Virus record (IMG/VR): IMGVR_UViG_3300030102_006934
Coordinates: 316,344-380,343 of that record
Direction: 5' to 3' (one strand)
DNA length: 64,000 bases
The notes below the pieces were generated by a model. That model was not told the DNA's origin, did not search any database, and worked only from the letters and a program-made list of their open reading frames with translations. Both the position numbers and the translations under genes were made by a program. This document shows, one piece after another, positions 1 to 64,000 of this stretch. Each line of letters begins with the position of its first letter. Positions within the stretch are counted from its first letter, which is position 1.

Positions 1-339
1 TGGGCTTTTAATTTAAAAAGGAGAAGTAAAGAAATAAAAGAAAAATGGGCTCAAATACCAAAAGACACACAACTACTAATCACACACGGACCACCTTTTG
101 GACGTTTAGATTGGGTCACTAAAAGTTATGAAAACGTTGGTTCTTTAGAATTAGCTAGAAGAATAGAAATAATCAAACCAAAGATACACGTTTTTGGCCA
201 TGTACATGAAGGTTATGGGTATACTCATGATGGTTATACACATTATATAAACGCTTCTATGGTCAGCCATCAAGACATGAACAACAATCCCATAAATATT
301 ATTTGGGATGTAGATAAAAATGAGGTAAAATTTTTGTAA
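1..339 (+). CDS. Calcineurin-like metallophosphoesterase, 5'-truncated by the window edge
   Basis: Frame +1 open to TAA at 337-339; LITHGPPFG and HVFGHVHEGYG motifs. Confidence 0.85.
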   Translation, partial: WAFNLKRRSKEIKEKWAQIPKDTQLLITHGPPFGRLDWVTKSYENVGSLELARRIEIIKPKIHVFGHVHEGYGYTHDGYTHYINASMVSHQDMNNNPINIIWDVDKNEVKFL

Positions 340-354
340 TAAATAAAAATTTGT

Positions 355-362
355 TATATTTG
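355..362 (+). promoter_or_regulatory. Bacteroidota-type -7 promoter element
   Basis: TATATTTG (TAnnTTTG) 4 nt before ATG 367. Confidence 0.65.
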
Positions 363-366
363 AAAT

Positions 367-738
367 ATGAAAAAAATAATAATCTTAATCGTTATAATTT
401 TAAATAGCGTGTTAGTATTATCACAAACCAACACTAACTATTTAATAGAGAATTATACAACTAGTAAAGGACAAACTGTGAAGACCAAGAATTATACCCA
501 ACAGTATAATTTTTATATTGAAAAGTCTGAAAGACAGAGAAATATAGCAACAATAGTTGGTTTAGTTGGTGGTTTAGTTGGTGTGGTTGGGTATAACTAC
601 TTACCACGTAACACACAAGGAAATTATTATTTAATAATAACTTCGATGGCAACCTCATGTATCTCAACAACTTTTTACATAAGGTCATCGGTTAATAGAA
701 GAAAAGCGTATAAACTTAAAAAAAATACTTATTTATGA
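367..738 (+). CDS. Hypothetical exported/membrane protein
   Basis: N-terminal signal-like hydrophobic stretch plus two further hydrophobic segments. Confidence 0.7.
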   Translation: MKKIIILIVIILNSVLVLSQTNTNYLIENYTTSKGQTVKTKNYTQQYNFYIEKSERQRNIATIVGLVGGLVGVVGYNYLPRNTQGNYYLIITSMATSCISTTFYIRSSVNRRKAYKLKKNTYL

Positions 739-1010
739 TTAACACACTAACATACAGTTTTATGGCATTAGTTTTTTTAATTTTTATTACAGTACTAGTA
801 ATAAAAATTTATAAAATGTACCCCCAATTTGGTATTGCTCTGATGTGGGGTAGTTTGTTTACCAAGATGTTATTTATTATAACCTATACATTGGTAGTAA
901 AAGATTTGATTGATAATCATATAATATATGCCACCTTTATTCTAATGGCTGTCATATATAGTATGGTACACACACTTATATCACTTAAAAACATTTTTAA
1001 AAAAGTATAA
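735..1010 (+). CDS. Small multi-TM membrane protein
   Basis: About three hydrophobic helices; ATGA overlap with the upstream ORF. Confidence 0.7.
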   Translation: MINTLTYSFMALVFLIFITVLVIKIYKMYPQFGIALMWGSLFTKMLFIITYTLVVKDLIDNHIIYATFILMAVIYSMVHTLISLKNIFKKV

Positions 1011-1546
1011 TGAAAAAAGATAGGTTTTTATCGGTTAAAAAATTAGCAACAAAACTACATGGAGAACAAAAAAGAAAATACTCTGGTGAACCATATGTTA
1101 CACACACTATTAGGGTTGCTAAAATTGTTGAGGACCATGGTGGTGATGATAATATGATCTATGCTGCATTACTCCATGATGTTCTAGAGGATACAGAAAC
1201 CACTGAATTGGAATTGTTCTCTATGTTGTCTACTATTATAGGTAATACTGACTCTATAGATACTCTTCGTTTAGTTAAGGAACTAACAGATGTTTTTACA
1301 ACAGAAGAATACCCCAAAATAAATAGAAGTGGAAGAAAAGAAATGGAATCTTTTAGACTGGGTAAGGTTTCACCTAGGTCACAAACAATTAAATACGCGG
1401 ACCTATTAGACAATAGTGCTGATATTTTAAGAAATGATCCTAAGTTCGCTAAATTATACCTAAAAGAAAAAGAGATGATTTTAAATCAAATGGACCAAGG
1501 TAACCAAACACTTTATAAAAAATGTTTAAATGTCTTGAACCTTTGA
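1010..1546 (+). CDS. HD-domain hydrolase, (p)ppGpp hydrolase/Mesh1-like
   Basis: RKYSGEPYVTH, AALLHDVLEDT, IKYADLLDN motifs. Confidence 0.85.
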   Translation: MKKDRFLSVKKLATKLHGEQKRKYSGEPYVTHTIRVAKIVEDHGGDDNMIYAALLHDVLEDTETTELELFSMLSTIIGNTDSIDTLRLVKELTDVFTTEEYPKINRSGRKEMESFRLGKVSPRSQTIKYADLLDNSADILRNDPKFAKLYLKEKEMILNQMDQGNQTLYKKCLNVLNL

Positions 1547-1641
1547 TTTATTAATACTATATTTAAATAAAGATAAGGGGTTACACAATAACGTTTGGAA
1601 CTCTGTAACCTTAAAAAAGAACCTTATCTTTTTTTTATTTT

Positions 1642-1713
1642 GGCCCCTTCGTCTAGTGGTTAGGACGCTAGGTTTTCATCCTAGAAACAGGAGTTCGATT
1701 CTCCTAGGGGCTA
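1642..1713 (+). tRNA. tRNA-Glu(TTC)
   Basis: Cloverleaf; anticodon arm CTAGG-TTTTCAT-CCTAG; T-loop TTCGATT. Confidence 0.95.
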
Positions 1714-1804
1714 CTGAGTAGGTTTTCGGTGTAAAACTCTTCGGAGTACCTAATCAAAATCCAGCCATTGTTCAGAATGGGAGATTATGAATAAAAACCG
1801 AAAC

Positions 1805-1878
1805 GGTCTGGTAGTTCAGTTGGTTAGAATACCTGCCTGTCACGCAGGGGGTCGCGAGTTCGAGTCTCGTCCAGACCG
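1805..1878 (+). tRNA. tRNA-Asp(GTC)
   Basis: Cloverleaf; CCTGC-CTGTCAC-GCAGG. Confidence 0.95.
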
Positions 1879-1888
1879 CAAATATTTA

Positions 1889-1973
1889 GGAAGATTGGCA
1901 GAGTGGTCGAATGCACTGGTCTTGAAAACCAGCATACCGAGAGGTATCGAAGGTTCGAATCCTTCATCTTCCG
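1889..1973 (+). tRNA. tRNA-Ser(TGA)
   Basis: CTGGT-CTTGAAA-ACCAG, long variable arm, G73. Confidence 0.95.
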
Positions 1974-1978
1974 CAAAA

Positions 1979-2006
1979 TAAACCCAAATACTCTTTGGGT
2001 TTTTTT
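1979..2006 (+). terminator. Intrinsic terminator
   Basis: AAACCCAAA-tactc-TTTGGGTTT followed by T run. Confidence 0.8.
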
Positions 2007-2030
2007 GTTAACCCAAACTATTTATTGTTG

Positions 2031-2789
2031 ATGAAACTTTTTGAAGTGTACGAAGATATAGTTATTGAAAACTCTTGGGGTAAACTAGAGGAAATACTAC
2101 AATCAGGTTTATTTCAAGAAGAAGGTGACTCTAAATTAAATGAATTACTAGAGAAGTCACAATTGTTAATTTTTAAAGCCTTTGACATAAACCCCAAAGA
2201 GGGTGGTAAATATTTTGTTTCTGGTTCCGCTAGACTATTTAAAAATCCTAGATTATTGAATGTGTTAAACAAACACGATAAATCTTTTGAGTTAGTATTA
2301 GGTGATTTAGATGTGGTAATACCTAATCAAGAAAACTGGGAAACATTATACAAAAACTATACAAATACAAATTCTGAATTTATAAAAGAGTTGTCACAAA
2401 AAATAAGTAAATCACCAGAAGATATTAAAAATAAGTTTTTAGAACAAAAGGGTAATTTTACAAAAGGTATTTATAGACCTGGTGTTGGCGGTATGGAACT
2501 TGTTGATGACGATATGGAAGCTTTTAAAGTTTGGGACCCTAGTAAAGCTAAAGACGCAAAAGACATGTCTGTTAGGAGCCAAAGTGACATTCTAAAAGAC
2601 AGTGTTAATATAGGTGGTTATTTTTTTATGAATATAAAAGATGTATTTGATTATAAATCAAAATTGAGTAGGGAAAAAGAAAAAAACATTGTGGCTTTCT
2701 TAAAAGATTATTTAACAGGAGAAGAGTCCCCACAAAGAGCCGAAGAACTTTTCAATAAAATAGGTGAAGAACTTGGAAAGGATAAATAA
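2031..2789 (+). CDS. Hypothetical protein, possible virion cargo
   Basis: ATG 2031 follows TATTTATT; leader MKLFEVYEDIVIE ends in VIE; DLDV motif hints at a nucleotidyltransferase-like fold. Confidence 0.7.
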   Translation: MKLFEVYEDIVIENSWGKLEEILQSGLFQEEGDSKLNELLEKSQLLIFKAFDINPKEGGKYFVSGSARLFKNPRLLNVLNKHDKSFELVLGDLDVVIPNQENWETLYKNYTNTNSEFIKELSQKISKSPEDIKNKFLEQKGNFTKGIYRPGVGGMELVDDDMEAFKVWDPSKAKDAKDMSVRSQSDILKDSVNIGGYFFMNIKDVFDYKSKLSREKEKNIVAFLKDYLTGEESPQRAEELFNKIGEELGKDK

Positions 2790-2807
2790 TTTAACTATCT
2801 TTACACA

Positions 2808-3095
2808 ATGAAAGGTAAAGAATACTTTAATAGGTTCACGGAAGATGAAAAAGTGGTTTGGTTAAAAAATTTCCACAAGTTTGGTTTTAATGATTTTAAG
2901 TCTTCAGAACAAGTAATGAAAACTGAATTTAAAAACTACTTTCAGTTTTTTTTCGGTATATTCCCAATAGAAAAAACTGAAGAAGGTTATAGTTATTGGT
3001 CAAACCTTTTCCACAAATATAGAGAATACGATAAGTTAACTATTAAAATTGGTCATAATTTTAAGAGTTATGTAACTGAACCAAAAATTTTTTAG
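2808..3095 (+). CDS. Hypothetical protein
   Basis: 95-aa ORF with phage-like codon usage. Confidence 0.65.
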   Translation: MKGKEYFNRFTEDEKVVWLKNFHKFGFNDFKSSEQVMKTEFKNYFQFFFGIFPIEKTEEGYSYWSNLFHKYREYDKLTIKIGHNFKSYVTEPKIF

Positions 3096-3125
3096 AAATA
3101 GGTTGTTATATTAAAAAGTTTTATT

Positions 3126-3150
3126 TATATTTGTATCAGTTCTTTGAAAA
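3126..3150 (+). promoter_or_regulatory. -7 promoter plus boxA-like leader of the tRNA operon
   Basis: TATATTTG then GTTCTTTGAAA; near-identical arrangement precedes tmRNA at 11569-11595. Confidence 0.7.
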
Positions 3151-3153
3151 TAT

Positions 3154-3409
3154 GACCGTGTGGCGGAATTGGTAGACGCTTACAAGAAAAACTAAAACTA
3201 TGGTAAAACTTGGTTTATATGTTTCCCTCTCACCCTTGTGTTGGTGAAAAAACATATAAGTATAATATAATATAATAATAACAACTAAAAGATTACTAAC
3301 GCGTTAGTTGAAACAAATTATAATATGATAAATAATAAAGAAAAATCCAGTTGTTTTAGTTTGATTGTATGAACGAAAGTTCGTGAAGGTTCGAATCCTT
3401 CCATGGTCA
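3154..3409 (+). ncRNA. tRNA-Leu-like RNA with a 179-nt insert replacing the anticodon loop
   Basis: Acceptor GACCGTG/CATGGTC+A73, D-arm GCGGAATTGGTAGACGC, stem TACAA/TTGTA, variable arm GAAC-GAAA-GTTC, T-arm GAAGG-TTCGAAT-CCTTC. Confidence 0.85.
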
Positions 3410-3507
3410 CAATAGGGTGGTAGATAAAATAGTAAAAAATCAATAATGCACCGAAAGGGGGAAATTCAATTTAGCATAAAAATCAATTACAACCACCCAC
3501 AGTTTTA

Positions 3508-3581
3508 GGACTTTTAGCTCAGTTGGTTAGAGCACTTGACTCATAATCAAGGGGTCGTAGGTTCGAGCCCTACATGGTCCA
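3508..3581 (+). tRNA. tRNA(CAT), probably Ile2 (lysidine type); elongator Met not excluded
   Basis: CTTGA-CTCATAA-TCAAG; paired G1-C72, so not an initiator. Confidence 0.9.
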
Positions 3582-3590
3582 CGTTAATTA

Positions 3591-3674
3591 GCTCGGGTGG
3601 CGGAATAGGTAGACGCGTCAGACTTAAAATCTGATTCCCAGTTGGGAGTGAGGGTTCGATTCCCTCTCCGAGTA
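3591..3674 (+). tRNA. tRNA-Leu(TAA)
   Basis: TCAGA-CTTAAAA-TCTGA, long variable arm, A73. Confidence 0.95.
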
Positions 3675-3893
3675 CTAGAGAGAGTGATGGGTACTCTCGG
3701 TGTTAGTAGAGGTCACGAAACTCTACCCCAAAAGCCTACGCGCGGGAAGAGCGAGGTATGTGGATACACGGATGGGTCATCCCCCTACCCCCACATCAAG
3801 GATTGACTTTTTTATGTGGTAAGACACTAATGAGTATTTTGAATAGGAAAAGAACGTTAAAATCTAGTACACTAAACCCTAGTGTACGCATTT

Positions 3894-3967
3894 GGATGGG
3901 TAGCTCAGCTGGATAGAGCATCTGCCTTCTAAGCAGACGGTCGCAGGTTCGAATCCTGCCCCGTTCA
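3894..3967 (+). tRNA. tRNA-Arg(TCT)
   Basis: TCTGC-CTTCTAA-GCAGA. Confidence 0.95.
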
Positions 3968-3972
3968 CTATT

Positions 3973-4000
3973 AAAACCTCGACATTAGTTGGGGTTTTTT
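3973..4000 (+). terminator. Intrinsic terminator
   Basis: AAAACCTCGAC-atta-GTTGGGGTTTT plus T run. Confidence 0.75.
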
Positions 4001-4048
4001 ATTGCCAATTAAAATAGGTTACCTACCTTTGTTCTAAACAAATAAGTT

Positions 4049-4789
4049 ATGTTAAATATATTTGAGGTTGGTGGATGTGTTAGAGATGAAATTCTAGGTG
4101 TAAGTACCAACGACATCGATTTTACTTTTGTTATAGAAGATACCAACCAAACAGTGGATGAGGGTTGGGATCAAATGTTATCTCACCTAAAAGAGGCTGG
4201 GTTTAAAATATTTTTAGAAACAAAAGAATGTTTTACTGTTAGAGCTAAATTCCCCAAAAACCATATTAATGAAGGATTAGTGGCTGACTTTGTTATGGCT
4301 AGGAAAGAAGTTGGTTACATTGATGGTACTAGGAAACCTATTTTAGAACTAGGTACACTGTTAGATGACTTAGTTAGAAGAGATTTTACAATCAATGCTT
4401 TAGCAAAAGATATGGACGGTAATATTATAGACCCCTTCGGTGGTGTAAAACATCTTAAAGAAGGTATCCTAATAACACCTCTAGATTCAAGAAAAACCAT
4501 GATGGACGACCCACTTAGAATATTAAGAGCTTTAAGATTTTCTATCACAAAAGGTTTTGAGGTATCTGAAGACATTATGGAAGCTATGAAGCAACCAAAC
4601 ATTTTAGAGAAATTAAAAACAACAGTTAGCCAAGAAAGAATTAGAGAAGAGTTGACTAAGATGATGAAATTCGATACAATTAAAACAATGAAACTACTAG
4701 TTAATATTGATAACGAGTTTATTCATGGGTTTTTAAATATCATTTTTGAAAAAGACATGTGGTTAAACCCAACTACCAAAAACAAGTAA
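4049..4789 (+). CDS. cca: tRNA nucleotidyltransferase (CCA-adding/poly(A) polymerase class II)
   Basis: VGGCVRD, DIDF, DLVRRDFTINALA, DDPLRILRALRF; TACCTTTG promoter element at 4024-4031. Confidence 0.9.
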   Translation: MLNIFEVGGCVRDEILGVSTNDIDFTFVIEDTNQTVDEGWDQMLSHLKEAGFKIFLETKECFTVRAKFPKNHINEGLVADFVMARKEVGYIDGTRKPILELGTLLDDLVRRDFTINALAKDMDGNIIDPFGGVKHLKEGILITPLDSRKTMMDDPLRILRALRFSITKGFEVSEDIMEAMKQPNILEKLKTTVSQERIREELTKMMKFDTIKTMKLLVNIDNEFIHGFLNIIFEKDMWLNPTTKNK

Positions 4790-4806
4790 ATTAAAAAACA
4801 AAAAAA

Positions 4807-5061
4807 ATGAATTTATTAAATAATATCGTAGATTATTACGAAGAAGAGGAAATATTAAAGGCAGATGGTTTCGATGAGGCGGTTATTGGTATAGAAGAAG
4901 GTACCATGAGATTGATTTATTCAGTTACTAAGTGTATTGAAATACTAATGACTGAAGATGATATGTCTATGGAAGATGCTATGGAACATTTTAGATATAA
5001 TGTTAGTGGTGCTTATGTTGGTAAAAAAACACCTATATGGTCAGAGGATATGTTTTATTAA
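4807..5061 (+). CDS. Conserved phage hypothetical protein
   Basis: LKADGFDEAVIG...YNVSGAYVGKKTP pattern recalled from large phages. Confidence 0.7.
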   Translation: MNLLNNIVDYYEEEEILKADGFDEAVIGIEEGTMRLIYSVTKCIEILMTEDDMSMEDAMEHFRYNVSGAYVGKKTPIWSEDMFY

Positions 5062-5198
5062 CATATTTATATAGTAGTAAAATAACTTTTACATAATTTG
5101 TTTTTTTATATAGAAATAATGTACAATATTTTTGAACCAGAGAACATTCATGACGAGGATGACGAGTTAGATATTTTCTAGTATATTTATTAGAAAAT

Positions 5199-5272
5199 GG
5201 GGGATTAGCTCAGCTGGCTAGAGCACCTGCCTTGCACGCAGGGGGTCATCGGTTCGACTCCGATATCCTCCA
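5199..5272 (+). tRNA. tRNA-Ala(TGC)
   Basis: CCTGC-CTTGCAC-GCAGG; G3-U70 pair. Confidence 0.95.
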
Positions 5273-5335
5273 CAATAAAATTGTTTTTACTCACCACTAT
5301 CACTTATTAACTATCTTACTATATTTATATTCGAT

Positions 5336-5788
5336 ATGTTAGATGAATTTATATTGAATACTAAAGAGGCGAGATTAATACAAATCGATTATAAATTGAT
5401 TACTGGCGATTTAAATGAGGAGTTACTATCCAAAATGTCACCTCAAGAACAAATTAACACATATAACTTAGCTTTACTACTACCTAGTAGAAGTTGTGAA
5501 GAAGACGATGAACTTTATTGGGATCAAATACTAGTTGATGAATTTATATTATCTTATTTAGAACAAATACTAAATAAAAGAAAAATAAAATATTTTTTAA
5601 CTGACATAACAAAAGATTATTATAAAAAATCTAGTTACCTTGACCTTGATTTTATAAAAGATATCGATGGGTTTATGGATACCTTATTAACTATTGATGA
5701 TGTTTTGGATAGGATAAATGATGTTGGTTTGGATAAGATAAATTTATTGGAGTTATCTTTTTTAGAAAGGAATTCTAGTAAGTTTTAG
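5336..5788 (+). CDS. Hypothetical protein
   Basis: 150-aa ORF; ATATTTAT at 5321. Confidence 0.7.
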   Translation: MLDEFILNTKEARLIQIDYKLITGDLNEELLSKMSPQEQINTYNLALLLPSRSCEEDDELYWDQILVDEFILSYLEQILNKRKIKYFLTDITKDYYKKSSYLDLDFIKDIDGFMDTLLTIDDVLDRINDVGLDKINLLELSFLERNSSKF

Positions 5789-5820
5789 TTTAAACGTTAA
5801 TATTTATAATAAAAGGTCGT

Positions 5821-6330
5821 ATGAAGGTCTTAGTATTGAATATGGATTACAGTCCTATAAACGTAACATCCCTACAGAGAGGTTTTAAGTTAGTATTTAA
5901 AGGAAAGGCAGAAATAGTAACACACGAAATAAAAAACCCAATCAAAACGGAAAGAAAAAAATACAGAAGACCAACGGTAATAAGACTTTTAAGATATATT
6001 TCAGTACCATTTAGAAAGGTTAAATTAAATAGACAAAATATTTTTAGGAGAGACGATTATAAGTGTGTGTACTGTTACTCCAAAGATAACCTCACCTTAG
6101 ACCATTTAATACCTAAATGTAAGGGTGGTCAAAATAGTTGGTCTAATTTAGTTACTTCTTGTGGTAGTTGTAATGTTAAAAAGGGTGATAAGGATGTTGA
6201 CTTATTCTTAGAAGAGAATAACATTGAAATGAGTCATCAACCATTTAAACCAACATACTTATATTTTGTAGAAAAAATAAATAATGTAAACCCAGATTGG
6301 AAACAGTTTGTGGGTATAGTAAAAAAATAA
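5821..6330 (+). CDS. HNH endonuclease
   Basis: VLVLNMDYSP N-terminus; CVYC, LTLDHLIP, NLVTSCGSCN. Confidence 0.9.
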   Translation: MKVLVLNMDYSPINVTSLQRGFKLVFKGKAEIVTHEIKNPIKTERKKYRRPTVIRLLRYISVPFRKVKLNRQNIFRRDDYKCVYCYSKDNLTLDHLIPKCKGGQNSWSNLVTSCGSCNVKKGDKDVDLFLEENNIEMSHQPFKPTYLYFVEKINNVNPDWKQFVGIVKK

Positions 6331-6331
6331 A

Positions 6332-6490
6332 ATGGATTTCGAGTTAGGTAAGGATTATTATTTAGAGAATGGTAAAATAGTTTTAACAGAAATATACCAT
6401 AAAAAAAGAGGTACTTGTTGTGGTTCTAATTGTAGACATTGTGCCTATGAGCCACCACATCAAAAAGGTAATAAAAAATTAAAAGAATAA
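6332..6490 (+). CDS. Small Cys-rich protein (DUF5522-like); absent from the ORF track
   Basis: Translates DYYLENGKIVLTEIYHKKRGTCCGSNCRHCAY. Confidence 0.75.
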   Translation: MDFELGKDYYLENGKIVLTEIYHKKRGTCCGSNCRHCAYEPPHQKGNKKLKE

Positions 6491-6505
6491 TATATTTATA
6501 ACTAT

Positions 6506-7216
6506 ATGGAATGGGAAGGTTATGATTGGCAAATAGGTGAGAGATGGGGTATTATTCACCCAAATAAACCAATTTGTTATTACGATAAGGACGCGGTTAA
6601 AATAAATAAAAAGGGTGAACTAGAATTATACACACACTATAACCCTAGAAAATTTGATGGTAAAACTGTTAACACAGGCGTTGGTTTGATTAATTGCAAA
6701 GAGAAGTTCGAATATGGTAGGTTCGACATAGATATTAAATTACCTAAAGGACCATCTTTGTGGCCAGCTTTTTGGATGTGGTCTTATAACTTTTGGCCAC
6801 CAGAGATTGATGTGTTTGAGGCGTACTCAAATAAAAAGGGTAGTTATTTTAATTGGAATATAGATGCTCTTTGGGGGAACTTTTGGAATGTTAAGAGTAA
6901 TTTACATTTGGGAATTCAACCAGAAAATTATCAATATGGTGCAAAAAGACATTGGTTGGGCTGGGAATGTCCTAGTAAGGATTTTCATAAGTATAGTGTG
7001 GAGTGGTTCCCAAATGAGGTAAACATTCTATTTGACGATAGATTGGTCAGAAAAATTAATGATGAAAAAACTTTATCACAATTAAGAGATTTCCCAATGA
7101 ATGTTATTATAAATACACACATTAGGCCAGGTTACCCAGCAGAGGATAAAGAATTAATCACAAAAATGGTTTGTAAAAACTTTAGATACTCTAAGTTTTA
7201 CCCTTACAATTTATAG
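6506..7216 (+). CDS. Glycoside hydrolase family 16 protein
   Basis: YGRFDIDIKLP, LWPAFWM, WPPEIDVFE catalytic ExDxxE. Confidence 0.85.
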   Translation: MEWEGYDWQIGERWGIIHPNKPICYYDKDAVKINKKGELELYTHYNPRKFDGKTVNTGVGLINCKEKFEYGRFDIDIKLPKGPSLWPAFWMWSYNFWPPEIDVFEAYSNKKGSYFNWNIDALWGNFWNVKSNLHLGIQPENYQYGAKRHWLGWECPSKDFHKYSVEWFPNEVNILFDDRLVRKINDEKTLSQLRDFPMNVIINTHIRPGYPAEDKELITKMVCKNFRYSKFYPYNL

Positions 7217-7273
7217 AATTGTATTGACAAAAATATTTTTTTGGTTATATTAATAAAAAAAAAGTTATAAATT

Positions 7274-7705
7274 ATGGATAATTTAAATTTCGGAAGTATG
7301 GATGATGATTTATTTAGAAAAGATTTTTTGAATTTTTTAAATCAACACCAAAAAAGGATGAGTGATTTCATGAAAAAAATGTATGGTGATAATAATTTAA
7401 ATTCCGGTCAGTCATTTGACGAAATCATGTCAAGACTAAATATTACCCCCAATAATATAGAAAGGGGTGAGGATGAGTATGGGACTTGGGAGAATAGTGA
7501 ATGGTTCTCAAATGATGGTAATACTCATTACAACTCTTTTTTCAGAGAATTTAACCCATATAAAGACATAAAACCAAGGAGTAAAACTCAAGAGATTAGC
7601 ACCCTTGATTTATTGGAGTCAAAGTTAAACAAGTCTATATTAGAAGAGGATTACGAATCCGCGGCTAAAATTAGAGATTTGATGAAGTCTTTGAGTGAAG
7701 ATTAA
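7274..7705 (+). CDS. Protein with C-terminal UVR (UvrB/UvrC) motif
   Basis: LESKLNKSILEEDYESAAKIRDLM. Confidence 0.75.
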   Translation: MDNLNFGSMDDDLFRKDFLNFLNQHQKRMSDFMKKMYGDNNLNSGQSFDEIMSRLNITPNNIERGEDEYGTWENSEWFSNDGNTHYNSFFREFNPYKDIKPRSKTQEISTLDLLESKLNKSILEEDYESAAKIRDLMKSLSED

Positions 7706-8229
7706 TGGAACCTAGGAAAGTAGTAAAAAAATTTCAAGAATTTACTGATACTAACTATCCCAGAGGTATCTTTAATCACCATATTTATGAACCCACACAA
7801 TCGATTAGAAGAGTAATGGAATTACCCATGGGTAATGTCTTAGGTATTCTTAAAGTTGATTCAGAAGCACCAATAATGTTGACGAAACAGGTGGGTTTAC
7901 CTATAGGGATGTTGGCAGAAGATTTTCCTAGAACGGCGGTCTCTTCCAATTCCCATACCCCACGACCAATAAGAATAAGGTTTAGGGACGGTATTAATGT
8001 CACAGAAATAGAATTACAAGATAGTATATGGGATTGGGCTGATAGTATGAGTAAAAAAAATATTTGTATAAAAACTTTAGACCCTACAGGGGTAGAAACA
8101 GAAAGATGGGATTTAAGAGGTTGTTTCCCTACACAAATCGGTTATGATTTAATTCCAGGGAACGATGAGCATCTATATTTAGAAATAACTTTAAATTGGG
8201 ATTGCTTAACGAAACAAATTTTAGAGTAA
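7705..8229 (+). CDS. Divergent T4 gp19-like tail tube paralog
   Basis: KKNICIKTLDPTGVETERWDLRGCFPTQIGY...LEITLNWD resembles tail-tube C-terminal strands. Confidence 0.6.
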   Translation: MEPRKVVKKFQEFTDTNYPRGIFNHHIYEPTQSIRRVMELPMGNVLGILKVDSEAPIMLTKQVGLPIGMLAEDFPRTAVSSNSHTPRPIRIRFRDGINVTEIELQDSIWDWADSMSKKNICIKTLDPTGVETERWDLRGCFPTQIGYDLIPGNDEHLYLEITLNWDCLTKQILE

Positions 8230-8348
8230 TTTTTGTTTATACCAGATATTTAATTATTGTCAGTAATGTAATCACATCCCCCGACCAAAACAAACTCAAT
8301 GGGGTTTTTATTGGCAAAAAAAAGGGACCTCTAGGGGTCCCAATTTTT

Positions 8349-8732
8349 TTATATATCAATTTGTTTAACATCTTTAAAGTATTTTTCAATACCCTCATAG
8401 TCTACAAAACTACCCAAATTATCTAATAAGCCTTGTAGTGTCATGATCTTCCAATCTAGTAAGTTATGTAAATCGTCTACTTCATTTTGAAGTTTATACC
8501 CCCATGTATCGAAATCTTCATCTGAAAGCTTATTTAATTTTTTTTCTACACTCTTACGCTTTTCATAAGAAGAATCATTTATTTTAGACAAAGACCACCA
8601 TATAGAATTTAAATCCATCTCTCCCTTTATTATTTCATCTAAAGTAGTAAATGTTATGGTACTATATATATTATTGATTTTGTTAATTTCTTTTTCTACA
8701 AAATCCCTATATTTTTTAACTTCTTCTACCAT
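8349..8732 (-). CDS. Hypothetical protein
   Basis: 127 aa; minus-strand TATATTTG at 8737-8744. Confidence 0.7.
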   Translation of the reverse strand: MVEEVKKYRDFVEKEINKINNIYSTITFTTLDEIIKGEMDLNSIWWSLSKINDSSYEKRKSVEKKLNKLSDEDFDTWGYKLQNEVDDLHNLLDWKIMTLQGLLDNLGSFVDYEGIEKYFKDVKQIDI

Positions 8733-8758
8733 AATACAAATATAATAAATTAAGTTGA

Positions 8759-10189
8759 TTAACCTATTTTAGACCTATTATTTTTAATAAAATCTAAGAC
8801 TTCATCCTCCATTTGTTCAGAACTAGAATCTACGGAATTTTCTAGGATATCTAAATCAGTTTTTATACCATAAAACTCCATACCATCATTATTCTCTAAT
8901 TTTAATTTTAACATATTAATTATTCTATATGAGGCGGGGTCTAATGGATCAACCTTAAGTAGGTTTATAACTTCTTTGTCTGGTCTGGATAAGAATACGT
9001 AAAAATTACTTTGGTTATGTTTTTCTAAATCTTCTGGTGTATAACTCCATTTCCTAAGTAATACCTTACTATCTGTATTATTTATCTTTTTAGCATCAAT
9101 CTTACCAGCAATCTCATTTTTCTTTGATTGATCAATTTCATCAGATATGTCTTTCATAACTTCAAACTGGTTTAATATGTGTGGATTGTTTATAACAACC
9201 AATAATCTTTCATCCACAGTTAAATTATCTCTCATCTCTTTATAATCATTAATACTAACCTCACCTTGTGTATATTTGGTTATAAATTCGTTCTTTTGTT
9301 TAGGACTTAAATCTCCTGACAATACTTTGAATGTATTTGAGTCTAACTTAACATCTTTACTATTCAATAATTTATCAACCACGGAACTTCTTTGTTCTGG
9401 TTTTAAGATATCATTAAACTTCTTATAATCCCTTATAGTAGGGTTTTTTAAATAAGTTTGTAGTTGTGCACTTAATTTTTTCTCTTTATGTATAGGATTA
9501 AAAGCCTCAACTTTATCCATCATTTCTTGGGTGACCCAAGTTGGTCTGTTTTGACTAGGGCTATCTTGGGCGTCCCACCAAGTTTGGCCTCCACCATCAG
9601 TAAATTTATATTGTAAAGCGTACTTGTAGTCTCTACCAGTTGCTGGAGCATTTTTCTTAATAAAGAAATAAAAATTAGAATGTCTACTATAATCCTCAAA
9701 GTGACTATTAAAACCATCAGCACCGGCAGTTGCCGCAATACACCACTGTGAACCAGCTCCATACTTACAAGAGGCCTGAACTGTAAAAGGTGCGAAAACA
9801 ACAACCTCATCATCTTCATATACTTTTTTAGCTTGTTTAGCGAATTTTTTTTCTTCTGCTTTCTTTTCAGCTTCATCAACAACCGCTTTAAATTCAAATA
9901 TAGATTCATAAGAATTAATATCTTTGTTTTTAATTCTAGGTAAATTTTTGTGAAACCCCTTAACCAACTTAACAATTGAATCAGCACTAAGAATATCTTC
10001 TTCCGCTTCTAACTTACCTAAAGCTGCTTTAGTCATCCACCCTAAATATTTATTATTTCCAGATGGATCTTCTTGTGATAATTTATTGATTAGGTCTATA
10101 TTTTCTTCCCCATATTTTCTTATCACATCTTCTTTTCTACCCTCTAATAATATGGTAGATTCTAAAATTTGATTTAAATTAAATTCCAT
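8759..10189 (-). CDS. Hypothetical protein, paralog family A (CKYGxGxxWC)
   Basis: Full-length similarity to 27648-29111; leader ends LLE. Confidence 0.8.
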   Translation of the reverse strand: MEFNLNQILESTILLEGRKEDVIRKYGEENIDLINKLSQEDPSGNNKYLGWMTKAALGKLEAEEDILSADSIVKLVKGFHKNLPRIKNKDINSYESIFEFKAVVDEAEKKAEEKKFAKQAKKVYEDDEVVVFAPFTVQASCKYGAGSQWCIAATAGADGFNSHFEDYSRHSNFYFFIKKNAPATGRDYKYALQYKFTDGGGQTWWDAQDSPSQNRPTWVTQEMMDKVEAFNPIHKEKKLSAQLQTYLKNPTIRDYKKFNDILKPEQRSSVVDKLLNSKDVKLDSNTFKVLSGDLSPKQKNEFITKYTQGEVSINDYKEMRDNLTVDERLLVVINNPHILNQFEVMKDISDEIDQSKKNEIAGKIDAKKINNTDSKVLLRKWSYTPEDLEKHNQSNFYVFLSRPDKEVINLLKVDPLDPASYRIINMLKLKLENNDGMEFYGIKTDLDILENSVDSSSEQMEDEVLDFIKNNRSKIG

Positions 10190-10192
10190 TAC

Positions 10193-10606
10193 TTATTTCT
10201 TTTTTTTATAAATATCTTGGTTTTCTTTAAATTTCCTTAAAATCTTATGAGATTCTTCAGTTAATCTAAAACTTTTATCCCTATTCTCTTTTTTAGGTAT
10301 GAATTTAAGGTTATCCATAGACCCAACTAAGTGAGGTGGTATATTCTCTAAATATGCGTGAGCGATTGGAAGTACGTGGTCTAATTCATAGCAACCAGAC
10401 CTACCCCAACAACGTTTGGTGTAGTTTTTTAATTTTTTTAATGGCTGCATTTCAGTTACCAACCAAACCCTTAAATAATATAATCTTTTTTTCTTATTCT
10501 TTATTTTATCTAAAGATCTTTTTTTAAGTTTAGGCATTATTCGATAGATATCAACCTCAGTGGTGTCATATAGTTTAAACCCCTTTTTATTTTTCTTTAA
10601 ACCCAT
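10193..10606 (-). CDS. Basic HNH-like protein
   Basis: CYELDHVLPI...NLKFIPKKENRDK. Confidence 0.6.
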   Translation of the reverse strand: MGLKKNKKGFKLYDTTEVDIYRIMPKLKKRSLDKIKNKKKRLYYLRVWLVTEMQPLKKLKNYTKRCWGRSGCYELDHVLPIAHAYLENIPPHLVGSMDNLKFIPKKENRDKSFRLTEESHKILRKFKENQDIYKKKK

Positions 10607-10651
10607 TTACAATAAACTATTATATGTTATAATTATTATAAAATAAAGATT

Positions 10652-10837
10652 ATGACAAACGAACAAAAAGGTAAATATTACGATCAGTTACTAAAAGAAC
10701 ATGATCAAAAAGCTTCTAGAGTTAGTAACTTAAAGAATAAAATAGACATTACCAAAGAAGAAAAGGAAGAGATTAAAAAATTAAAACAAGAAATGGTGGA
10801 AATTCAAAGAAAAGCCTATTCTTTAGGAACACTTTAA
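10652..10837 (+). CDS. Small coiled-coil hypothetical protein
   Basis: 61 aa, charged heptad pattern. Confidence 0.65.
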   Translation: MTNEQKGKYYDQLLKEHDQKASRVSNLKNKIDITKEEKEEIKKLKQEMVEIQRKAYSLGTL

Positions 10838-10840
10838 GTT

Positions 10841-11548
10841 ATGGTAGCTTACGTATTTGATGTAGATGGTACTCTGACACCTAGTAGATTACCCATGAAT
10901 CAAGAATTCAGTCAATTTTTTACTAATTGGTCGAGGGATAAAGAAGTATTTTTTGTTACAGGTTCAAATAGTGATAAAACTATTGAACAAGTTGGTTTAG
11001 ATATATGGAAAAACATTACCGCATCATTACAGTCTTGCGGGAATCAAATATTCATAGATGGTAAAGAAGTTTACAAAAACGAGTGGGAACCTAATGAAAA
11101 ATTAATTAGTTTATTAGAATACTTTTTAATGAGTTCTGACTATAGAAAAAGAACTTCTAACCATATTGAAGAAAGGGTTGGTTTATTAAACTTCTCTGTT
11201 GTTGGTAGGGATTGTACACAACAAGAGAGAGAAAATTATTACGAGTGGGATAAAACGGCTCAAGAGAGGGTCTCCATGGTAAAAGAGATTATGGAGAAGT
11301 TTACAGAGCTAGAAGCTTCTGTTGGTGGTCAAATATCCATAGACATTCACCCTAAAGGTGCTAATAAAGGACAAGCTAAAGATTGGATATTAAATCATTT
11401 AGGTAAAGATACAAGTATTTATTTTTACGGTGATAAAACAGAATTTGGTGGGAATGATTATGACCTAGCAAAAGTACTTACAGAAGATAGACATAAAGTC
11501 TTTCAAGTGAGTGGTTGGGAGGAGACTTATAAACTACTAAAAAAATAG
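10841..11548 (+). CDS. Eukaryote-type phosphomannomutase (HAD IIB)
   Basis: FDVDGTLT, IEERVGLLNFSVVGR, GGQISIDI, FYGDKTEFGGNDY. Confidence 0.85.
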   Translation: MVAYVFDVDGTLTPSRLPMNQEFSQFFTNWSRDKEVFFVTGSNSDKTIEQVGLDIWKNITASLQSCGNQIFIDGKEVYKNEWEPNEKLISLLEYFLMSSDYRKRTSNHIEERVGLLNFSVVGRDCTQQERENYYEWDKTAQERVSMVKEIMEKFTELEASVGGQISIDIHPKGANKGQAKDWILNHLGKDTSIYFYGDKTEFGGNDYDLAKVLTEDRHKVFQVSGWEETYKLLKK

Positions 11549-11595
11549 ACATCATAATAATTTTTTATTATATTTGTGTTAGTTATTTGAAATAT

Positions 11596-11992
11596 GGGGG
11601 TATTCTGGATTTGACTTGCAGTAATCAAGATTGGTGTAAGCATGTCGTGAAATGATACTATCACGTAAATCTGTGTATTACAACTCTTAAATGGCAACAT
11701 TTTAGAAAACGCAACAGTAGGTCATTTTGTGGCTGAAGATGCAGCTGTAGTAGCCTAATTAGATTAGGACTAACTACCCATCACAACTAAGACTCCGATA
11801 TTAGAGTATGTGATGTCAACGAATCGGAAACAGACTTAGTATGGTATAGTAGCCAAGTCGAACTACTATCAATGTTGTTGAACACTGTAAAAAAATCAAC
11901 TATTTTGGTAAGTTAGAAAACTTAATCCTAAACATGTAGAAGACCGTTAAGATGCGGTAAGGACATGGGTTCGACTCCCATTACCTCCACCA
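11596..11992 (+). ncRNA. ssrA: tmRNA
   Basis: 5' GGGGGTATTCTGGATTTGAC; 3' GGGTTCGACTCCCATTACCTCCACCA; G3-U70; TATATTTG at 11569. Confidence 0.95.
11693..11758 (+). other. tmRNA tag frame (A)GNILENATVGHFVAEDAAVVA*
   Basis: TTAAAT-GGC resume context; open to TAA. Confidence 0.75.
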
Positions 11993-12136
11993 TTAAGGTT
12001 GGTAGTGTCTCTACGGAGAGCTTGTAGAAATACACTGCAGTCCCTGATTTGATCAATCAAAAACTACCATTTTTCCTTGTTTTTAAAAAACAAGGTGGTG
12101 GAAAACCTAAAAAATGGTTAATCCATTCAAGGCCCC

Positions 12137-12167
12137 AAAAACCCTCACAGAGATGTGGGGGTTTTTT
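12137..12167 (+). terminator. Intrinsic terminator
   Basis: AAAAACCCTCACA-gaga-TGTGGGGGTTTTTT. Confidence 0.8.
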
Positions 12168-12190
12168 AGTTACAAAGGATATTTATTATT

Positions 12191-12388
12191 GTGAGTATCA
12201 AAAGAATCATAAAAGAAGAGGTGGATGAATTTGATTGGGTTAAAGATGTTAACCCAAGACTACCAATATCTAAAAAAGAAATATCTTTGATTAATGAAGT
12301 TATAAATTTCCTAATTGATAATGAACAGTATGGTGATGATTGGGGTGAACATATCGATACACTTCAAAAAATAATAGACCAAGGTTAA
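12191..12388 (+). CDS. xE-DFDW leader family protein
   Basis: GTG start after ATATTTAT (12179); MSIKRIIKEEVDEFDWV. Confidence 0.75.
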   Translation: MSIKRIIKEEVDEFDWVKDVNPRLPISKKEISLINEVINFLIDNEQYGDDWGEHIDTLQKIIDQG

Positions 12389-12390
12389 AA

Positions 12391-13839
12391 ATGAACATAA
12401 AAAGGGTTATACGAGAAGAGTTGAGTGACTTTGACTGGGTTGAAGAGATACCCAGTGTATTACCCAAAGATAGTGATTGGTGGATAATCAATGATGTTGA
12501 TCCCTATAGTTTAGAGGTAAGTGAAGAAATACAAGATTTTGTATTTAAACAAGGTTTTACTTGGATGTCGGGTCGGAAAAATTTCGTACCCAACAAGGTC
12601 GTAGCAATCTCACATCGAGGTGGAACATATGATCAACAATTAGGTAGATTTGGTTTTTACCGTCCATCTGACCATTCACCAAGTGACATAGAAAGATATG
12701 AAACAGGGAAAGATGACCTAGTTTATCGATGGAGTGAAATCGTTAAACCAATTAAAGAATCGGATGATATGGATTGGATTAGAGATATAAAACCAACAGA
12801 CCCAATCGGTGATTTCCTCATGAAAAAATTTCATGAGAAAATGGTTACTTATTTATCGTTGGGTGGTAGAAAAGGTGATGTTATTTCTAGGGAATGGGCT
12901 ACCGTTGAAGCTTTTTTAATTGAATTAAGGGAATTAAAAGAGAATGGCTTTGTTAATTTTTTAAGTAGGGTATTATTACAAAGTCATGTCGATAGACCTT
13001 ACCCACATGTCTTAAAGGCTATAGAAGACTCAGGTTTTGACGTTAATAAGTCAGAAGAAACCAAAAGACTTTATAAAATATTTCAGTCTTATAACTCTTT
13101 GGGTAATAGAATAAAAAGGACTTTAAAAAAAACTTTCATAAGAGAGAATGACCTAGATTGGATTGCTGGTGTTAGTAAAGACTATTGGGATTATTATGAT
13201 GCTGTGGTTTTCAAAAAAACATTGTTTGATGCTGAATTTAAGAAGTTTATTAACCAAGCCCTAAAATCCGTACAACCAACCAACGCTTCAGATTGGGAAG
13301 AAGATGATGAGATGAGTGATTTAGAGTACTTAAATTATAGGATTAGAAGACATGGCCAAGCTTTTATCGGAAAATACAGAGATGAAAAAGGTCGGAATGT
13401 TTTAGTTTTTGGTCAGGACCCAGATTATGAACTATACCCCCAAGTAAAGGATGCTAAAACTATAAATTACGAAGATATAAAAAAGGGGTTGTTCGAATCC
13501 AACGACTTTAGTTGGATCCAAGATATAGAACCACCGGTATTTAAACAACTAGATATTGCCACAAAAGATGATAATGATATAAACGTAAAGTGGGGTGATA
13601 ATGGGGATTTTAGTGAGGTGATAGATTCTAGTGGTCATAGGTATTTTAATCAAAGGGAATTAGGTTTATTTTTAGGTCTTTCTTATAGAAATTGGTCTGA
13701 AACTATTAATAATCTAGGGAAGTCAAATCTACTATTATATATAAAACACTTGATTGATTCTATAGAGTGGAGTTTACCAAGAGAACAGGAAGATTATGAT
13801 GATTTTATTAAATTATATAAAATAGTGGAAAAGTTATGA
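12391..13839 (+). CDS. Modular xE-DFDW polyprotein (4 modules)
   Basis: IREELSDFDWV, IKESDDMDWI, IRENDLDWI, LFESNDFSWI. Confidence 0.85.
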   Translation: MNIKRVIREELSDFDWVEEIPSVLPKDSDWWIINDVDPYSLEVSEEIQDFVFKQGFTWMSGRKNFVPNKVVAISHRGGTYDQQLGRFGFYRPSDHSPSDIERYETGKDDLVYRWSEIVKPIKESDDMDWIRDIKPTDPIGDFLMKKFHEKMVTYLSLGGRKGDVISREWATVEAFLIELRELKENGFVNFLSRVLLQSHVDRPYPHVLKAIEDSGFDVNKSEETKRLYKIFQSYNSLGNRIKRTLKKTFIRENDLDWIAGVSKDYWDYYDAVVFKKTLFDAEFKKFINQALKSVQPTNASDWEEDDEMSDLEYLNYRIRRHGQAFIGKYRDEKGRNVLVFGQDPDYELYPQVKDAKTINYEDIKKGLFESNDFSWIQDIEPPVFKQLDIATKDDNDINVKWGDNGDFSEVIDSSGHRYFNQRELGLFLGLSYRNWSETINNLGKSNLLLYIKHLIDSIEWSLPREQEDYDDFIKLYKIVEKL

Positions 13840-14366
13840 ACCTAAAAAAAATTATAAAAGAGGAATTAATTAAAGAATCTGGTGTAGAAAATTATCTACA
13901 ATCAATATCTAGTATAACTTCAGGTAATCAAAAAAAGTATTACCAATGGATTTTAGATAATCTAGAAAAAATTCCTGTTGTTAGTTATCGTTCTAACGAA
14001 GAACTAAAAGATAAAATAGATTCTTTTGTGGGAAAAATGAGACGCCGTGGTAGTTTTTGTGAAAAGAAAGGTTGTTTTGATACTGCCTATAATACAGCAA
14101 TGCATGTTCCTGGAGTTCATTATATAGAAGGTTATGTTCAATCCATGATACCTATTGTTCACGCATGGAATTATCTTCCAGAAGAAGGTATATATTTTGA
14201 TTTAATTAACGATATAGCTTGGGAAGAAGAAGATTCACACTTTAACGAATACTATAAGGTTATAGATTTAGATAAGTCAGGTGTGTTAAAATGGTCCATT
14301 GAAACTGGTTACGGTGGTGGATTCCTAGAAAGCCCAAAGTTTGTTAAACATATTTTAAAACAATAA
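13836..14366 (+). CDS. Leader-bearing protein, possible papain/transglutaminase-like fold
   Basis: MNLKKIIKEELIKE; KGCFDTA, YIEGYV, IVHAWN. Confidence 0.7.
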   Translation: MNLKKIIKEELIKESGVENYLQSISSITSGNQKKYYQWILDNLEKIPVVSYRSNEELKDKIDSFVGKMRRRGSFCEKKGCFDTAYNTAMHVPGVHYIEGYVQSMIPIVHAWNYLPEEGIYFDLINDIAWEEEDSHFNEYYKVIDLDKSGVLKWSIETGYGGGFLESPKFVKHILKQ

Positions 14367-14382
14367 TTAAATATTTATTATT

Positions 14383-15408
14383 ATGAACATCAAAAGAATT
14401 ATAAAAGAGGAGATGGATGACTTTGATTGGGTTAGAAATATAGAGGTTGATACTGATTTAACCCCTGCTCAACTTTACAATAGAATTAATGATTTACCAA
14501 ATGGTATAGTTGGCCCTTATGTCGGTGAAAACTTCGCTGATATTAAGTATGAGAATGGTAGGTACTATTTAATGGTTGATGATTTTTGTGATTTTAAAGA
14601 ATGGTTTAGTGATAGAGAAAACGGTTCTCAAGGTTATTATATGAATCAATGGGCTTTTACACAAGCTTTTTGTGGAGAAGATGATTTTTTTGAACCTTAT
14701 GGTGATTTGGTTTATGATTGGATTGACCAAGTATGGGAACTTGTTGCGGGGGATGAAAAATTATATAATTATGTAGTTGATTACATTACTGAAAACTTAG
14801 TTGGGGATGAGATGAGATTAGATAATGAGGAAAAAATATTAACTTTAGAAGATGTTCTTACTTGGTCAGCTGATTCAGATGTTTTAGGAATGGTTATAAA
14901 TGAACTAGATGTTTTTGAGGATTTAAAATGGGAATTAGAGAGATCTTACGAAAATGCTTATAATACATTTGTTGTTGATAATATGTATAAAGCAGGTAGG
15001 GATGCTATCACAGATGTTGTGGGTGATGGTGAAAGAAAAGATGTAGAACTTTATAATTCATACAGTAAATCCAATTACAACGCTAATAAATTAGTTTTTG
15101 ACGTGACGAGTATGTTGTCAGATTATCTTTATGAGGCTATTGAGTATTGTATAGATAATAGATGTAAACCTTATTGGAAACCAGAGAATTATGATTTTGA
15201 ATCGGAGGGTGAGACGGAAGAAGAAGCTTTTGAAGATTTTTGTCATGAGTGTATGAATTACCCCTTTGATGACCATGGGTCTTTCCTTTCTTTTATGAAA
15301 GAAATATTAGAAGAAAATGGGGACTTATTAAATCCTAGAGTCGATGATTACCCTAGTAACGATGAGATAGAAGATTATTTTATAGAAGACGTACATGGAA
15401 GATTCTAA
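14383..15408 (+). CDS. Acidic xE-DFDW family protein (paralog B1)
   Basis: ATATTTAT at 14371; MNIKRIIKEEMDDFDWV; similar to the C-terminal module of 15395-16759. Confidence 0.85.
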   Translation: MNIKRIIKEEMDDFDWVRNIEVDTDLTPAQLYNRINDLPNGIVGPYVGENFADIKYENGRYYLMVDDFCDFKEWFSDRENGSQGYYMNQWAFTQAFCGEDDFFEPYGDLVYDWIDQVWELVAGDEKLYNYVVDYITENLVGDEMRLDNEEKILTLEDVLTWSADSDVLGMVINELDVFEDLKWELERSYENAYNTFVVDNMYKAGRDAITDVVGDGERKDVELYNSYSKSNYNANKLVFDVTSMLSDYLYEAIEYCIDNRCKPYWKPENYDFESEGETEEEAFEDFCHECMNYPFDDHGSFLSFMKEILEENGDLLNPRVDDYPSNDEIEDYFIEDVHGRF

Positions 15409-16759
15409 AAAAACAAATTTAAAATTAATTATACGAGAAGAGTTGGATGACTTTGATTGGGTCAGAGACGTGAATACCAATCAAGATATCGCATTAGACA
15501 TTGTTAATAAAACTAAATTTTTTGTGTTAGACGGTAGTTTAAGGGTAGACCTACCTTTTATGAGTTATTATGAAGGTTATCCAGTGAAACAGTTATTTAA
15601 CTCCTCGTCATTACTTAAAAGTAATAGCCCTACTATTATGTTCCTTAATTACGTTAGCCAAAATCATGGGTTTGAAAGAACCGACTTCATGGCCAAATAT
15701 AACATAAACGCAAATGTACGTGATATATGGTTTAGGTATAAAAATTTAATGACACAAAAAGTTTTAGACAACCTTAAAGATAAACCAATTAACGAATCAG
15801 ATGACTTTGGTTGGGTTAGGGATATAAAGATTGATTATGATTTAACTCCTGCTCAGTTTTACCATAGGTATGAAGGTAATTTACCACTAAAATTTGTAGG
15901 ACCACTAATAGATAATGGATTTATTGATATAGACTATGATGGAGATGAACTTTATTTAAAATTGGAAGACGGTTGGTGTGATTTAAAATCACTTTTTACG
16001 GAACATGATACCAGTTCTTCTCAAGGAGCATACATTAACAAAAGTTTAGTTAATAATTTATATTGTGATGAGGATTACTTTGAACCATTCGATGGGATAG
16101 TTTATGATTGGGAAGATCAAGTTTGGGGCCTTATAACTCAAGATGATGAACTATATAAATACATAATAGACCATATAAACGAAAATATTGTGGGTTACCA
16201 AATGGATTTTGAGGGTGAACAAAGAACTCTAACTAAGGAAGATATTCTTGAATGGTCTGCCGACTCCGATGGGTTGGGTGAAGTCATCAATGACTTGAAT
16301 GTTTTTGAGGATTTAAAATGGGAATTAGAACTTTCTTATGAAAATGCTTATAACAATGTAATTAGAGATAATATTTACGAATCCGTTAGAAAAAGTGTTG
16401 AGGATTATCTTGGTCCGGCTGATTGGTATGGTAATGTTTTAACTTTTAAAGTAACTGAACCTCTTTTAGAACTTATAGGTAATGAAATTGGTGATTGTTG
16501 GGAAAACTGTAAACGACTTTGGGATCCAAAAGAATATGAAGATACTTATATGATGTTCAATAAAACCGAAGAAGAAGCTTTTGAGGAATACTGTGGTTCT
16601 TGTTTTGACCACCCATTTGATTCATATGGTTACTTTTTGGATTTCTTTAGTGAGTACTTATCTGAAGAAGGGGAATTACTAAACCCAAGGCTTGATGAAT
16701 TCGCGTCAGATGCTGAAATGTTACCATATTTTAAAGACGAGGTCTATTCTAGATTTTAA
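15395..16759 (+). CDS. Two-module xE-DFDW polyprotein (paralog B2)
   Basis: IIREELDDFDWV; INESDDFGWV. Confidence 0.85.
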   Translation: MEDSKKTNLKLIIREELDDFDWVRDVNTNQDIALDIVNKTKFFVLDGSLRVDLPFMSYYEGYPVKQLFNSSSLLKSNSPTIMFLNYVSQNHGFERTDFMAKYNINANVRDIWFRYKNLMTQKVLDNLKDKPINESDDFGWVRDIKIDYDLTPAQFYHRYEGNLPLKFVGPLIDNGFIDIDYDGDELYLKLEDGWCDLKSLFTEHDTSSSQGAYINKSLVNNLYCDEDYFEPFDGIVYDWEDQVWGLITQDDELYKYIIDHINENIVGYQMDFEGEQRTLTKEDILEWSADSDGLGEVINDLNVFEDLKWELELSYENAYNNVIRDNIYESVRKSVEDYLGPADWYGNVLTFKVTEPLLELIGNEIGDCWENCKRLWDPKEYEDTYMMFNKTEEEAFEEYCGSCFDHPFDSYGYFLDFFSEYLSEEGELLNPRLDEFASDAEMLPYFKDEVYSRF

Positions 16760-16806
16760 TTTTAGGTTTACAAACAATTCAGATATTTATAATTAAAACT
16801 AATCAT

Positions 16807-17553
16807 ATGTTATTAGGGTTTAATATCCAATTATTGGTAGCAATATTTTTTATCCCTTTAATCTACGCTGTAATAATTTATTTTACATCACCATATAAAT
16901 CAGTTAGTTTTAGAAGGGGGTTATTATACCTATGGGCTGGTTTACTTTCACCTACTGTAGTTCAAATGTTCTATTTTTTTATACCACACTTAAGGGAAAA
17001 TCATTCGGATTTCTACCAAATGTTCGCCATCGTAGGGCCAGTTGAGGAGATATCTAAATTTATTTTATTTTATACCGTATTAATCGTAACCAAAGAAAAG
17101 AAAATTAGTGACCACCCCTTCAAGTATATGTTCTATTTCGCTATGACTGGATTAGGTTTTGCTATTTTTGAGAATATTCACTATATCATGATGTATGGTG
17201 AATCCGTATTACCTATAAGGACTTTTACCAGTACAGTAGCTCACATGATATTTGGTTTGTTGTTTGGGTATTGGATTGGTTTAGGTACCATTGTTAGGAA
17301 AAATTTTGAAGACCGTTCTGTTTTTGGGGTTTTGGTTAGAAAAAACCACGATTTAAGAAGATTTATTTATTTTATAGTAGGTTTTGTTTTTGCCTTTTTT
17401 TACCACGGAATGTTTAATTATAATTTAGCCACGTCAGAAAGTTCAACTATGGTAATATTGATAATGTTAATATCTTTTGGTTTGGTAACTTCTAAGTTAT
17501 TGGCTGATGATTTAAATAGAAAATGGTCTTCTAGGTCTAAAAATAATTACTGA
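16807..17553 (+). CDS. PrsW-family intramembrane metalloprotease
   Basis: VGPVEEISK, GLGFAIFEN, AHMIF, YHGMFN; multiple TM helices. Confidence 0.85.
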   Translation: MLLGFNIQLLVAIFFIPLIYAVIIYFTSPYKSVSFRRGLLYLWAGLLSPTVVQMFYFFIPHLRENHSDFYQMFAIVGPVEEISKFILFYTVLIVTKEKKISDHPFKYMFYFAMTGLGFAIFENIHYIMMYGESVLPIRTFTSTVAHMIFGLLFGYWIGLGTIVRKNFEDRSVFGVLVRKNHDLRRFIYFIVGFVFAFFYHGMFNYNLATSESSTMVILIMLISFGLVTSKLLADDLNRKWSSRSKNNY

Positions 17554-18997
17554 AATCTATAACCCTCCTATTACCAACAAGCTGATGTTTTATTTTGTAG
17601 GTATTAAATGAAAACCAGTGATTCTTAATTCCGAATTCAAAAGAACTTAGTTTTTTTCGTAATGAAATAGATAATAAATCTTCTTCTACGGATCTCTTAT
17701 TAATTATTCTTTCATAAACTTTATTGAAATATCTTTCTCTAAATAACCCATCCCTTACAAACCTTTTCTTAAAATAGTCTATTAACTTAATTTGATTTTC
17801 AACGTTATCAACAAAAAATATGTCAGGTTGTATTCTATTAATATGTAGGTATTGGATGAAACCGTTAATTCTATTTAAATCTTGTAAATTAAATTCACAA
17901 TTAAAATAATTCTTAGATAACCTAAGACAACGTAATAAACTTAATCTTAAATAAAGATGTTTTGACTTCATCTTATTTTGAAAAATAAATTCGTGTAATT
18001 TATTTTTAATTTCATCACTGTATTTATCCCTAAAAAATAAATCCCATATAACTAATAAACTTTCCTTGTGCCAACTTAACAAATTGGTGATGACTCCCCC
18101 ATACAAGCTCTCTATTGAGGAGATAATTTTTACCGAATTAAAATCTGGTTTAACCTTATAGTAAGTCAAACCATCTTCTTCCATAAAAACCACATCATCA
18201 CCCTCTCTAGGCGTAACCCACACAAAGTTTTCTGAAAATAATTTAGAGTCTTGATTAATTCTAGAAAGCCAAACATTACCAACAGCTAACATACCACCAT
18301 TCTCAAATCTTAATACCTCTCTAAGGAGAGACATCTCAGAATCAAAATTTTTTGTAATAGTCTTTAATTCTGTAGATTTCTTTTTCATTCTGTAAGCTGT
18401 TTGAACGGGGTGTTTTAAAGAAGTAACCTCAATCATATCACGAAGTATAAAATCAACAAACTCATCTGTATAAACTATTTTTTTTGATACTCTGTTTATA
18501 CCTGCCATACAACAATTTAAATCAAAAGTGTTGATTAACCCTAAATAATATTTATCTAAATCTTTAGAATACTCCCCATTGTGATGAAAAACATCTAAAA
18601 ATATTTTGTTTATAATACCATCTACCTCACTAGATTTCATGGTTATTTGTTCGCCAAAAGAAGTTATAAAATACTTAGCGTAATCAGAACCAACTGTATT
18701 ATCTAAATTTATTTGTTGTATTTCCTTTTGTAGACTTAATTGTGAATAGTCGGGAAAGTAATCTTCCGAGTAATTAAAAGAAAACACATCCACATCGTTT
18801 ATCGTTGGGTTATTAAGTTTATCCTTATTAAGGATATAATATATTGTGTTGGCTACAGCACCACCACAAATAAAATGTTCAATAGGAACCTCATCAAATT
18901 GAGTGCCACGGATGTGACACTCATGTTTGATTATGTTGAGGACTTCGTTAAAAGTCTCGTTAGATTCCAGTATTTTAATTACTTCCTCTTTTTTCAT
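17537..18997 (-). CDS. Protein with N-terminal nucleotidyltransferase-like domain
   Basis: FICGGAVAN, INDVDVF, INTFDLNCC; ATG 18997 preferred over the ORF-track start. Confidence 0.65.
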   Translation of the reverse strand: MKKEEVIKILESNETFNEVLNIIKHECHIRGTQFDEVPIEHFICGGAVANTIYYILNKDKLNNPTINDVDVFSFNYSEDYFPDYSQLSLQKEIQQINLDNTVGSDYAKYFITSFGEQITMKSSEVDGIINKIFLDVFHHNGEYSKDLDKYYLGLINTFDLNCCMAGINRVSKKIVYTDEFVDFILRDMIEVTSLKHPVQTAYRMKKKSTELKTITKNFDSEMSLLREVLRFENGGMLAVGNVWLSRINQDSKLFSENFVWVTPREGDDVVFMEEDGLTYYKVKPDFNSVKIISSIESLYGGVITNLLSWHKESLLVIWDLFFRDKYSDEIKNKLHEFIFQNKMKSKHLYLRLSLLRCLRLSKNYFNCEFNLQDLNRINGFIQYLHINRIQPDIFFVDNVENQIKLIDYFKKRFVRDGLFRERYFNKVYERIINKRSVEEDLLSISLRKKLSSFEFGIKNHWFSFNTYKIKHQLVGNRRVIDFSNYF

Positions 18998-18998
18998 T

Positions 18999-19286
18999 TT
19001 AAACCAAATTATACCTTTTAACCAACCTTTTATCAACTAGGTGAGTTAAACTTTCTTTTTTAGCTAAGTCCCAAGCGTGTTTAATCGCTTTTAAACTATC
19101 ATTGAAACCGCCCTCTATAAGTTTGGTTCCTTGGTATATACCAGCACTTGTAGACCCAGGTGCTGTAGAGACATCACCCAATCTGTTTTTACCTATTTTA
19201 GGTTGTGTAATACTGTGTCTAATTTCATAGTAACCAATTTTACAAACTAATTTTCCGTACTTTGTTGCTCTAGATTTTGTTGCCAT
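18999..19286 (-). CDS. Basic hypothetical protein
   Basis: 95-aa ORF in the minus-strand operon. Confidence 0.7.
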   Translation of the reverse strand: MATKSRATKYGKLVCKIGYYEIRHSITQPKIGKNRLGDVSTAPGSTSAGIYQGTKLIEGGFNDSLKAIKHAWDLAKKESLTHLVDKRLVKRYNLV

Positions 19287-19409
19287 TTTTTATTTATTTT
19301 TGTTTATATATTACAAGTATAGTAATTATTTTTCAATAAAAAAAGGGGTTAACCACTTTTTTATTGTGAAATCTAAATTTTCTATAATTTAAAAATTCTA
19401 TAATACATT

Positions 19410-19871
19410 TTATCTTATTCTACCTCCACAAATTGGTCCTATACCAGACTTAATTGATTGTGGGGTTGTTAGTTTTTTGTGACAAGCCCCACATCTTCCA
19501 TGGTGGTATACTTTAACCATTGGGTATTTTTCTTGGCTATTAAAGAATTTATCTAAGAACCACTGAAAAACTACTACTTTTTGATCTTTTTGATAAATTT
19601 TAGAATTTCTACTGTGTTTGTATTTTTTATCTGAAAAACACGTCCCAATAAAATCGTAATTCCCATATTGACCTAAAGTGGAAACAAACCACACATCCTC
19701 TTCTTTGTGTTTTTTAACTTTGAAGGTCACGTAATTGTTTGTTAGGGTATTAGCCACTGTGAACAAAGAGTTTCCAGCGAATACAAATTCTCTGAGTTGA
19801 TTACCTCTTAATTCGTTAGCTGGTATAAAATCGTGTTTCTTTTGTTTTGTGGGTATTTTTACGAAGTCCAT
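19410..19871 (-). CDS. DUF6011-like zinc-finger protein
   Basis: HHGRCGACHKKLTTPQSIKSGIGPIC; -7 element at 19895-19902. Confidence 0.75.
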   Translation of the reverse strand: MDFVKIPTKQKKHDFIPANELRGNQLREFVFAGNSLFTVANTLTNNYVTFKVKKHKEEDVWFVSTLGQYGNYDFIGTCFSDKKYKHSRNSKIYQKDQKVVVFQWFLDKFFNSQEKYPMVKVYHHGRCGACHKKLTTPQSIKSGIGPICGGRIR

Positions 19872-19978
19872 GTTTTATTTATTTTATATTTATACAAATA
19901 TAACACACTTATTTTAATTGGCAAAACTTTAAGTAAAATAAGTCTTTATTTAAAAGTTGTTTATATTTATATTTGAGT

Positions 19979-20167
19979 ATGTTAAAAACCGAAGTCAAAA
20001 AGGGGAATATTGAAAAAGCTTTGAAATCTTACAAAAGTAAGGTTATAAAGACTAGACAAATGAAATTACTAAATAGTAAAAAAGAATTTGAAAAGCCTTC
20101 TGTTAGAAAAAGAAGGGAAAAACAAAAAGGTGCTTATAAGCAAAAAATAAGAAGGGAGAACGATTAG
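19979..20167 (+). CDS. rpsU: Ribosomal protein bS21
   Basis: IEKALKSYKSKV...KKEFEKPSVRKR...KGAY. Confidence 0.9.
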   Translation: MLKTEVKKGNIEKALKSYKSKVIKTRQMKLLNSKKEFEKPSVRKRREKQKGAYKQKIRREND

Positions 20168-20189
20168 TCCTCCCATTACTATTTTAAAC

Positions 20190-21098
20190 CTACTGTATCC
20201 TACTCATCCAAACTAATTTATCATTGTTTGTATTAAATATATCACTAAATAATGCTGAGTTTATTTGACCACTCCCAATAAAGTTACTAGGGACAAAACC
20301 ACTAAAGTCACCACCAATTGTATAGAAACCGTATAACGTCATTTCAGACATGTTGTTACCAATTACATTAGACAATGTGTAGTTTGTTGTTGTACCCCCA
20401 TTTATTGTGTATTGATTGTTTGATACAAAATGTAAAGTGTCATTAGGGTAATTGTTTGAAAACCCATCATAGTATTTAGTTACTACCCATTTTGTACCAA
20501 CGATTTCGTTTTCCTCAGTAGATTGTGTAATTAACCCACCATAAGTATAACCGTACAAAGCATTTGGTTGACAACTAGTACAGGTCTCCCCTTGTTTAAC
20601 AAATGTTAAGGTTGAAAAGTAATTATAGTTAGAACCACTAGAAGAAGCGTAACCTTCTCCTACACGAACTGTTAGTTTTTCTTCTGTGAGTTCTAAAACA
20701 ATTAAAGACCTAGAACTACCATCCTCCAAACCATTAATTGATACTATTTCAGTAGTACCATTCATTTCGTAAGCGTTTTCACCGTTGAGGGTAAAATTAG
20801 AATTACCGAAGTTCCATGTTGTAATATCTTGAACTAAACTATCGAAAAGAACGTCACTACCATTTATTGGTTGTAGGTTACTAATGTTTTGATTATCACC
20901 AAAATGGTCATAGTAAGACTTATCACCATTATCCATGTTCTCCAAATATATCCTACCATCTGATAGGATCCAGTTATAACCGATTAGTTCTGCGTTGTTC
21001 TCAACTATAACCACATTGTTTTCTGGAATTTCTATAACTTCTTTTTCACAAGATGTTGATAAAAATATTAGAGTAATAAGGAAGAATAATTTTTTCAT
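20190..21098 (-). CDS. Bacteroidota-type lipoprotein, lipocalin-like repeats
   Basis: Signal LFFLITLIFLSTS-C followed by acidic EKEVIE; two G.NW/G.KW domain starts; -7 element at 21126. Confidence 0.75.
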   Translation of the reverse strand: MKKLFFLITLIFLSTSCEKEVIEIPENNVVIVENNAELIGYNWILSDGRIYLENMDNGDKSYYDHFGDNQNISNLQPINGSDVLFDSLVQDITTWNFGNSNFTLNGENAYEMNGTTEIVSINGLEDGSSRSLIVLELTEEKLTVRVGEGYASSSGSNYNYFSTLTFVKQGETCTSCQPNALYGYTYGGLITQSTEENEIVGTKWVVTKYYDGFSNNYPNDTLHFVSNNQYTINGGTTTNYTLSNVIGNNMSEMTLYGFYTIGGDFSGFVPSNFIGSGQINSALFSDIFNTNNDKLVWMSRIQ

Positions 21099-21210
21099 TT
21101 TTAATTGTTTTAATAATTTATACTACAAATATAAGTATTTTATTATTATAGGCAAAATTTATTATTGACAATATTAAAAAAATGTCTATTTTTTGTGTTA
21201 AAATAAAATT

Positions 21211-21426
21211 ATGAATTATAGAAAAGGAGATAAAGTAAGTATAATCACTTATAACCCACCATTAGAGGCGACTGTTGCTGATTACTATGAATTACCTTTT
21301 GAACAGGTACCTATGGATAATGAAACTTTAATAAGAAAATATTACGGTAAAAAAGTACCTATAGTCGAGGTTTTCAATAACGGTAAACTCTTATCTTTTG
21401 TTGCTGATATTGTAAAAAAAAATTAA
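21211..21426 (+). CDS. Hypothetical protein
   Basis: 71-aa ORF. Confidence 0.65.
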   Translation: MNYRKGDKVSIITYNPPLEATVADYYELPFEQVPMDNETLIRKYYGKKVPIVEVFNNGKLLSFVADIVKKN

Positions 21427-22082
21427 CTTAACTTATTTTTTACTTTATCTAGTACAGACTTAACACCAAAAGTGGCTGAAGCCAAAGTTATACCCAATAA
21501 CATCTGTTTAATGTTGTTCACACTCAAGCCATATTCATTAATTATTTGTGTTAGTATGTTAGTTGTTGGTACTAACAAGAAAGTAAAACCTAATATATCA
21601 GATAAACTATAGGTTACTTCTATGGTTTTTTTAGTAACGTTATTGATAATCTTTTTAGTGTTTTTGATGAGTTCTTTAACACCTTTTAAATTAGATTCAA
21701 TACCCTTTTCTTTTATCTTATTCCTCAAAATAGTCTTATCAGAATCGTTAATTAGTATTGATATTGCTGTTATTATCAGTAAAACAATATCTTCCTTTGT
21801 CATAGATAAACCAGAACCAGATATTAATTCACTTACAGGATTTACAAAAGCTCCAATACCAGTCCCAAAGGTAAATAAGAATTTTTTGGATATATTTAAA
21901 TCGTTAATAATATCACTTATTATATTATTAGTATTTTCTTTTTCATCACTTTCTTTTATTAATAAACTTAAATCTTTATTATCACCATATTCTGAAATAT
22001 CGTTATAAAGAGCGTTAACTAACCCCTCTACATAAATTTTTTCTAAAGTTAAATTTAAGTTTATTTTTGATGTTTTTACCAT
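21423..22082 (-). CDS. Hypothetical protein with hydrophobic segments
   Basis: Minus-strand ATATTTAT at 22089-22096; LIKE-SD site. Confidence 0.7.
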   Translation of the reverse strand: MVKTSKINLNLTLEKIYVEGLVNALYNDISEYGDNKDLSLLIKESDEKENTNNIISDIINDLNISKKFLFTFGTGIGAFVNPVSELISGSGLSMTKEDIVLLIITAISILINDSDKTILRNKIKEKGIESNLKGVKELIKNTKKIINNVTKKTIEVTYSLSDILGFTFLLVPTTNILTQIINEYGLSVNNIKQMLLGITLASATFGVKSVLDKVKNKLS

Positions 22083-22110
22083 ATATTAATAAATATAAAA
22101 AAAATACAAA

Positions 22111-22317
22111 ATGTTAATACTAAAAATATTGTTTTTTTACATACTAACTATCCCAGTATGTAATCTATTATTAAATAGAATAATAAACATAGAATACCTA
22201 ATCACCGAAAAGAAGGTAAGAAGGTTAAAACGTGTATTTTATATACCATTTCTTAATATAAGTACCTATTTCATTTATTTATTGATAGTAATTATAAAAT
22301 TTAAAAGACCTTTGTAA
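22111..22317 (+). CDS. Small membrane protein
   Basis: Two hydrophobic segments. Confidence 0.5.
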   Translation: MLILKILFFYILTIPVCNLLLNRIINIEYLITEKKVRRLKRVFYIPFLNISTYFIYLLIVIIKFKRPL

Positions 22318-22334
22318 TATTTATATAGAAAGAT

Positions 22335-22829
22335 ATGAATATGAAAAAAAGAGTCGTAAAGTTTAATGAGTCGGATCTAGAAAAAATTGTTCAAAAAATA
22401 CTAAAGGAAGAGGGTGAAGAAAGAAGTTCACGTTATATGTTCTTTTCTAACTTAGAACAAATTCATAGACAAGCAGCCATGTTGTTAGAGATGGATGAAG
22501 ATATGTTGGAACAAATCTTAAATAACGGTCATGATTGGGCACAAGATCACATATCAGAAGCTAAAAATAACATGGACCAAGTATTTGATTTCATTATGAA
22601 TAAAATCAAAGAACCCCAAAACGTTTCTGTTGATGAGGGTAGTAATTTAAAAAATAATAACTTAATCTCAGAGAGTGGTAAAAACTGTGCAGACACAGAA
22701 AAGGGTTGTATTAGAAAAAGAAAGTCTGGTTGGGTTATTTTAAATAATAAAAAAGGTGGTGTTTGGAGAAAATGTGACTCCAAAAAACACTGTGAAGAAA
22801 TATTAGATGCGTTTCACGCTAGTAAGTAG
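22335..22829 (+). CDS. Leader-bearing protein with basic Cys-rich C-terminal module
   Basis: ATATTTAT at 22317; FNE-S, ILKEE, LISE-S sites. Confidence 0.8.
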   Translation: MNMKKRVVKFNESDLEKIVQKILKEEGEERSSRYMFFSNLEQIHRQAAMLLEMDEDMLEQILNNGHDWAQDHISEAKNNMDQVFDFIMNKIKEPQNVSVDEGSNLKNNNLISESGKNCADTEKGCIRKRKSGWVILNNKKGGVWRKCDSKKHCEEILDAFHASK

Positions 22830-22831
22830 TT

Positions 22832-23893
22832 ATGGAAATTAAAGAAATTATATTAGAAGAGTTATTTCTTGAGGCTAAGAAGAAAAAGAAATCTAAAAAA
22901 AAGAAGAAAGCTAAAAGAGATGCTTGTTACCATAAAGTTAAGTCTAGATATGATGTTTGGCCTTCAGCTTATGCTTCAGGAGCCTTAGTAAAATGTAGAA
23001 AAGTTGGTGCAGCTAATTGGGGTAACTCAAAGAAAGAATCTGAAGAAATAGAAAACCACAACTTAATCACTGAAAAAAAGAAAGGTAAAAGAAAGTTAAC
23101 TAAAAAGGCTAGTTCAGAATCAAACTTAGGTGATTGGTTCAAAAGAAAAGGAGCTAAAGGTTCTTCTGGTGGTTGGGTTGATTGTAATGCTCCTGACGGT
23201 AAAGGTGGTTATAAATCATGTGGTAGAAAAGAAGGTGAAAAAAGAGCTAAATACCCAGCTTGTAGACCTACACCTGGAGCATGTAAAGATAAGGGTAAAG
23301 GTAAGTCTTGGGGTAAGAAAGCTAAGAAAGAATCTATATCTGAAAGTTTACAATATCACATAGACCGTAATATACCTTTAGTGGAAAACATTTATAGATA
23401 TGGTTCAGAAGGATTCTTTAACCTTATTAATGAAACTAGAGAATTATATAAAAAAGGTGAGATAGATTTATGTTTAGCTGATAAAGAATTACTCCAAACC
23501 AATATAGGCGAGAAAGCTATGTTTGAAGGTAAAGAGGTTTGGTTAGACATCCCAATGGAAAACACAGAAGTATTATTTGAGGATGATAAGTTTAAAGGTA
23601 AAAAGTCTGGTTCCCCAACTAGAGATACTTCTGGTGGTAAAGCTTATAAAGTTTATGTTGCTGGTTGTTCAAAGAAAACAGATTCAAATCCAAGAGGAAT
23701 TAAATTAGTTAGATTTGGTTCTGGTGGTTTAAAAGCTAAGTTAAGTAACAAAGAAGCTAAAAAGTCTTACAACGCTAGACACGGTTGTTCAGAAGGAAGA
23801 CATAACGATAAGTGTAAGGCTGGTTATTGGTCTTGTAGATTACCACGTTACGCTAAAAAATTAGGTTTGTCTGGTGGTGGAACTTGGTGGTAA
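22832..23893 (+). CDS. Basic Lys/Gly/Cys-rich multi-module protein
   Basis: VWPSAYASGALVKC, WVDCN...YPACRP and KAGYWSC modules separated by LITE, ISE, LFE. Confidence 0.8.
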   Translation: MEIKEIILEELFLEAKKKKKSKKKKKAKRDACYHKVKSRYDVWPSAYASGALVKCRKVGAANWGNSKKESEEIENHNLITEKKKGKRKLTKKASSESNLGDWFKRKGAKGSSGGWVDCNAPDGKGGYKSCGRKEGEKRAKYPACRPTPGACKDKGKGKSWGKKAKKESISESLQYHIDRNIPLVENIYRYGSEGFFNLINETRELYKKGEIDLCLADKELLQTNIGEKAMFEGKEVWLDIPMENTEVLFEDDKFKGKKSGSPTRDTSGGKAYKVYVAGCSKKTDSNPRGIKLVRFGSGGLKAKLSNKEAKKSYNARHGCSEGRHNDKCKAGYWSCRLPRYAKKLGLSGGGTWW

Positions 23894-24293
23894 AATAGAG
23901 TGCCCAATATGTGATTGGGATTGGGAATTAGAATCTGATGATGATAGACCTACATTATGTCATAAATGTGGATATGATTCGGATATAAAAGAGTTTGATA
24001 TGAAAGCTTTAAAAAAATGGGAAAAAGAAAACCAACTACCATTTCAAGAACAAAAAGAAGAAAGATATATAGTTAGAACTTTTTCCGAATCGACAGAGGA
24101 TACGGAATTGGTTTGGCATAGAGATAAGGAAGATAGGATAGTTAAAAGTTTAGGTAACACTGATTGGTCGATTCAATTGGATAATGAACTTCCTAGACCT
24201 TTAACAGAAATGATTTACATCCCTAAGAATAGTTACCATAGAGTTATTAAGGGTACGGGTGATTTAAAAGTGAGAATTAACAAATTATCATGA
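23874..24293 (+). CDS. Zn-ribbon plus cupin-like protein
   Basis: CPIC...CHKC; ELVWHRD...YHRVIKG. Confidence 0.7.
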   Translation: MVELGGKIECPICDWDWELESDDDRPTLCHKCGYDSDIKEFDMKALKKWEKENQLPFQEQKEERYIVRTFSESTEDTELVWHRDKEDRIVKSLGNTDWSIQLDNELPRPLTEMIYIPKNSYHRVIKGTGDLKVRINKLS

Positions 24294-25129
24294 AAACAAT
24301 AAATGAGGAAATAAATAGGATTAAACAGATAATGGGACTTCTAAATGAAGAAGGAAAACAGTATGGTACAATACTGATATTTGGACCTCAAGGTGTTGGT
24401 AAATCCACAATCACAAAACCATTAAGTAAAAAACTTGGGATGGAAGTTATTGGTACTGATGATTTTATTAATCAAGGTGACTGGCAAAGTCAAGAAACGA
24501 AAAAGAAAGGCTGGGAAAAAAGAAAAGAAAATGAGTTTACAGGTATGGTCAGTTTTTTAAAAAACAATTTAGGTAAACCAGTTATTTTAGATGTAGGTGG
24601 TAGTCATGGTGTGTGGGAAAAAGACCATTTAATAGAAATTATGAAATTAATATCAGATTATCCTAATAGATTTTTATTGTTACCCTCAAAAGATATGGGA
24701 AAATCAAAAGAATTTTTAAGACGTAATATGTTAAACAGAGAAAAAGGGATGGAAGGTGCTATTAAATACTGGGAAGCGTTATTAAAACAAGACGACAATT
24801 TCTCTAAAAACTTTAATGGTGAAGATAAAGTGGACTGGGACAAAAGAATGGAACGTGTAAAAAGTGGTGATGAAAGTGAAGCCAAATTTTGGATTAATAA
24901 AATGCAAACGAGACTAGATTTAATTAAGTCAGGAAAAGTAACATGGGATGAATTTGATATTAACGATGATAAAACTTTAATCAAAAAATCAGACCCCACC
25001 TATTTTGAAGATTATACTCAGTATTTCATAGAAAACATGAAAAAGTCTGGGATTGGGAATCATGTGATTTATAATTTAGGTAAAGAACAAGAATCATTAG
25101 TTGATGAAATAATAAGCAAATTAAAATAA
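24290..25129 (+). CDS. P-loop kinase (shikimate/nucleotide kinase-like) with leader
   Basis: GPQGVGKST, VILDVGG; leader MKTINEEINRIKQIMGLLNEE. Confidence 0.75.
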   Translation: MKTINEEINRIKQIMGLLNEEGKQYGTILIFGPQGVGKSTITKPLSKKLGMEVIGTDDFINQGDWQSQETKKKGWEKRKENEFTGMVSFLKNNLGKPVILDVGGSHGVWEKDHLIEIMKLISDYPNRFLLLPSKDMGKSKEFLRRNMLNREKGMEGAIKYWEALLKQDDNFSKNFNGEDKVDWDKRMERVKSGDESEAKFWINKMQTRLDLIKSGKVTWDEFDINDDKTLIKKSDPTYFEDYTQYFIENMKKSGIGNHVIYNLGKEQESLVDEIISKLK

Positions 25130-25554
25130 TGAAAAATTTAATTAAAAAAGTATTGAAGGAGTCGATTGGTGGTAATTATTTTTATTTAATAACTACTAAA
25201 GATGGTAAGTATTATTTCAACGAAGGTTATGAAACTTTTGATGCTAAACACGAATTAGTCCCACTAGATGGTACACTTGATTATGATGAGTTGGATAGAC
25301 TACATCAACCAAGTCGAGGAGGTGGTTATCTCTATCAATCAAGAGAAAGAGCTGAAAAATCTTTAAAAGCTAAAATAAAATGGTATGAAAAAATTAGAAC
25401 TGAAATGGAAGATGAGAATTATCAGCAGGATGAGTTTTTCGATAAACCAAGAAGAGCTTTGATTAATCAAATGGAGGACTTAGGTTATACATGGGATGAT
25501 TTAGAAGTTAAAGAATATTATTTAGGTTTAATACCAGCAACAACAAGTATATGA
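25129..25554 (+). CDS. Leader family hypothetical protein
   Basis: MKNLIKKVLKE-S. Confidence 0.75.
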   Translation: MKNLIKKVLKESIGGNYFYLITTKDGKYYFNEGYETFDAKHELVPLDGTLDYDELDRLHQPSRGGGYLYQSRERAEKSLKAKIKWYEKIRTEMEDENYQQDEFFDKPRRALINQMEDLGYTWDDLEVKEYYLGLIPATTSI

Positions 25555-25883
25555 AAAACTTAATTAGACATATATTATTAGAAGAAGCTAGTAAAGTAGA
25601 ATACCAAGTAAGGGATATTGGTGGTCCTACTTACTATAAACGCCATAAAGGAGAAAAATGGACTTTTACAGATGAAGTAGATTTTTTCAAAAACTCTAAT
25701 AGAAACAATCTAGTTAAATGGGTAGAAAAGAAGCCGAAAAAAGGACCATTCGTTAGACAAGTAGAGGTTCCCCAAGAAGATACTGATACTTTGAAATATT
25801 TAAAGGTATACTACCAAAATTTATCCCCTAATGATTATTCGGTGAAAATTCAAGGTGAAGAAATTATTATTAAAGCAAAATGA
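25551..25883 (+). CDS. Leader family hypothetical protein
   Basis: MKNLIRHILLEE. Confidence 0.75.
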   Translation: MKNLIRHILLEEASKVEYQVRDIGGPTYYKRHKGEKWTFTDEVDFFKNSNRNNLVKWVEKKPKKGPFVRQVEVPQEDTDTLKYLKVYYQNLSPNDYSVKIQGEEIIIKAK

Positions 25884-27568
25884 AAAATTTAATTAAAAAT
25901 ATTTTGAGGAGATCAGATATAGATACATCTATTACTGAAGTTTACAATATATTCGAAGAAGAAGAGTTTGACCCATTTGGGTATATCACAGACCAAGGTG
26001 ATGAGGATTTAGAAGCTATGGAATTAGGTGTGGATTTTGAGAAAGATTGTGTTTTAGGTTTTTCAAAAAACAACGCAAAATTAGAGTGGCCTTATTTTTC
26101 TTTACCAGCTGGATATACATGTCCTTTTGCGACTGTTTGTAAAAACTTCCCCGCGAGATGGGAAGGGCCCACTAAGGGTGGTAAATTTAAAAAACCTTCT
26201 TCTTGGGACAAGAATGTTAAAGCAGGACCAAAAGCTGAGATGATGTGTTACGCGGCAAGAGCTCAAGGACAATACCCAGGGGCTAACGTACAAGCTTTTA
26301 AGAATTTGGATTTGATTAAAAAAATGAAAACCAAAGAAAAGATGGCTGATTTGATAGTTAAATCAATGAAGTATCATAATTTAGATAATACTGACGTATT
26401 AAGAATACATGAGGCTGGTGACTTCTTCAACCAAGAATATTTTGACGCTTGGGTTGAAGTAGCTGAAAGATTGCCTAATACATTATTTTATGCGTATACA
26501 GTCTCACTACCATATTATATGTCTAGAAAAAACAGTTTACCTAAGAATTTTAAGGTAATAGCCTCAATGGATAAAAACAATGAGGATTTCATTTTAGATA
26601 ACAATTTAAGATACTCAAGAGTGGTTAATTCAACAGAAGAAGCAAAAGAACTAGGATTACCAATAGATGTGGATGATTCTTTAGCTTTGGGTACTGATGA
26701 TAATTTTGCTCTAATAATACATGGTGGCCAACCTAAAGGCTCTGAAGCTGCTAAAGCTTTAAAAAAGAATAGAGAGTCTGGTTTGTATGATAAAATAAAA
26801 AAAATGAAAAAGATGAATCAAACTAAAAAAAACACTCTAAGAGATAAAATAAGAAAAGAGTTAAGGAATGAAGATTTAGAGTATTGGGGTGTTAAGGGTA
26901 ATAAAATGGGTCCTTTAAAGGAAGATGATTTTTCGTGGACTAATAATAGTAACCTTGATGGTATCATTTTTAGGACAAAAGAAAGACCAGATTTAACCTA
27001 TATTATTAAAGATAATGGTAACCCCACTGTTAGTATATATAAACAAGGTGGTGGGTTTATTAATTCTATTGTAAGAGACTATGTTAAATCACAATTTAAA
27101 ACAAATGGATGGTACGTAATAGAAGATGATAAATTAATTCATGAGGTGGACTCTGATTTTGGTTCAGAAGATGACGAAATCACATCATTAAAAGGTCACC
27201 GTGATTACACTGATTGGGTGTTTATACATAGAAACCTAAATAGACCACCATATTATTCAATTAAGGCTGGTAAGAGTGGTGGACCAGTTATTGGTTACGA
27301 TACTGACATCCATTTGAAAGATGTACAATTTAAAGTACAAAAGGGTGGTATGAATAGAGTAAGGAAAGAAAAAAGAAAAAATGTACACGCTGGTGTTGTG
27401 GGTAAAATAATTAGTTCTGGTGGTGAGTACAACACAGATGGTTGGGTTTTAATAACTTACAACCCATATAAACATGATTCTTTTGTTGAATATGAAACAG
27501 AAGAGCCTATATTTAAGGCAGATGAAGTTATACTAAAAAATGAAAGGGAGGTTTGGGCTAAAAAATGA
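25880..27568 (+). CDS. Polyprotein: GP88-like domain plus two further modules
   Basis: FSLPAGYTCPFA..C, CYAA, RIHEAGDFF, FYAYT; LKEDDFSW and IHE junctions; C-terminal RVRKEKRKNVHA domain. Confidence 0.8.
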   Translation: MKNLIKNILRRSDIDTSITEVYNIFEEEEFDPFGYITDQGDEDLEAMELGVDFEKDCVLGFSKNNAKLEWPYFSLPAGYTCPFATVCKNFPARWEGPTKGGKFKKPSSWDKNVKAGPKAEMMCYAARAQGQYPGANVQAFKNLDLIKKMKTKEKMADLIVKSMKYHNLDNTDVLRIHEAGDFFNQEYFDAWVEVAERLPNTLFYAYTVSLPYYMSRKNSLPKNFKVIASMDKNNEDFILDNNLRYSRVVNSTEEAKELGLPIDVDDSLALGTDDNFALIIHGGQPKGSEAAKALKKNRESGLYDKIKKMKKMNQTKKNTLRDKIRKELRNEDLEYWGVKGNKMGPLKEDDFSWTNNSNLDGIIFRTKERPDLTYIIKDNGNPTVSIYKQGGGFINSIVRDYVKSQFKTNGWYVIEDDKLIHEVDSDFGSEDDEITSLKGHRDYTDWVFIHRNLNRPPYYSIKAGKSGGPVIGYDTDIHLKDVQFKVQKGGMNRVRKEKRKNVHAGVVGKIISSGGEYNTDGWVLITYNPYKHDSFVEYETEEPIFKADEVILKNEREVWAKK

Positions 27569-27647
27569 TTGGAATGGTCTTCTTTCTATTCGTTTTTATT
27601 TTTTTGGTTACCTGTTCTATCATCGATGATAATATTAATAAGAAAAA

Positions 27648-29111
27648 ATGAAATTAAACTTATCTAAAATACTAAATTCTACATTAATCCTTGAGGGTAG
27701 GTGGGAGGATGTAATTAAAAAGTATAATCCCCAAGGTAGTGATATAGAAGTAATAGATTATCTATCAAGAGAAGATCCTTCTGGAAATAACAAATATTTA
27801 GACTGGATGACTAAAATTTGGATGGGTCACACCAAAGAACTACCCACAGATGAGGAAATATTGAATTTGGTAAAAAACTTTCATCAGAACTTAAGTAGAA
27901 TTAAAAACAAAGATATAAATAGTTATACCTCCTTTAAAGAATTAGGGGTGGTTGTTGATGAGGCTGTGAGAAAAGCCTACACCAAGAAAGCTAAAAAGAA
28001 TGTTATAAAAGTTTTCGAAAATGATGATATTTTAGTCTTAGCCCCTTTGAGTATTGAAGCTTCTTGTAAGTATGGTGCTGGTACTAAGTGGTGTATTGCG
28101 GCAACAAATAATCAAATGGTGGGTAACCCACATTTTGAAAGTTACACCAAACACTCTAGTTTTTATTTTTTGATAAATAAAAAAATGACAAAGGAAGAAA
28201 ACCCAAGAGAATATAAATACGCTTTACAGTGGAAACGAAGCGGTGATGAATTTACATGGTGGGATGCTCAAGATGATTCTCACAGTGTGGCTCCGAATTG
28301 GGTTACTGATGAAGTATTGGAAGCTATAAAACAAAATGGGGAAAAAGTTAATAGGGGTTTACTTAAGACAAAAATTAAAGACTTTTTAAACGCACCTAAT
28401 ATAGATGAGTATATTAAAATGAAAGATGTTCTTAATGAAAAAGAAAAAACCCAAGTCATAGACACCCTCATAAAACAAGGTTTTAGTATTGATTACTTTC
28501 CGATATTTAAAGAAGATATAACAGAATCACAAATGAAAACTTTAATAGCTAAGTTTGTTAAAGTATATACTAAAAGTGAAAGGTTTAAGTTTAAAGATTT
28601 TAACTTGATAAAGGGTTATTTAAGTAAAGAACAACTTTTTAATATTTTAGAATCTCATGTGAGTTTATTGGAAAATGATGAGGTTGTTAATTGGATGGAT
28701 ACTAATTTTTCCCATAAATATAAACACAACTTAGTTAATAAGATAGATGGAATAAATAAAATTTCTAACAATTTAAATAATAAACTTATTTTAAAAAAAT
28801 GGTCTATGACAGAAGAGGAGTTGGAAGAACAATTAGCGATATCTTATTATGCCTTTTTATCTTCTGGTGATTGGGATACTGGTCAAAGAGAAAATTTTAT
28901 AGATTCTTTAGTTAAAATAGATAGGCTGGACCCAAGTTCACATAAGACCTTAAATATGATGAAAATGAGAAAACAATTTCAACCAGCAACTAAATTGTAC
29001 ATGATTAAAACCAGTGAGGGATTACTAGACGATTATGTGGGTATGTCTGACGAAGAAATAGATGACCCCATATTAGACTCTATAAAACAAAGAGCGATAG
29101 AAATTAGGTAA
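27648..29111 (+). CDS. Paralog family A protein
   Basis: EDPSGNNKYL, RIKNKDINSY, ASCKYGAGTKWC. Confidence 0.85.
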   Translation: MKLNLSKILNSTLILEGRWEDVIKKYNPQGSDIEVIDYLSREDPSGNNKYLDWMTKIWMGHTKELPTDEEILNLVKNFHQNLSRIKNKDINSYTSFKELGVVVDEAVRKAYTKKAKKNVIKVFENDDILVLAPLSIEASCKYGAGTKWCIAATNNQMVGNPHFESYTKHSSFYFLINKKMTKEENPREYKYALQWKRSGDEFTWWDAQDDSHSVAPNWVTDEVLEAIKQNGEKVNRGLLKTKIKDFLNAPNIDEYIKMKDVLNEKEKTQVIDTLIKQGFSIDYFPIFKEDITESQMKTLIAKFVKVYTKSERFKFKDFNLIKGYLSKEQLFNILESHVSLLENDEVVNWMDTNFSHKYKHNLVNKIDGINKISNNLNNKLILKKWSMTEEELEEQLAISYYAFLSSGDWDTGQRENFIDSLVKIDRLDPSSHKTLNMMKMRKQFQPATKLYMIKTSEGLLDDYVGMSDEEIDDPILDSIKQRAIEIR

Positions 29112-29112
29112 A

Positions 29113-29877
29113 ATGAAAAACTTAATCAAAAAAATATTAAAAGAAGATTTTAATCCTGAAGATTTTGAATGGGTTAGAGAGATAGACCCATTGAACACCT
29201 TCAAGGAGTGGGTAGAATCAACTAGTTTAATAAAAAAAAATAATCCTAGTGGAAAAACTGATAGACAATGGTTGAACCACATAGAAAGGACTAAAAATTG
29301 GGTTGAAGATTTTACAGATGAAACACATACATTATTAGAATATGTAGAAAATTTAAACAGTTCAGCTGGTTTAGAACACACAAAAGATATGCTTGGTGCG
29401 ATACATGATTATATAGGCACTGAAGATGGAAATAGTGAAGGTTATTATGTTGGTACTTATAGAGAAGGGGAAAGATATTTATGGATGTTTTTAAAATATT
29501 TTAGTCCATACGGTGAAAAATATAATCTAACACTAAAAGAGTTATTAGACATATCACATAAGTATTTTGAAAGTCGTGTTGACGCTGATATAGAAAAGTC
29601 AGAGTCATTAAGAGAATATAATGAAATTGAAAAAAGAAGTACCACTGAAATCACAATATCTTTATTAAATGAGGCAGCTGACCATTTCGCTAAAGGTTTA
29701 AGGTTAATTGAATCGGCGACACAATTTGCTTATGACTCAAACAACGAAGATTTAATTAGAGATTTGGAAGAACTAAGGATATCAATTCAAAGTGGGAGTG
29801 ATAAGATGTGGGTTGAAAACCCAAACAGTATGAATATTGTTAATCGTATTAATGATATAATCACTAAATATAGTTAA
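29113..29877 (+). CDS. xE-DFDW family protein
   Basis: MKNLIKKILKEDFNPEDFEWV. Confidence 0.8.
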   Translation: MKNLIKKILKEDFNPEDFEWVREIDPLNTFKEWVESTSLIKKNNPSGKTDRQWLNHIERTKNWVEDFTDETHTLLEYVENLNSSAGLEHTKDMLGAIHDYIGTEDGNSEGYYVGTYREGERYLWMFLKYFSPYGEKYNLTLKELLDISHKYFESRVDADIEKSESLREYNEIEKRSTTEITISLLNEAADHFAKGLRLIESATQFAYDSNNEDLIRDLEELRISIQSGSDKMWVENPNSMNIVNRINDIITKYS

Positions 29878-30444
29878 ATGAGAAAGTTAATTAAAAAGAT
29901 ATTGGTGGAATCTGATTGGGATTGGATTGAAAATGTTAAGTACGTAACATTGGAGTGGGGTGAAATACCAAAGAAAGGTGAAAAACTGATTTGTGTAGAT
30001 GGTTATATTAACACCGAAGAATTATCTTATTATATACAAGGTGCGGATGAAGATGTGTGTGATAAACTAAATGGGGGTCACGGATATTATCCAAAAAAAG
30101 AAATAATAGTAGAAAAAACTACTTTAGATGAGTGTACAAATGGTGGTAGTAGAGTCATAGTTTGGCCAAGAGTAACCCGAAGAATGCGTAATGAAAATGG
30201 TATTATGGGTGATGCGTTAGCGAGAATATCGACTCAACATAAAACGATTAATGAGTCTTACTTCGACTCCAATAAACTTTACAATAAAAGTTACATAGAC
30301 AGTGTTACCAAAAACGCTGATAGAAATATAAAACGAATTGTTAATAACCTAGAAGTGGTTAAATGTAAAGATAAAAATAATAACTCAACTGAGTGTGTTA
30401 GAATACCAGAAGTGGTATTTGTTTATATAAATGGTAGATATTAA
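29878..30444 (+). CDS. xE-DFDW family two-module protein
   Basis: ILVESDWDWI; internal INES. Confidence 0.8.
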   Translation: MRKLIKKILVESDWDWIENVKYVTLEWGEIPKKGEKLICVDGYINTEELSYYIQGADEDVCDKLNGGHGYYPKKEIIVEKTTLDECTNGGSRVIVWPRVTRRMRNENGIMGDALARISTQHKTINESYFDSNKLYNKSYIDSVTKNADRNIKRIVNNLEVVKCKDKNNNSTECVRIPEVVFVYINGRY

Positions 30445-30446
30445 AA

Positions 30447-30782
30447 ATGAAACATTTAATTAGAAAAATACTAAATGAAGGTGATTTTGATTGGGTAGAA
30501 GATTCAAAAAGTCCTAATATACCCTTAAAAGACATATCTGACTGGGTATATGAAACTAGATATAAAATTGCTCCAGTCATGCAAAGTATAGATGAATTCA
30601 AAAAACAAAACTTTATCAAAGGTGGGTCTAATAATTCGAATACCACTAATTCAGAAGTACTAGAAGACGTTTTATATTCTATCACACAAATAGGTACTGA
30701 AATAAGTAATATATATGATAGTCTTGAACAAATAGACGAAGAACTTCACTCATTAAGTTTTGTAATTGAAGATGATGAATAA
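30447..30782 (+). CDS. xE-DFDW family protein
   Basis: MKHLIRKILNEGDFDWV. Confidence 0.8.
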   Translation: MKHLIRKILNEGDFDWVEDSKSPNIPLKDISDWVYETRYKIAPVMQSIDEFKKQNFIKGGSNNSNTTNSEVLEDVLYSITQIGTEISNIYDSLEQIDEELHSLSFVIEDDE

Positions 30783-31473
30783 AAAAGACATATTATTGGA
30801 AATGGGTAGGTACGACTCCTTAACTAGAAGAATAAGTAATGATATTTTTAGTGAGATAAAAAAATCAGAAGGAAAACTAGGTATTACTCGTATAGAACTT
30901 CCTTGGGATACAAAGAAAATTCCGGCATATAATCACGAATCTGGTCTTGTTATAGAAGTAGCTCTAGTAATTAATAGAACTGAGGATACAATACTTTATG
31001 GTAATAGGGAATTACCTTATTATGTGTTTACTTATTTAGCTGATGAGGATTCTATAGTTGTAGAGGTTAGCTTAGACGAATTGTATGGTAAAAGTTTTTA
31101 TGAGGAGATTATCTACAAAATCAATGAAGATGTTAGACACGAAATAGAGCATTTACTACAAGAGATGGGTGTGGGTGACAGAGAGGGTCTAGATTTAAAA
31201 AATTCTTCTAATTATGAAACCACTTTCGACCACCATAAAGATAAAGGTGAAGTAGCGGCCCTAGTACATGGATTTTATCGTAGAGCTAAACTAGAGAAAA
31301 AACCAATAGACGTTATAATGTTAGAGGACTTGAATAAAGATATCTTGGATGGTAGAATAACAGTAGAAGAGGCAGATAAGTTAATACAACTATGGATTAA
31401 GTATTCAATGAATAATCTACCAAAAGCACAGTACACACCAAAAATTAAAAGACGTTTTATTTTCGAAAAGTAA
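30772..31473 (+). CDS. Leader-bearing protein with HExxH zincin-like motif
   Basis: ILLE-MG; RHEIEH followed by a downstream E (GEVAA). Confidence 0.7.
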   Translation: MMNKKDILLEMGRYDSLTRRISNDIFSEIKKSEGKLGITRIELPWDTKKIPAYNHESGLVIEVALVINRTEDTILYGNRELPYYVFTYLADEDSIVVEVSLDELYGKSFYEEIIYKINEDVRHEIEHLLQEMGVGDREGLDLKNSSNYETTFDHHKDKGEVAALVHGFYRRAKLEKKPIDVIMLEDLNKDILDGRITVEEADKLIQLWIKYSMNNLPKAQYTPKIKRRFIFEK

Positions 31474-31549
31474 TTTTAGGCTTTAATTTATTAAATAAAA
31501 ATACTATTATTTTAACAAATAAATTATTTAGTTTAAAAATAGTGTAATT

Positions 31550-31720
31550 ATGCCAAAATCAAGAAATAGAAAAAATCATAAGAAAAAAGTAGAAGCTAGA
31601 AGAAAAAGAATGGATGCCAAAAAAAGAACTATGGAGAATCAGTTCAGAAAAATGGTTGAGCAAAGAATGAAAGAAATGAATGCTAATAACGATGAAAGTA
31701 AAGAACAAGAAAATGTCTAA
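31550..31720 (+). CDS. Small basic protein; absent from the ORF track
   Basis: MPKSRNRKNHKKKVEARRKR..., 56 aa. Confidence 0.7.
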   Translation: MPKSRNRKNHKKKVEARRKRMDAKKRTMENQFRKMVEQRMKEMNANNDESKEQENV

Positions 31721-32351
31721 TAAAGAAAGTGATGTATTAGTTAGTGATTTAGTTTATGACGGTTATCATAAAATAGAAGAAGTAGTTAGAAACTACGAAG
31801 GTAAAGAAATAAAAACTGAAGTTTTAAAAAAAGGCCAAAATGTATCAGCTGTTGTGTACAATACTGAAAGTAAAGAGTACATTTTTATCGAAAAATACAA
31901 AGTATCTGCTGACGGTGTTACTGTTGAAATAATAAACGGTAACGTTGGTCAAAATGAAAAACCACAACAATCAATAAAAAGGTTGGTTACGGAGTTGACT
32001 GGTTATAAAGTAGAAACAGTAAAAGAAATAACTAACTATTACATGGACACCAATAATTCAGATGAGATTTGTTCTTTATACTATATTGAGGTTAATGAAT
32101 TAGTTGTGGATGATTTGGAGTTTGAGGATTATAAATTAATTAAAGTTGAAAAACTAGGTTTGGGTGGTAAGCTATTTGTAGAAGACCCTATGAACATGAT
32201 GAGTTTTAATACAGAAGAAGATAAAAAAGTAAAACCACCATATCAAACTATTGACGCAAAATCTTTAATAGCTGTTATGTGGGTTGAAAACAACAACATT
32301 TTAAAAGATGTTGCAGAACTTATAACTAACGCTAAAATAAGAAGTTTATGA
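31713..32351 (+). CDS. ADP-ribose pyrophosphatase (NudF)-like protein with a degenerate Nudix box
   Basis: VSAVVYN...IFIEKYK...VEIINGNV..NEKP...KRLVTELTGY. Confidence 0.7.
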   Translation: MSNKESDVLVSDLVYDGYHKIEEVVRNYEGKEIKTEVLKKGQNVSAVVYNTESKEYIFIEKYKVSADGVTVEIINGNVGQNEKPQQSIKRLVTELTGYKVETVKEITNYYMDTNNSDEICSLYYIEVNELVVDDLEFEDYKLIKVEKLGLGGKLFVEDPMNMMSFNTEEDKKVKPPYQTIDAKSLIAVMWVENNNILKDVAELITNAKIRSL

Positions 32352-32554
32352 TGAACGAAAAAATAGTGGATGCTTTAAGGACAAAGTATCAATACGACAT
32401 GAAAAAATCAGTATCTTTAATAGATTCTGAATTAAACAACCCAACCACTGAGACTATAATTAATGTAGACCGTTTAATTGGTGAGTTTTATGAAGCTAAA
32501 GAAAAAGCTTCCTACTTGGAGGCTATCATTAAGAATTTAAAGGGGGAAGAGTAA
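32348..32554 (+). CDS. Hypothetical protein
   Basis: 68 aa, translationally coupled. Confidence 0.7.
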   Translation: MMNEKIVDALRTKYQYDMKKSVSLIDSELNNPTTETIINVDRLIGEFYEAKEKASYLEAIIKNLKGEE

Positions 32555-33219
32555 TGACAAACAATCAAATATTTTTCAATATAGATACACAACAAGACTT
32601 TTTTGATAGGGAGTGTGTAGATATACCAAATGGGGAATCTGTTTTAGAAAATTTAAAATCAATTAGTAATTATTTAAGGGATAACCAAATTAAAACTATC
32701 CATACAATAAGATGGTTCATAGAGGATTCGGAATTCTTTTCTGAGATGCCAGATTATAAAACTAAATTCCCTAAACATTGTATTAAAGATACAAAAGGAT
32801 CTAGATTTATAAGTCAGACAGCACCTATAGGTTATTTTTTGATAAATTGGGAGGGTGGTGACTTAGTATTCCCAGAAATACACAGAAACACAAACATTGT
32901 GGTAACTAAAAAAAATACTGATTTATTTGGTGGTAACTCTTTTTCCGAAGCTTTAATAAATAATCTAGGAATTCCAATGATGCAAAGACCATCTTTTTAT
33001 CTGTACGGTGTTTCAGTTGGTTCCACAGCATTGTCACTATTAAGAAGAGGTTATTCAGTGACGGTCATTAGTGATGCCAATATAAACTTAGATGGACAAG
33101 TATTTAAAAAAGAGGATATAATAAATAGTACTATAAACCCAGAAACTGGTAAACAAGTAAATGAGGTGTTACCATTAAATTTTATAACAACAAAAGAGTT
33201 AATAGATGGAAATAAATAG
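32554..33219 (+). CDS. Isochorismatase/nicotinamidase-fold protein lacking the catalytic Cys
   Basis: NIDTQQDF, FPKHCIKDTKG, TKKNTDLF; YGVSVGSTA where GVATDYCV is expected. Confidence 0.75.
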   Translation: MTNNQIFFNIDTQQDFFDRECVDIPNGESVLENLKSISNYLRDNQIKTIHTIRWFIEDSEFFSEMPDYKTKFPKHCIKDTKGSRFISQTAPIGYFLINWEGGDLVFPEIHRNTNIVVTKKNTDLFGGNSFSEALINNLGIPMMQRPSFYLYGVSVGSTALSLLRRGYSVTVISDANINLDGQVFKKEDIINSTINPETGKQVNEVLPLNFITTKELIDGNK

Positions 33220-33829
33220 TGAATCAATAGAGAGATGGGGTTCGATAGGTTTGTTAGAGGGACTACCTATATGGGAGAAAAATGAGTTAGCCTTAATTTT
33301 AGATAACGCCACAAAAATATTGTTAGACCAAATTAAGAGAAAATCTTTAAGCGATGAATTTTTAGACATTTATGATAATGTGTACATCCCTATTTGTAGA
33401 AGATTATATAGAAGGGTTGGCCCTAGGTTTGACATTATTAAGATGATGGATAGATTGATGGATGATACGATACTTAATTTTGACTTACTTAAAGGGAAAG
33501 TTGAAAACAAAAAAAAGGAAAAACTAAGTCAAAAAGACCCAATAGTAGAGTTCTGTGTTAATTTTTCCGATTCTTACGAGGATGAAGAAACTCTTAAAAG
33601 TTTTTTATCAGAAGAAGATTATGAAAAAAAGGTAGATCTAATTTTAGAAAGAATGCGGTCTGTGTTATTAAATAATAGGAATGTTTTAAGTTTTAAGAAT
33701 ACTGGTACCGATTGGGATATAAAATTATCGGAAGAGAAAAGGTCAGTTAGTCATGTTAGGTTTTGGAATCAAAAAATGTCTAACTCTTTTCTACTACAAT
33801 CTCTATCAGATATAAACAAAGGTATATAA
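33206..33829 (+). CDS. Protein resembling the N-terminus of T4 gp23-type major capsid proteins
   Basis: RWGSIGLLEGL...LALILDNA...IPICRR. Confidence 0.55.
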   Translation: MEINSESIERWGSIGLLEGLPIWEKNELALILDNATKILLDQIKRKSLSDEFLDIYDNVYIPICRRLYRRVGPRFDIIKMMDRLMDDTILNFDLLKGKVENKKKEKLSQKDPIVEFCVNFSDSYEDEETLKSFLSEEDYEKKVDLILERMRSVLLNNRNVLSFKNTGTDWDIKLSEEKRSVSHVRFWNQKMSNSFLLQSLSDINKGI

Positions 33830-34314
33830 TGGAAAAGGCAGAGAGGTTAAAAAATCAAATTTTCTTTGATGATAGGGGTTCATTTAGTCCTCTATCACTT
33901 AATTTATTAGATAAAGTATGGGTTCAAAGTAATGTTAGTGTCAACCCCCAAAAATGGACTCTAAGAGGACTCCATTTCCAAAAGGGTTGGTACTCACAAG
34001 CTAAACTGATAAAAGTTATAAAAGGTGAGATATTGGACTTTGTGGTGGATTTAAGAGGCGATACCCCATCCAAAGTTGAGTTTTTTCAAATGTCTGAGGG
34101 TGATGAAATAATTGTCCCTAAAGGTTACGCCCATGGGTTTATCACTTTAGAAGATAATACTGTAGTACAATATTTAGTGGATAATGAGTACAACCCAAGT
34201 TCAGAAGGTAATATAGTGTGGACCAATTTCGAATCTATTTTGAATAAAATAAAAGAGGTTTCCCCAGAATTTGATGATTCTAAAGTGATAATTTCAAAAA
34301 AAGATTTAATTTAA
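33829..34314 (+). CDS. rmlC: dTDP-4-dehydrorhamnose 3,5-epimerase
   Basis: FFDDRGSF, TLRGLHFQ, QAKLIKV, VPKGYAHGF. Confidence 0.9.
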   Translation: MEKAERLKNQIFFDDRGSFSPLSLNLLDKVWVQSNVSVNPQKWTLRGLHFQKGWYSQAKLIKVIKGEILDFVVDLRGDTPSKVEFFQMSEGDEIIVPKGYAHGFITLEDNTVVQYLVDNEYNPSSEGNIVWTNFESILNKIKEVSPEFDDSKVIISKKDLI

Positions 34315-34326
34315 TCACAAAACCTG

Positions 34327-34355
34327 TTGACCATTTAAAATAAGTTTAGTAGTAT
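34327..34355 (+). promoter_or_regulatory. Sigma70-consensus-like promoter
   Basis: TTGACC-N17-TAGTAT. Confidence 0.65.
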
Positions 34356-34499
34356 TGTATTGTATTTAAACAGAGAAGTCTGAGAAAAAGAAAGAAGAGA
34401 AATTTTTTAAACTTGGTTATCGTGTTAAGTTAAAAAGTTGTAAACTTAATTATTGAAAAGAGACTTAATGTTTAAGGGGGTATAAAATCCCCCATATAA

Positions 34500-34571
34500 G
34501 CGGGTGTAGTTTAAAAGTAAAACATTTAACATCCAGTTAGAAGTTGGCGGTGCGAATCCGACCTACCCGCT
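34500..34571 (+). tRNA. Atypical tRNA-Gly(TCC)
   Basis: GCGGGTG/TACCCGC, U73; loop CATCCAG (A33); D-loop without GG; T-loop TGCGAAT; bulged A in T-stem. Confidence 0.8.
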
Positions 34572-34609
34572 CTAAAATTAAGAAAGACAGTTATACTGTC
34601 AAAATATAA

Positions 34610-34681
34610 GCGGATGTAGTTTAATGGTAAAACGTTTAACATCCAGTTAGAAGTTAGGAGTTCGATTCTCACTCATCCGCT
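34610..34681 (+). tRNA. Atypical tRNA-Gly(TCC)
   Basis: GCGGATG/CATCCGC, U73; loop CATCCAG (A33); bulged A in T-stem. Confidence 0.85.
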
Positions 34682-34846
34682 CAATTTAAAAAAAGATTAA
34701 CTCAATTAAAATGAGGAAAAAACATCTAACCAAAAAATACGCTAAGTTAATATCCTTTAGACTTTTAGCCACTGTAAAACATGTGGACTATGAGTGGTTG
34801 GAAAAAGTCCTTTCGGATTTAATAGACGCTTCAAATAAAAAGTAGT

Positions 34847-35071
34847 ATGATTAAAAAAAGAACTTTAAACGAATATAGACAAACAAAAGACTCGGTGTAT
34901 AAAGTTACAAATGGTAAGGACAATAGTCACCCAAAATACAAATCATTAGATAAACCATTACTCACTCAAGAAGATATGTCTGAGTTAATTGATTTAATTA
35001 GTAGTACACCTAATGATTGGGATTTAGGTCAAAGAATTAGAGAATATTTTATTAAAAAAACTCTAGTATAA
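34847..35071 (+). CDS. Hypothetical protein
   Basis: C-terminal STPNDWDLGQRIR. Confidence 0.7.
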   Translation: MIKKRTLNEYRQTKDSVYKVTNGKDNSHPKYKSLDKPLLTQEDMSELIDLISSTPNDWDLGQRIREYFIKKTLV

Positions 35072-35108
35072 TAAAAAAATAAGGTTCTAACCTTAAAAAA
35101 AAAATAGT

Positions 35109-35264
35109 ATGGATAAGATAAAGAAAATAGTTAACTCTTCTTGGTTTAGGTCAGCTTTAGCTGGTTTAGTTGCCGTAGGTTTGGTCATCAAGGGTGAGTT
35201 ATTTTACGCAGGTATCGCTATAGGTATTGGTGTTAGAGAATTCTTACTAGCATTTAAATCTTAG
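35109..35264 (+). CDS. Small two-TM membrane protein; absent from the ORF track
   Basis: MDKIKKIVNSSWFRSALAGLVAVGLVIKGELFYAGIAIGIGVREFLLAFKS. Confidence 0.65.
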   Translation: MDKIKKIVNSSWFRSALAGLVAVGLVIKGELFYAGIAIGIGVREFLLAFKS

Positions 35265-35357
35265 TATGAAAAGTAAATTAAAAAACCTTGTGATTACAAG
35301 GTTTTTTTTTTATTCCGTAAGGTTGATTTAATGGTTTTAATTTAATATCGTTATTTT

Positions 35358-35828
35358 ATGGACTATAAAAAGGGTGAAATAGTAAAGATTAGTGATGATA
35401 GGTTAGTTAAAATAATTAATTTACCAGGATCTTTTATGTCCAACGGATCTTATGAAGTTGTTGAATGGATAGATAATGGAGTGGGTGAGATAGGGAAACC
35501 TTTTTGGGTTAAACCAGAAAAAATCATGTACCCTATCAAAAAGGAAATGTTAGACGATATTAACCACTACTTTGAGGTTATATGGGATGAAGATGGTTTA
35601 AATTTAATACCCAAAAACTTCTCATTAATAGATATTGAGTCTGATAGAGACGACTTTAATAGAATTAAATTTACTTTTGAAGAAGGGAGAAAACATAAAA
35701 CTGTTAATATTCATGTGGGTGGTGTACCAATTAATGATAAAGACAAAATCACCACCAGACCCAAGAAGAAGAAAAGTAAAGTGAAAAAAATTATAAATGT
35801 TTTAAAAGAAAAAGAAGATGAAGTTTGA
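35358..35828 (+). CDS. Hypothetical protein
   Basis: 156-aa ORF. Confidence 0.7.
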   Translation: MDYKKGEIVKISDDRLVKIINLPGSFMSNGSYEVVEWIDNGVGEIGKPFWVKPEKIMYPIKKEMLDDINHYFEVIWDEDGLNLIPKNFSLIDIESDRDDFNRIKFTFEEGRKHKTVNIHVGGVPINDKDKITTRPKKKKSKVKKIINVLKEKEDEV

Positions 35829-36285
35829 AAAACCTTTTCACATTAAAATACAACCTTATTACAATATTAAAGAACCTACCACTGAAAGAGAAAATGCTGA
35901 GACTACTTTAAATGTTAGAGAGTTAGGTGGTATGACAACTACTACGGGTGAAAGACTAGAAGGACAAGAAGTTGAAATGATTAGAAGTGGTGGTAAAATG
36001 GATTGGAACCTTTTTAATGAGTCTAATGGTGGTAAACCCCAAAATAATCTCCATTTGATGCGTATTTGGACTCTACAGATGGTGACACAAATGGTTAATG
36101 AAAAGGCCTATACTAATGAGTTCCATAGTGAACCTAAATTTGGGGTATCTGAAGAAGATAAAAATATAGTTTTAAAAACAATCCGTAAAATGACTAATAT
36201 TTTAAACGATGAATTAGAAAAAACTAGTAATTCATTAATAACAAAAAAGAAAAATAAATTTAATTTTAGTGAAAATGTTGAATAA
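35818..36285 (+). CDS. Hypothetical protein
   Basis: 155-aa ORF, coupled. Confidence 0.7.
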   Translation: MKFEKPFHIKIQPYYNIKEPTTERENAETTLNVRELGGMTTTTGERLEGQEVEMIRSGGKMDWNLFNESNGGKPQNNLHLMRIWTLQMVTQMVNEKAYTNEFHSEPKFGVSEEDKNIVLKTIRKMTNILNDELEKTSNSLITKKKNKFNFSENVE

Positions 36286-36541
36286 AGAAAAAAAATTATA
36301 TGAGATAATATCGGACAATGGTTCCTATATCTATTTAGATGAGTTAAATAATGTTATCTATGATGCAGACTTTAAAGTTGTGTTAGGTAAAATAAGTGAT
36401 GAATTTAGGTTCATACCAAAGTCTAATACAGTTTTAGAACAAGGATTAACACCACAAATGTTAACTTTAATCTCTAATTTAATTAAAAAGAAGGCGGGTA
36501 TAGGTGAAAAAAGAGCTGAGTCTATTGAGGTAGAGGATTAA
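36275..36541 (+). CDS. Hypothetical protein
   Basis: ATG 36275, coupled. Confidence 0.65.
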   Translation: MLNKEKKLYEIISDNGSYIYLDELNNVIYDADFKVVLGKISDEFRFIPKSNTVLEQGLTPQMLTLISNLIKKKAGIGEKRAESIEVED

Positions 36542-36574
36542 AAACTTATTATAGTAACAACATATTTATATGGT

Positions 36575-37804
36575 ATGGGGTTAAGTTCTATAATAAAACA
36601 TTTTTTAACTGAAGTAGGTGGAATATCTATTGAGTCCAGAAAATGGGCTAAAATAATAGAAAAATATGTTTCAGATGTCTTAGAAAAACAAAGGGAAGAA
36701 CAGAAGAAAAATACACCTCAAAAGGGTTATGGGAAAGAAACAGATTACCCAGAAGATTTTGAAAGCTACTACGACTCTTACCCAACTCACTTTATAAATG
36801 ATGAGGGTCAAGAATATAATGTAGGATATGTCTACGGTTTGGAAATTATTGATTACGTAGATGAAGATATAAGAGATATTATAGAAAATGTTTTATTCGA
36901 AGTTGAGTTTGACTCTGATGGTTTGTTTATAGATGTCGTTAATTTTGAAATAGAGGAGTTGGAGCCGTTTTTTGGCCAAATTTATGGAGCCGTTGAAGAT
37001 TACATATTCGATGGTGGTCACTTTATTGATGATGATTACAACCAGTTAGAGGTCGTATACAACAAAAATGATCAATTTGATTATTTCTATGAGAGTAACT
37101 TAGAATTTTTTTCAACACCAAGCATAGAACAAATAGAAATAGAAGGTAAGTATTTTCCAGAAGCTTATAAAGATTTTAGTGTAGATAAATGGATTATAAA
37201 AAATTCTAATAGAATAGAATACGACCATAGGGAATCTGGTTACGATAAAGATGGTAATTATTTAGTTTATCTGAATATGCCATTATACTCTGTTGGTGGG
37301 TCAGCACTAAATCATGAGATAAAACACGCTTTCGATGATTGGAACAGAATTAGTAGAGGGGCTCAACCAATAAGGTCTAGTTGGGAAATTAAAAATATAT
37401 ATACACCAGATTTTGAGAAATTAATTTTAGGGGACTCCCGTAAATTTGGGAGTGTGTTATCTGAAATAATAAAAAAGTATTATATGGGATCTAAATTAGA
37501 AGTACCAGCTTACCTAGAAAGTGAGTTCGATGACCCAACAATGACCAATTATAAAGCCGTTGCTAAGGATATGATTAATTTTAAGGTTTCTAACTACCTA
37601 GATAAAGATGGTAATCCTATGGGACCTTTACAAGAAAATTGGTCTAATTTAATAGGTAATTATGATATCCCATTTTTTAAGAAGTTTCCAGATGTTTTAG
37701 AGTTTTTAAAGTATACTCAGAAACACTTCAATAAAAGAGGTGAATATATTTTAAAGAAAATAAATAAAATGAGTTATTTAAACGATAAAAACAAAAAAAA
37801 ATAA
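36575..37804 (+). CDS. Leader-bearing acidic protein with HExxH motif
   Basis: ATATTTAT at 36562; IIKHFLTE-V; LNHEIKH with downstream EVPAYL. Confidence 0.75.
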   Translation: MGLSSIIKHFLTEVGGISIESRKWAKIIEKYVSDVLEKQREEQKKNTPQKGYGKETDYPEDFESYYDSYPTHFINDEGQEYNVGYVYGLEIIDYVDEDIRDIIENVLFEVEFDSDGLFIDVVNFEIEELEPFFGQIYGAVEDYIFDGGHFIDDDYNQLEVVYNKNDQFDYFYESNLEFFSTPSIEQIEIEGKYFPEAYKDFSVDKWIIKNSNRIEYDHRESGYDKDGNYLVYLNMPLYSVGGSALNHEIKHAFDDWNRISRGAQPIRSSWEIKNIYTPDFEKLILGDSRKFGSVLSEIIKKYYMGSKLEVPAYLESEFDDPTMTNYKAVAKDMINFKVSNYLDKDGNPMGPLQENWSNLIGNYDIPFFKKFPDVLEFLKYTQKHFNKRGEYILKKINKMSYLNDKNKKK

Positions 37805-37851
37805 TTCACATTTTACTTTTCTTATATAGATTTTTTATCTACAATTAAAAT

Positions 37852-38046
37852 ATGAGAAATAGTTATATAATTAAAAAAATTATGGCGGATGCTAAGGGTG
37901 ATAAAAAACATGTATTACTTTTAGATTCACAGAATGAAGTTTTAGAGATGAAATCAATGAAAGAGGCTAATAAGTTAGTTGACATATTAAATTCAAATTC
38001 TGACAGTGGTTGGGTTTACGAAATAATGGAGATTAAAAATAAATGA
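37852..38046 (+). CDS. Hypothetical protein
   Basis: 64-aa ORF. Confidence 0.7.
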   Translation: MRNSYIIKKIMADAKGDKKHVLLLDSQNEVLEMKSMKEANKLVDILNSNSDSGWVYEIMEIKNK

Positions 38047-38053
38047 TTTTAAA

Positions 38054-38416
38054 ATGTCTTGTGAAGGGGAGCCTTTTTGGGCTAAAAAGAAGAGAGATCA
38101 ATGGGAACAACTAAAGTTTAATTCAGAATTTCTGAAAGAATCTTTAGAAAAAAATGGAGAGTTACATTGTGAGTATTGTGGGAAGGATAATTTAACTATC
38201 TATGAGTGGTGTGAAAAAGTTAATTTTAATGATGTCGCTACTGTAGATCATTTTTACCCTAAATCAAGATATCAGAACTTAAAAAAGGATAAAAATAACT
38301 TAATTGTATCTTGTTATAACTGTAATAATAAGAAAAAAGATTCTGTTTGGGATATAGAAAATATAAAACACCCAATGGACCTTGATAAAATTAAAAAAAT
38401 TAAAAAAATTGTTTAA
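38054..38416 (+). CDS. HNH endonuclease
   Basis: CEYCG, ATVDHFYPKS, NLIVSCYNCNNKK. Confidence 0.85.
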   Translation: MSCEGEPFWAKKKRDQWEQLKFNSEFLKESLEKNGELHCEYCGKDNLTIYEWCEKVNFNDVATVDHFYPKSRYQNLKKDKNNLIVSCYNCNNKKKDSVWDIENIKHPMDLDKIKKIKKIV

Positions 38417-38882
38417 AAAAGGGTTAGATTTTGAGAATTTACTACACAAGTTAAAACCAAGTACTGCAATATTTTCATTAATTTTTTTGATAGTAATAGT
38501 ATTAAGCGAACAACCACTAGAGTCAATATCATCCACATGGGGTACACCTTTACAACCCATGTTTATAATAACTAACGCCTTAACTAGTTACTTTTTCTTT
38601 GAACTTAAAAAGTGGAGGTTAGCCGCTTTATTCCTTTTACTACTAACAGCATTCCCACTAGACACTTTCAAAGAAGTTCACGATATTTCAGCAACATTGT
38701 TTTTTTTATTTTGTATGAGAGGATTATTTTTTATTAAAAAATTTAGATTTTACTTAGTAATTTACATGTTTTCCCCAATAATATGGTTAATTTATAATCT
38801 TTTTTGGTTCGAAGTTTACGCTATTTTTGTTTTATGTCTTTACCATTTAAATTTAATTTATTATATTAGGTTTAAAATATAG
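38382..38882 (+). CDS. Multi-TM membrane protein (start uncertain)
   Basis: Five or more hydrophobic segments. Confidence 0.65.
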   Translation: MIKLKKLKKLFKKGLDFENLLHKLKPSTAIFSLIFLIVIVLSEQPLESISSTWGTPLQPMFIITNALTSYFFFELKKWRLAALFLLLLTAFPLDTFKEVHDISATLFFLFCMRGLFFIKKFRFYLVIYMFSPIIWLIYNLFWFEVYAIFVLCLYHLNLIYYIRFKI

Positions 38883-39180
38883 AAAATGGATGAAATTAAT
38901 CAAAAAAGTATTGGAGATTTAACTGTTTCGGAGGCTATGGTTTTATTAACCCCAATAAGTTTATCCTATGGATTAAGATTAAATAGATTAAAAGAATTTA
39001 AATTAGCTAGATTGATACTAGTTAATTTGTATAGTAGAGAGTTGATTTGATGGGTAGGTTTTTAAATTTTTTGAGGTCTTGGTGGAAAGAACACATTGTA
39101 GACGTTTGCCCACCAGAATTAGAGGACGAAGAGTTTTCTGAAAAATATAGGTAAATAATAAAAATTAAAAATAAAAAAAA

Positions 39181-39555
39181 ATGAGTATTAAAAAACGTTT
39201 TGTTGAAATGATTAAAAATGGTTACCCAGAGTTTAACCAAGAAAGTGACTCTGTTGAAATTGAATTTGAAGGTGGAGGGGATGACTTTGGTTCTTTTCAT
39301 TATATTGACATCTATCCTAATAGAGAGGGTGATGTAGATTTAAATGAAGATGAAAATCGTAATCTTCTTTTGGATATTATTGATGCTGGTAATGTACACT
39401 ATACTTGGATTAACAATGGTACAACTGGTAATATCAAGTATAATGAAGAAGGTGAACAGGAATTATCAGTTTATACTTTAGTTAGTGAAGAACATTACGG
39501 TTATGTTGAAGAGGAGGAAGAAGTTGAAAACACAAATGAAGAAGTAAATGGCTAA
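39181..39555 (+). CDS. Acidic hypothetical protein (DUF6878-like)
   Basis: VEIEFEGGGDD motif; paired with the next gene. Confidence 0.65.
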   Translation: MSIKKRFVEMIKNGYPEFNQESDSVEIEFEGGGDDFGSFHYIDIYPNREGDVDLNEDENRNLLLDIIDAGNVHYTWINNGTTGNIKYNEEGEQELSVYTLVSEEHYGYVEEEEEVENTNEEVNG

Positions 39556-39952
39556 CCCTAGAGTACATTCAAAGTCTTCAGTAAGATTATGGGGTGGTGA
39601 GATAGAAGACTATCTACCACTTCATAATAAAATGGATTGTTCTAAGAAGTATTTTTCAGACAATAGACATCGAACATTAACACACAATATGTTTTTTATT
39701 TTTGAGGTTATGTTGCCTTTATTTGGGGAGTATATAACCAATTCATCTGGTAAAGTTGTGTCAGTTAAAGATATATGTGAATACCATATACTAGAGGATT
39801 ACGGTAAGAAATTTATACCCAACGTATCAGACTTTTTATCTGAGATGGATATTAAACCTTGGATGGCTAATGGCGTTGGTGAGAATCCATATTCCATCAA
39901 GAAAAATGTTTCGGAGGAGAAAAAGGTTTTGAAAAGAATATTAATAGATTAA
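39548..39952 (+). CDS. His-rich conserved protein (DUF6915-like)
   Basis: NPRVHSKSSVRLWGG..EDYLPLH..MDCSK...RHRTLTH. Confidence 0.75.
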   Translation: MANPRVHSKSSVRLWGGEIEDYLPLHNKMDCSKKYFSDNRHRTLTHNMFFIFEVMLPLFGEYITNSSGKVVSVKDICEYHILEDYGKKFIPNVSDFLSEMDIKPWMANGVGENPYSIKKNVSEEKKVLKRILID

Positions 39953-40118
39953 TGTGAAAAATATATTAAAAAAAATAATAATATTCTTTTTAATTAGGAA
40001 TATTGGTAAAAAAAATAGAAGTAAATATGATAGGATTTAAATACGTTTTATTAGTTTTCACACTAACCTTTATATTTATAATTTACTCAGCTAAAAAATG
40101 GTATAAAAAAAGTGGTAA

Positions 40119-40340
40119 ATGAAGTCTTTAGATCTCCATGGTATAAAACACGCCGATGTCTTTAGAAAAGTGGACACATTTGTTGGTGAAAATATTATAC
40201 GGGGGGTTAACGAGGTAGAAATAATAACTGGTTACAGTGTGAAAATGAAATCTTTAGTTAACATAGTTTTAGATGATTATGGGTTAGATTCTGAAGAAGA
40301 TTTTTTAAATAAAGGAAGATTAGTGGTTAAACTAATTTAA
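40119..40340 (+). CDS. Stand-alone Smr-like domain protein
   Basis: LDLHG...VEIITG. Confidence 0.7.
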   Translation: MKSLDLHGIKHADVFRKVDTFVGENIIRGVNEVEIITGYSVKMKSLVNIVLDDYGLDSEEDFLNKGRLVVKLI

Positions 40341-40367
40341 TATAATAACAAAAAAAACAGAAGCAAA

Positions 40368-40673
40368 ATGAAAAAAATGTTTAAACGATTAATTGACTTG
40401 TTTAGGTCAAAAAAAGAAGAAAAGGTTACGGAAAGACCTAAACCAAAAGCTAAACCAAAAGCTAAATCAAAAGCTAAATCAAAAGCTAAACCAAAAGCTA
40501 AATCAAAAGCTAAACCAAAAGCTAAACCAAAAAAAACAAAAGTTAACATCACATCACAAATGAAAAAAGACTTTGTTAAAGATAGGGAAAAGGGTTTAAG
40601 TTTTAAATCTATTGGTGAAAAGTACGGGATACCAACCAGTACTGTAACCTACCATATAAAAAATAATAAATGA
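40368..40673 (+). CDS. Lys/Ala/Pro-rich histone H1-like protein with C-terminal HTH
   Basis: (K-P/S-K-A)n; GLSFKSIGEKYGIPTSTVTYH. Confidence 0.7.
   Translation: MKKMFKRLIDLFRSKKEEKVTERPKPKAKPKAKSKAKSKAKPKAKSKAKPKAKPKKTKVNITSQMKKDFVKDREKGLSFKSIGEKYGIPTSTVTYHIKNNK
40440..40532. repeat. 12-bp coding tandem repeat
   Basis: AAA[C/T]CAAAAGCT x7 plus a partial unit. Confidence 0.9.
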
Positions 40674-40975
40674 GTAAAAAACTCAAAAAGTTAAAACAAG
40701 AATACAGAGATTCTACACCTAAAGAAATTAGAGAAGCTATATTAGAAAATACAGTATATGGTTTTTTAGGTTCGACATTAATAGTTTTTATATCTTCTGG
40801 TGTAGATATTGCTGTATTAATAAGTTACCTAGTTTACTACTTCTTTTTAGGTAAGGTTGTTAATAGACCTAAATATGTAACTTCTTTAGGTAAGTTTATA
40901 TTGTTCCCGGTACCTACATCTTTAGGGGCATTCATAGGATATAAATTCGCTGGTTACATTTCACTAGTAATGTAA
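40670..40975 (+). CDS. Small membrane protein
   Basis: Three hydrophobic segments. Confidence 0.7.
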   Translation: MSKKLKKLKQEYRDSTPKEIREAILENTVYGFLGSTLIVFISSGVDIAVLISYLVYYFFLGKVVNRPKYVTSLGKFILFPVPTSLGAFIGYKFAGYISLVM

Positions 40976-41006
40976 GATCAAAAAAGGGACCTAAGTCCCT
41001 TTCATC

Positions 41007-41804
41007 TTAAAAGAATGAGTGTCTAAACCTTCGTGGTTGTTCTTCTACAGATTCTTCTACTATAGTGTCAATCTCTTGAATGAGGTTCTCACCTACATTA
41101 GGTATGTAACTCATACCACCATCAGATAGTCTGTAGTATTGTTTAACCTTATTTTCACCTCTTCTATTTTTACTAAACTCTAAGTAACGGTTTCCTATCT
41201 CATCATCAAACTTAACATATAACATACCAGTTGTATCAAATTCTATGGAAGAGTCTCCTTTGAAGGTACCAGATTTAGTTGATTGTTGAATAACTATAAA
41301 AGAACTAAAAATATTTTTTTCATTACCACCCTTTTTATGTTTAAACATCAAATCTAAAACCCACCTACTACTTTGTTTAACATTTAAATCAGTGGTCATG
41401 TTAATACGACCAGCAACAACTTCTAAACTATCTAGTAGAACAACATCCCAACCTTGATTAAGTACATCAACCAAAACTTTTTGTGGTTCGTTACAACCAG
41501 CTAAATATAAAGTATTTAAATCTAATAAACCTGGTATCTTTTGTGAAAGTTCGTAGTTGTCAACTTCATCTTGTTCACCAGAGATATATAGAACCCTTTT
41601 AGTTGGGTTATTTGTTTGTAATTTATGAATAGTGTCAATAGACCAAGAGGTTTTCCCACTACCAGCACCACCGACCACAACATAAACACAAGAAGGTAGT
41701 AAACCACCCCTATCAGATATAAAATCATCTAGAATGGTATTTGTTTTTATTGGTACTAAAACTTCTTGTGGAATTTCTAAATTTCTTAATTTGACTATTT
41801 TCAT
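41007..41804 (-). CDS. RadA/Sms-like RecA-fold ATPase
   Basis: GGAGSGKTS, YISGEQ, VLLDSL, FSKNRRG; -7 element at 41827. Confidence 0.8.
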   Translation of the reverse strand: MKIVKLRNLEIPQEVLVPIKTNTILDDFISDRGGLLPSCVYVVVGGAGSGKTSWSIDTIHKLQTNNPTKRVLYISGEQDEVDNYELSQKIPGLLDLNTLYLAGCNEPQKVLVDVLNQGWDVVLLDSLEVVAGRINMTTDLNVKQSSRWVLDLMFKHKKGGNEKNIFSSFIVIQQSTKSGTFKGDSSIEFDTTGMLYVKFDDEIGNRYLEFSKNRRGENKVKQYYRLSDGGMSYIPNVGENLIQEIDTIVEESVEEQPRRFRHSFF

Positions 41805-42060
41805 TTTTACCGTTTTAAATGTTAAACAAATATAAGAAAATTATATGGATAAAAAAAATTATAGTTGATTTTTTTTTAATAAATATTTATCTTTAGTTTT
41901 GTTATGAATTTAGAAAAATACCCAGAAATATTTAAATTACCATTAATAATAACGAAATTAGATTTAGAGATGGAAAAAAGTTATTTAGACTATTACGATG
42001 ATGAGTATTGGGATAATTATAAGAAAAGAAAAATAAAAAACAGAATCAATAAAAATAGTC

Positions 42061-42690
42061 ATGAATAAACTTTATTTTAGGTACGCAACAATGGGAGCAG
42101 GAAAATCATTAGACTTATTAAAGACAGCTCATAATTATGAGGAGAGAAATAAGAGAGTATTTTTACTAACATCAAGTTTAGATGATAGGTTCGGTAAAAA
42201 GAAAATAGCCTCAAGGTTAGGTATTAGTAAGAAGGCAGACACTTTTAATAAAGATACGGACATATACGAATTAATATATCACAAGAACCAAGTCATTAAC
42301 TCCCTGAATCAAAAATCAGTTAATGATAAAAAATTATCTTGTGTACTAATCGATGAATCACAATTTTTAACAAAAGCACAAGTTTGGCAACTAACAGATG
42401 TAGTAGATTATTTAAATATAGATGTTATTTGTTATGGTTTAAGGTCCGATTATCAAGGAGAACCTTTCGAGGGTTCTACATATTTAATGACTTTATCTGA
42501 TGAAATAGAGGAATTAAAGACCATATGTGAGTATGGTGATAAAACTTCAATGAATATGAGGATGTTAGATGGTAAACCAATATTCAGAGGCAGTCAAATA
42601 CACATAGCAGCCGATGACTCATACACCCCAGTTTGTAGGAAACATTTTAAAAAAGAAAGACACAAAAAAACTTTTATCGAAAATGAGTGA
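42061..42690 (+). CDS. tdk: Thymidine kinase
   Basis: YATMGAGKS, LIDESQF, CYGLRSD, LKTIC, YTPVCRKH. Confidence 0.95.
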   Translation: MNKLYFRYATMGAGKSLDLLKTAHNYEERNKRVFLLTSSLDDRFGKKKIASRLGISKKADTFNKDTDIYELIYHKNQVINSLNQKSVNDKKLSCVLIDESQFLTKAQVWQLTDVVDYLNIDVICYGLRSDYQGEPFEGSTYLMTLSDEIEELKTICEYGDKTSMNMRMLDGKPIFRGSQIHIAADDSYTPVCRKHFKKERHKKTFIENE

Positions 42691-42847
42691 AAAGGAAATA
42701 CATAACAAATGGAAAAAAATTCTTAGAGGAATTTCTATTGAAGATGCTATTAGGTGTGAAGGTTACCATGAGGATTTAGAAAATGGATTTTTATCCTATG
42801 AGGAAGTAAGAGAACTTATCTACCAAATATCATTAAAATATAGTTAA
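42683..42847 (+). CDS. Small hypothetical protein
   Basis: ATG 42683 preferred. Confidence 0.55.
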   Translation: MSEKEIHNKWKKILRGISIEDAIRCEGYHEDLENGFLSYEEVRELIYQISLKYS

Positions 42848-42890
42848 AATGGTTATAGTACATTACCACATTGGCTAATATTTATTAAGT

Positions 42891-45800
42891 GTGATGTCAA
42901 TTAAAAAAATTTTAAAAGAGTATAATAATTTCGATTGGATTAATGATATAAATCCTATTTCCCCACATATAGAAAATATTGTGGGTAAAAAACTACGTCA
43001 TCGAGACAATAACTTAGCACATATACCCAACCACAACGATTTAAGTAAAATAAAAGACGGTGGTGTTCTTTTATTAAAACCCAAGATGGATTATTATTTT
43101 GTTGTGGACCGTATAGACCGTATAACAAATGAGGTTATTATTAAAATATTCCCTAAAAGAAAATCTCGCTACAAACAAGAAGAAGTAAGATATTCAATTA
43201 GTGATATGGAGAATTTAATTCGGTTGGGTATATGGGTTCTTGATGATAGTATAGAAGAATCTGATAATACCATAGTAGAAGAAGAGGAAATAGGGCTAGA
43301 CAATGATGAAAATATATCACAAGAAGAAATAGATTATATTAATAAAGAGTATGGTTCTTTAAGGGATAGGGAAAATATAAAAAACACATTGAAGAACCCA
43401 CCTTTTAACTTCAATCCGTCCCAAATAAGAAATGGAAGTATCAACACTTATGTTGTGAGATATATAGTTTCTAAAGAAGGAAATAAAGGTAATAAAGATG
43501 TTTTTGTAAAAGAAAAATTTGAAAATTTTTTGGATAAAGTAAATAGTGTATTGGGCACTAATTACAAAAACTCTAGTGGATATAGGGAATTGACATCATC
43601 AGCAAAACCCAAAAAACAAGGGGCTTTGACTCAACGACAAATATTGGTACACAACTTTAATATGAGTAAGGAAGCAATTGAAAGTTGGTTACAAGTAAAA
43701 CAAAATAACCAAAGAGTTGTTGGACAAAAGAACCTAAGACAGCCAAAAACACAGGAAGAGATAGATACTAACCTTACTAAACTCATAGATTATTTAGCTA
43801 AAACTAAACTTAGTGAAATTATTTTATCATTAGATGGTTTACTAGAAAAGTTTGGGTTAAGTCGTGATGATAAAAGTAAAAATGACGCAATCCCCAAAAA
43901 AGATGAGATTGTTAAACAATTAATTGATGAATTTGAACAGAACTTAAGGGTGAAGTTTTATTTAAATTACATTGGTGGTAATGTTGTAGATCAAAGGTCT
44001 AACTGGGCAACATTTGTGAGGTATTCTAAAGCAATTAAAAAAATTATAGAAAACAGTGAACTACCAAAAGACCTCGGAATAGACTTTAAAAATAGTAAGA
44101 ACTATAAAAGGTTAAAGGATTTATTTGAAAAAATAAAAGAAAAAGAATACTGTTACATTTTTAGTGAAAACTGTGAATTATCCAGTTCTGATATAGAAAA
44201 AGTTATGGACTTTTTCGGTAAAAAATATGAAAATAGTTTTTTAACTAAAGGATTTAAAAAAGATACTAATAGGGGTCTTGAGTCTAGGATTCATAATTTA
44301 GATATGGTGGGGTATAACTTTTCTGAAAAAATAAAATCAAAAGATTTTAATGCGGACGAAATTTATAATTATATAACTAAAAACATTAAAAATTATTTAG
44401 ATAATACAGAAACTATTGTTAAGTATGATTTATTGGCTAAAGGGGAAAGAAAAGACAATAAGGGTAATATTATAATACCCAACGAAGGTAAAGTTGAGGT
44501 AAAGGATATAAACTATTTAGATAGTTACTTATCAGAATTTTTAGCATCTCCAGTCAAAAGAGCGGAATATGGGGTGAAAGATGACCCTAAATATTTAAAA
44601 AGGTATAATGAAGTGGTTGATAGGGTTTATACCTATTTAACAGAAAATTATAAAGAAATCATTATTAGTAAAATTCAAGAAGGTTTAGAAGGTATAATAA
44701 TATCTAATAATATCTATGTCCCTAATAAAAAAAATAACATTAAATTTTATTTATCCGATATTGGTCGAAGTAACCCCAAAAAACAAAGAAGAATTACTGT
44801 TAGATACGAGATTAATGAAAGTAACTGGGAAAATTTTTATATAATAGATGATAATGGTGTGTTACAACCACTAGATGAAGACACCAAAAAAGTGTTAAGA
44901 TATAAAGGTGAAAAAATTTCTGAATCTAACGACATTGATTGGATAAAAGATGCTTATAAAACAGAATGGACTTTTGATGATATCGCACAATTATATTATG
45001 CTGGTGACGTTGAAGCTGTTAAAATTGTTAGGTTTAAAGATTTAAAACACTTAAGGGGAGCTATTGAGTGGTGTCTTGGTGAGGATGCGGAGTTAGATTT
45101 TTTCAATGAATTCAAGGTCGGTAATATACGCCAGATACTTTCTACCAATTTAGACATTGACGGCCAAATATCACACAATAATTTTACAGTGAGTGATTTA
45201 GATTGTGGTTGGTGTCTAGATGACCCAGATTCCATTGGTTATAATTGTAATGAAAGACCTAAAACCATGTCTCTACGGGTTGATGGTCAAATATTCGAAG
45301 ACTCTTTTGCCTTCAGTGAGGATTGGGTTGAGTTAGAACCTATTATGAAATCAGATGAAATAAATGAATCTTCTGAGGGGTTAGAATGGATTAGGGATGT
45401 GGTACCTGACGACAGTGTAAGATTTGATAAAGATAAATTATATTACTTTAACCCACCACTAAACCATGATGAGATAATAAATTTAATGAATAGAATACCC
45501 AATGAAAGTAAGTATACACAAACCAAAAAATGGTTTGATAGGGTTTTTGGGGGTAGAGCACCACAGAGGTATATGACTTATTTTAATGTAGATGGTGGTG
45601 ATCGAAATGATGGTAAATTTTATGTTAGTGGTTGGTGTAGTGAAACTCGTTGGTCTCAGGTTAATGATGAGTATTATCCACACTCTGAACCAGTAAATGG
45701 TAGGGATGAATTTTTTGGACACTATAAAATTTCAGAAGAAAAGGTAAGTGAATCTAAAGACGATTTTGATTGGGCGAGGGACGTTAATCCAAATCCTTTT

Positions 45801-47627
45801 CACGGTACAAACATTAAATTCTATATAAACGCTACACCAACTCAAGAACAAGCTGAAAAGATTTGGGATTTATTAATTGATGCGGGTGTAACTGATTCGG
45901 CTAAAGTTAAAGAATACAACAGGGTGTATAAGTTGATGAGGGGTAGAGGTACATTTATGATGATTGACCACGATGGTGACTTTATGTATAATATTGATAA
46001 CTTATCTGAGTACGTTAGAAATGGAAGAATTAGTTCTGGTAATATTATTAATTTTACAGACATTTTTTCAGATGATGAACCTGATGATTATATAAAAGAA
46101 TCTAAAGATTTTGAATGGTTAGATGATGTACCACTAACTCTTAACCATATTTTTAATGAGTTAAGTATTGGTGATGAGTTAACCCTAAAGGGCAATACTT
46201 ATGGTGCTCATCTAAATATGCAACATTTTAAATACACAGAACCTTTTACAATTACGATACAATCAATCGGACCTAGATTAGAAGATTCTGATTTTAAAAT
46301 ATCAGTTAGAGAAAAGGAAGCTATAGTTAACTTAGGTATAAAACATAAGGGTGAACTACTTAAAAAGTACCCAAAATTTCATGTGTTTTCAAATAATTCG
46401 TTTTTTCCAGAGGATGGCGATTTAGAAGTTGTTTCTTGGGTTAAATCTGAAGATAAATTAGAAGAGTCCTCACAAGATTGGGATTGGGCCGAAACTCCAG
46501 AAGTAATCATAGGGGGTAAAAACGGTTTACCAAAAGAAAGTGTTCCTTTAGGTACTAAAGTGGTGAATTATGATGGTGACATATTCACCATAGAGGATAT
46601 TACTGGAGGGTATATGGATTTCCAACATGTATGGGGTAGTGACCAAAAGACAGCTTGGTTGGGTCCTAAAGATGATGAGGATAATAAAAATTGGCATAAT
46701 ACCTTATGGTTAAGAAAAGCAACTTCTGAAGATTTAAATGAATCTGAAAATGAGTGGGACTGGGCAAAGAATATAGTTACTGATGGTTTAGATCTTAAGT
46801 TTAGTGAAGGGATGTGTTTACTTAGGAAAGACGGTACTCGATGGTTGGTAGTGGATACACCGAAACACGCTTCAAAATCCACAACATTAGTTTGGCTTCA
46901 ACGAACTCACACAAATGGGATAGATATAACTGAAAAAAAGAGGCCAATCTCACCCTTTAGAGAATCAACTCTTTCTAGGCAAATACAAAGTGGTGATATA
47001 ACAATCTGTAATAAACCTTTAAAGGAATCCGATGACTTTGATTGGGTTGATGATATTGATGCTGTAGACCCTAAAAAACCTAAGCCTGGTTATGTTTATA
47101 ATTGGAGTGGTTATAGTGATATAATTGATGATGATGAGGTGCTAACCGATACCATAATTATTACAAAAATAAAGGGTGATGACGAATGGGTTAGTGGGGG
47201 TTTTGAAATTATGTTTGTTCCAGAAGGTACTTCTCCCAATTCCGAAGATGCGGTTCATAAACAAGTTTTTGATAAATTAGTTGATAAGGGTGAAATTCAA
47301 TTTCTTCACAAATTAGATACTGATATGGTTAATGAATCTAAAGATGATTTTGATTGGGTTAGAGATACAATACCTGTTGAACTAGAAGACCCTCAATCTT
47401 GGGTCGGTAGGTCCTTTGGTTATGGTCCTGAAATAGTAGATAACATGGATGGAGCGGAACTAGCAATGGGTGATGATAAGGAATATTATACTATAGATAG
47501 TATTGATGGAAATGGTAATTTAGCTTTAACGAGGCACCACCCCAATAGAAGAAGCATGAGTGATAGTAGTACTTCAGTTATTTCTTTAAGAGATTATATT
47601 AGTAATGGTAGATGGGTATGGGTTTAA
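42891..47627 (+). CDS. 1578-aa modular xE-DFDW polyprotein
   Basis: ATATTTAT at 42878; leader plus 8 internal xE-S..[DE]W linkers. Confidence 0.9.
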   Translation: MMSIKKILKEYNNFDWINDINPISPHIENIVGKKLRHRDNNLAHIPNHNDLSKIKDGGVLLLKPKMDYYFVVDRIDRITNEVIIKIFPKRKSRYKQEEVRYSISDMENLIRLGIWVLDDSIEESDNTIVEEEEIGLDNDENISQEEIDYINKEYGSLRDRENIKNTLKNPPFNFNPSQIRNGSINTYVVRYIVSKEGNKGNKDVFVKEKFENFLDKVNSVLGTNYKNSSGYRELTSSAKPKKQGALTQRQILVHNFNMSKEAIESWLQVKQNNQRVVGQKNLRQPKTQEEIDTNLTKLIDYLAKTKLSEIILSLDGLLEKFGLSRDDKSKNDAIPKKDEIVKQLIDEFEQNLRVKFYLNYIGGNVVDQRSNWATFVRYSKAIKKIIENSELPKDLGIDFKNSKNYKRLKDLFEKIKEKEYCYIFSENCELSSSDIEKVMDFFGKKYENSFLTKGFKKDTNRGLESRIHNLDMVGYNFSEKIKSKDFNADEIYNYITKNIKNYLDNTETIVKYDLLAKGERKDNKGNIIIPNEGKVEVKDINYLDSYLSEFLASPVKRAEYGVKDDPKYLKRYNEVVDRVYTYLTENYKEIIISKIQEGLEGIIISNNIYVPNKKNNIKFYLSDIGRSNPKKQRRITVRYEINESNWENFYIIDDNGVLQPLDEDTKKVLRYKGEKISESNDIDWIKDAYKTEWTFDDIAQLYYAGDVEAVKIVRFKDLKHLRGAIEWCLGEDAELDFFNEFKVGNIRQILSTNLDIDGQISHNNFTVSDLDCGWCLDDPDSIGYNCNERPKTMSLRVDGQIFEDSFAFSEDWVELEPIMKSDEINESSEGLEWIRDVVPDDSVRFDKDKLYYFNPPLNHDEIINLMNRIPNESKYTQTKKWFDRVFGGRAPQRYMTYFNVDGGDRNDGKFYVSGWCSETRWSQVNDEYYPHSEPVNGRDEFFGHYKISEEKVSESKDDFDWARDVNPNPFHGTNIKFYINATPTQEQAEKIWDLLIDAGVTDSAKVKEYNRVYKLMRGRGTFMMIDHDGDFMYNIDNLSEYVRNGRISSGNIINFTDIFSDDEPDDYIKESKDFEWLDDVPLTLNHIFNELSIGDELTLKGNTYGAHLNMQHFKYTEPFTITIQSIGPRLEDSDFKISVREKEAIVNLGIKHKGELLKKYPKFHVFSNNSFFPEDGDLEVVSWVKSEDKLEESSQDWDWAETPEVIIGGKNGLPKESVPLGTKVVNYDGDIFTIEDITGGYMDFQHVWGSDQKTAWLGPKDDEDNKNWHNTLWLRKATSEDLNESENEWDWAKNIVTDGLDLKFSEGMCLLRKDGTRWLVVDTPKHASKSTTLVWLQRTHTNGIDITEKKRPISPFRESTLSRQIQSGDITICNKPLKESDDFDWVDDIDAVDPKKPKPGYVYNWSGYSDIIDDDEVLTDTIIITKIKGDDEWVSGGFEIMFVPEGTSPNSEDAVHKQVFDKLVDKGEIQFLHKLDTDMVNESKDDFDWVRDTIPVELEDPQSWVGRSFGYGPEIVDNMDGAELAMGDDKEYYTIDSIDGNGNLALTRHHPNRRSMSDSSTSVISLRDYISNGRWVWV

Positions 47628-47633
47628 AATAAT

Positions 47634-47843
47634 ATGATGATATTAACAAAAGAAGAGAAATTATTATTAATGGAGACCACACTAGATAATCTTAAATCTG
47701 GTGGTGAAGGTATTTTAATAACAGAAGAAGAATACCAATGGATACTTAATTACTTGGTATCGGATAATGAAAGATATGAAGATTGTGTTATTTTTAGAGA
47801 TAATAAAGATAACATTGTGGGTGACATAGGTAATACTTATTGA
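47634..47843 (+). CDS. Hypothetical protein
   Basis: 69-aa ORF. Confidence 0.6.
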   Translation: MMILTKEEKLLLMETTLDNLKSGGEGILITEEEYQWILNYLVSDNERYEDCVIFRDNKDNIVGDIGNTY

Positions 47844-47844
47844 T

Positions 47845-48888
47845 ATGGATTCAGAAAAAAAAGAAGGTAAAGTTTCAAACGATTTTGATTGGGTAAAAGA
47901 TGTTAAAGCAAGACTACCTTTAAGAGTTGGTACTTGTTTAACTTTTAAACACTCAAAAGAGGAAGAAGAATGGGTAGAAGATGAATACGGTAACATGATT
48001 GACCACGGTAAAATGAACTGGCATATCACAAGTAAGTTTATAGATGTGTATAATGACGATAAACCAACCTTTTCAATGGTAGCCACAGATAGAATGGGTG
48101 AAAGTCGTCAAATTTTTATGGAAGTGGAAAAGGTTAAAGAATTGTATGAGGAAGGTGTTTATGAGCCTTGTAAAAAACAGCCATACCTAAAAAGAGTAAT
48201 GAAAGAAGAATCCGATGATTTTGATTGGGTTGAGGATGTTTCCAACACTTTACCCAGAAATGATAATTGGATGTTAATTAACGATGTAGACCCTGATTCT
48301 TTGGAAGTGTCTAAAGATATACAAAATTACCTATTCAGTAAGGGTTTGTTTTGGAATACAGGTAGAAAAACCCCATTGTATCAACGTATATTAGCGATAC
48401 ACTATGTCTTACCACACCGAATACATAGTGGTAGCTTTACCTACGTACCTAATAGTATACCTCATGAAAAAGCAAGATTAGAAGTTGAGTATGATAGGGA
48501 AGAACTTCTCAAAAAAGGAAAACATGTTTACTATTGGAGTCAATTAAAACCAGAAAAAGATAATATCAAAGAATCAAAAGATTTAAAATGGATCGAAGAT
48601 ATTGATTTTACAGACCCTAAAAAACCCAAACGTGGTTATGTTTATGATTGGAAGGGTTATAGTGATAGTGTTGCTAATTTAGGATATCAGTTAGGTGAAA
48701 TTGGGGATATTATAATTATTAAAGAACCATTTAGCAACCCAAGTCATAGGTACCCCAAGTGGAAGATGCATTACTTCGATACTTTAAATTTTGATTGGGG
48801 TGAAGAATTAGATGGTATTTCTGAAATTGAATTCAATAGAAAAATAGATGACGGTACCATAACCTACCTATACAAGTTAGGTCAATAA
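47845..48888 (+). CDS. Three-module xE-DFDW polyprotein
   Basis: NDFDWV, MKEESDDFDWV, IKESKDLKWI. Confidence 0.85.
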   Translation: MDSEKKEGKVSNDFDWVKDVKARLPLRVGTCLTFKHSKEEEEWVEDEYGNMIDHGKMNWHITSKFIDVYNDDKPTFSMVATDRMGESRQIFMEVEKVKELYEEGVYEPCKKQPYLKRVMKEESDDFDWVEDVSNTLPRNDNWMLINDVDPDSLEVSKDIQNYLFSKGLFWNTGRKTPLYQRILAIHYVLPHRIHSGSFTYVPNSIPHEKARLEVEYDREELLKKGKHVYYWSQLKPEKDNIKESKDLKWIEDIDFTDPKKPKRGYVYDWKGYSDSVANLGYQLGEIGDIIIIKEPFSNPSHRYPKWKMHYFDTLNFDWGEELDGISEIEFNRKIDDGTITYLYKLGQ

Positions 48889-48966
48889 ACATTTACCACA
48901 TTATATAACAATTTTTCTTGATTATTTTAAATTTATTTTCTATCATTAACTAAACATAGTTAAGAA

Positions 48967-49626
48967 ATGGGAAAAAATAATAATAAAGCAAACGATGCTT
49001 GGCAAGTATTAAGAATTCAAGGAGAATTTGTAAAAGGTTTCGACCAATTATCAGAGTTAGGTCCTTGTATATCCATATTTGGTTCAGCTAGAACTAAGAA
49101 AGATAACAAATATTATAATAATGCAAAAGAACTTGCTGACTTATGTACTAAAAATGGTTTTGGTGTGATAACTGGTGGTGGTCCTGGAATTATGGAAGCG
49201 GCAAATAAAGGAGCTTATAAGTCAGACAAACCAAGTGTTGGTTTATCAATACAACTACCTTTTGAGGCCAAAGAAAACGATTATATAGATAATTTAGTGG
49301 AATGTAGGTATTTTTTTACTAGAAAAGTTTTCTTCTTAAAATACGCACAAGCATTTGTTGGATATCCGGGTGGGTTTGGGACTTTAGATGAGTTATTTGA
49401 AACCCTAACACTTATTCAATGTGGTCACATGAGAAAAGTACCAGTAGTTCTTGTCGGTGTAAGTTATTGGAGACCACTTATATATTGGTTAAGAGATACA
49501 ATGTATAAGGAGGAGGGTAATATTTCTGAAAAGGACTTCGATTTATTTACAATAGTAGATACCCCACAAGAAGCTATGGAATACATTTTACAAAAACGAA
49601 AACATCAAACAGATATTAATTTTTAA
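48967..49626 (+). CDS. LOG-family nucleotide monophosphate nucleosidase
   Basis: SIFGSAR, ITGGGPGIMEAAN, PGGFGTLDE. Confidence 0.9.
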   Translation: MGKNNNKANDAWQVLRIQGEFVKGFDQLSELGPCISIFGSARTKKDNKYYNNAKELADLCTKNGFGVITGGGPGIMEAANKGAYKSDKPSVGLSIQLPFEAKENDYIDNLVECRYFFTRKVFFLKYAQAFVGYPGGFGTLDELFETLTLIQCGHMRKVPVVLVGVSYWRPLIYWLRDTMYKEEGNISEKDFDLFTIVDTPQEAMEYILQKRKHQTDINF

Positions 49627-49643
49627 ACAAAAACAAAACAAAT

Positions 49644-50096
49644 ATGAAAAAATTTATCAAAACCCCAATAATTATACTAATTATGATTCCATTCTTAATG
49701 TTTGGACAATCGAAACAACAATTTATAGAAACTAACATAGGATTAGCCGCCATAGGAAGTTACAAAGTATCTGATATGTACTATCCAGGTTGTAGTGTTC
49801 TATATGGTCAAACAAGACATATGTCAGAGAATAGTGTCTTTGAGTGGGAAGTAGGTCTAGCTGTTCCATGTGTTGTAACGGGTAAAGCTGGAGTTGGATT
49901 TGGTACTATTAAAAATAACTTTATGATATCAATTAGACCTTGGCCTTTAACAGTTGGTCCACAACTAAGAATAGGTGGTCTTGTTGCATCATTTGAATTC
50001 GGTACAGAGAGTGAAATAAGCTTTGGTGCGGGATTAATTGGTACAGTTGGGTATAGATTCAACCTAAAAAGTAAAAAGAAAAATAATCTTAAATAA
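49644..50096 (+). CDS. Exported, probable outer-membrane beta-rich protein
   Basis: Signal peptide ending FG-Q; alternating hydrophobic strands; GYRF near the C-terminus. Confidence 0.6.
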   Translation: MKKFIKTPIIILIMIPFLMFGQSKQQFIETNIGLAAIGSYKVSDMYYPGCSVLYGQTRHMSENSVFEWEVGLAVPCVVTGKAGVGFGTIKNNFMISIRPWPLTVGPQLRIGGLVASFEFGTESEISFGAGLIGTVGYRFNLKSKKKNNLK

Positions 50097-50102
50097 AAAA
50101 AA

Positions 50103-50384
50103 ATGATTAAAAATAAGTATAAAAAGGAGAAAAAAGAACTAATAGATTCCCTAAATAAAATGGGTAGACACGTTGCGGTATTAGAAATCAAACTTGTTAG
50201 TACATCTAAGGTTGAGGATAATTTAATTTATGAGTGTACATACACGGAGAGTGGTAAAATAAATGTTGTACCAGTAATAGCAAAAGACGTTACACAAGCT
50301 CTAGCAAAATTAGAACAATTCACACAACTAGGTATACCAGAAGATGTTTTAAAATATATGTTAGGTAGTGAGAGGTATTCTTAG
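50103..50384 (+). CDS. Hypothetical protein
   Basis: 93-aa ORF. Confidence 0.7.
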   Translation: MIKNKYKKEKKELIDSLNKMGRHVAVLEIKLVSTSKVEDNLIYECTYTESGKINVVPVIAKDVTQALAKLEQFTQLGIPEDVLKYMLGSERYS

Positions 50385-50619
50385 TTTAGTCATACTGTTA
50401 AGTAGTTGTAGTGTTGTTGAATATTATAGTGTAGATGGTGAATCTACTTTCGTTGGAATTACGAAAAGTGAAAACCATTTTCATGAACATTTTGTAGATA
50501 GTACAAATAACTCACACCATTGTTTTTATTATCACGACACAACAACATATAGGTGGAAAATAGTGGTTGATAATATAGTGAAAAGAAAAAAATTAGTTAG
50601 ATATAAATTAAAAAAATGA
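50368..50619 (+). CDS. Small lipoprotein
   Basis: Lipobox LSS-C; His-rich core. Confidence 0.6.
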   Translation: MRGILSLVILLSSCSVVEYYSVDGESTFVGITKSENHFHEHFVDSTNNSHHCFYYHDTTTYRWKIVVDNIVKRKKLVRYKLKK

Positions 50620-51842
50620 GGGTATTTAAATTTGTAATAATTTTATTAGTGAGTTTAACAAGTTATTCACAAAATTTTTGTAAAACTGACGAACACAATA
50701 GGTTATTTTTTGAAAAAAATATAAACCACTATAAAGGGGTTGAGGAAAAAATAAAAAAATATATTAAGAATAATCAAAATAAAGATGGTGACGAAGATAT
50801 AATAACCATACCAGTGGTCTTTCATATAATATGGCAAGAAGATAAACAAAATTTAGATGAAGAAGTTGTAATAGACCAGTTACTATTATTAAATGAGTGT
50901 TTTAACGCTGAAAATTCAGACACATCTATTTTGACTGACACTTTAAAAGACTGGGTTGGTAACTTCGGTATTCGTTTTGAGTTGGCTCACGAAGACCCTA
51001 ATGGTTTTATGACTAATGGTATAACTAGAACTAAAACAATTAATCCACATTTCTCATCATATAATAATCTAGTTAAAAAATCAAACTATGGTAAAGAACC
51101 GTGGCCGACTGATAGGTATTTAAATATATGGGTTTGTAACTTATTAGATGACTTATATGGTTACGCTCAATTTCCAGGTGGACCAATTGAAACTGATGGT
51201 GTTGTGGTCGATTGGCAAACTGTAGGTAATGGTATATACCCTTGGACTTACCCTAGTTTGGAAAATTTAGCTTGTGGTAAAGTCTTGGTACATGAAATTG
51301 GCCATTGGTTAAATTTATATCACCCATGGGGGAACGAACCTTTTGGTTGTGGTGACGACTACATACCAGAAACTGGCTTACAAGATGGACCTATTTATTC
51401 AAGTGACCAATGTTTTGATACTTTGATTAGTACATGTAATTCTATAGATAGAGTTTTTGTTAAAACTTATATGGACTATTCAGGTTGTGACTGTATGGTA
51501 ACATTTACTACAAACCAAGTTGTACGGGGTTTGGCCTCACTACATACCTATAGAGAAAGTATGATAAATAATTACAAACCAAAACCTAATATTAATTATC
51601 TAGAAGAAACAAGGATAAACCCAACCCTAACTAAGGGTTTATTCTACATACATCTACCAAATTATAGTGGAATAATTGAAGTATTTATTTTTGATATTGG
51701 TGGTAAATTGATAGAATATAGGTCTTTACACGGAAAAACAATTAATATTTTCGATATTAGTAATAATGGTAATGGTATGTATTTTATAAAATTAACCCAT
51801 AACAATTTTATATCAACAAAAAAAATATTAAAATATGACTAA
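50616..51842 (+). CDS. M43 (ulilysin/pappalysin-like) zinc metalloprotease with T9SS C-terminal domain
   Basis: Signal peptide, CKTDE Cys-switch, TIPVVFHII, HEIGHWLNLYH, Met-turn YMDY; CTD ...IFDIGGK...GMYFIKL...TKKILK. Confidence 0.9.
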   Translation: MRVFKFVIILLVSLTSYSQNFCKTDEHNRLFFEKNINHYKGVEEKIKKYIKNNQNKDGDEDIITIPVVFHIIWQEDKQNLDEEVVIDQLLLLNECFNAENSDTSILTDTLKDWVGNFGIRFELAHEDPNGFMTNGITRTKTINPHFSSYNNLVKKSNYGKEPWPTDRYLNIWVCNLLDDLYGYAQFPGGPIETDGVVVDWQTVGNGIYPWTYPSLENLACGKVLVHEIGHWLNLYHPWGNEPFGCGDDYIPETGLQDGPIYSSDQCFDTLISTCNSIDRVFVKTYMDYSGCDCMVTFTTNQVVRGLASLHTYRESMINNYKPKPNINYLEETRINPTLTKGLFYIHLPNYSGIIEVFIFDIGGKLIEYRSLHGKTINIFDISNNGNGMYFIKLTHNNFISTKKILKYD

Positions 51843-52041
51843 TATGGATAATAATATTGATAAAAAATTACTATCTAAAAAAGATGTTATGAACTTACTA
51901 GATACTGTCTTTAAAGATAAAATTTTTAATTTTAGGGGGTCCAACAAATTTAAAGTTTCAGCTAGTAAAGAATATGAGAAGTTGTGTCTCACTTTAGATG
52001 ATTTAGTTAGACAAAAAGTAGAAGAAAATAAACAAAAATAA
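51835..52041 (+). CDS. Hypothetical protein
   Basis: 68-aa ORF. Confidence 0.6.
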   Translation: MTNMDNNIDKKLLSKKDVMNLLDTVFKDKIFNFRGSNKFKVSASKEYEKLCLTLDDLVRQKVEENKQK

Positions 52042-52082
52042 CTAAATAGATTTTTTGTTTATAAAAGATATTTATTAACGTA

Positions 52083-52715
52083 ATGAGTATTAAAAAAATT
52101 ATAAGGGAAGAGTTAGAGTCAATGGTTTATTCGGATAAGATTAAGCCCAAACACAAAAAAAAGATGAGTCGTGAACTTAAGTTTTTTAAAGACTTCCCTA
52201 TTCGAAAATTTGCTAATATACCACCACCTAAAAACGAATCCATAGAAACTGAAGAAGAAATAGATTATTTAGAGAGTATACCAGTTAGTAAAAAATTTGT
52301 GGACGTGGCAGATGAATTCGAAGATTACTTTGGTGAATTTCTTAAAATTAGAGGATTAAAATACCCAAAGAAAGAATTATCAGAATTAATAGAAGAGACT
52401 AAAACAATAATTCTAAAATTAAAATACCACTATAACAGACCAAGACCATACCAAATAGCTAATGAAAAAAATATGTCTTTGAATTCTGAAGATTTAGCAT
52501 CAGCTAAAACACCCTCTTACCCATCTGGACACGCAACACAAGGTACTTTTATTAGTCGTTATTTAGCCGATTTATACCCAAAATACGAGAAAGAACTTTT
52601 AGACATGGGTGAGGATATCGCTTTTAGTAGAAATATGGCAAAAGTACATTACCCAAGTGACACTGAGTTAGGTAAAATACTTGGTAATGATTTGTATGAT
52701 TATCTAGGAAAATAG
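52083..52715 (+). CDS. PAP2/haloperoxidase-superfamily phosphatase with leader
   Basis: KYHYNRPRP, PSYPSGH, SRNMAKVHYPSD; leader MSIKKIIREELE; ATATTTAT at 52068. Confidence 0.85.
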   Translation: MSIKKIIREELESMVYSDKIKPKHKKKMSRELKFFKDFPIRKFANIPPPKNESIETEEEIDYLESIPVSKKFVDVADEFEDYFGEFLKIRGLKYPKKELSELIEETKTIILKLKYHYNRPRPYQIANEKNMSLNSEDLASAKTPSYPSGHATQGTFISRYLADLYPKYEKELLDMGEDIAFSRNMAKVHYPSDTELGKILGNDLYDYLGK

Positions 52716-52773
52716 TAAAGATAAATCAATCATAATAAAATAGAGTTTTTACACCACCATAATATTTATTAGT

Positions 52774-54060
52774 ATGAACTTAAAAACCATCATTAAGTCA
52801 GAACTATTATTTGAATCTTTGGAAGATAGGTTAAAATCTGCCTATCGAAAATGGTGTAAAAAAATGAAATTAAAAGACCAAGACACCCTTGATGATATTA
52901 AGAATGCTGATGGTTATGTAGAAGAACTTGATGTATATGCAGAAGAATTTGAGGACCCTCACAGTAAAATGTACCAAAAAGTTGAAGAACTATACGCCAA
53001 GGAAGATTATGAAGGTATACATAATTTGATAGCTGACCACCAATGTAGGGATTTGTATATTGGTGCAGTATTTAAAGATTGGCTTTCTTATAGGAACCTA
53101 ACAAAAAGTTCAGATATATTCCAATATAAAAGTGAGAGAGAACTTGCGGGGGAGTTAGAGGACGCAAAAGAGAAATCATTTACCAAAAAGTTAAAGAAAG
53201 CTTCAGAGGGTGAAGATTTTGATAAAATTTGGGAGAATGATGATATGTTGATTGTTGTCCCTAAGTCACACGTTGGAGCTTGTAAATTTGGTCAGGGTAC
53301 TAAATGGTGTACCGCTAGTAAAACTGGTAATTACTTTGATCCTTATTATAAAAAAGGTATCTTATATAGGGTACTACAAAAAAATGATAATTATAAAGAA
53401 TTGTTCTCTAATTTTCAGATGAATAATAAGTTAGTCTCTGACATTGAAAACCTAAGTAAAGTCTCCATAAATCTAAGAAGAAAACAAGACTCTATGTCTA
53501 TGGTGGATAAAGTAGATTATGCTTTTGGAAATAAATCAACTTTAGAGTTTTTAAACTCCTTACCTAGTGAAGGTTATAAAGCCATTAAAAATTACCATAG
53601 TTTAAACGAACAAAGTATAAAAAATATTATAAGAGAAGAGTTGGATGACTTTGATTGGGTTAAAAATACTAACCCAATTCCAAATGAAATTTTAGACATA
53701 AGTAAGTACCGAGATGGGAATTATAAATTTTGGTTGGGAGATATATCAAAAGAAACTCAACTACAAATATTGGATTATATAAGTGAGGTGATTAGGGGTG
53801 ACGATAATTTACATACCAATGGTACATTGTATGAAGTTCGTAAAAGGGTGGATAAAAATTTAGTCTCTATTAATTCACTTTTTTTTGAGATTAAACAGGT
53901 TGGCTTAAAAAAAGGAATAAATTTATCAATAATGGGTTGGTACCCAAATGACCCACATTTTGAAAGAGAAGAAAGATTAGAATATTGTAGAAATTATTTT
54001 TATCAAACGGATGATATAAATTTGTCTGATGTAGATTTGGGGGAACAAAATAAAATTTGA
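52774..54060 (+). CDS. Family A domain fused to an xE-DFDW module
   Basis: ACKFGQGTKWC; internal SIKNIIREELDDFDWV. Confidence 0.85.
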   Translation: MNLKTIIKSELLFESLEDRLKSAYRKWCKKMKLKDQDTLDDIKNADGYVEELDVYAEEFEDPHSKMYQKVEELYAKEDYEGIHNLIADHQCRDLYIGAVFKDWLSYRNLTKSSDIFQYKSERELAGELEDAKEKSFTKKLKKASEGEDFDKIWENDDMLIVVPKSHVGACKFGQGTKWCTASKTGNYFDPYYKKGILYRVLQKNDNYKELFSNFQMNNKLVSDIENLSKVSINLRRKQDSMSMVDKVDYAFGNKSTLEFLNSLPSEGYKAIKNYHSLNEQSIKNIIREELDDFDWVKNTNPIPNEILDISKYRDGNYKFWLGDISKETQLQILDYISEVIRGDDNLHTNGTLYEVRKRVDKNLVSINSLFFEIKQVGLKKGINLSIMGWYPNDPHFEREERLEYCRNYFYQTDDINLSDVDLGEQNKI

Positions 54061-54127
54061 CGTTCCTTTCAATCGGTATTGAGTGAAATATTGAGTAAAT
54101 ACCCATCTACTAAATAAAGATAAATAT

Positions 54128-54160
54128 AAAAAAACCCCCTATCTTATTTAGGGGGTTTTT
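54128..54160 (+). terminator. Intrinsic terminator
   Basis: AAAAACCCCCTA-loop-TAGGGGGTTTTT followed by ATGCCTA. Confidence 0.8.
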
Positions 54161-54183
54161 ATGCCTATTAGATATTTATTAGT

Positions 54184-54564
54184 ATGAAGAAAATAATAAA
54201 AAGAATTTTAAGAGAAGAATTCAATGATTTTGATTGGATTAAGGACACTGGTGGTGATAAATATGTCCCTATAAGAGTTATTCTCAATAAGCTTGATGAG
54301 ACTTATTATGGGGAAAATCCTAATGAAATTCTAGAATACGAAAATGTTTTCAAAGTACCATTAGAAGATTTTGTGAGAATTACAAATAGTACGAATTATA
54401 CAGACGAGGAATATGAGATTATTACCCCAATAGGTCATAATTTACTTAATTATGCTTATGATTGTGAACTTAATCCATTTGTTTGTAAAGAAATTGATGA
54501 TTTTTTCGATACGGAGGTTGACGAATATATTGAGGGTATAGTATTATTGGATGATAATTTTTAA
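54184..54564 (+). CDS. xE-DFDW family protein
   Basis: ATATTTAT at 54172; ILREEFNDFDWI. Confidence 0.8.
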   Translation: MKKIIKRILREEFNDFDWIKDTGGDKYVPIRVILNKLDETYYGENPNEILEYENVFKVPLEDFVRITNSTNYTDEEYEIITPIGHNLLNYAYDCELNPFVCKEIDDFFDTEVDEYIEGIVLLDDNF

Positions 54565-54571
54565 TTTATAA

Positions 54572-57157
54572 ATGAGAGTTTTAATAAATAAAATATTAAA
54601 AGAGTTACATAGTAAAAGTATTATTAAAAAAGTACTTAATGAAAATTACCAGGACGAAAATATATCACAAGAAGAAAAAAATAGTATCATTGATGAGTAT
54701 GGGTGGTTAAAAAATGAAGAAAAAATTGAAAGTATTTTAAAAAACCCGCCTTTTTCAAAGAAAACTAGGACCTATAGAATAGTTAATAGCTATAGGGTTA
54801 GGTATATTATATCTAAGGAAATAAAAAAAAATGTATATTTTAATAACGCGGGTTGGGCTAACTTTGTAAAGAAGGTGGGTCAAGTAATAGGCTTAAAAAT
54901 AAAAGCAACAGATGATACCGTTTCAAAATTCTTTAAAAATATCGATGAGACCAAAAAATATGGTTTAGAGGGGAAACATTTAGAAGATAGAAAAAATACT
55001 TCCACGGAGTTAAAAAAGAATTGGAATAAAATAGACCCTGAAGTATACGAAGAAAGAATAGAACATACTATTAATTATTTAAAAAATACCAATATTACAG
55101 AATTGGAAAATTCAAAGACAAGCTTATTGACACGGTTTTCTTTAATACTAAGATACCAAGAAGAAATAATGAACTATCTTATTGATTATTTTAAAGATGA
55201 CCCAAAAATAAGGTTTTATCTTAGTTATCTTAATAAAGGTGGAAAATATTGGGGTACACTTGTAAAATACCAAAAAAAACTAAGTAATGTGCTAGACAAC
55301 CCTAATATTAGTGAAAAATATGATGACATTGTAGAAATGAAAAAATCATATAAGGCTATTATTGAAGAAGAAGCACCTTATTTGTTTAACGAAAAGGGTA
55401 ATTTTACTAAAAAAGAAAAGGAAATATTAGTAAATTGGTTTAATTTAACAAGTTATGAACATTCTTTCACAGAATTAGGGTTTTATAAACCAGAAGGAAA
55501 AGGTGCGGAGTCTTTAATACATAATCTACACAGTGCAGGTATTAGATACAATGTTAGTAATGAAATAAAAAATAATACTGATACTGATGACGTTGTAAAA
55601 TTTGTGATAAACAATATTATTAATTATTTAAAAAACACAAAAGATATAATTAAATACGATATTGTTAGTAAAGATACTATAAAAGATATTAATGGAAATG
55701 AAGTGATTCCAAAGGGTAGTAAAATAGAGGTTAAAGACATTAAGAATAGTGATAGTTATTTTGCTGAATTTTTATCATCACCTGTTAAAAGCGGTTCAGA
55801 AATATTGAATAATGAAGTTTATAGAGGAAGGTATAATAAAATAATAGAAGGAATTTATAATTGGTTATCTAACGATAGTGTGGGTATGGGTATTAAAAAT
55901 ACTATTAAGTGGTTAATGACTAACGATTTAGAAGGTATAATAATATCTAATAATATCTATGTCCCTAATAAAGATGGTAACATTGAATTTTATTTATCTA
56001 ATATTGGTCAAAACAACCCAAAAAATCATATAAGAATTACAATAAGATATAATATTAATTTAGATAAATCGAAAAATTTCTATAAAATAGGAGATGGTAA
56101 GTGGAAATTAAACGGTAAAGCATCCAAAAAAGGTATTCTTTACCCACTACCAGAAACAGAAAGTAATTTAATAAGACCCATAGAGAAACAAATTTATAAA
56201 ACAATAGAAGAATCTAAGACTAAATCTACAATAAATAAAATATTAAAAGAAGAATTCGATGATTTCGATTGGATTAAGGACACTTTTACCGAACTAAACA
56301 AAAGTGAAAAATGGATGTTGGTTAATGATATAGACCGTGAGAGTATATCGGAAGGTCATGAAATACAAAAATATCTATTTGACTTGGGTTATAGTTGGGG
56401 TACTGGTGATTTAAAAAATTCACTAAAAGATTTTTGTATCTATACAATATATCATTTCGGAAATATTAGAAATGATGAACACTTATATTACGGAGATGGT
56501 TGTAGAAGTGCTGATATAAGAATTTCAGATAAAGATATTAAAAGTGGTGAACATATAGTTTATTATTGGAGTGAGTTAAAACCTAAAACAATAAAGGAAG
56601 AAAACGATTTTAAATGGATTGATGAACCAAGAAACAACCCATTAGATGGTTTAAGATTAACAACACCTATGGGTAGAGCTGGTAGTGGTGGTAGTGGTTT
56701 AACAATAAAAGACGATGGTGGTACATATGTTACTGTTACCTCTTCTAACGGTTCTAGTGAATATCATAGGGGTACTGTTAAAAACTTTATAAGAATGGGT
56801 ATTTGGTTACCAATAGATTCTATGAATGAATCAGATGATTTTGATTGGGCGAAAGAAATAAAACCAACGTTGAATGTTGCCTTTGAAGAAGGTCTGATTA
56901 AAGCGGGTGATATTTTGACACTTTCTGGGGAACTAATGGATGATGAAGGAAGACACACAATACAAGTTTCAGATTTTAAAATAAAAATAGATCAAATATA
57001 TGGGCCTAATAGTGTATATAGAGACATCACCAGTTCTCTTTTCATACCACTACAAGAAAAATATTTCAAACACTTAGGTTATTATGAAAATGAATTTAAT
57101 GATTCTATCAGATTTGCTAAGAAAGATGGTGAGTTAGAAATATTAGATATATCTTAA
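54572..57157 (+). CDS. 861-aa modular xE-DFDW polyprotein
   Basis: Large module homologous to module 2 of 42891; ILKEEFDDFDWI, IKEENDFKWI, MNESDDFDWA. Confidence 0.9.
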   Translation: MRVLINKILKELHSKSIIKKVLNENYQDENISQEEKNSIIDEYGWLKNEEKIESILKNPPFSKKTRTYRIVNSYRVRYIISKEIKKNVYFNNAGWANFVKKVGQVIGLKIKATDDTVSKFFKNIDETKKYGLEGKHLEDRKNTSTELKKNWNKIDPEVYEERIEHTINYLKNTNITELENSKTSLLTRFSLILRYQEEIMNYLIDYFKDDPKIRFYLSYLNKGGKYWGTLVKYQKKLSNVLDNPNISEKYDDIVEMKKSYKAIIEEEAPYLFNEKGNFTKKEKEILVNWFNLTSYEHSFTELGFYKPEGKGAESLIHNLHSAGIRYNVSNEIKNNTDTDDVVKFVINNIINYLKNTKDIIKYDIVSKDTIKDINGNEVIPKGSKIEVKDIKNSDSYFAEFLSSPVKSGSEILNNEVYRGRYNKIIEGIYNWLSNDSVGMGIKNTIKWLMTNDLEGIIISNNIYVPNKDGNIEFYLSNIGQNNPKNHIRITIRYNINLDKSKNFYKIGDGKWKLNGKASKKGILYPLPETESNLIRPIEKQIYKTIEESKTKSTINKILKEEFDDFDWIKDTFTELNKSEKWMLVNDIDRESISEGHEIQKYLFDLGYSWGTGDLKNSLKDFCIYTIYHFGNIRNDEHLYYGDGCRSADIRISDKDIKSGEHIVYYWSELKPKTIKEENDFKWIDEPRNNPLDGLRLTTPMGRAGSGGSGLTIKDDGGTYVTVTSSNGSSEYHRGTVKNFIRMGIWLPIDSMNESDDFDWAKEIKPTLNVAFEEGLIKAGDILTLSGELMDDEGRHTIQVSDFKIKIDQIYGPNSVYRDITSSLFIPLQEKYFKHLGYYENEFNDSIRFAKKDGELEILDIS

Positions 57158-57177
57158 ATAACAATTAGTATTTACGT

Positions 57178-57260
57178 ACCTCATATTATATGAGGTTTTT
57201 TTATGCCTAAAATTTGACCGTTTAAAATATTATTAATACATTAGTAATAATTAAAAAAAG
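57178..57260 (+). promoter_or_regulatory. Terminator plus TTGACC-N17-TACATT promoter cassette, copy 1
   Basis: ACCTCATAT/ATATGAGGT hairpin; promoter 57214-57242. Confidence 0.75.
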
Positions 57261-57263
57261 AAA

Positions 57264-57566
57264 ATGAAAAAATATATTGTAATAGAAAGAAGTAGAACAA
57301 GAAAATCCTTTGATTTTATCAATGGTGACACTAAAAACTTGGTTGATATATGGCATACGAGTTGCCCTTATGAACTATCTGACACTAAAAAAGGTGAGTT
57401 GAATCCTTTGTTGTTTGAAAGTAAACAAGATGCTGCCAAGTATAAAAATATACTACAGTCTGTGGCGAATGAAGATTGGGCGGAGAATAAACACTACCAC
57501 AAAATGTACGGTGACTCCAAACCAAAATGGAAAGTAGAAGAGTATAATGGTAATTTATTTATATAA
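57264..57566 (+). CDS. Hypothetical protein
   Basis: 100-aa ORF. Confidence 0.7.
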   Translation: MKKYIVIERSRTRKSFDFINGDTKNLVDIWHTSCPYELSDTKKGELNPLLFESKQDAAKYKNILQSVANEDWAENKHYHKMYGDSKPKWKVEEYNGNLFI

Positions 57567-57578
57567 ACTAGGATAAAA

Positions 57579-57959
57579 ATGGTTCAGAAAAAAATAAACG
57601 GAGACTTAATAGAAAAAATAGAAGTATTTGAAGACCCAACTCAGGAGAAAGATTTTAAATTGGTTAGACAATCAATGTTTAAGAGAATTAAAAACTTTCT
57701 TACAGGTACCGAACCGAAAAAAAGGATGAGGATTGGTGATAGGAGTATCTTCACTTGTTATATATACGATTTAGATAAGTTTTTTATCAAAAATAAAGAT
57801 GTTTATTTTCTAAGAAATGGTTTGGTGTATAGAAACCCTAATGTAGAAATAAAAATGGTTTCTGATGATGATGTTTATATTAAACATTTTAAGTCAAAAA
57901 AAGATTTACATAACTGGTTAGATGAAAACGTGAAAGTTTTAAGATTAATAACAATTTAA
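57579..57959 (+). CDS. Hypothetical protein
   Basis: 126-aa ORF. Confidence 0.7.
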   Translation: MVQKKINGDLIEKIEVFEDPTQEKDFKLVRQSMFKRIKNFLTGTEPKKRMRIGDRSIFTCYIYDLDKFFIKNKDVYFLRNGLVYRNPNVEIKMVSDDDVYIKHFKSKKDLHNWLDENVKVLRLITI

Positions 57960-57972
57960 AATAGAGAAGCAA

Positions 57973-58356
57973 ATGGAGTTTAGAACTAGAAAATTAGTAA
58001 GACCTGTAGATCTTAATTCTGGTGGAAGTCTGTTTGGTGGTCAGTTACTAAAATGGATTGATGAGGAAGCGGCTATTTTTGCCATGTGTCAATTAGATAG
58101 TCAACGAGTGACTACCAAGTTCATATCGGAAATAGACTTTGTTTCTCCCGCTATGAATGGTGATGTAATTGAAATAGGTTTGGGTGTAGTTAAGTTTGGG
58201 AATACTTCGATAACTATTAAATGTGAAGTTAGAGTTAAAAAAACAGAGAAGACAATTTTAACCATTGAGAGGATGGTATTCGTAAATCTATCTGAAAGTT
58301 TTAAACCAGTAAAACACCATAAAACCGATATTAAAAAACAAAACAAAAATGATTAA
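57973..58356 (+). CDS. Acyl-CoA thioesterase (hotdog fold)
   Basis: DLNSGGSLFGGQLLKWIDEEA, IDFVSP, FGNTSI. Confidence 0.9.
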   Translation: MEFRTRKLVRPVDLNSGGSLFGGQLLKWIDEEAAIFAMCQLDSQRVTTKFISEIDFVSPAMNGDVIEIGLGVVKFGNTSITIKCEVRVKKTEKTILTIERMVFVNLSESFKPVKHHKTDIKKQNKND

Positions 58357-58585
58357 AGAAAAAAAACATACAATAGATTTAGAATATTTTAAAAAATATG
58401 TTGAAACTTATGATTATACCGATTTTGAATATAATGAAACATTTATAAAAGATATGATTTATGGTATTGGTTTAGCTGTTAACGGTGATAATTTCAAAAT
58501 GGCTGATGGTTATAAAAGATTTGAAGAGTTCTTATTAAATGAAATTATAAAACAAAAAGAAGATGAGACACGAAGATTACGTTAG
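58349..58585 (+). CDS. Hypothetical protein
   Basis: 78-aa ORF. Confidence 0.7.
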   Translation: MIKEKKHTIDLEYFKKYVETYDYTDFEYNETFIKDMIYGIGLAVNGDNFKMADGYKRFEEFLLNEIIKQKEDETRRLR

Positions 58586-58679
58586 AGATATGGACTGGGC
58601 TTTATCAAAAGGAATTACTATTGGTATTTTTATAGGAATTGTCATAAGTATTTTATTATATTCAATAACTAAATTATAA
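58563..58679 (+). CDS. 38-aa single-TM peptide; absent from the ORF track
   Basis: Follows the start-associated motif; GITIGIFIGIVISILLY. Confidence 0.6.
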   Translation: MRHEDYVRDMDWALSKGITIGIFIGIVISILLYSITKL

Positions 58680-58691
58680 ACCAAAACAAAG

Positions 58692-58943
58692 ATGAGAAGT
58701 AAAATTGGGGTGGTTTGGACCCTTTTAATAATTTTTTTCCCAAAATGGTCATACCCACAAGGATGTTCTCAGTGTAAACTTCTGGTTGAGCAGGGTAGTG
58801 AACTTGGTGAAAGTTCATTTGGGAGTAACATCAATCTAGGTATATTATTTTTAATGGTAATACCATATTTGATTATAATTATTATTTTTAGAGAACAAAT
58901 AAAAAATTTTTTACGTTTAAAATTTGGCCGTTCAAAATATTAA
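58692..58943 (+). CDS. Bacteroidota-type small membrane protein with CxxC
   Basis: QGCSQCK...NINLGILFLMVIPY. Confidence 0.7.
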   Translation: MRSKIGVVWTLLIIFFPKWSYPQGCSQCKLLVEQGSELGESSFGSNINLGILFLMVIPYLIIIIIFREQIKNFLRLKFGRSKY

Positions 58944-58952
58944 AACTATATT
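58924..58952 (+). promoter_or_regulatory. Promoter cassette variant
   Basis: TTGGCC-N17-TATATT-AGTAGTAATTAAAAAAAAGATG. Confidence 0.65.
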
Positions 58953-58971
58953 AGTAGTAATTAAAAAAAAG

Positions 58972-59178
58972 ATGGTTGATTATATTTTAATAGGATTAGT
59001 TCTAACATTTATTTTAGAGATAACGACAATTTATTATGCTGACAAGATTATGGTTATGAGGGATGATGAACCTTTCATTCGGTTCTCTATGTTGGAGAGG
59101 TTATTTGTAGTAGTAATATGGCCAGCTGTGGTGGGAATTTTTTTATATGTATTATTTAAAAAGGAAAATCATGAGTAG
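58972..59178 (+). CDS. Small two-TM protein
   Basis: ATG 58972 follows the promoter cassette. Confidence 0.65.
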   Translation: MVDYILIGLVLTFILEITTIYYADKIMVMRDDEPFIRFSMLERLFVVVIWPAVVGIFLYVLFKKENHE

Positions 59179-59248
59179 AGAATTATTTGTATTGATTTAT
59201 TTTTCCATAGCTATATTAGCGTTTATAATTGTAAAACAGAAAAAATGA
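59171..59248 (+). CDS. 25-aa single-TM peptide
   Basis: MSRELFVLIYFSIAILAFIIVKQKK; overlaps both neighbours. Confidence 0.5.
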   Translation: MSRELFVLIYFSIAILAFIIVKQKK

Positions 59249-59481
59249 AAGCAAAAGATAAGGCAAATGAGTTAGGTAACAAATTTTACCAAGGAAGTGT
59301 CTTCGATTATGATAAAGAAGAACACGTAGAAGAAAAGAAAAAGGCAAAAAAACGTGCTCATGTTTGTATAGATGTATTTATAGACTTTCTTCACAGACAA
59401 ACAGATAAACAAACAAAACTAAAAGGCGTTACACCAGTAGAGTATTGGGAAAAAGTCAAAGAAGAAGTGTATAATTTATAA
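59245..59481 (+). CDS. Conserved phage hypothetical protein
   Basis: MKAKDKANEL...YWEKVKEE. Confidence 0.7.
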   Translation: MKAKDKANELGNKFYQGSVFDYDKEEHVEEKKKAKKRAHVCIDVFIDFLHRQTDKQTKLKGVTPVEYWEKVKEEVYNL

Positions 59482-59499
59482 ACCAAAACAAAGAAGATA

Positions 59500-59598
59500 A
59501 TGAAAGATAAACACAAAGCATTTGTATATGGATTTATACTTGCTAGTATAATGTATTTTATAGCAGGTTGTATGATAATAGGTGTATATTTTAAATAA
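59500..59598 (+). CDS. 32-aa single-TM peptide
   Basis: Follows the repeat motif; AFVYGFILASIMYFIAGCMIIGVYF. Confidence 0.6.
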   Translation: MKDKHKAFVYGFILASIMYFIAGCMIIGVYFK

Positions 59599-59616
59599 CT
59601 AAAAACATAAACAAAG

Positions 59617-59811
59617 ATGAGTAGTGCGGTGTGGATAGTTGAATATGAAAACCATATCTACAATTTACAAGATAGAGATGGTAGTTTCAAGAAAGGAGAT
59701 TTGTTTTTTGAAAGAGCGGGTAGACTGGGTCCTATTGAGTGGGATGGTAAGGAAAAGCTTAATTACCATTGTAAAAAAATAGTGAGTATTAAACAAAAAA
59801 AAGATGAGTGA
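59617..59811 (+). CDS. Hypothetical protein
   Basis: Starts at a repeat variant. Confidence 0.65.
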   Translation: MSSAVWIVEYENHIYNLQDRDGSFKKGDLFFERAGRLGPIEWDGKEKLNYHCKKIVSIKQKKDE

Positions 59812-60004
59812 ATTAAAAGGAGAGTGGTTGGTAAAATTAAGTGTTGATTTGGGTTCGGACAAAGATAATTTACTAGAAGTGTTGTCTGATGTGGTGGATA
59901 TAGTCGCTGATGGGGATGAAGATACTAAATACAAAATAATGTTTCTTGAAAAATTTGAGGACCGAAGTTCAGTAGATAATAATAAAAATAAAGAAAATGA
60001 GTAA
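59804..60004 (+). CDS. Hypothetical protein
   Basis: Starts at a repeat variant. Confidence 0.65.
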   Translation: MSELKGEWLVKLSVDLGSDKDNLLEVLSDVVDIVADGDEDTKYKIMFLEKFEDRSSVDNNKNKENE

Positions 60005-60077
60005 AGACTTTGATAAGTGGGAAGAAAGAGCAAAGAAAAACACAGAAATCATTGAGCAACAACAAACCAAAACAAAG

Positions 60078-60176
60078 ATGGGTAAAGAAGAAAATACGGG
60101 TTGTTTTGAAACATGGTTAGGAATCGTAGTCTTTTCCATAATAATGATATTAATAATGATGATAAACGAATATTAG
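60078..60176 (+). CDS. 32-aa single-TM peptide, copy 1
   Basis: MGKEENTGCFETWLGIVVFSIIMILIMMINEY; near-duplicate of 62922-63014. Confidence 0.7.
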   Translation: MGKEENTGCFETWLGIVVFSIIMILIMMINEY

Positions 60177-60218
60177 TGAATACAAGGTATTTTTTATACT
60201 TAGATAATATTTATTAAT

Positions 60219-60974
60219 ATGAGAAAGATGGGTAGAATAACCGAAAAAGATATCAGTAGACTTATTAGTATTATAAGAGAAAATAATGAATTAAAGTCTG
60301 ATAATCAAGATTGGGGTTGGTTTGATCGATTTGGTTTTGGTAAAGGGGATTATACAGAAGAAAAAACTCAAAAAGAACTAGAGTCTCTTAGATGGAAAAA
60401 TGTTAAAAGTGGTGATGTATTAATAATACACCCAGATGATAGAACAACCGATTTTCTTAAACCGACTTATTCTGACTTGGATGCTACTATTCTAACACAA
60501 TCTAATGAATTCTTTAATCTAGCGGAAACCATGAAAAGACATAATAGAATTATTATGATGGGCCATGGTTCACCAAGTGGTTTATTTATGCCAAAAGTAG
60601 AGGGTATAGAAGAAGATGAAAATGGTGAGTTATTCGAGTACACTGATTACGCAATCAACAACTCATACGCTGATATTTTAAGAGAAAAACGTACTGTATG
60701 TGTTTGGTGTAATGCTGATAGATATGTTGTACCTAATGATTTACATGGTTTTTACACAGGGATGGCTATTTCAGAACTTTGTGAAGCCGATTATTGTGAT
60801 GTTAAAGGGTGTAACCCAAAACAACTAGAAGAATCAAATACTAAGTTTACAATGGGTTTAAAAGAATCGTTAAAAGTAGATGGACCAGGTTCTGTAAATA
60901 TCTTCAAAGAAATTTATAATAACCCAGAAAACCCTATCATGGTCTATAATAGAAAAAGACTTTATTATAGATAA
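60219..60974 (+). CDS. Leader-bearing protein, possible His-Cys dyad peptidase fold
   Basis: ATATTTAT at 60207; IIRE; IIMMGHGS and CVWCNA. Confidence 0.7.
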   Translation: MRKMGRITEKDISRLISIIRENNELKSDNQDWGWFDRFGFGKGDYTEEKTQKELESLRWKNVKSGDVLIIHPDDRTTDFLKPTYSDLDATILTQSNEFFNLAETMKRHNRIIMMGHGSPSGLFMPKVEGIEEDENGELFEYTDYAINNSYADILREKRTVCVWCNADRYVVPNDLHGFYTGMAISELCEADYCDVKGCNPKQLEESNTKFTMGLKESLKVDGPGSVNIFKEIYNNPENPIMVYNRKRLYYR

Positions 60975-60986
60975 TAAAAAGAAATT

Positions 60987-61295
60987 ATGGGAAGAATAGA
61001 AAGACAAAAAGTACAGTTAATAAAAGAAGCTAATAAAAGGATATTAAAAGAGGGTGAGGGATTAGATTTTCACTTGGAGGAACTTTCCGAGTTTGTGATT
61101 CATTTGAAAAATAAGGCGTATGACAAACATGACGAAATTAGTCATGATGAACTCACTGAATACGATATACAGAAAATAAAAGAGATACTACAAAACGCCA
61201 AAGAAGATAAAACATTGAGTGCTGATGAGATGATCATTGTTAGTAAATATGGAGAAGGTATAATTGATAGAATCAATCAAAAATCAGATAAATAA
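60987..61295 (+). CDS. Leader family hypothetical protein
   Basis: LIKEANKRILKE-G. Confidence 0.7.
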   Translation: MGRIERQKVQLIKEANKRILKEGEGLDFHLEELSEFVIHLKNKAYDKHDEISHDELTEYDIQKIKEILQNAKEDKTLSADEMIIVSKYGEGIIDRINQKSDK

Positions 61296-61309
61296 TAAAA
61301 ATATGAAAT

Positions 61310-61396
61310 AACCCCTTATAGAAATATAAGGGTTTTTTATGCCTAAAATTTGACTCTTTGAAATATTGTTAATACATTAGTGGTAATTAAAAAAAG
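61310..61396 (+). promoter_or_regulatory. Terminator plus TTGACT-N17-TACATT promoter cassette, copy 2
   Basis: CCCTTATA-gaaa-TATAAGGG hairpin; promoter 61350-61378; homologous to 57178-57260. Confidence 0.75.
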
Positions 61397-61588
61397 ATGA
61401 GTAGTAAAAGAGAAAGACAACTAGAAGAAAGACTCAGACATTTAGAGATAGAAATAAAAGCGGAACGTCAATGGAACAATATACCAGACCCACTAAAACC
61501 TACATCTAAAGGAAGATGGGACCAAATGACAGAAGAATTAAAAACTCAGGAGAGTAGACGATTAAGTTGGCCAAACAATCATTATTAA
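61397..61588 (+). CDS. Hypothetical protein
   Basis: First gene after the promoter cassette. Confidence 0.65.
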   Translation: MSSKRERQLEERLRHLEIEIKAERQWNNIPDPLKPTSKGRWDQMTEELKTQESRRLSWPNNHY

Positions 61589-61600
61589 AACAAAACAAAG

Positions 61601-61693
61601 ATGAGTGATAAAGAATATAAATTATGGTTATTTGTTATTATAGGAACCGTATTATGGGGAATTATTTTAATGATATTAAACTTTATAAATTAA
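61601..61693 (+). CDS. 30-aa single-TM peptide
   Basis: MSDKEYKLWLFVIIGTVLWGIILMILNFIN after the repeat motif. Confidence 0.6.
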   Translation: MSDKEYKLWLFVIIGTVLWGIILMILNFIN

Positions 61694-61696
61694 ACT

Positions 61697-61879
61697 ATGA
61701 TAGAATATACTAAAATTGATGCTTTAAAATATTTGGCTAATACTAAACTAGATAATATAAACGAATGGACAGAAGCTGCTATGGGTAATTTTCTCTCTAA
61801 GGTTATATTAGAAGATGACAACAAAATATATACCAAAGAAGAACTGGATAGATTTATAAAAACAGCATCTAATGCTTAA
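61697..61879 (+). CDS. Hypothetical protein
   Basis: 60-aa ORF. Confidence 0.65.
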   Translation: MIEYTKIDALKYLANTKLDNINEWTEAAMGNFLSKVILEDDNKIYTKEELDRFIKTASNA

Positions 61880-61891
61880 ACCAAAACGAAG

Positions 61892-62140
61892 ATGAGCAGT
61901 AAAAGAATAGAAATAAATGAAAAAATGTTAGTTGATTTCTCATTAGAAATTGACATCAAAGAATTAACGATTTGGGGAAATACAAATCAAATAGAAAAGG
62001 TTATTGAAAATTCAGTTAGCCAATTTAAGGAAGAGATTAAAAGTGACTTAATCCATAAATTAGAACAAGAGACAGAGTTTGAAACATTAGGGTTAGACAG
62101 AATAGCTTTTGAAATAAACCAAAACAAAGATGAGTTATGA
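61892..62140 (+). CDS. Hypothetical protein
   Basis: Starts at the repeat; C-terminus INQNKDEL is the translated repeat. Confidence 0.65.
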   Translation: MSSKRIEINEKMLVDFSLEIDIKELTIWGNTNQIEKVIENSVSQFKEEIKSDLIHKLEQETEFETLGLDRIAFEINQNKDEL

Positions 62141-62349
62141 AACAAGAAAATAGAATAATTAGAATGATAATGGATTCCGATACTGTTTATGTTGATGGTA
62201 TGACAATAAAGGATAGAGAAAATTTAGAAACACATCCTAATGTTAATGAAGTGATGAAGAATATCGATAACTACTTTATTACATCTTTTAATAGAGACAG
62301 TAAGAAAGGTAAACGATATTTGGAACTACGTAGTGAATATGTTTTATAA
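62137..62349 (+). CDS. Hypothetical protein
   Basis: 70-aa ORF. Confidence 0.65.
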   Translation: MKQENRIIRMIMDSDTVYVDGMTIKDRENLETHPNVNEVMKNIDNYFITSFNRDSKKGKRYLELRSEYVL

Positions 62350-62369
62350 ACACAATCTAAACCAAAACA

Positions 62370-62690
62370 ATGATGAATAGATTACAAGATAAACATGAAA
62401 TATCATCTTATGAAGAAAAGGCAAAAGTTCTTAGAGAGAATGGGTGGGAAACTTGGTATAACGATGATAACTGGATAAAAACAGAGTGGATTGACCAAGG
62501 TAAAAAGGTTGATATGATGGGGAGAACAACTGACTCCGCTTATACACTAGAAAAAGATTTACAAATCATTGATGACTTGGTTCAGGTTAAATCTTTAAAT
62601 GAAGAAGATTTTAGATATAAAAATTGGACCACTGTTACAAGGTACCTAGCAACTGGATTACAAGGTGTTGAAATAAGAGAAATAAATTAA
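62370..62690 (+). CDS. Hypothetical protein
   Basis: Starts at a repeat variant. Confidence 0.7.
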   Translation: MMNRLQDKHEISSYEEKAKVLRENGWETWYNDDNWIKTEWIDQGKKVDMMGRTTDSAYTLEKDLQIIDDLVQVKSLNEEDFRYKNWTTVTRYLATGLQGVEIREIN

Positions 62691-62710
62691 ACCAAAACAA
62701 GACAAAGAAG

Positions 62711-62929
62711 ATGAGTAAAGAAGAATATAATAAAAAATGGGTTGAGTTAAATCAGGAAATACAGAAACTTAATAGAGATAGGTTTAATTTATACATACAG
62801 TATCAAAAAGAATTTGGGCCATTAAACCTAACTATTGACAGAAACGTATCTCTTTATTATGATTTTAACGGTAATGATATTGACTTAAACAAAGAAAGAA
62901 AATTAGTAAACCAAAACAAAGATGAGTGA
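62711..62929 (+). CDS. Hypothetical protein
   Basis: Starts at a repeat variant; ends VNQNKDE. Confidence 0.65.
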   Translation: MSKEEYNKKWVELNQEIQKLNRDRFNLYIQYQKEFGPLNLTIDRNVSLYYDFNGNDIDLNKERKLVNQNKDE

Positions 62930-63014
62930 AGAAGAAAATACAGGTTGTTTTGAAACATGGTTAGGAATCGTAATCTTTTCCATAGTAATGATATTATTAA
63001 TGATGATAAAATAA
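62922..63014 (+). CDS. 30-aa single-TM peptide, copy 2
   Basis: MSEEENTGCFETWLGIVIFSIVMILLMMIK. Confidence 0.7.
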   Translation: MSEEENTGCFETWLGIVIFSIVMILLMMIK

Positions 63015-63026
63015 AAATGGTAAATT

Positions 63027-63341
63027 ATGGATAAAAAAAACGTAATAGAACAATACAAAGAAATAGCAAAAACATATTCATCTTTTGAAGATTGTTATAA
63101 ACTTATGACTGAAACTAATAATATTGAAGTCTGTAAATTTTGTTTAGATTATGATGGTGTTTGGAAAAGACTTGAATTACAATGGATGTTAGAGTTTTTT
63201 CAAAACAACGAAGAATATGAAAAATGTGAAGTTTTGAAAAAATTGATAGGTGAACATTTTATTGCCGATGAAATTAAACAAAATGAGTTGAATAGCAAAT
63301 TAGATGAATATGTTTCTAATATAAACAAAGATGATGAGTGA
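63027..63341 (+). CDS. Hypothetical protein with UVR-like motif
   Basis: FFQNNEEYEKCEVLKKLI. Confidence 0.7.
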   Translation: MDKKNVIEQYKEIAKTYSSFEDCYKLMTETNNIEVCKFCLDYDGVWKRLELQWMLEFFQNNEEYEKCEVLKKLIGEHFIADEIKQNELNSKLDEYVSNINKDDE

Positions 63342-63567
63342 AAACATAGAAATAACACAAGGTGAATGGGACCACTTACATGATGTGATATTAGACGCAA
63401 CATGGGAATCTGGTAAACTAAAACTATCCCAAAAAGAGTTAGAGAGTTTATTTGATGAACTTCCATCTCACATAAAAGATGATGCGTATCACTGGGGTAT
63501 TAATGATACGGTTGTTAGAGACAACATCTATGTGTGGTATCAAAAAAATAAATTAAAAAAAAAATAA
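63331..63567 (+). CDS. Hypothetical protein
   Basis: Starts at a repeat variant. Confidence 0.7.
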   Translation: MMSENIEITQGEWDHLHDVILDATWESGKLKLSQKELESLFDELPSHIKDDAYHWGINDTVVRDNIYVWYQKNKLKKK

Positions 63568-63579
63568 ATTAAAACAAAG

Positions 63580-63876
63580 ATGAGTAAACAATATAATGTA
63601 AAGTATGAAGTAGGACAGGATGTCTATGTATTAAGAGATAAAAAAATAAGTAAAAATAGGATAGACAAGATTAGAGTTACCGAACAACAACCTTATACTA
63701 AGGGTAATTCAGATGGAACTCTTACTGAAATGTTGGGTATTGAAATAGATTATCTTATAGAAACAAAAAGAGATTTCATACATCCACATACAAAAAGTAC
63801 CCAAAGTTCATACGATTGGTATAGTCAAGAAGATGTCTTTACTAATAAGGATGAATTGATTGCACAAATTGTATAA
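63580..63876 (+). CDS. Hypothetical protein
   Basis: Starts at a repeat variant; KYEVGQDVY. Confidence 0.7.
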   Translation: MSKQYNVKYEVGQDVYVLRDKKISKNRIDKIRVTEQQPYTKGNSDGTLTEMLGIEIDYLIETKRDFIHPHTKSTQSSYDWYSQEDVFTNKDELIAQIV

Positions 63877-63888
63877 ACCAAAACAAAG

Positions 63889-64000
63889 ATGAGTAAAAAG
63901 AAATTTATAGAAAGAAGACCAAATTATTTTTCAGGGTTTGAAGATAGTGAGTATGAGGTAGACAACTTCAATCAAGTTTTAGAAATACCCTTCGTAAAAA
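63889..64000 (+). CDS. Hypothetical protein, 3'-truncated by the window edge
   Basis: ATG after an exact repeat; MSKKKFIERRPNYFSGFE... open to the end. Confidence 0.65.
   Translation, partial: MSKKKFIERRPNYFSGFEDSEYEVDNFNQVLEIPFVK

What the first reader, a model, noticed from the sequence alone, without database searches (positions are those of the whole stretch)
12191..57157. Candidate head-packaged, protease-processed polyprotein system defined by a repeated [ILVM]-x-E / (S)xDFDW linker
Seen: about 25 otherwise unrelated ORFs begin with a basic amphipathic leader ending in [ILV]xE(E) (MKNLIKKILKE, MSIKRIIKEE, MKHLIRKILNE). About 30 sites read [ILVM]xE(E)-(S)x(x)D[FLWM][DE]W[IVA], either just after the leader or internally (12391, 15395, 25880, 42891, 47845, 52774, 54572). 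Many of these genes or their operons carry an upstream ATATTTAT. Established: T4 prohead protease gp21 cleaves after Glu in [IL]-x-E, and T4 internal proteins are packaged via an N-terminal capsid-targeting sequence (MKTYQEFIAE) removed at such a site; phiKZ-type head proteases also cut after x-x-E. Inference: the leader is a capsid-targeting signal, the internal xE sites are cleavage points, and each released module starts with a new acidic-aromatic S-x-D-F-D-W N-terminus that could act as a docking or ejection tag. I know no description of this DFDW tag or of linker-built virion polyproteins of this kind.
Basis: partly seen in the sequence, partly recalled or inferred. Interest (0 to 1): 0.9.

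Follow-up and report, generated by a model that had tools for sequence, protein, structure and literature searches.

The report
Linker-joined modular proteins of a jumbo phage
An uncultured marine jumbo phage strings unrelated ~100-residue protein modules together with one conserved 15-residue acidic-aromatic linker and a short N-terminal leader; this looks like phage T4's system for loading proteins into the head, but neither packaging nor cleavage is shown.

Summary
A linker profile finds 28 sites in 12 plus-strand genes between 12191 and 57157.

Across 170 related proteins the consensus is [IL]-N-E-S-D-D-[FL]-D-W-[IV]-[KR]-D-[IV]-x-P, repeated about every 110 residues. The N-terminal copy follows a basic leader of roughly 10 residues. 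At least 377 protein clusters carry the linker. All come from metagenomes; none of 50,697 deposited phages has it.

- The modules between linkers are unrelated families (best profile-profile probability 29%).
- In the one module family modelled, the core folds confidently and both linkers are low-confidence coil.
- Near-identical strains differ by exactly one module, with the junction inside DFDW.
- These genes use an ATATTTAT promoter also found before the gp25 baseplate operon and an endolysin-like gene. None uses the host-type TAnnTTTG box.
- The genome also has a T4-type gp32.

This fits the T4 capsid-targeting and prohead-protease model. Against it:
- No head gene or protease turned up in about 150 kb examined.
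- The proteins are acidic.
- Most of the conservation lies after the proposed cut.

I give it a confidence of about 0.4.

The parts
12191..12388 (+). 65-aa gene: leader, then linker (W codon at 12236), then a short module
   Evidence: ATATTTAT 4 nt before the start
12391..13839 (+). 482-aa gene with 4 linkers (W codons at 12436, 12775, 13159, 13513) and 4 modules
13836..14366 (+). 176-aa gene with the leader only, no DFDW
14383..15408 (+). 341-aa gene: leader plus linker (W at 14428). Its two modules are paralogous to those of the 15395 gene.
15395..16759 (+). 454-aa gene with 2 linkers (W at 15458, 15812)
22335..31473 (+). Tightly packed run of genes with ATATTTAT before its first gene, taken here to be one operon. 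Leader-only genes: 25129-25554, 25551-25883 and 25880-27568 (Pfam GP88 plus L5 gp82 domains). Leader-plus-linker genes: 29113-29877, 29878-30444 and 30447-30782. Weak leader: 22832-23893.
36575..37804 (+). 409-aa gene with a weak leader, behind ATATTTAT
42891..47627 (+). 1578-aa gene (JGI starts it at 42894). It has the leader and 9 linkers (W at 42936, 44940, 45387, 45771, 46116, 46485, 46761, 47043, 47355). About 530 residues of its N-terminal part (residues 139-670) are 35% identical to residues 28-535 of the 54572 protein.
47845..48888 (+). 347-aa gene with 3 linkers (W at 47890, 48226, 48589) and no basic leader. The middle module was modelled.
52083..52715 (+). 210-aa gene: leader fused to a PAP2-type phosphatase domain with no predicted membrane helix
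52774..54060 (+). 428-aa gene with a leader and one internal linker of the full-leader type (W at 53656)
54184..54564 (+). 126-aa gene: leader, linker (W at 54235), one module
54572..57157 (+). 861-aa gene: leader, a 557-residue N-terminal part, then 3 linkers (W at 56270, 56615, 56846)
48202..48246 (+). Example of the 15-residue linker core (8 residues before W to 6 after). The other 27 sites have the same layout around the W codons listed above.
12179..12186 (+). ATATTTAT promoter-like box. Others sit at 14371, 22317, 36562, 42878, 52068, 52762 and 54172, and it also precedes genes outside the family.

Best explanation
These are probably late-expressed cargo proteins of a T4-related jumbo phage that infects Bacteroidota.

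Proposed mechanism:
1. The roughly 10-residue basic amphipathic leader acts like a T4 capsid-targeting sequence and brings the protein, or a whole string of modules, into the prohead.
2. A Glu-specific prohead protease of the gp21 type cuts after the conserved [IL]-x-E of the leader and of each exposed linker.
3. This releases many small, mostly acidic, unrelated modules. Each would start with S/E-(x)-D-D-F-D-W-[IV]-[KR]-D.
4. The modules would be delivered to the next host with the DNA.
5. Because the linker is shared, modules can be added, lost or exchanged in frame.

Shown here: the motif and how common it is; that the modules are unrelated; the predicted lack of structure in the linkers; a one-module insertion/deletion exactly at the linker; a promoter motif shared with baseplate and endolysin-like genes; and T4-type gp25 and gp32 in the genome.

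Inferred only: late timing, packaging, cleavage, and any role for the DFDW end.
For: - The motif is enriched about 30-fold over shuffles and occurs only on the coding strand.
- The linker is a 15-residue motif with [IL] 58%, E 75% and S 64% at the proposed P3, P1 and P1'. Nothing is conserved further upstream.
- The leader reaches its first [ILVM]-x-E at residues 9-11. The T4 capsid-targeting sequence is 10-19 residues, with processing determinants at residues 8 and 10 (PMC9026906).
- T4 internal proteins are a diverse set that shares only the targeting sequence (PMC3012670).
- The motif sits before each module: the first W is at residue 15-19 in 105 of 170 proteins, and the median distance from the last W to the C-terminus is 104 residues.
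- The modules are unrelated (hhalign maximum 29%).
- In the model the module core has pLDDT 85-95, while both linkers are below 50 and coil.
- P0003 equals P0001 minus one module, with the junction inside DFDW.
- ATATTTAT precedes every operon of this family. It also precedes the gp25 baseplate operon, a tail-fibre-like ORF and an amidase endolysin-like gene. The host-type TAnnTTTG box precedes other genes and never a family gene.
- T4-type gp25 and gp32 are present.
- Similar aquatic Bacteroidota jumbo phages carry a 'prohead core protein protease' (PMC12619734).
- In a relative, two linker modules are fused to a membrane helix and a lysozyme domain, an architecture known from ejection proteins (PMC5694885).
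Against: - No prohead protease, capsid, portal or scaffold gene was found in the window or in about 85 kb walked upstream.
- The neighbouring genes are accessory or metabolic: thymidine kinase, LOG, PAP2, 4HBT, NUDIX and HNH.
- ATATTTAT also precedes the thymidine kinase, HNH, GH16 and PrsW genes, so 'late' is not established.
- Most of the motif's information lies after the proposed cut. That is not typical of gp21-type sites, which have few determinants (PMC9026906).
- The proteins are acidic (median pI 4.9, against 6.7 for the rest). T4 internal proteins are described as basic (PMC9026906).
- Gene 47845 has linkers but no leader.
- [ILVM]-x-E is common by chance in this K/E/I-rich proteome.
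- Low pLDDT at the ends of a modelled construct is weak evidence for disorder.
Confidence: 0.4

Rival explanations
1. The proteins are not cleaved. They are multi-domain 'beads on a string', and the linker is a short acidic-aromatic docking motif. Several copies per protein would bind one common partner, either a phage hub or a host protein. The leader would be a second interaction helix.
For: - Conservation extends 6 residues past the W. The pattern F..W I..I with flanking acids and a closing Pro suits a short amphipathic binding helix.
- The linkers are predicted to lack structure.
- Having many copies per protein, up to 13, is typical of multivalent binding motifs.
- The genomic context is accessory.
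Against: - It does not explain the conserved [IL]-x-E-S just before the acidic block.
- It does not explain why the same motif follows a 10-residue leader at the very N-terminus of 105 of 170 proteins.
- No candidate partner has been identified.
Confidence: 0.3
2. These are true polyproteins, cut at the linker by a dedicated sequence-specific protease in the infected cell rather than in the head. This would yield many small accessory proteins in equal amounts from one open reading frame.
For: - A long, two-sided recognition sequence is typical of specific processing proteases.
- The modules resemble small stand-alone phage proteins of unknown function (weak Foldseek hits).
- Two protease genes lie near family genes: a PrsW-family gene follows the 12191-16759 cluster and an M43 gene lies between family genes.
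Against: - PrsW is an intramembrane enzyme, and the M43 peptidase carries a signal peptide and a T9SS secretion tail, so neither suits soluble cytoplasmic substrates.
- The phage packs separate genes tightly elsewhere, so it does not need polyproteins for co-expression.
- It does not explain the N-terminal leader.
Confidence: 0.12
3. The linker is kept mainly as a DNA-level recombination site that allows in-frame exchange of module cassettes. The peptide itself would have no function.
For: There is an exact one-module insertion/deletion at the linker, and modules are shuffled between genes and between genomes.
Against: - Mean nucleotide identity over 36 nt around the W is only 58%.
- Synonymous codons vary freely (GAT/GAC, four different Ser codons).
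- Conservation therefore acts on the protein. The recombination is real but looks like a by-product.
Confidence: 0.05
4. All the modules are diverged copies of one repeat domain, and DFDW is simply its best-conserved first element.
For: The spacing is regular at about 110 residues.
Against: - No profile-profile relationship exists among the 14 largest module families (maximum probability 29%).
- The linker lies outside the confident fold.
- Modules include lysozyme, NUDIX and GP88-type domains.
Confidence: 0.03

Closest known systems
Phage T4 capsid-targeting sequence and internal proteins (IPI, IPII, IPIII, Alt), processed by the prohead protease gp21
   Same: - A short N-terminal propeptide of about 10 residues ending in [IL]-x-E.
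- Otherwise unrelated, fast-evolving proteins that share only that leader.
- A T4-related genome background (gp25, gp32).
   Different: - Here the motif also recurs inside proteins and joins up to 9 modules in this window, and up to 13 in relatives.
- A strongly conserved acidic-aromatic block follows the proposed cut.
- The proteins are acidic, not basic.
- Packaging, cleavage and the protease gene are all unverified.
Ejection and inner-body proteins of giant phages (phiKZ, 201phi2-1, SPN3US), processed by gp175/gp245
   Same: - Many head proteins, some in paralogous families.
- Cleavage after Glu, at several sites per protein.
- Propeptides thought to target proteins to the prohead (PMC5694885).
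   Different: - Those propeptides are mostly longer than 100 residues.
- Their motif is A/S/G-x-E.
- They have no shared downstream tag and no strings of unrelated modules.
Polyvalent proteins of phages and conjugative elements (Iyer et al. 2017, PMC5512222)
   Same: They are large proteins of 2-15 unrelated domains, predicted to be packaged and injected and sometimes processed by proteolysis.
   Different: - Polyvalent proteins are built from recognisable conflict domains (MuF, metallopeptidase, ART, ParB and others) and often sit next to portal or head genes.
- Almost no known domains are found here.
- The junctions here are one conserved linker, a feature that paper does not describe.
Encapsulation peptides of bacterial microcompartments and encapsulin cargo-loading peptides
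   Same: A short terminal peptide on otherwise unrelated cargo proteins; in microcompartments it is an amphipathic helix (from general knowledge, not tested here).
   Different: Those systems use one tag per protein and no internal repeats or cleavage. No shell genes are present here.

Membership tests
T4-type capsid-targeted internal proteins | N-terminal propeptide of 10-19 residues ending in a [LI]-x-E processing site | tested here: met
   About 16 genes start with a basic leader, and all but one (25880) reach a first [ILVM]-x-E at residues 9-11. Compared with PMC9026906. This is a match in sequence pattern only.
T4-type capsid-targeted internal proteins | The genome encodes a gp21-family (Pfam PF03420) or related Glu-specific prohead protease | tested here: inconclusive
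   None was seen in the 64-kb window or in about 85 kb walked upstream. About 230 kb of the contig was not read. A search with T4 gp21 returned only close T4 relatives.
T4-type capsid-targeted internal proteins | The proteins are present in virions and are cut at the site | not testable with these tools
   The phage is uncultured. No deposited phage carries the family.
T4-type capsid-targeted internal proteins | Expressed when heads are assembled (late) | tested here: inconclusive
   The ATATTTAT box is shared with the gp25 baseplate operon, a tail-fibre-like ORF and an amidase endolysin-like gene. It is absent before the replication genes checked. It also precedes the thymidine kinase, HNH and GH16 genes. 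There are no expression data.
T4-type capsid-targeted internal proteins | Small basic DNA-associated proteins | tested here: not met
   Median pI is 4.9 and 11 of 12 proteins are acidic.
Polyvalent proteins (PMC5512222) | Many unrelated domains in one polypeptide | tested here: met
   Up to 9 modules per protein here and up to 13 linker stretches in relatives. The module families are unrelated to each other.
Polyvalent proteins (PMC5512222) | Hallmark conflict domains (MuF, metallopeptidase, ART, ParB, methylase and others) | tested here: not met
   Pfam on 10 window proteins and on 92 relatives found only GP88, L5 gp82, lysozyme, NUDIX, PSP and Lsr2, each in a single protein.
phiKZ/SPN3US-type processed head proteins | Propeptides mostly longer than 100 residues (a few are short) and an A/S/G-x-E cleavage motif | tested here: not met
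   The leader is about 10 residues and the P3 position is I/L (58%), not a small residue (PMC5694885).

The most novel reading that the evidence does not exclude
A combinatorial cargo system in which one capsid-targeting leader pulls a whole string of unrelated effector modules into the head. A Glu-specific protease then cuts the string. The conserved S-D-D-F-D-W-I-K-D end left on every released module would be a functional tag, for example for docking on a core or portal component or for ordered ejection into the host. The shared linker would also let the phage population swap effectors in frame. An even less conventional reading, also not excluded, is that leader plus DFDW is an address for an intracellular phage compartment rather than for the capsid.
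Probability: 0.2. Interest if true: 0.85.

Novelty: new variant of a known kind. Interest (0 to 1): 0.62.

Why it matters
If the model is right, it would extend the T4 capsid-targeting principle in two ways. The unit would be a linker-defined polyprotein rather than a single protein, and the phages would be an abundant, uncultured group of marine Bacteroidota jumbo phages.

It would explain how such phages carry and quickly reshuffle a large set of small injected proteins, which are probably host-takeover or anti-defence factors.

It would also give a simple sequence rule, leader plus linker, for predicting virion cargo directly from metagenomes.

Even if the proteins are not cleaved, the finding stands as an undescribed family. 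It has at least 377 clusters, and one 15-residue peptide precedes more than a hundred unrelated domain families. The peptide is a well-defined handle for finding its binding partner or protease.

Tried and rejected
- **Near-identity and protein searches of deposited phages.** Three family proteins and two other window proteins were used. There were no family hits. The only hits were weak ones to two unannotated huge uncultured phages, LR756502 and LR745206.
- **Pfam, PHROGs, PDB sequence search and ESM Atlas on family proteins.** Nothing informative came back.
- **AlphaFold on the whole 347-aa protein** with a mixed alignment failed (pLDDT 38.7). A combined two-module alignment (A4) was mis-aligned by the shared linker and was not used.
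- **Foldseek of the good module model.** There was no PDB match and only weak matches to small uncharacterised phage proteins.
- **Degenerate DNA pattern scan of IMG/VR.** It found this same contig and one unrelated high-GC contig (L006), which is a chance match.
- **Search for the head protease.** I walked about 85 kb upstream through overlapping contigs of near-identical strains. This reached replication genes, the baseplate and tail-fibre block and a T4-type gp32, but no head genes. A database search with T4 gp21 listed only close T4 relatives.
- **Repeat-domain idea:** rejected.
- **DNA-level recombination signal idea:** rejected.
- **Sec or T9SS secretion signal:** rejected, because the leader has no hydrophobic core and the family proteins have no predicted membrane segments.

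Full report
**Where the window comes from**

The window is the last 64 kb of a 380,343-bp marine metagenomic contig, JGI 3300030102 Ga0183675_1000008, also listed as IMGVR_UViG_3300030102_006934. Near-identical copies occur in several Tara Oceans assemblies. GC content is about 30% and there are 8 tRNA genes.

A peptidase with a T9SS secretion tail and lipoprotein-type signal peptides point to a Bacteroidota host. The contigs that overlap the upstream side carry a T4-type gp25 baseplate gene followed by a block of large ORFs. They also carry a T4-type gp32, SbcCD, primase, a DnaB helicase, a ribonucleotide reductase and a sigma-70-family factor.

This resembles the recently described aquatic Bacteroidota 'moraphages', which share gp25, gp6, portal, a 'prohead core protein protease' and a sigma factor (PMC12619734). 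I did not test whether this phage belongs to that group. No deposited phage is close. The only hits were weak ones to two huge uncultured phages.

- Shuffled proteins give 0.87 +/- 0.95 hits.
- A linker HMM finds 28 sites in 12 genes.
- In 170 family proteins with 638 sites, the internal consensus is [IL]-N-E-S-D-D-[FL]-D-W-[IV]-[KR]-D-[IV]-x-P. Nothing is conserved before position -8.
- The N-terminal form reads M-N-[LI]-K-K-I-I-[KR]-E-E-x-D-D-F-D-W.
- Sites are spaced about 110 residues apart. The first W is at residue 15-19 in 105 of 170 proteins. The last W lies a median of 104 residues from the C-terminus, so the motif precedes each module.
- About 16 window genes have a clear leader, and several of them lack DFDW.

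**How widespread the family is**

A profile of the linker alone found 377 cluster representatives at E <= 0.001 among 1.84 billion proteins, with up to 13 linker stretches in one protein. All come from metagenomes. tblastn with three family proteins found nothing in 50,697 deposited phages. A literature search for DFDW together with phage found no paper.

**What lies between the linkers**

- 651 modules fall into 146 similarity clusters.
- The 14 largest families show no profile-profile relationship; the best probability is 29%.
- Known domains are rare: GP88 plus L5 gp82 in one window protein, and lysozyme, NUDIX, PSP and Lsr2 once each among 92 relatives.
- A model of one family with 30 sequences gave a confident alpha/beta core (pLDDT 85-95). 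Both flanking linkers were below 50 and had no secondary structure. These linkers sit at the ends of the modelled construct, so this is weak evidence.
- The core has no PDB counterpart and only weak similarity to small uncharacterised phage proteins.
- The family proteins are soluble and mostly acidic, with median pI 4.9 against 6.7 for the other proteins.

**Module exchange**

Modules recur in different genes of the window and in different combinations in relatives. P0003 is 89% identical to the product of 47845-48888 but lacks exactly one module, and the junction lies inside DFDW.

Nucleotide identity around the W averages only 58%, and synonymous codons vary. Selection therefore acts on the peptide, not on a DNA site.

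**Regulation**

ATATTTAT[TA]A sits 4-27 nt before the start codon in the following places:
- every operon of the family;
- the gp25 baseplate operon, where it follows a terminator;
- a tail-fibre-like ORF and an amidase endolysin-like gene;
- the PrsW, HNH, GH16 and thymidine kinase genes.

A host-type Bacteroidetes -7 box, TAnnTTTG, precedes a different set of genes, many of them on the minus strand, and never a family gene. The replication genes I checked lack ATATTTAT.

I infer that there are two temporal classes and that the family belongs with the baseplate and lysis genes. This is an inference from the motifs only.

**Context**

The family is concentrated between 12 and 57 kb of the window. 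In the roughly 85 kb walked upstream I found only two more members: a 784-aa linker protein and an 89-aa leader-only protein. The scan covered both strands for the first ~37 kb and the forward strand or called ORFs beyond that.

The neighbouring genes are accessory or metabolic. No head gene or protease was found in about 150 kb.

**Interpretation**

The closest known mechanism is T4's. There, a 10-19-residue capsid-targeting sequence with processing determinants at residues 8 and 10 brings diverse internal proteins into the prohead. gp21 then cuts after Glu (PMC9026906, PMC3012670, PMC5694885).

The following fit that model:
- the length of the leader and its [IL]-x-E ending;
- the conserved [IL]-x-E-S at each exposed junction;
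- the variety of modules;
- the probable late promoter;
- the T4-related genome background.

The following do not fit:
- most conservation lies after the proposed cut;
- the proteins are acidic;
- gene 47845 has linkers but no leader;
- the protease has not been found.

I therefore rate the head-packaged, protease-processed reading at about 0.4. The main rival is an uncleaved multivalent docking motif, at about 0.3. The other rivals are processing by a different protease (0.12), a pure recombination role (0.05) and a diverged repeat domain (0.03).

Packaged multi-domain phage proteins as a concept are already known as polyvalent proteins (PMC5512222). This family lacks their hallmark domains, and its single shared linker is not described there.

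Noticed in passing
window 12179, 14371, 22317, 42878, 52068, 52762, 54172, 60207 and others; L017:5160: There are two distinct promoter-like classes. ATATTTAT[TA]A lies 4-27 nt before start codons of baseplate, endolysin-like, linker-family and some accessory genes. A host-type Bacteroidetes TAnnTTTG box lies before a different set of genes, many on the minus strand. The very short spacing of the first class implies near-leaderless mRNAs.
   Followed up: partly
L012:10878-11693 (about 28 kb upstream of the window): The phage encodes a sigma-70-family factor of 271 aa with regions 1.2, 2 and 4. It is a candidate reader of the ATATTTAT class.
   Followed up: no
window 16807-17553 (+): A PrsW-family intramembrane metalloprotease gene (Pfam E 4e-19) with its own ATATTTAT box sits directly after the first linker-gene cluster. 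No link to the family has been shown.
   Followed up: no
window 50616-51842 (+): An M43 peptidase with a signal peptide and a T9SS Por_Secre_tail. A phage protein apparently exported through the host's type IX secretion system.
   Followed up: no
L018:1-5758 (about 80 kb upstream of the window): The C-terminal part of a 4098-aa protein carrying three cell-wall lytic domains (Amidase_2, Phage_lysozyme2, Peptidase_M15_4). It has no DFDW linkers in the 1919 residues read.
   Followed up: partly
L008:3271-4866 (-), a relative's contig: A 531-aa protein made of the leader, two linker modules, a predicted membrane helix and a T4-type lysozyme domain. It is either a membrane-anchored lysin or an ejection-type protein.
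   Followed up: partly
window 1642-5273 and 34610-34682: Eight tRNA genes (Glu, Asp, Ser, Met, Leu, Arg, Ala, Gly) lie next to a CCA-adding-enzyme-like gene at 4049-4789.
   Followed up: no
window 49600-63600, upstream of many small ORFs: A recurring AAACCAAAACAA(A/G) sequence lies just before the start codons of small genes, for example 58692, 61892, 62370 and 62711. It may be a translation-initiation or third promoter element.
   Followed up: no
window 27648-29111 (+), 8759-10189 (-) and 52774-54060 (+): The first two share an N-terminus (N-L-x-x-I-L-x-S-T-x-L-L-E-G-R). 27648 also shares an internal region with 52774, and both of those match phrog_17056. The leader-like start of 8759-10189 sits on a minus-strand gene that has an ATATTTAT box.
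   Followed up: partly
L016:3183-5918: A 911-aa ORF in the baseplate and tail-fibre block begins with repeated C-T-D-P-x-A-x-N-Y-N motifs. This block has no database matches at all.
   Followed up: no
L010:13115-14933: Two adjacent Mom-family genes (a DNA-modification family) and a DUF2828/TROVE-like gene lie behind host-type promoters.
   Followed up: no

What the first reader, a model, noticed from the sequence alone, without database searches (positions are those of the whole stretch)
13836..60974. Recognisable enzymes carry the putative packaging leader
Seen: leaders on a P-loop kinase (24290), PAP2 phosphatase (52083), GP88-like domain (25880), two HExxH proteins (30772, 36575), a Cys/His papain-like candidate (13836) and a His-Cys candidate (60219). 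Homologous enzymes do not normally have such extensions. Inference: a pre-made enzymatic payload injected with the genome to act before or against host defences, and evidence that the leader is a portable tag.
Basis: partly seen in the sequence, partly recalled or inferred. Interest (0 to 1): 0.6.

Follow-up and report, generated by a model that had tools for sequence, protein, structure and literature searches.

The report
Capsid-targeting-like leader and cleavable junction cassette
A 380-kb uncultured phage with a T4-type head-assembly module puts one short N-terminal tag, ending in the head protease's cutting motif, on about 30 unrelated proteins and repeats that motif between modules of giant proteins, which suggests (untested) that it loads many proteins into its capsid.

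Summary
The leader is real, but the finding is only partly right. The window is the last 64 kb of a 380,343-bp virus genome. Its portal, gp21-type prohead protease, scaffold and gp23-type capsid protein are T4-like.

- **Extent.** A profile finds the leader (M-x-x-Φ-Φ-K-K-Φ-Φ-[KR]-E-E) on 28 of 461 called genes, 14 of them in the window. A related 345-kb genome has none.
- **The seven named genes.** Three carry the canonical leader: 13836, GP88 at 25880 and PAP2 at 52083. The kinase has a different, orthologue-conserved leader. 60219 is marginal. 30772 and 36575 are not significant.
- **Enzyme calls.** Kinase, PAP2 (class A acid phosphatase fold, Z 17.9) and GP88 hold. The HExxH, papain-like and His-Cys calls have no family support.
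- **New point.** The leader ends in Φ-x-E. That is the T4 gp21 cleavage motif, and it is conserved at this clade's capsid-protein maturation site. It is the N-terminal form of a junction, Φ-x-E-[S/E]-x-DFDW-Φ-[KR]-D-Φ, which also recurs inside multi-module ORFs. 456 protein clusters worldwide carry this junction, with up to 12 copies per protein.

Best reading (about 0.6): these are T4-CTS-like propeptides and polyprotein junctions cut by the prohead protease. Packaging and injection remain untested.

The parts
12391..13839 (+). Leader A plus DFDW junction at the N-terminus. A second, internal junction lies at residue 254 (nt ~13150).
   Evidence: Leader profile E 1.9e-8; junction list.
13836..14366 (+). 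Leader A without DFDW (variant IIKEELIKESG). The body is of unknown function; the 'papain-like' call is not supported.
   Evidence: E 5.6e-5; no Pfam, PHROG or PDB hit; only a weak YunG-like lead at 0.85.
14383..15408 (+). Leader A, junction, then a 320-aa body with four invariant Cys and no known fold. ATATTTAT motif directly upstream.
   Evidence: E 3e-8. Orthologues are either stand-alone with a leader or fused behind an internal junction. AF2 pLDDT 88, but below 50 for residues 1-20. No Foldseek match.
15395..16759 (+). Longer N-terminus, then leader A plus junction at residue 19. Paralogue of 14383 (44% identity over 318 aa).
22335..22829 (+). Long leader form (class B: V-K-F-N-E-S-D-L-x-x-I-V-x-K-I-L-K-E-E). 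ATATTTAT motif upstream.
   Evidence: Class B profile built from relatives only, E 1.1e-7; motif.
24290..25129 (+). P-loop kinase with a class C leader (INRIKQIMGLLNEE) in front of the Walker A strand.
   Evidence: Pfam SKI, AAA_18 and AAA_33 profiles start at residues 28-35. The leader is conserved in orthologues. Class C profile E 1.3e-9.
25129..25554 (+). Leader A (MKNLIKKVLKE) on a 141-aa ORFan.
   Evidence: E 0.0026; no Pfam hit.
25551..25883 (+). Leader A-like N-terminus (MKNLIRHILLEE) on a 110-aa ORFan.
   Evidence: Member of the 34-member N-terminal cluster.
25880..27568 (+). Leader A (with Arg at the usual Glu position), an acidic ~60-aa extension, then GP88 and Phage_L5_gp82 domains.
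   Evidence: E 2.5e-4; Pfam GP88 1.7e-33 at residues 69-290 and L5_gp82 1.6e-28; the annotated cyanophage homologue starts at about query residue 60.
29113..30782 (+). Three consecutive ORFs (29113-29877, 29878-30444, 30447-30782), each with leader A plus a DFDW-type junction.
30772..31473 (+). HEIEH at residue 123. The N-terminus MMNKKDILLE has Φ-x-E but no significant leader match.
36575..37804 (+). HEIKH at residue 247. The N-terminus (IIKHFLTEVGG) resembles the variant leader of the post-protease ORF, but not significantly. ATATTTAT motif 5 nt upstream.
   Evidence: (LPD23/LPD1 leads at 0.85-0.89 only).
42894..47627 (+). 1,577-aa multi-module ORF: leader plus junction at the N-terminus, and six internal junctions at residues 829, 957, 1195, 1287, 1381 and 1485 (32-aa junction segments at nt 45342-45437, 45726-45821, 46440-46535, 46716-46811, 46998-47093 and 47310-47405).
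   Evidence: no Pfam hit.
47845..48888 (+). DFDW at residue 13 behind an atypical N-terminus, and an internal junction at residue 125 (32-aa junction segment nt 48181-48276).
52083..52715 (+). Leader A on a class A acid phosphatase (PAP2). The catalytic motifs K114..R121-P122, P147-S-G-H150 and R183..H189..D193 are invariant in the 51-sequence alignment. ATATTTAT motif upstream.
   Evidence: E 1.4e-5; Pfam PAP2; alignment A1; AF2 pLDDT 95; VIA-align Z 17.9 to 1eoi over model residues 29-210.
52774..54060 (+). Fusion of two modules. There is a leader-like N-terminus and a complete internal leader plus junction at residue ~282-296 (32-aa junction segment nt 53611-53706). The C-terminal module is homologous to a stand-alone leader gene at G000 100503-100946.
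54184..54564 (+). Leader A plus junction on a 126-aa ORFan. ATATTTAT motif upstream.
   Evidence: E 2.2e-8.
54572..57157 (+). 861-aa multi-module ORF: leader A at the N-terminus and internal junctions at residues 564 and 756 (32-aa junction segments nt 56225-56320 and 56801-56896). The first internal junction is preceded by a full leader-like helix.
60219..60974 (+). Marginal long-form leader (RITEKDISRLISIIRENNE) followed by DWGWF. The 'His-Cys enzyme' call is not supported. ATATTTAT motif upstream.
   Evidence: Class B profile E 0.038.

Best explanation
The leader is a T4-CTS-like propeptide. It is a 10-13-residue amphipathic N-terminal helix that ends in Φ-x-E, the motif after which gp21-family prohead proteases cut.

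**Proposed mechanism.**
1. During head assembly the helix docks the protein onto the scaffolding core. The helix resembles the scaffold's own N-terminus in this clade, as the T4 CTS resembles gp22's.
2. The capsid shell closes around the core.
3. The protease removes the tag.

The same cut site, extended on its C-terminal side by DFDW-Φ-[KR]-D-Φ, also separates modules inside ORFs of up to 1,577 aa. Those ORFs are therefore predicted polyproteins, released as separate pieces inside the head.

**Cargo.** It would include a class A acid phosphatase, a GP88/gp82 protein and a lysozyme-domain protein. Via another leader class it would also include a P-loop kinase.

**Shown here:** the motif, its portability, its position outside the folds, the T4-type head module, and conservation of Φ-x-E at the capsid-protein maturation site.

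**Inferred:** targeting, cleavage, packaging and injection.
For: **T4-type head module.**
- Peptidase_S77 protease at 99 bits and Gp23 capsid protein at 209 bits in the same genome.
- TerL, portal, protease and capsid protein by PHROGs.
- phmmer to T4 gp20, gp21 and gp23 at E 1e-24 to 1e-29.

**Protease chemistry and specificity look conserved.**
- The NHP, G-[VI]-S-S-R-G and D-x-V-x-x-P-S blocks and the N-terminal L-[IV]-E align with T4 gp21.
- The T4 gp23 cleavage site FLTE|A aligns with L-[IL]-[NTS]-E|[AST] in all 80 clade capsid proteins.
- The scaffold is 2.9-fold enriched in Φ-x-E-small sites.

**Leader and junction carry that motif.**
- The leader ends in I/L-[KR]-E. The Glu is at least 90% conserved across 19 window junctions.
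- 45 of 49 DFDW motifs in the genome have Φ-x-E 0-5 residues upstream, against 16% at random positions.
- In 149 proteins from elsewhere the figure is 480 of 514, with the same 16% control.

**Gene position.** The two ORFs between protease and scaffold carry leaders: G000 152592 has class B and 152917 has class A. Their orthologues in close relatives keep them.

**T4 precedent.**
- ipII/ipIII MKTYQEFIAE, Alt MELITELFDE, gp24 MAKINELLRE and gp22 MLKEQLIAEAQ.
- CTS function and processing determinants at residues 8 and 10 (PMC9026906 section 2.6; PMC3012670).

**Portability and linear-motif behaviour:**

**Cargo that fits a virion role.** A leader-plus-junction protein ends in a T4-type lysozyme domain. 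An unrelated metagenome contig has the same arrangement, beside four more leader ORFs.

**Promoter.** ATATTTAT lies no more than 40 nt upstream of the TerL, portal, protease, sheath, tube and adaptor genes. It also precedes 12 of 28 leader genes, against 72 of 433 others (p 0.0016).
Against: - There are no virion, proteomic or biochemical data. The phage is uncultured.
- The leader has no significant sequence similarity to the T4 CTS; only length, helicity and the Φ-x-E ending match.
- A complete relative with the same protease and capsid protein (61% MCP identity) has no such leader family, so the system is not a clade-wide requirement.
- GP88's leader has Arg at the expected Glu, and 47845 lacks Φ-x-E before its first DFDW.
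- After the predicted cut, DFDW would stay on the mature protein. T4 has no counterpart, and this is unexplained.
- The median junction spacing of 112 aa would also fit a divergent repeat-domain family.
- The PAP2 leader helix is modelled with pLDDT ~80, so contact with the domain is not excluded.
- At operon level the promoter association is not significant (p 0.08).
- T4 gp55, gp45, gp44, gp43, gp46 and gp47 find nothing by phmmer. Only the head module is demonstrably T4-like.
Confidence: 0.6

Rival explanations
1. Domain-boundary signature of one very divergent ~110-aa repeat family. On this reading DFDW-Φ-[KR]-D-Φ-x-P is the conserved first strand of each repeat, and Φ-x-E-S is the end of the preceding repeat. 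The N-terminal leader is a stand-in for a missing upstream repeat. Nothing is cleaved.
For: Junction spacing is fairly uniform in the global set: median 112 aa, interquartile range 96-131. Some modules are detectably homologous, with clusters of 2-7.
Against: - Segment lengths in this genome range from 66 to 808 aa, and 29 of 51 segments have no BLAST relative.
- The leader also sits on proteins with no DFDW and with known folds, such as PAP2 and GP88.
- In the 14383 model the invariant W16 region has pLDDT below 50 and is not packed into the confidently folded body.
- The Glu with a hydrophobic residue two positions before it matches the capsid-protein maturation site.
Confidence: 0.15
2. An address or docking tag for something other than the prohead. 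Candidates are a tail or baseplate assembly platform, the membrane, a replication compartment, or a common phage or host hub protein. The amphipathic helix would do the binding, and the Φ-x-E would be incidental.
For: The leader is a short K/E-rich amphipathic helix, a shape used by many binding motifs. It is portable and lies outside the folds. The complete relative G001 lacks it, although it has the same head proteins.
Against: - Leader ORFs sit between the protease and the scaffold.
- The near-invariant Glu and the P3 hydrophobic residue match the protease motif.
- The leader resembles the scaffold N-terminus.
- The thymidine kinase, LOG-family, CCA-type nucleotidyltransferase and HD-domain genes in the window lack it.
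Confidence: 0.12
3. A nucleic-acid-level cassette. On this reading a promoter plus start region was copied with genes during recombination, or an A-rich start region is kept for efficient translation, and the peptide is only a by-product.
For: A conserved ATATTTAT motif lies 4-18 nt upstream of many leader genes. The genome is 31% GC.
Against: - Synonymous codons vary at the rate expected from genome usage: 0.586 identical, against 0.37-0.69 expected per amino acid.
- More than half of the leader genes lack the motif.
- The same peptide motif recurs inside ORFs, far from any start.
- Orthologues keep the peptide while the DNA diverges.
Confidence: 0.03
4. A compositional coincidence: Lys, Ile and Glu-rich N-termini are common in AT-rich genomes.
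For: N-termini starting MKK are frequent in such genomes.
Against: The control genome, of similar GC (33%) and size, gives no N-terminal cluster larger than 3, against 34 here. The N-terminal versus internal bias and the profile E-values down to 3e-9 also argue against chance.
Confidence: 0.02

Closest known systems
T4 capsid targeting sequence (CTS) of internal proteins IPI-III and Alt, cut by prohead protease gp21
   Same: Both are 10-19-residue N-terminal propeptides ending in Φ-x-E. Both sit on otherwise unrelated proteins. In both cases the phage has a gp21-family protease, a gp22-like acidic scaffold and a gp23-family capsid protein. In both, the tag resembles the scaffold's N-terminus (PMC9026906, PMC3012670).
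   Different: - There is no sequence similarity to the T4 CTS.
- About 28-45 tagged genes here, against a handful in T4.
- The cut site carries a conserved downstream DFDW-Φ-[KR]-D-Φ element.
- The site is reused inside ORFs as an inter-module junction.
- The cargo includes a class A acid phosphatase and a kinase.
- Nothing has been shown experimentally.
Propeptides of ejection and inner-body proteins of giant phages phiKZ, 201phi2-1 and SPN3US
   Same: These are jumbo genomes with many head-internal proteins, often paralogous. Their proteins are processed after Glu by a gp21-related protease, and paralogues have conserved N-termini reminiscent of CTSs (PMC5694885).
   Different: Those phages cut at [S/A/G]-x-E and mostly have propeptides longer than 100 residues. 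No repeated junction cassette or tandem polyprotein architecture is described for them.
Polyvalent proteins of phages and conjugative elements (Iyer et al. 2017, PMC5512222)
   Same: They are large multi-domain proteins thought to be packaged and delivered with the DNA. Their domains also occur as solo genes, and proteolytic release of the domains has been proposed.
   Different: Their release is ascribed to peptidase domains carried within the proteins, not to a repeated linear junction recognised by the head protease. Almost none of the modules here match their domains; there are only weak LPD23/LPD1 leads for 36575.
Bacterial class A non-specific acid phosphatases (PhoN, PhoC, E. blattae enzyme)
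   Same: The fold matches (Z 16.6-17.9 over ~173 residues), and all three PAP2 signature motifs are invariant.
   Different: The solved bacterial enzymes align only from about residue 26-31 of the phage protein. From general knowledge, not tested here, those enzymes are exported by a Sec signal peptide. The phage version has the leader helix plus a conserved ~15-residue segment at that end.

Membership tests
T4-type capsid targeting sequence (CTS) propeptide | Short (10-19 aa) N-terminal extension on otherwise unrelated proteins | tested here: met
   28 genes by profile; 22 of 37 bodies are unrelated; folds start after the tag.
T4-type capsid targeting sequence (CTS) propeptide | Ends in the prohead protease cleavage motif (hydrophobic-x-Glu) | tested here: met
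   The Glu is at least 90% conserved with Φ at P3. The same motif is at the capsid-protein site aligned to the known T4 gp23 site.
T4-type capsid targeting sequence (CTS) propeptide | The phage encodes a gp21-family protease and a scaffolding core | tested here: met
   Peptidase_S77 at 99 bits; catalytic blocks conserved; acidic 412-aa scaffold upstream of the capsid protein with 78 orthologues.
T4-type capsid targeting sequence (CTS) propeptide | Sequence similarity to the T4 CTS (MKTYQEFIAE) | tested here: not met
   Side-by-side reading of the T4 N-termini and the leader shows only a shared format. No alignment score was computed. The leader is therefore an analogue or a very distant relative.
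T4-type capsid targeting sequence (CTS) propeptide | Sufficient to carry a foreign protein into proheads, and removed in mature virions | not testable with these tools
   This needs virion mass spectrometry or fusion experiments. The complex prediction for protease plus leader gave no verdict.
Polyvalent proteins (Iyer et al. 2017) | 2-15 effector-type domains in one phage polypeptide, with the domains also found solo | tested here: inconclusive
   The multi-module layout and the solo/fused interchange are met. The modules do not match the described domains.
PAP2 / class A acid phosphatase (52083) | KX6RP, PSGH and SRX5HX3D motifs, and the helical fold | tested here: met
   Invariant K114, R121, P122, P147, S148, G149, H150, R183, H189 and D193. 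Z 17.9 to 1eoi. Pfam 39.7 bits, above the 27.2 cut-off.
P-loop nucleotide/shikimate-type kinase (24290) | Walker A motif and a kinase-family profile above its cut-off | tested here: met
   GPQGVGKST at residues 32-40. SKI 27.6 bits, above the 22.1 cut-off. The substrate is unknown.
Zincin (HExxH) metallopeptidase (30772, 36575) | HExxH in a zincin fold with a third metal ligand | tested here: inconclusive
   The HExxH motif is present, but there is no family, PDB or related-locus support. Neither protein was folded.
Papain-like cysteine peptidase (13836) and His-Cys enzyme (60219) | Catalytic Cys/His in a recognisable peptidase family | tested here: not met
   No Pfam, PHROG or PDB match. The nearest named atlas clusters for 13836 are YunG-like, at 0.85 only.

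The most novel reading that the evidence does not exclude
A modular 'cargo cassette' system. Diverse ~100-aa modules and whole enzymes would be written into the genome either as solo genes with a 12-residue leader, or strung together as polyproteins with up to 12 junctions. Every unit would be bounded by the same Φ-x-E|[S/E]-x-DFDW-Φ-[KR]-D-Φ site. The T4-type prohead protease would cut these sites inside the capsid, so that dozens of different proteins are loaded and later injected with the DNA. DFDW, which stays on each mature piece, would have a function of its own, such as a capsid or DNA anchor, or an exit signal.
Probability: 0.35. Interest if true: 0.8.

Novelty: new variant of a known kind. 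Interest (0 to 1): 0.62.

Why it matters
If the reading is right, T4's capsid-targeting trick has been scaled up in an abundant group of uncultured jumbo phages. At least 598 IMG/VR contigs share the capsid protein, and the host is probably a member of the Bacteroidota.

Three things would follow:
- One tag and one cleavable junction would define a whole injected proteome from sequence alone. That gives a direct list of candidate early-acting and counter-defence proteins to test.
- The junction would be a compact, sequence-defined protease site. It could also become a new packaging tag for phage-based protein delivery, as the T4 CTS already is.
- Giant phage ORFs of unknown function could be read as polyproteins and split at predictable positions.

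If the reading is wrong, the junction is still an unexplained, strongly conserved linear motif found in 456 protein clusters.

Tried and rejected
- **Complex prediction.** Protease plus the first 45 residues of 14383 scored 0.00 and gave no verdict. This counts neither for nor against binding.
- **Named ORFans against PDB sequences.** 13836, 30772, 36575 and 60219 gave nothing usable.
- **Protein-atlas look-alikes.** 36575 and 13836 gave only sub-threshold leads: LPD23/LPD1 and YunG-like.
- **IMG/VR relatives of 36575.** None were found, so no alignment or fold was made for it.
- **Foldseek of the 14383 model.** No match.
- **PHROGs and Pfam on most leader proteins.** Empty.
- **Megablast of 24 kb of the window against cultured phages.** No match.
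- **A head-proximal leader protein of relatives (L038) against cultured phages.** Only short, uninformative hits.
- **T4 gp55, gp45, gp44, gp43, gp46 and gp47 by phmmer against the called genes.** No hits. I therefore call only the head module T4-like, and the 'late promoter' label for ATATTTAT rests on the genes it precedes.
- **Operon-level promoter association.** Not significant (p 0.08). Only the direct association is significant (p 0.0016).
- The first degenerate DNA pattern had too few specified bases and was corrected once.
- **Rejected explanations.** A DNA-level cassette (codon analysis), a compositional artefact (control genome) and a single paralogous family.
- **Not used.** The sequencing-run and read-laying tools, because expression data would not show packaging.

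Full report
**Setting.** The window is the last 64 kb (G000:C1:316344-380343) of a single 380,343-bp virus record. The genome is 31% GC. CheckV rates it complete, and no terminal repeats were found. It encodes a T4-type head module:
- large terminase, portal, head maturation protease and major head protein by PHROGs;
- Pfam Peptidase_S77 at 99 bits and Gp23 at 209 bits;
- direct phmmer hits from T4 gp20, gp21 and gp23 at E 1e-24 to 1e-29.

T4 replication and late-transcription proteins found nothing by the same simple search, so I call only the head module T4-like. The capsid protein has at least 598 relatives in IMG/VR at 60-83% identity. The nearest cultured relatives are only ~42% identical: Flavobacterium phage immuto and a Microcystis phage. 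A window gene for an M43 peptidase carries a type IX secretion sorting domain, which points to a Bacteroidota host.

**Is the leader real?** Yes.
- Reading the N-termini of all window ORFs shows the recurring M-x-x-Φ-Φ-K-K-Φ-Φ-[KR]-E-E, often followed by DFDW[VI].
- An iterated profile finds 28 of 461 called genes at E<=0.01, 14 of them in the window.
- Unbiased pairwise scoring of the first 20 residues of every gene gives one cluster of 34 here. In a complete 345-kb relative (33% GC, 61% capsid-protein identity) no cluster exceeds 3.
- That genome is both a compositional control and evidence that the family is lineage-specific. Close relatives (81-83% capsid-protein identity) do share it.
- Conservation is at the protein level. 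Identical residues use identical codons 58.6% of the time, as expected from genome-wide codon usage.

**The seven named genes.**
- Three carry the canonical leader: 13836, 25880 and 52083.
- The kinase (24290) carries a different leader, NLQENIxRIKxxMGLLxEE. It is conserved in almost all listed orthologue clusters and scores E 1.3e-9 against a profile built from them.
- 60219 matches a long leader form only marginally (E 0.038). That form is [IV]-x-[IL]-[TN]-E-S-[DQ]-L-x-x-[LI]-V-K-K-I-I-R-E-E, and it is also present on window gene 22335 and on two head-module ORFs.
- 30772 and 36575 are not significant.
- Enzyme identities hold for the kinase, PAP2 and GP88/L5-gp82.
- The two HExxH motifs exist but have no family support. 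The papain-like and His-Cys ideas have none either.

**Is the leader an add-on?** Yes, by four tests.
1. Behind the leader, 22 of 37 proteins have no BLAST relative among the others.
2. In the PAP2 family (584 clusters) the body from M-V-Y-S..K-P-K-H-x-K-K-M onward is conserved, while the first ~12 residues differ between lineages. Variants include MSIKKIIREE, MDNLIKKIVEE and MIKLKELL. One relative has the kinase-type leader instead.
3. The AF2 model of PAP2 (pLDDT 95) superposes on class A acid phosphatases at Z 17.9 from model residue 29 onward. So the tag and ~15 further residues lie outside the fold shared with the bacterial enzymes. From general knowledge, not tested here, those enzymes carry a Sec signal peptide at that end.
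4. In the model of 14383 (pLDDT 88) residues 1-20 are below pLDDT 50, although W16 is invariant and E10 and D12 are nearly so across 30 homologues. That is the behaviour of a linear motif.

In addition, the kinase Pfam profiles begin at residues 28-35, and a cyanophage GP88 homologue starts at about residue 60.

DFDW is not part of the leader only.
- It recurs inside ORFs: six times in the 1,577-aa window ORF 42894-47627, twice in 54572-57157, once each in 12391, 47845 and 52774, and repeatedly in three large ORFs elsewhere in the genome.
- Each copy is preceded by Φ-[N/K]-E-[S/E]. 45 of 49 motifs have Φ-x-E ending 0-5 residues upstream, against 16% at random positions in the same proteins.
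- The N-terminal leader is therefore the shortest possible 'upstream piece' of a junction: Φ-x-E-[S/E]-x-D-F-D-W-[VI]-[KR]-D-[VI]-x-P.
- Orthologues of the 14383 body show this directly. The same module is found either as M-N-I-K-R-I-I-K-E-E-M-D-DFDWV... or fused behind another module as ...P-I-N-E-S-D-DFDWV....
- Window ORF 52774-54060 is such a fusion. Its second half, including a full internal leader, is homologous to a stand-alone gene elsewhere in the genome.
- Segments between junctions range from 66 to 808 aa and mostly show no similarity to each other.
- A 32-residue profile of 19 window junctions finds 456 cluster representatives at E<=1e-3 among 1.84 billion proteins, 70 of them at <=1e-10, with up to 12 matched stretches per protein.
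- In the best 149 of those there are 514 junctions, 93% with Φ-x-E upstream (control 16%). Median spacing is 112 residues, and in 120 of 148 proteins the first junction lies within 30 residues of the start.
- An exact degenerate DNA pattern for DFDWV-[KRNHQS]-D-[VIM] finds only 13 IMG/VR stretches. Several are orthologues of genes in this genome, and a few belong to another lineage with a different 16-residue leader ending L-E-E.

**Why a prohead-protease site is the best reading.**
- T4 gp21 removes 7-65-residue N-terminal propeptides from head proteins. The 10-residue CTS of IPIII suffices to carry foreign proteins into proheads, and residues 8 and 10 (I-x-E) govern its processing (PMC9026906 section 2.6; PMC3012670; PMC5694885).
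- From the T4 record: ipII/ipIII start MKTYQEFIAE, Alt MELITELFDE, gp24 MAKINELLRE and gp22 MLKEQLIAEAQ.
- The protease here keeps the NHP, G-[VI]-S-S-R-G and D-x-V-x-x-P-S blocks and an N-terminal L-[IV]-E like T4's LIE-9.
- The T4 gp23 maturation site FLTE|AEIG aligns with L-[IL]-[NTS]-E|[AST]-T in all 80 clade capsid proteins. That is essentially the junction's [IL]-[LI]-N-E|S.
- The conserved acidic scaffold is 2.9-fold enriched in Φ-x-E-small sites. Its N-terminus, K-K-S-I-I-E-E-A-L-L-E-A, resembles the leader, just as gp22's N-terminus resembles the T4 CTS.
- The two ORFs between the protease and the scaffold carry leaders.
- A leader-plus-junction protein elsewhere in the genome ends in a T4-type lysozyme domain. 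An independent metagenome contig has the same arrangement, next to four more leader ORFs and a 12-junction ORF. A lysozyme that carries a virion-entry tag makes biological sense.
- ATATTTAT(A) lies within 40 nt upstream of the terminase, portal, protease, sheath, tube and adaptor genes. It directly precedes 12 of 28 leader genes against 72 of 433 others (p 0.0016). At operon level the difference is not significant (p 0.08).

**What remains open.**
- Nothing shows cleavage, packaging or injection.
- The leader is not similar in sequence to the T4 CTS.
- DFDW would remain on the mature pieces, and its role is unknown.
- The fairly uniform spacing in the global set keeps a repeat-domain reading alive.
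- A relative with the same head proteins lacks the family.
- The protease-leader complex prediction gave no verdict.

I put 0.6 on the propeptide/polyprotein reading. The rivals get 0.15 (uncleaved domain-boundary motif), 0.12 (tag for another destination) and 0.05 or less (nucleic-acid cassette or compositional artefact).

**Verdict.** This is a new variant of a known kind: a T4-type capsid-targeting propeptide, expanded to about 30 genes and generalised into a reusable junction.

Noticed in passing
Genome-wide; in the window upstream of 14383, 22335, 36575, 42894, 52083, 52774, 54184 and 60219: The 8-mer ATATTTAT (usually followed by A) occurs 123 times on the + strand, against ~62 expected. 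84-87 copies lie within 40 nt upstream of a gene start, including the terminase, portal, protease, tail sheath, tail tube and adaptor genes. It is probably the phage's late promoter; its core TATTTATA is close to the T4 late promoter TATAAATA, which I recall from general knowledge.
   Followed up: partly
window 1642-5273 and 34610-34682: Eight tRNA genes (Glu, Asp, Ser, Met, Leu, Arg, Ala, Gly), seven of them clustered beside an HD-domain gene and a CCA-type nucleotidyltransferase gene.
   Followed up: no
window 50616-51842: A signal-peptide protein with a Peptidase_M43 domain and a type IX secretion C-terminal sorting domain (Por_Secre_tail). This is a Bacteroidota-specific export signal inside a phage genome, and so a hint to the host.
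   Followed up: no
window 52774-54060: A single ORF made of two leader-bearing modules, with a complete internal leader plus junction at residues ~282-296. The second module is homologous to the stand-alone gene at G000 100503-100946.
   Followed up: yes
G000 158962-161241 and 71859-73444; similar N-terminus at window 60987-61295: A further family of shared N-termini, M-R-R-F-D-K-R-x-x-I-x-E-A-N-x-R-L-E-R-E-Y-I, on five otherwise different proteins. Three of them lie just downstream of the capsid gene, and the family also occurs next to the capsid gene in several relatives.
   Followed up: partly
L016 490-2340 (IMG/VR relative): The prohead protease of one relative carries a ~370-residue insertion directly in front of the catalytic N-H-P block. 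It looks like an intein with a homing-endonuclease part.
   Followed up: no
window 8759-10189 (-), 27648-29111 (+); G000 125380-126924: Three paralogues share L-L-E-G-R-x-E-D-V-x-x-K-Y...D-P-S-G-N-N-K-Y-L-x-W-M. Only the copy outside the window starts with the canonical leader, so the tag is present or absent among paralogues.
   Followed up: no
T4 record NC_000866 (L008, L089) compared with G000 154338-155576: The N-terminus of T4 scaffold gp22 (MLKEQLIAEAQ) resembles the T4 CTS (MKTYQEFIAEA). The same relation holds between this clade's scaffold N-terminus and its leader. This suggests that such tags work by mimicking the scaffold's own N-terminal helix.
   Followed up: partly
window 14383-15408: The body behind the leader has four invariant cysteines (C256, C261, C287, C290) and many invariant acidic and aromatic residues. 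It is modelled with confidence (pLDDT 88) but has no Foldseek match in the PDB, so it may be a new fold.
   Followed up: partly
window 22832-23893: This ORF has a leader-like start (MEIKEIILEELFLE), then a poly-Lys run and a conserved-looking D-A-C-Y-H-K-V-K-S-R-Y-D-V-W-P-S-A-Y-A-S-G-A-L-V-K-C-R-K segment. There is no Pfam match.
   Followed up: no
G000 138362-140242: A 626-aa ORF with two internal junctions and a weak match (E 4.5e-4, below the cut-off) to a poly(A)-polymerase-like nucleotidyltransferase palm domain. It is a possible further enzyme module.
   Followed up: no

What the first reader, a model, noticed from the sequence alone, without database searches (positions are those of the whole stretch)
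12391..57157. Modules are shuffled between polyproteins, and linker DNA is conserved enough to act as a recombination junction
Seen: the same module occurs in different hosts. The WxLxNDVD..S.EV...IQ.YLF..G..W module is in 12391 (about 12475), 47845 (about 48260) and 54572 (about 56305). DPKKPKxGYVYxWxGYSD is in 42891 (about 47060) and 47845 (about 48605). The TLN..F...GD.LTL.G module is in 42891 (about 46125) and 54572 (about 56860). The 550-aa module is shared by 42891 and 54572. Linker DNA repeats: GAGAAGAGTTGGATGACTTTGATTGGGT is an exact 28-mer at 15435 and 53633; GAATCCGATGAYTTTGATTGGGTTGA occurs at 47025 and 48208. Relict leaders sit inside ORFs (QSIKNIIREE in 52774, TINKILKEE in 54572, YLKRVMKEE in 47845), as if whole genes had fused in frame. 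Inference: a recombination-driven cassette library in which the linker serves both as protease site and as crossover point.
Basis: partly seen in the sequence, partly recalled or inferred. Interest (0 to 1): 0.78.

Follow-up and report, generated by a model that had tools for sequence, protein, structure and literature searches.

The report
Connector-tagged shuffled protein modules, marine jumbo phage
An uncultured 380-kb marine phage, and hundreds of related metagenomic proteins, build proteins from about 100-residue modules that each follow one conserved connector peptide, and relatives show whole modules gained, lost and swapped exactly at these connectors; no Pfam family and none of my paper searches match this system, and what the connector does is unknown.

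Summary
The window is the last 64 kb of a 380-kb IMG/VR viral contig. At least 14 of its ORFs carry an N-terminal leader (M-x-[IL]-K-[KR]-I-[IL]-[KR]-E-E), a connector ([ILVM]-x-E-S-D-D-[FL]-D-W-[IV]-[KR]-D-[VI]-x-P), or both. I found 28-30 connectors, all in + strand ORF frames. Both DNA repeats and all three internal leaders sit at the stated coordinates, and four shared modules are confirmed.

Relatives support cassette exchange. Module X (47881-48237) occurs in at least 15 architectures, with homology ending at connectors. A syntenic relative differs by three indels bounded by connectors or leaders. X is 95-99% identical in DNA on backbones that are only 64-85% identical.

The DNA claim is not supported. 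Synonymous sites in connectors are no more conserved than in module bodies (1.09 against 1.135 times the codon-bias expectation). The 28-mer is marginal (P=0.026). Selection therefore acts on the peptide, and the microhomology is a by-product.

The protease idea is untested but plausible: 81% of 444 connectors contain hydrophobic-x-E, usually followed by S, which resembles the cleavage motif of T4-type prohead proteases.

A profile of the tag finds 754 protein clusters, and almost none has a Pfam domain. I rate it a new variant of known kinds and quite interesting.

The parts
12191..12388 (+). Single-module gene (65 aa): leader plus connector (W codon at 12236). Preceded by an imperfect hairpin and the ATATTTATTA motif at 12179.
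12391..13839 (+). Four-module protein (482 aa): leader, A module, unique module, F12 module, unique module. Connector W codons at 12436, 12775, 13159, 13513.
   Evidence: the F12 module recurs at 92% nt identity in L037, next to X
13836..14366 (+). Leader-only gene (176 aa): has the leader but no DFDW connector.
14383..15408 (+). Leader, connector (W 14428) and the 325-aa acidic module B (pI 4.05).
15395..16759 (+). Leader, connector (W 15458), F7 module, connector (W 15812), module B paralog. Contains one copy of the exact 28-mer at 15435-15462.
29113..30782 (+). Three tightly packed tandem leader genes (29113-29877, 29878-30444, 30447-30782). W codons at 29170, 29923, 30492.
   Evidence: in L038 the ortholog of 29113 has X in place of its N-terminal part
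42891..47627 (+). Nine-module protein of 1578 aa (true start probably the ATG at 42894). Order: leader, C (550-aa module), then eight modules of about 90-150 aa. W codons at 42936, 44940, 45387, 45771, 46116, 46485, 46761, 47043, 47355.
   Evidence: P0063 is a collinear ortholog at 89.6%. L032 has one extra A-type module inserted at the connector at 45746.
47845..48888 (+). Three-module protein (347 aa): short N-terminus, connector, X, leader-like segment plus connector, A, connector, D. W codons at 47890, 48226, 48589.
47881..48237 (+). Module X with its flanking connector halves. This is the unit found at 84-99% nt identity in at least 5 other genomic contexts and absent from this locus in L032/L033/L034.
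52083..52715 (+). Leader fused to a PAP2-family phosphatase domain, with no DFDW connector. This shows that the leader and the connector are separable elements.
52774..54060 (+). Two-part protein. The N-part matches phrog_17056. The internal leader starts at 53617, with connector W at 53656 and the second copy of the exact 28-mer at 53633-53660. The C-module is a stand-alone leader gene in L035.
54184..54564 (+). Single-module leader gene (126 aa; W 54235). Preceded by the hairpin at 54130-54160 and ATATTTATTA at 54172. L032 has an extra 132-aa leader gene here, bounded by leader repeats.
54572..57157 (+). 861-aa protein: C module paralog, internal leader (56231), connector (W 56270), A module, connector (W 56615), small module, connector (W 56846), TLN module.

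Best explanation
The window holds part of a large protein family of uncultured marine jumbo phages for which I found no description.

Shown:
- The proteins are built from independent modules, mostly acidic, with a median length of 108 aa.
- Each module follows a conserved connector peptide ([ILVM]-x-E-S-D-D-[FL]-D-W-[IV]-[KR]-D-[VI]-x-P).
- Proteins begin with a short amphipathic leader (M-x-[IL]-K-[KR]-I-[IL]-[KR]-E-E).
- Modules exist both as single leader-tagged genes and as fused arrays of up to about 14 modules.
- Among related phages, whole modules are inserted, deleted, swapped and permuted in frame, and genes are fused or split. The breakpoints lie inside the 15-30 nt stretches that encode connectors or leaders.
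- One module (X) has spread recently across diverged genomes.
- Connector DNA similarity is what amino-acid conservation plus AT-rich codon bias predicts. Selection is therefore on the peptide.

Inferred:
- Recombination between co-infecting or paralogous copies uses this by-product microhomology, and selection keeps only in-frame products that preserve whole modules.
- The connector and leader form a protein-level sorting and processing signal. The most likely model follows the T4 capsid-targeting sequence and the hydrophobic-x-E cleavage site of T4-type prohead proteases. Under this model any module placed behind a connector would be delivered, and perhaps released, as a small separate protein, giving a diversifying set of host-takeover or anti-defence proteins.
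For: Family and motif. The 33-position profile finds 754 representative proteins at E<=1e-3, with up to 13-14 connectors per protein. In 136 of the best 146 proteins the first connector lies within 45 aa of the N-terminus. Spacing has a median of 108 aa (IQR 89-120), and module pI has a median of 4.7, against 6.3 for other ORFs in the window.

Shuffling: architectures are. Both X-A and A-X orders exist. P0008 joins pieces that lie in 12391, 47845 and 42891 in the window.

Breakpoints: L032 compared with the window has an extra 356-nt module at the connector at 45746. It lacks the 336-nt X between connectors W47890 and W48226, where the two alignments overlap by 26 nt. It also has an extra gene bounded by leader repeats at 54184-54240. 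The same architecture appears in three assemblies. DNA homology ends lie within 32 nt of a W codon in 16 of 17 cases.

Recent spread: X is 94.9-98.8% identical in DNA in L037-L040, where flanking genes are 64-85% identical.

Fusion and fission: and (P0009).

Peptide-level selection.

Cleavage-like pattern: [ILVMF]-x-E sits at -6 or -7 from the W in 81% of 444 connectors, against a background of 4.5%. P1' is S in 183 of 206.

Precedents in the literature:
- T4 internal proteins carry 10-19 aa propeptides that target otherwise unrelated proteins into the prohead.
- T4-type and giant-phage prohead proteases all cleave after Glu (PMC9026906, PMC5694885, PMC3012670).

A GH24 lysozyme carrying a 260-aa leader-tagged extension resembles virion-associated lysins.
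Against: There is no evidence of cleavage, of virion location, or of a matching protease. The window and the fetched loci contain no recognisable head genes.

The conserved DFDW part lies downstream of the putative cut, so it would stay on the mature module. This is unlike the T4 targeting sequence, which is removed.

The modules are acidic, whereas T4 IPs are basic.

The structure models were too poor to show whether connectors are exposed (pLDDT 38.6 and 53.8).

Not all differences between relatives lie at connectors. Exceptions are 43283-43665 inside module C, the X-to-29113 junction at 'KE|YN' in L038, and the gene indels at 39126-39792 and 49637-50089.

Breakpoints at domain boundaries can arise from selection alone.

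The polyprotein 42891 is collinear in one 90%-identical relative, so shuffling is episodic rather than rampant.
Confidence: 0.55

Rival explanations
1. The connector is just a structural inter-domain element, such as a capping strand or helix shared by many small domains. The proteins work uncleaved as multidomain proteins. Breakpoints sit at connectors only because selection removes recombinants that cut through a domain.
For: Domain shuffling at boundaries is common. Many modules share a C-terminal helix-G-x-aromatic pattern, seen directly, which suggests related small folds. The X model is a beta-rich core followed by a helix. The polyprotein order is stable in a 90% relative.
Against: The same connector precedes modules of very different size and sequence: 90-aa modules, the 325-aa module B, the 550-aa module C, and a lysozyme extension. 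The leader alone also occurs on a PAP2 enzyme. In the X model the connector residues have pLDDT below 50 and make no confident contact with the core, which is weak evidence. The strict hydrophobic-x-E-S register has no obvious reason in a passive linker.
Confidence: 0.25
2. The acidic-aromatic DFDW motif is a short linear motif that binds a host or phage partner, such as a clamp-like or SSB-like hub, a chaperone, or a sorting receptor for another destination such as a phage compartment or export. Arrays would give multivalent binding, and no cleavage is needed.
For: The motif is short, acidic and aromatic, strongly conserved at the peptide level but not at synonymous sites, and repeated up to 14 times per protein. 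From my own knowledge, acidic-aromatic tails and motifs are typical ligands of hubs such as SSB-interacting proteins and the T4 clamp.
Against: No partner is known and no similarity to a defined motif class was tested. This reading does not explain the conserved hydrophobic-x-E-S just upstream, nor why the N-terminal leader can occur without DFDW.
Confidence: 0.15
3. The connector DNA is itself a selected recombination signal, either a target of a dedicated recombinase or nuclease or a sequence kept identical to promote crossover.
For: Exact repeats of 26-28 nt exist. Mean pairwise identity of connector DNA is slightly above the codon-resampling null (28.99 against 28.25 of 54 nt, P=0.003). 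Crossovers do fall there.
Against: The ratio of same-codon use to expectation is 1.09 in connectors and 1.135 in module bodies. The longest exact match of 28 nt compares with a null mean of 20.8 (P=0.026). Between orthologs, synonymous identity is 96.9% against 92.9% (P=0.095). I saw no inverted repeats or recombinase gene next to the arrays.
Confidence: 0.04
4. The variant architectures are metagenome assembly chimeras created at repeated connectors or through the near-identical X module.
For: Logan k=31 contigs break at connectors, and many contigs share only about 33 nt there. X is a 330-nt near-identical repeat shared by different genomes, so an assembler could jump from one genome to another through it.
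Against: Connector identities (28 nt or less) are far shorter than the k=119-127 used for the ENA contigs. The X-less form is found on 9 contigs from several samples and by three assemblers. Other forms are also found repeatedly. Each left or right junction is spanned by k-mers, even if some particular left-right combinations through X were chimeric.
Confidence: 0.03

Closest known systems
T4 capsid-targeting sequences (CTS) on internal head proteins (IPI-III, Alt), and processing by the gp21 prohead protease
   Same: A short conserved N-terminal peptide (10-19 aa in T4, about 10-12 aa here) sits on otherwise unrelated, fast-evolving accessory proteins. Both have a hydrophobic-x-Glu pattern at the end of the tag. 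The tag makes any cargo a family member (PMC9026906, PMC3012670, PMC5694885).
   Different: There is no sequence similarity to the T4 CTS. Here the tag also recurs internally between modules, up to about 14 times. The most conserved part (DFDW) lies after the putative cut. The modules are acidic rather than basic. Packaging and cleavage are unproven.
Polyvalent proteins of phages and conjugative elements (Iyer et al. 2017, PMC5512222)
   Same: Many domains in one polypeptide (2-15 there, up to about 14 here). Free recombination of domain order. Predicted delivery with the DNA and predicted proteolytic processing.
   Different: None of their hallmark domains was detected. The modules here are small and uniform, about 108 aa. 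A single conserved connector peptide marks every boundary, which is not a described feature of polyvalent proteins.
PeSL regulatory cassettes that mediate modular shuffling in hyperplastic regions of T4-type phages (PMC2839356, PMC4122927)
   Same: Short repeated sequences at gene boundaries coincide with the insertions, deletions and replacements that distinguish close relatives. At 54130-54240 a hairpin, a promoter-like motif and a leader together form the repeat that bounds a gene indel.
   Different: Most exchanges here are intragenic and in frame, at peptide-coding connectors rather than at non-coding promoter and terminator cassettes.
gp38 adhesins of T-even phages: hypervariable segments separated by conserved glycine-rich motifs (PMC3157838)
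   Same: Conserved in-frame coding motifs delimit variable segments that are easily interchanged.
   Different: There the motifs form the structural core of a single domain in one host-range protein. Here they separate autonomous modules in hundreds of different proteins.

Membership tests
T4-type CTS-tagged internal head proteins | Short conserved N-terminal propeptide shared by otherwise unrelated proteins | tested here: met
   At least 13 ORFs in the window. The profile finds 754 clusters, and 136 of the best 146 carry the tag at the N-terminus.
T4-type CTS-tagged internal head proteins | Tag ends in the protease motif (hydrophobic-x-Glu, cleavage after Glu) | tested here: inconclusive
   The pattern is present in 81% of 444 connectors, against a 4.5% background. 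Only the pattern was tested, not cleavage.
T4-type CTS-tagged internal head proteins | [quoted passage not shown] | not testable with these tools
   There is no isolate and no proteome. A weak hint is that one tagged lysozyme matches a PHROG named 'internal virion lysozyme motif'.
T4-type CTS-tagged internal head proteins | Genome encodes a gp21-like (Glu-specific) prohead protease | not tested
   Only the last 64 kb and one 12-kb piece (L014) of the 380-kb contig were available. None of the ORFs scanned there matched a head gene or prohead protease.
Polyvalent proteins (Iyer et al. 2017) | Several domains of disparate biochemical activity in one polypeptide | tested here: inconclusive
   Multi-module architecture is met. 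The activities are unknown, since only lysozyme, PAP2, MIB_HERC2 and a Zn_protease-like domain were recognised.
Polyvalent proteins (Iyer et al. 2017) | Hallmark domains of the class (for example ARTs, the DNA methylase-helicase dyad, zincin-like peptidases, ArdC-N) | tested here: not met
   Pfam scans of the window proteins and of 119 family members found none of them. There is only an HExxH motif in the 901-aa protein of L014.
PeSL-type shuffling cassettes | Indels between close relatives are bounded by repeated promoter plus stem-loop cassettes | tested here: inconclusive
   One of three connector-bounded indels (54184) includes a hairpin and a promoter-like motif. The other two lie inside coding sequence.
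Protease-processed viral polyproteins | Precursor cleaved at conserved inter-domain sites into separate mature products | not testable with these tools
   Conserved inter-module sites exist, and the modules also occur as separate genes. Processing itself was not observed.

The most novel reading that the evidence does not exclude
The connector is a portable dual signal. Any module placed behind it would be loaded into the capsid, or another delivery route, and cut free after the connector Glu. If so, these jumbo phages carry a combinatorial, recombining library of small acidic injected effectors, encoded interchangeably as separate genes or as polyproteins. New effectors such as module X would sweep across diverged phage genomes by in-frame recombination at connectors.
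Probability: 0.3. Interest if true: 0.85.

Novelty: new variant of a known kind. Interest (0 to 1): 0.7.

Why it matters
This appears to be a large family with no description that I could find. It has at least 754 clusters at 50% identity, and Pfam recognises almost none of its members. One short peptide marks every module boundary, and comparative data show in-frame cassette exchange in progress.

It gives a concrete and testable handle on how jumbo phages diversify their accessory proteins. If the connector proves to be a targeting and cleavage signal, three things follow:
- It would generalise the T4 capsid-targeting principle to polyprotein arrays.
- It would flag hundreds of small acidic modules as candidate injected host-takeover or anti-defence proteins.
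- It would offer a natural tag for loading cargo into marine phage capsids.

It is also a clean case in which repeated DNA at recombination junctions is a by-product of peptide conservation rather than a selected DNA signal.

Tried and rejected
- Pfam and PHROG scans of the family proteins gave essentially nothing: PAP2 on 52083, phrog_17056 on the N-part of 52774, and weak sub-threshold hits on 29113.
- Searches of GenBank phages found no relative. I tried megablast of 20 kb, tblastn with 54572, with the 13-connector protein P0026, and with a 34-aa leader. A GP88/L5_gp82 protein hit only distant phages.
- ESM Atlas feature searches of modules C and B scored 0.55-0.64. The 'IpIV internal head protein' and 'ocr' clusters appeared only as weak leads, and I did not use them as evidence.
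- AlphaFold models were poor. The A-D model had pLDDT 38.6 and was discarded. The X model had pLDDT 53.8. Foldseek against PDB and BFVD gave no match at E<=1e-3, only low-TM hits to small beta-barrels such as PWWP.
- MAFFT placed the A and D fragments onto X, so alignments A1 and A2 were abandoned.
- A homolog search with the X-less protein P0003 returned only its four close relatives.
- Looking for head genes beside a 1480-aa array (L041) found none.
- Laying run contigs gave loose ends and joints at connector positions, but mostly with short sides, so this is only weak support.
- I rejected the idea that connector DNA is a selected recombination signal.
- I also rejected the idea that the upstream motif ATATTTATTA is specific to the family. 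It precedes other genes too, including on the - strand.

Full report
**What the window is.** It has 30% GC, nearly all genes on the + strand, and 8 tRNA genes. It encodes accessory enzymes: an HD domain protein, a CCA-adding-like enzyme, GH16, phosphomannomutase, thymidine kinase, a LOG-like protein, PAP2, PrsW, and an M43 peptidase with a type-IX secretion tail. It is the last 64 kb of IMGVR_UViG_3300030102_006934, a 380,343-bp viral contig. Identical genes occur in Tara Oceans and other marine assemblies. No GenBank phage is related. My reading is an uncultured marine jumbo phage, with the secretion-tail gene pointing to a Bacteroidota host.

**Checking the observation.**
- Both DNA repeats are exact at the stated coordinates.
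- A connector peptide recurs 28-30 times, always in + strand ORF frames. A narrow pattern finds none in the three - strand frames, and a broad one finds a single chance hit.
- From 87 non-redundant internal copies in the window and its relatives, the consensus is [IL]-[NKE]-E-S-D-D-[LF]-D-W-[IV]-[KR]-D-[VI]-x-P.
- At least 13 ORFs start with M-x-[IL]-K-[KR]-I-[IL]-[KR]-E-E. The same segment occurs internally at 48187, 53617 and 56231.
- The leader can occur without the DFDW part (13836, 52083 with its PAP2 domain, 52774). So there are two separable elements.
- Shared modules A, B, C and D are confirmed by BLASTP at 32-45% identity. The TLN module is only partly confirmed.

**Is connector DNA specially conserved? 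No.**
- Across 28 connectors, at positions where two copies have the same amino acid, the same codon is used 1.09 times as often as the window's codon usage predicts.
- In the aligned bodies of paralogous modules the ratio is 1.135.
- I resampled codons for the observed peptides. The longest exact match then averages 20.8 nt, and reaches 28 nt in 2.6% of trials.
- Mean pairwise identity is 28.99 of 54 nt, against 28.25 under the null (P=0.003), a very small excess.
- Between orthologs (window against L032), synonymous identity is 96.9% in connectors and 92.9% in bodies (P=0.095).
- Selection is therefore on the peptide. The 15-28 nt identities follow from that plus AT-rich codon bias.

**Do relatives show shuffling at connectors? 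Yes.**
- A homolog search with the 47845 protein returned 23 proteins that match only parts of it, at 55-96% identity, and range from 207 to 583 aa.
- Module X (47845 residues 11-132) is the shared part. Its homology always begins at one connector and ends at the next.
- Clustering all modules gives 23 families and 28 singletons.
- X has more than 10 different left and right neighbours. Both X-A and A-X orders occur.
- P0008 joins modules that lie in 12391, 47845 and 42891 in the window.
- P0003 and P0004 are the 47845 protein with X removed precisely.

**DNA-level comparison with the syntenic relative L032.** It is 88-96% identical to the window, and the same gene sizes appear in three assemblies. 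It differs in three ways:
- It has a 356-nt A-type module inserted at the connector at 45746.
- It lacks the 336-nt X, with a 26-nt overlap between the two flanking alignments.
- It has an extra 132-aa gene bounded by leader repeats at 54184-54240.

**Other contigs.** In four further contigs, 16 of 17 homology ends lie within 32 nt of a connector W codon. X is 94.9-98.8% identical in DNA where flanking genes are only 64-85% identical. Protein-level selection cannot explain that, so it indicates recent horizontal spread.

**Exceptions.**
- A divergent stretch inside module C (43283-43665).
- A junction at 'KE|YN' in L038.
- Two gene-sized indels outside the family (39126-39792 and 49637-50089).
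- One 90%-identical relative (P0063) has the whole 42891 protein collinear. Exchange is therefore episodic.

**Fusion and fission.**
- The C-terminal module of 52774 is a stand-alone, leader-tagged gene in the 292-kb relative. Identity is 44% (E 3e-37), and the alignment starts at the internal leader.
- The A module of 54572 sits at the N-terminus, behind a true leader, in P0009.
- In 47845 the leader-like YLKRVMKEE belongs to X. It accompanies X in all 20 aligned contexts, including C-terminal copies that end right after it.

**How wide the family is.**
- A 33-position profile of leader plus connector, searched with HMMER against 1.84 billion representatives, finds 754 proteins at E<=1e-3 and 52 at E<=1e-10. 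Some have up to 13-14 connectors.
- In the best 146 proteins, 136 have the first connector within 45 residues of the start.
- Connector spacing has a median of 108 aa (IQR 89-120).
- Module pI has a median of 4.7, against 6.3 for other ORFs in the window.
- Sampled clusters come only from metagenomes and are named 'hypothetical protein' or 'lysozyme'.
- Of 119 members, Pfam recognises only 2 lysozymes and 1 MIB_HERC2 domain. PHROGs gives unknown-function families and endolysin-type hits.
- Other loci add a Zn_protease-like domain, an L5_gp82 domain, and a 901-aa array that ends in a domain with an HEMKH motif.

**What the connector may do.** This part is inferred. The peptide is under strong selection, and 81% of 444 connectors contain [ILVMF]-x-E at a fixed register, against a 4.5% background. 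The next residue is S in 183 of 206. Three precedents from the literature are relevant:
- T4-type and giant-phage prohead proteases all cut after Glu within short motifs.
- T4 uses 10-19 residue N-terminal propeptides to load unrelated, fast-evolving internal proteins into the prohead (PMC9026906, PMC5694885, PMC3012670).
- Polyvalent proteins are multi-domain injected proteins thought to be processed by peptidases (PMC5512222).

The most likely model is a sorting and processing tag that lets modules act as separate small proteins. Points against it:
- There is no evidence of cleavage or packaging.
- No protease was identified.
- The DFDW part would stay on the product.
- The modules are acidic.
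- The structure models were uninformative.

The main rivals are a passive structural linker and a partner-binding linear motif.

**Verdict.**
- The cassette-library idea, with crossovers at connectors, is well supported.
- The claim that connector DNA is specially conserved is rejected.
- The protease function remains a plausible but untested inference.

In kind, this is a new variant that combines features of CTS-tagged internal proteins, polyvalent proteins, and repeat-mediated modular shuffling (PMC2839356, PMC3157838). No Pfam family and none of my paper searches matched this family.

Noticed in passing
window 5183, 10046, 12179, 14371, 22087(-), 41877(-), 42878, 52068, 52762, 54172, 60207: The 10-mer ATATTTATTA occurs 11 times, against 2.2 expected. 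Where I read the flanks (six leader genes) it lies 2-8 nt before the start codon, and the two - strand copies lie just upstream of - strand ORFs. One copy lies just before tRNA-Ala. It looks like a phage promoter or translation-start element that would give near-leaderless mRNAs. It is not specific to the tagged family.
   Followed up: partly
window 54130-54160 and about 12131-12160: G+C-rich hairpins with flanking A and T runs (bidirectional terminator-like) lie immediately upstream of the ATATTTATTA motif and a leader gene. This arrangement resembles T4-type PeSL cassettes.
   Followed up: partly
window 47881-48237 compared with L037, L038, L039, L040: Module X is 95-99% identical in DNA in contigs whose neighbouring genes are only 64-85% identical to the window. 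A single 336-nt coding module therefore seems to be sweeping through diverged phage genomes.
   Followed up: partly
window 49637-50089: ORF 49644-50096 (150 aa, signal-peptide-like N-terminus, glycine-rich, beta-barrel-like) is absent from relative L032. A contig of run X9 skips it cleanly (465 nt). A similar 162-aa ORF lies in L014 (8051-8539, - strand).
   Followed up: partly
window 39126-39792: A 666-nt stretch present in the window but absent from the otherwise 96%-identical relative L032. I did not examine its content.
   Followed up: no
window 50616-51842: An M43 (pappalysin-like) metallopeptidase with a type-IX secretion C-terminal sorting domain, encoded by a phage. It points to a Bacteroidota host and to a secreted phage-encoded protease.
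   Followed up: no
window about 19980-20170 (L001 15597-15785): A 62-aa gene with a ribosomal protein S21 Pfam hit lies among the phage genes, as has been reported for some marine phages.
   Followed up: no
window 1642-5273 and 34610-34682: Eight tRNA genes (Glu, Asp, Ser, Met, Leu, Arg, Ala, Gly) are interspersed with a CCA-adding-like nucleotidyltransferase (4049-4789) and an HD-domain protein (1010-1546).
   Followed up: no
L014 5242-7947 (same contig, 116.6-119.3 kb): A 901-aa protein with four connectors ends in a roughly 300-aa domain containing an HEMKH (HExxH) motif. This could be a zincin-like peptidase attached to a module array. Pfam gave no hit.
   Followed up: partly
window 14383-15408 and 15812-16759: Module B is about 320 aa and extremely acidic (whole-protein pI 4.05-4.18). 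The Atlas feature search listed an 'ocr DNA mimic' cluster, but only at a chance-level score.
   Followed up: partly
window 48183-48228: In the source run, Logan (k=31) contigs break with a 30-nt overlap exactly at the connector after X. Many unrelated contigs in four runs share only about 33 nt at connectors. Connectors therefore act as repeat nodes in assembly graphs and can fragment these genes.
   Followed up: partly
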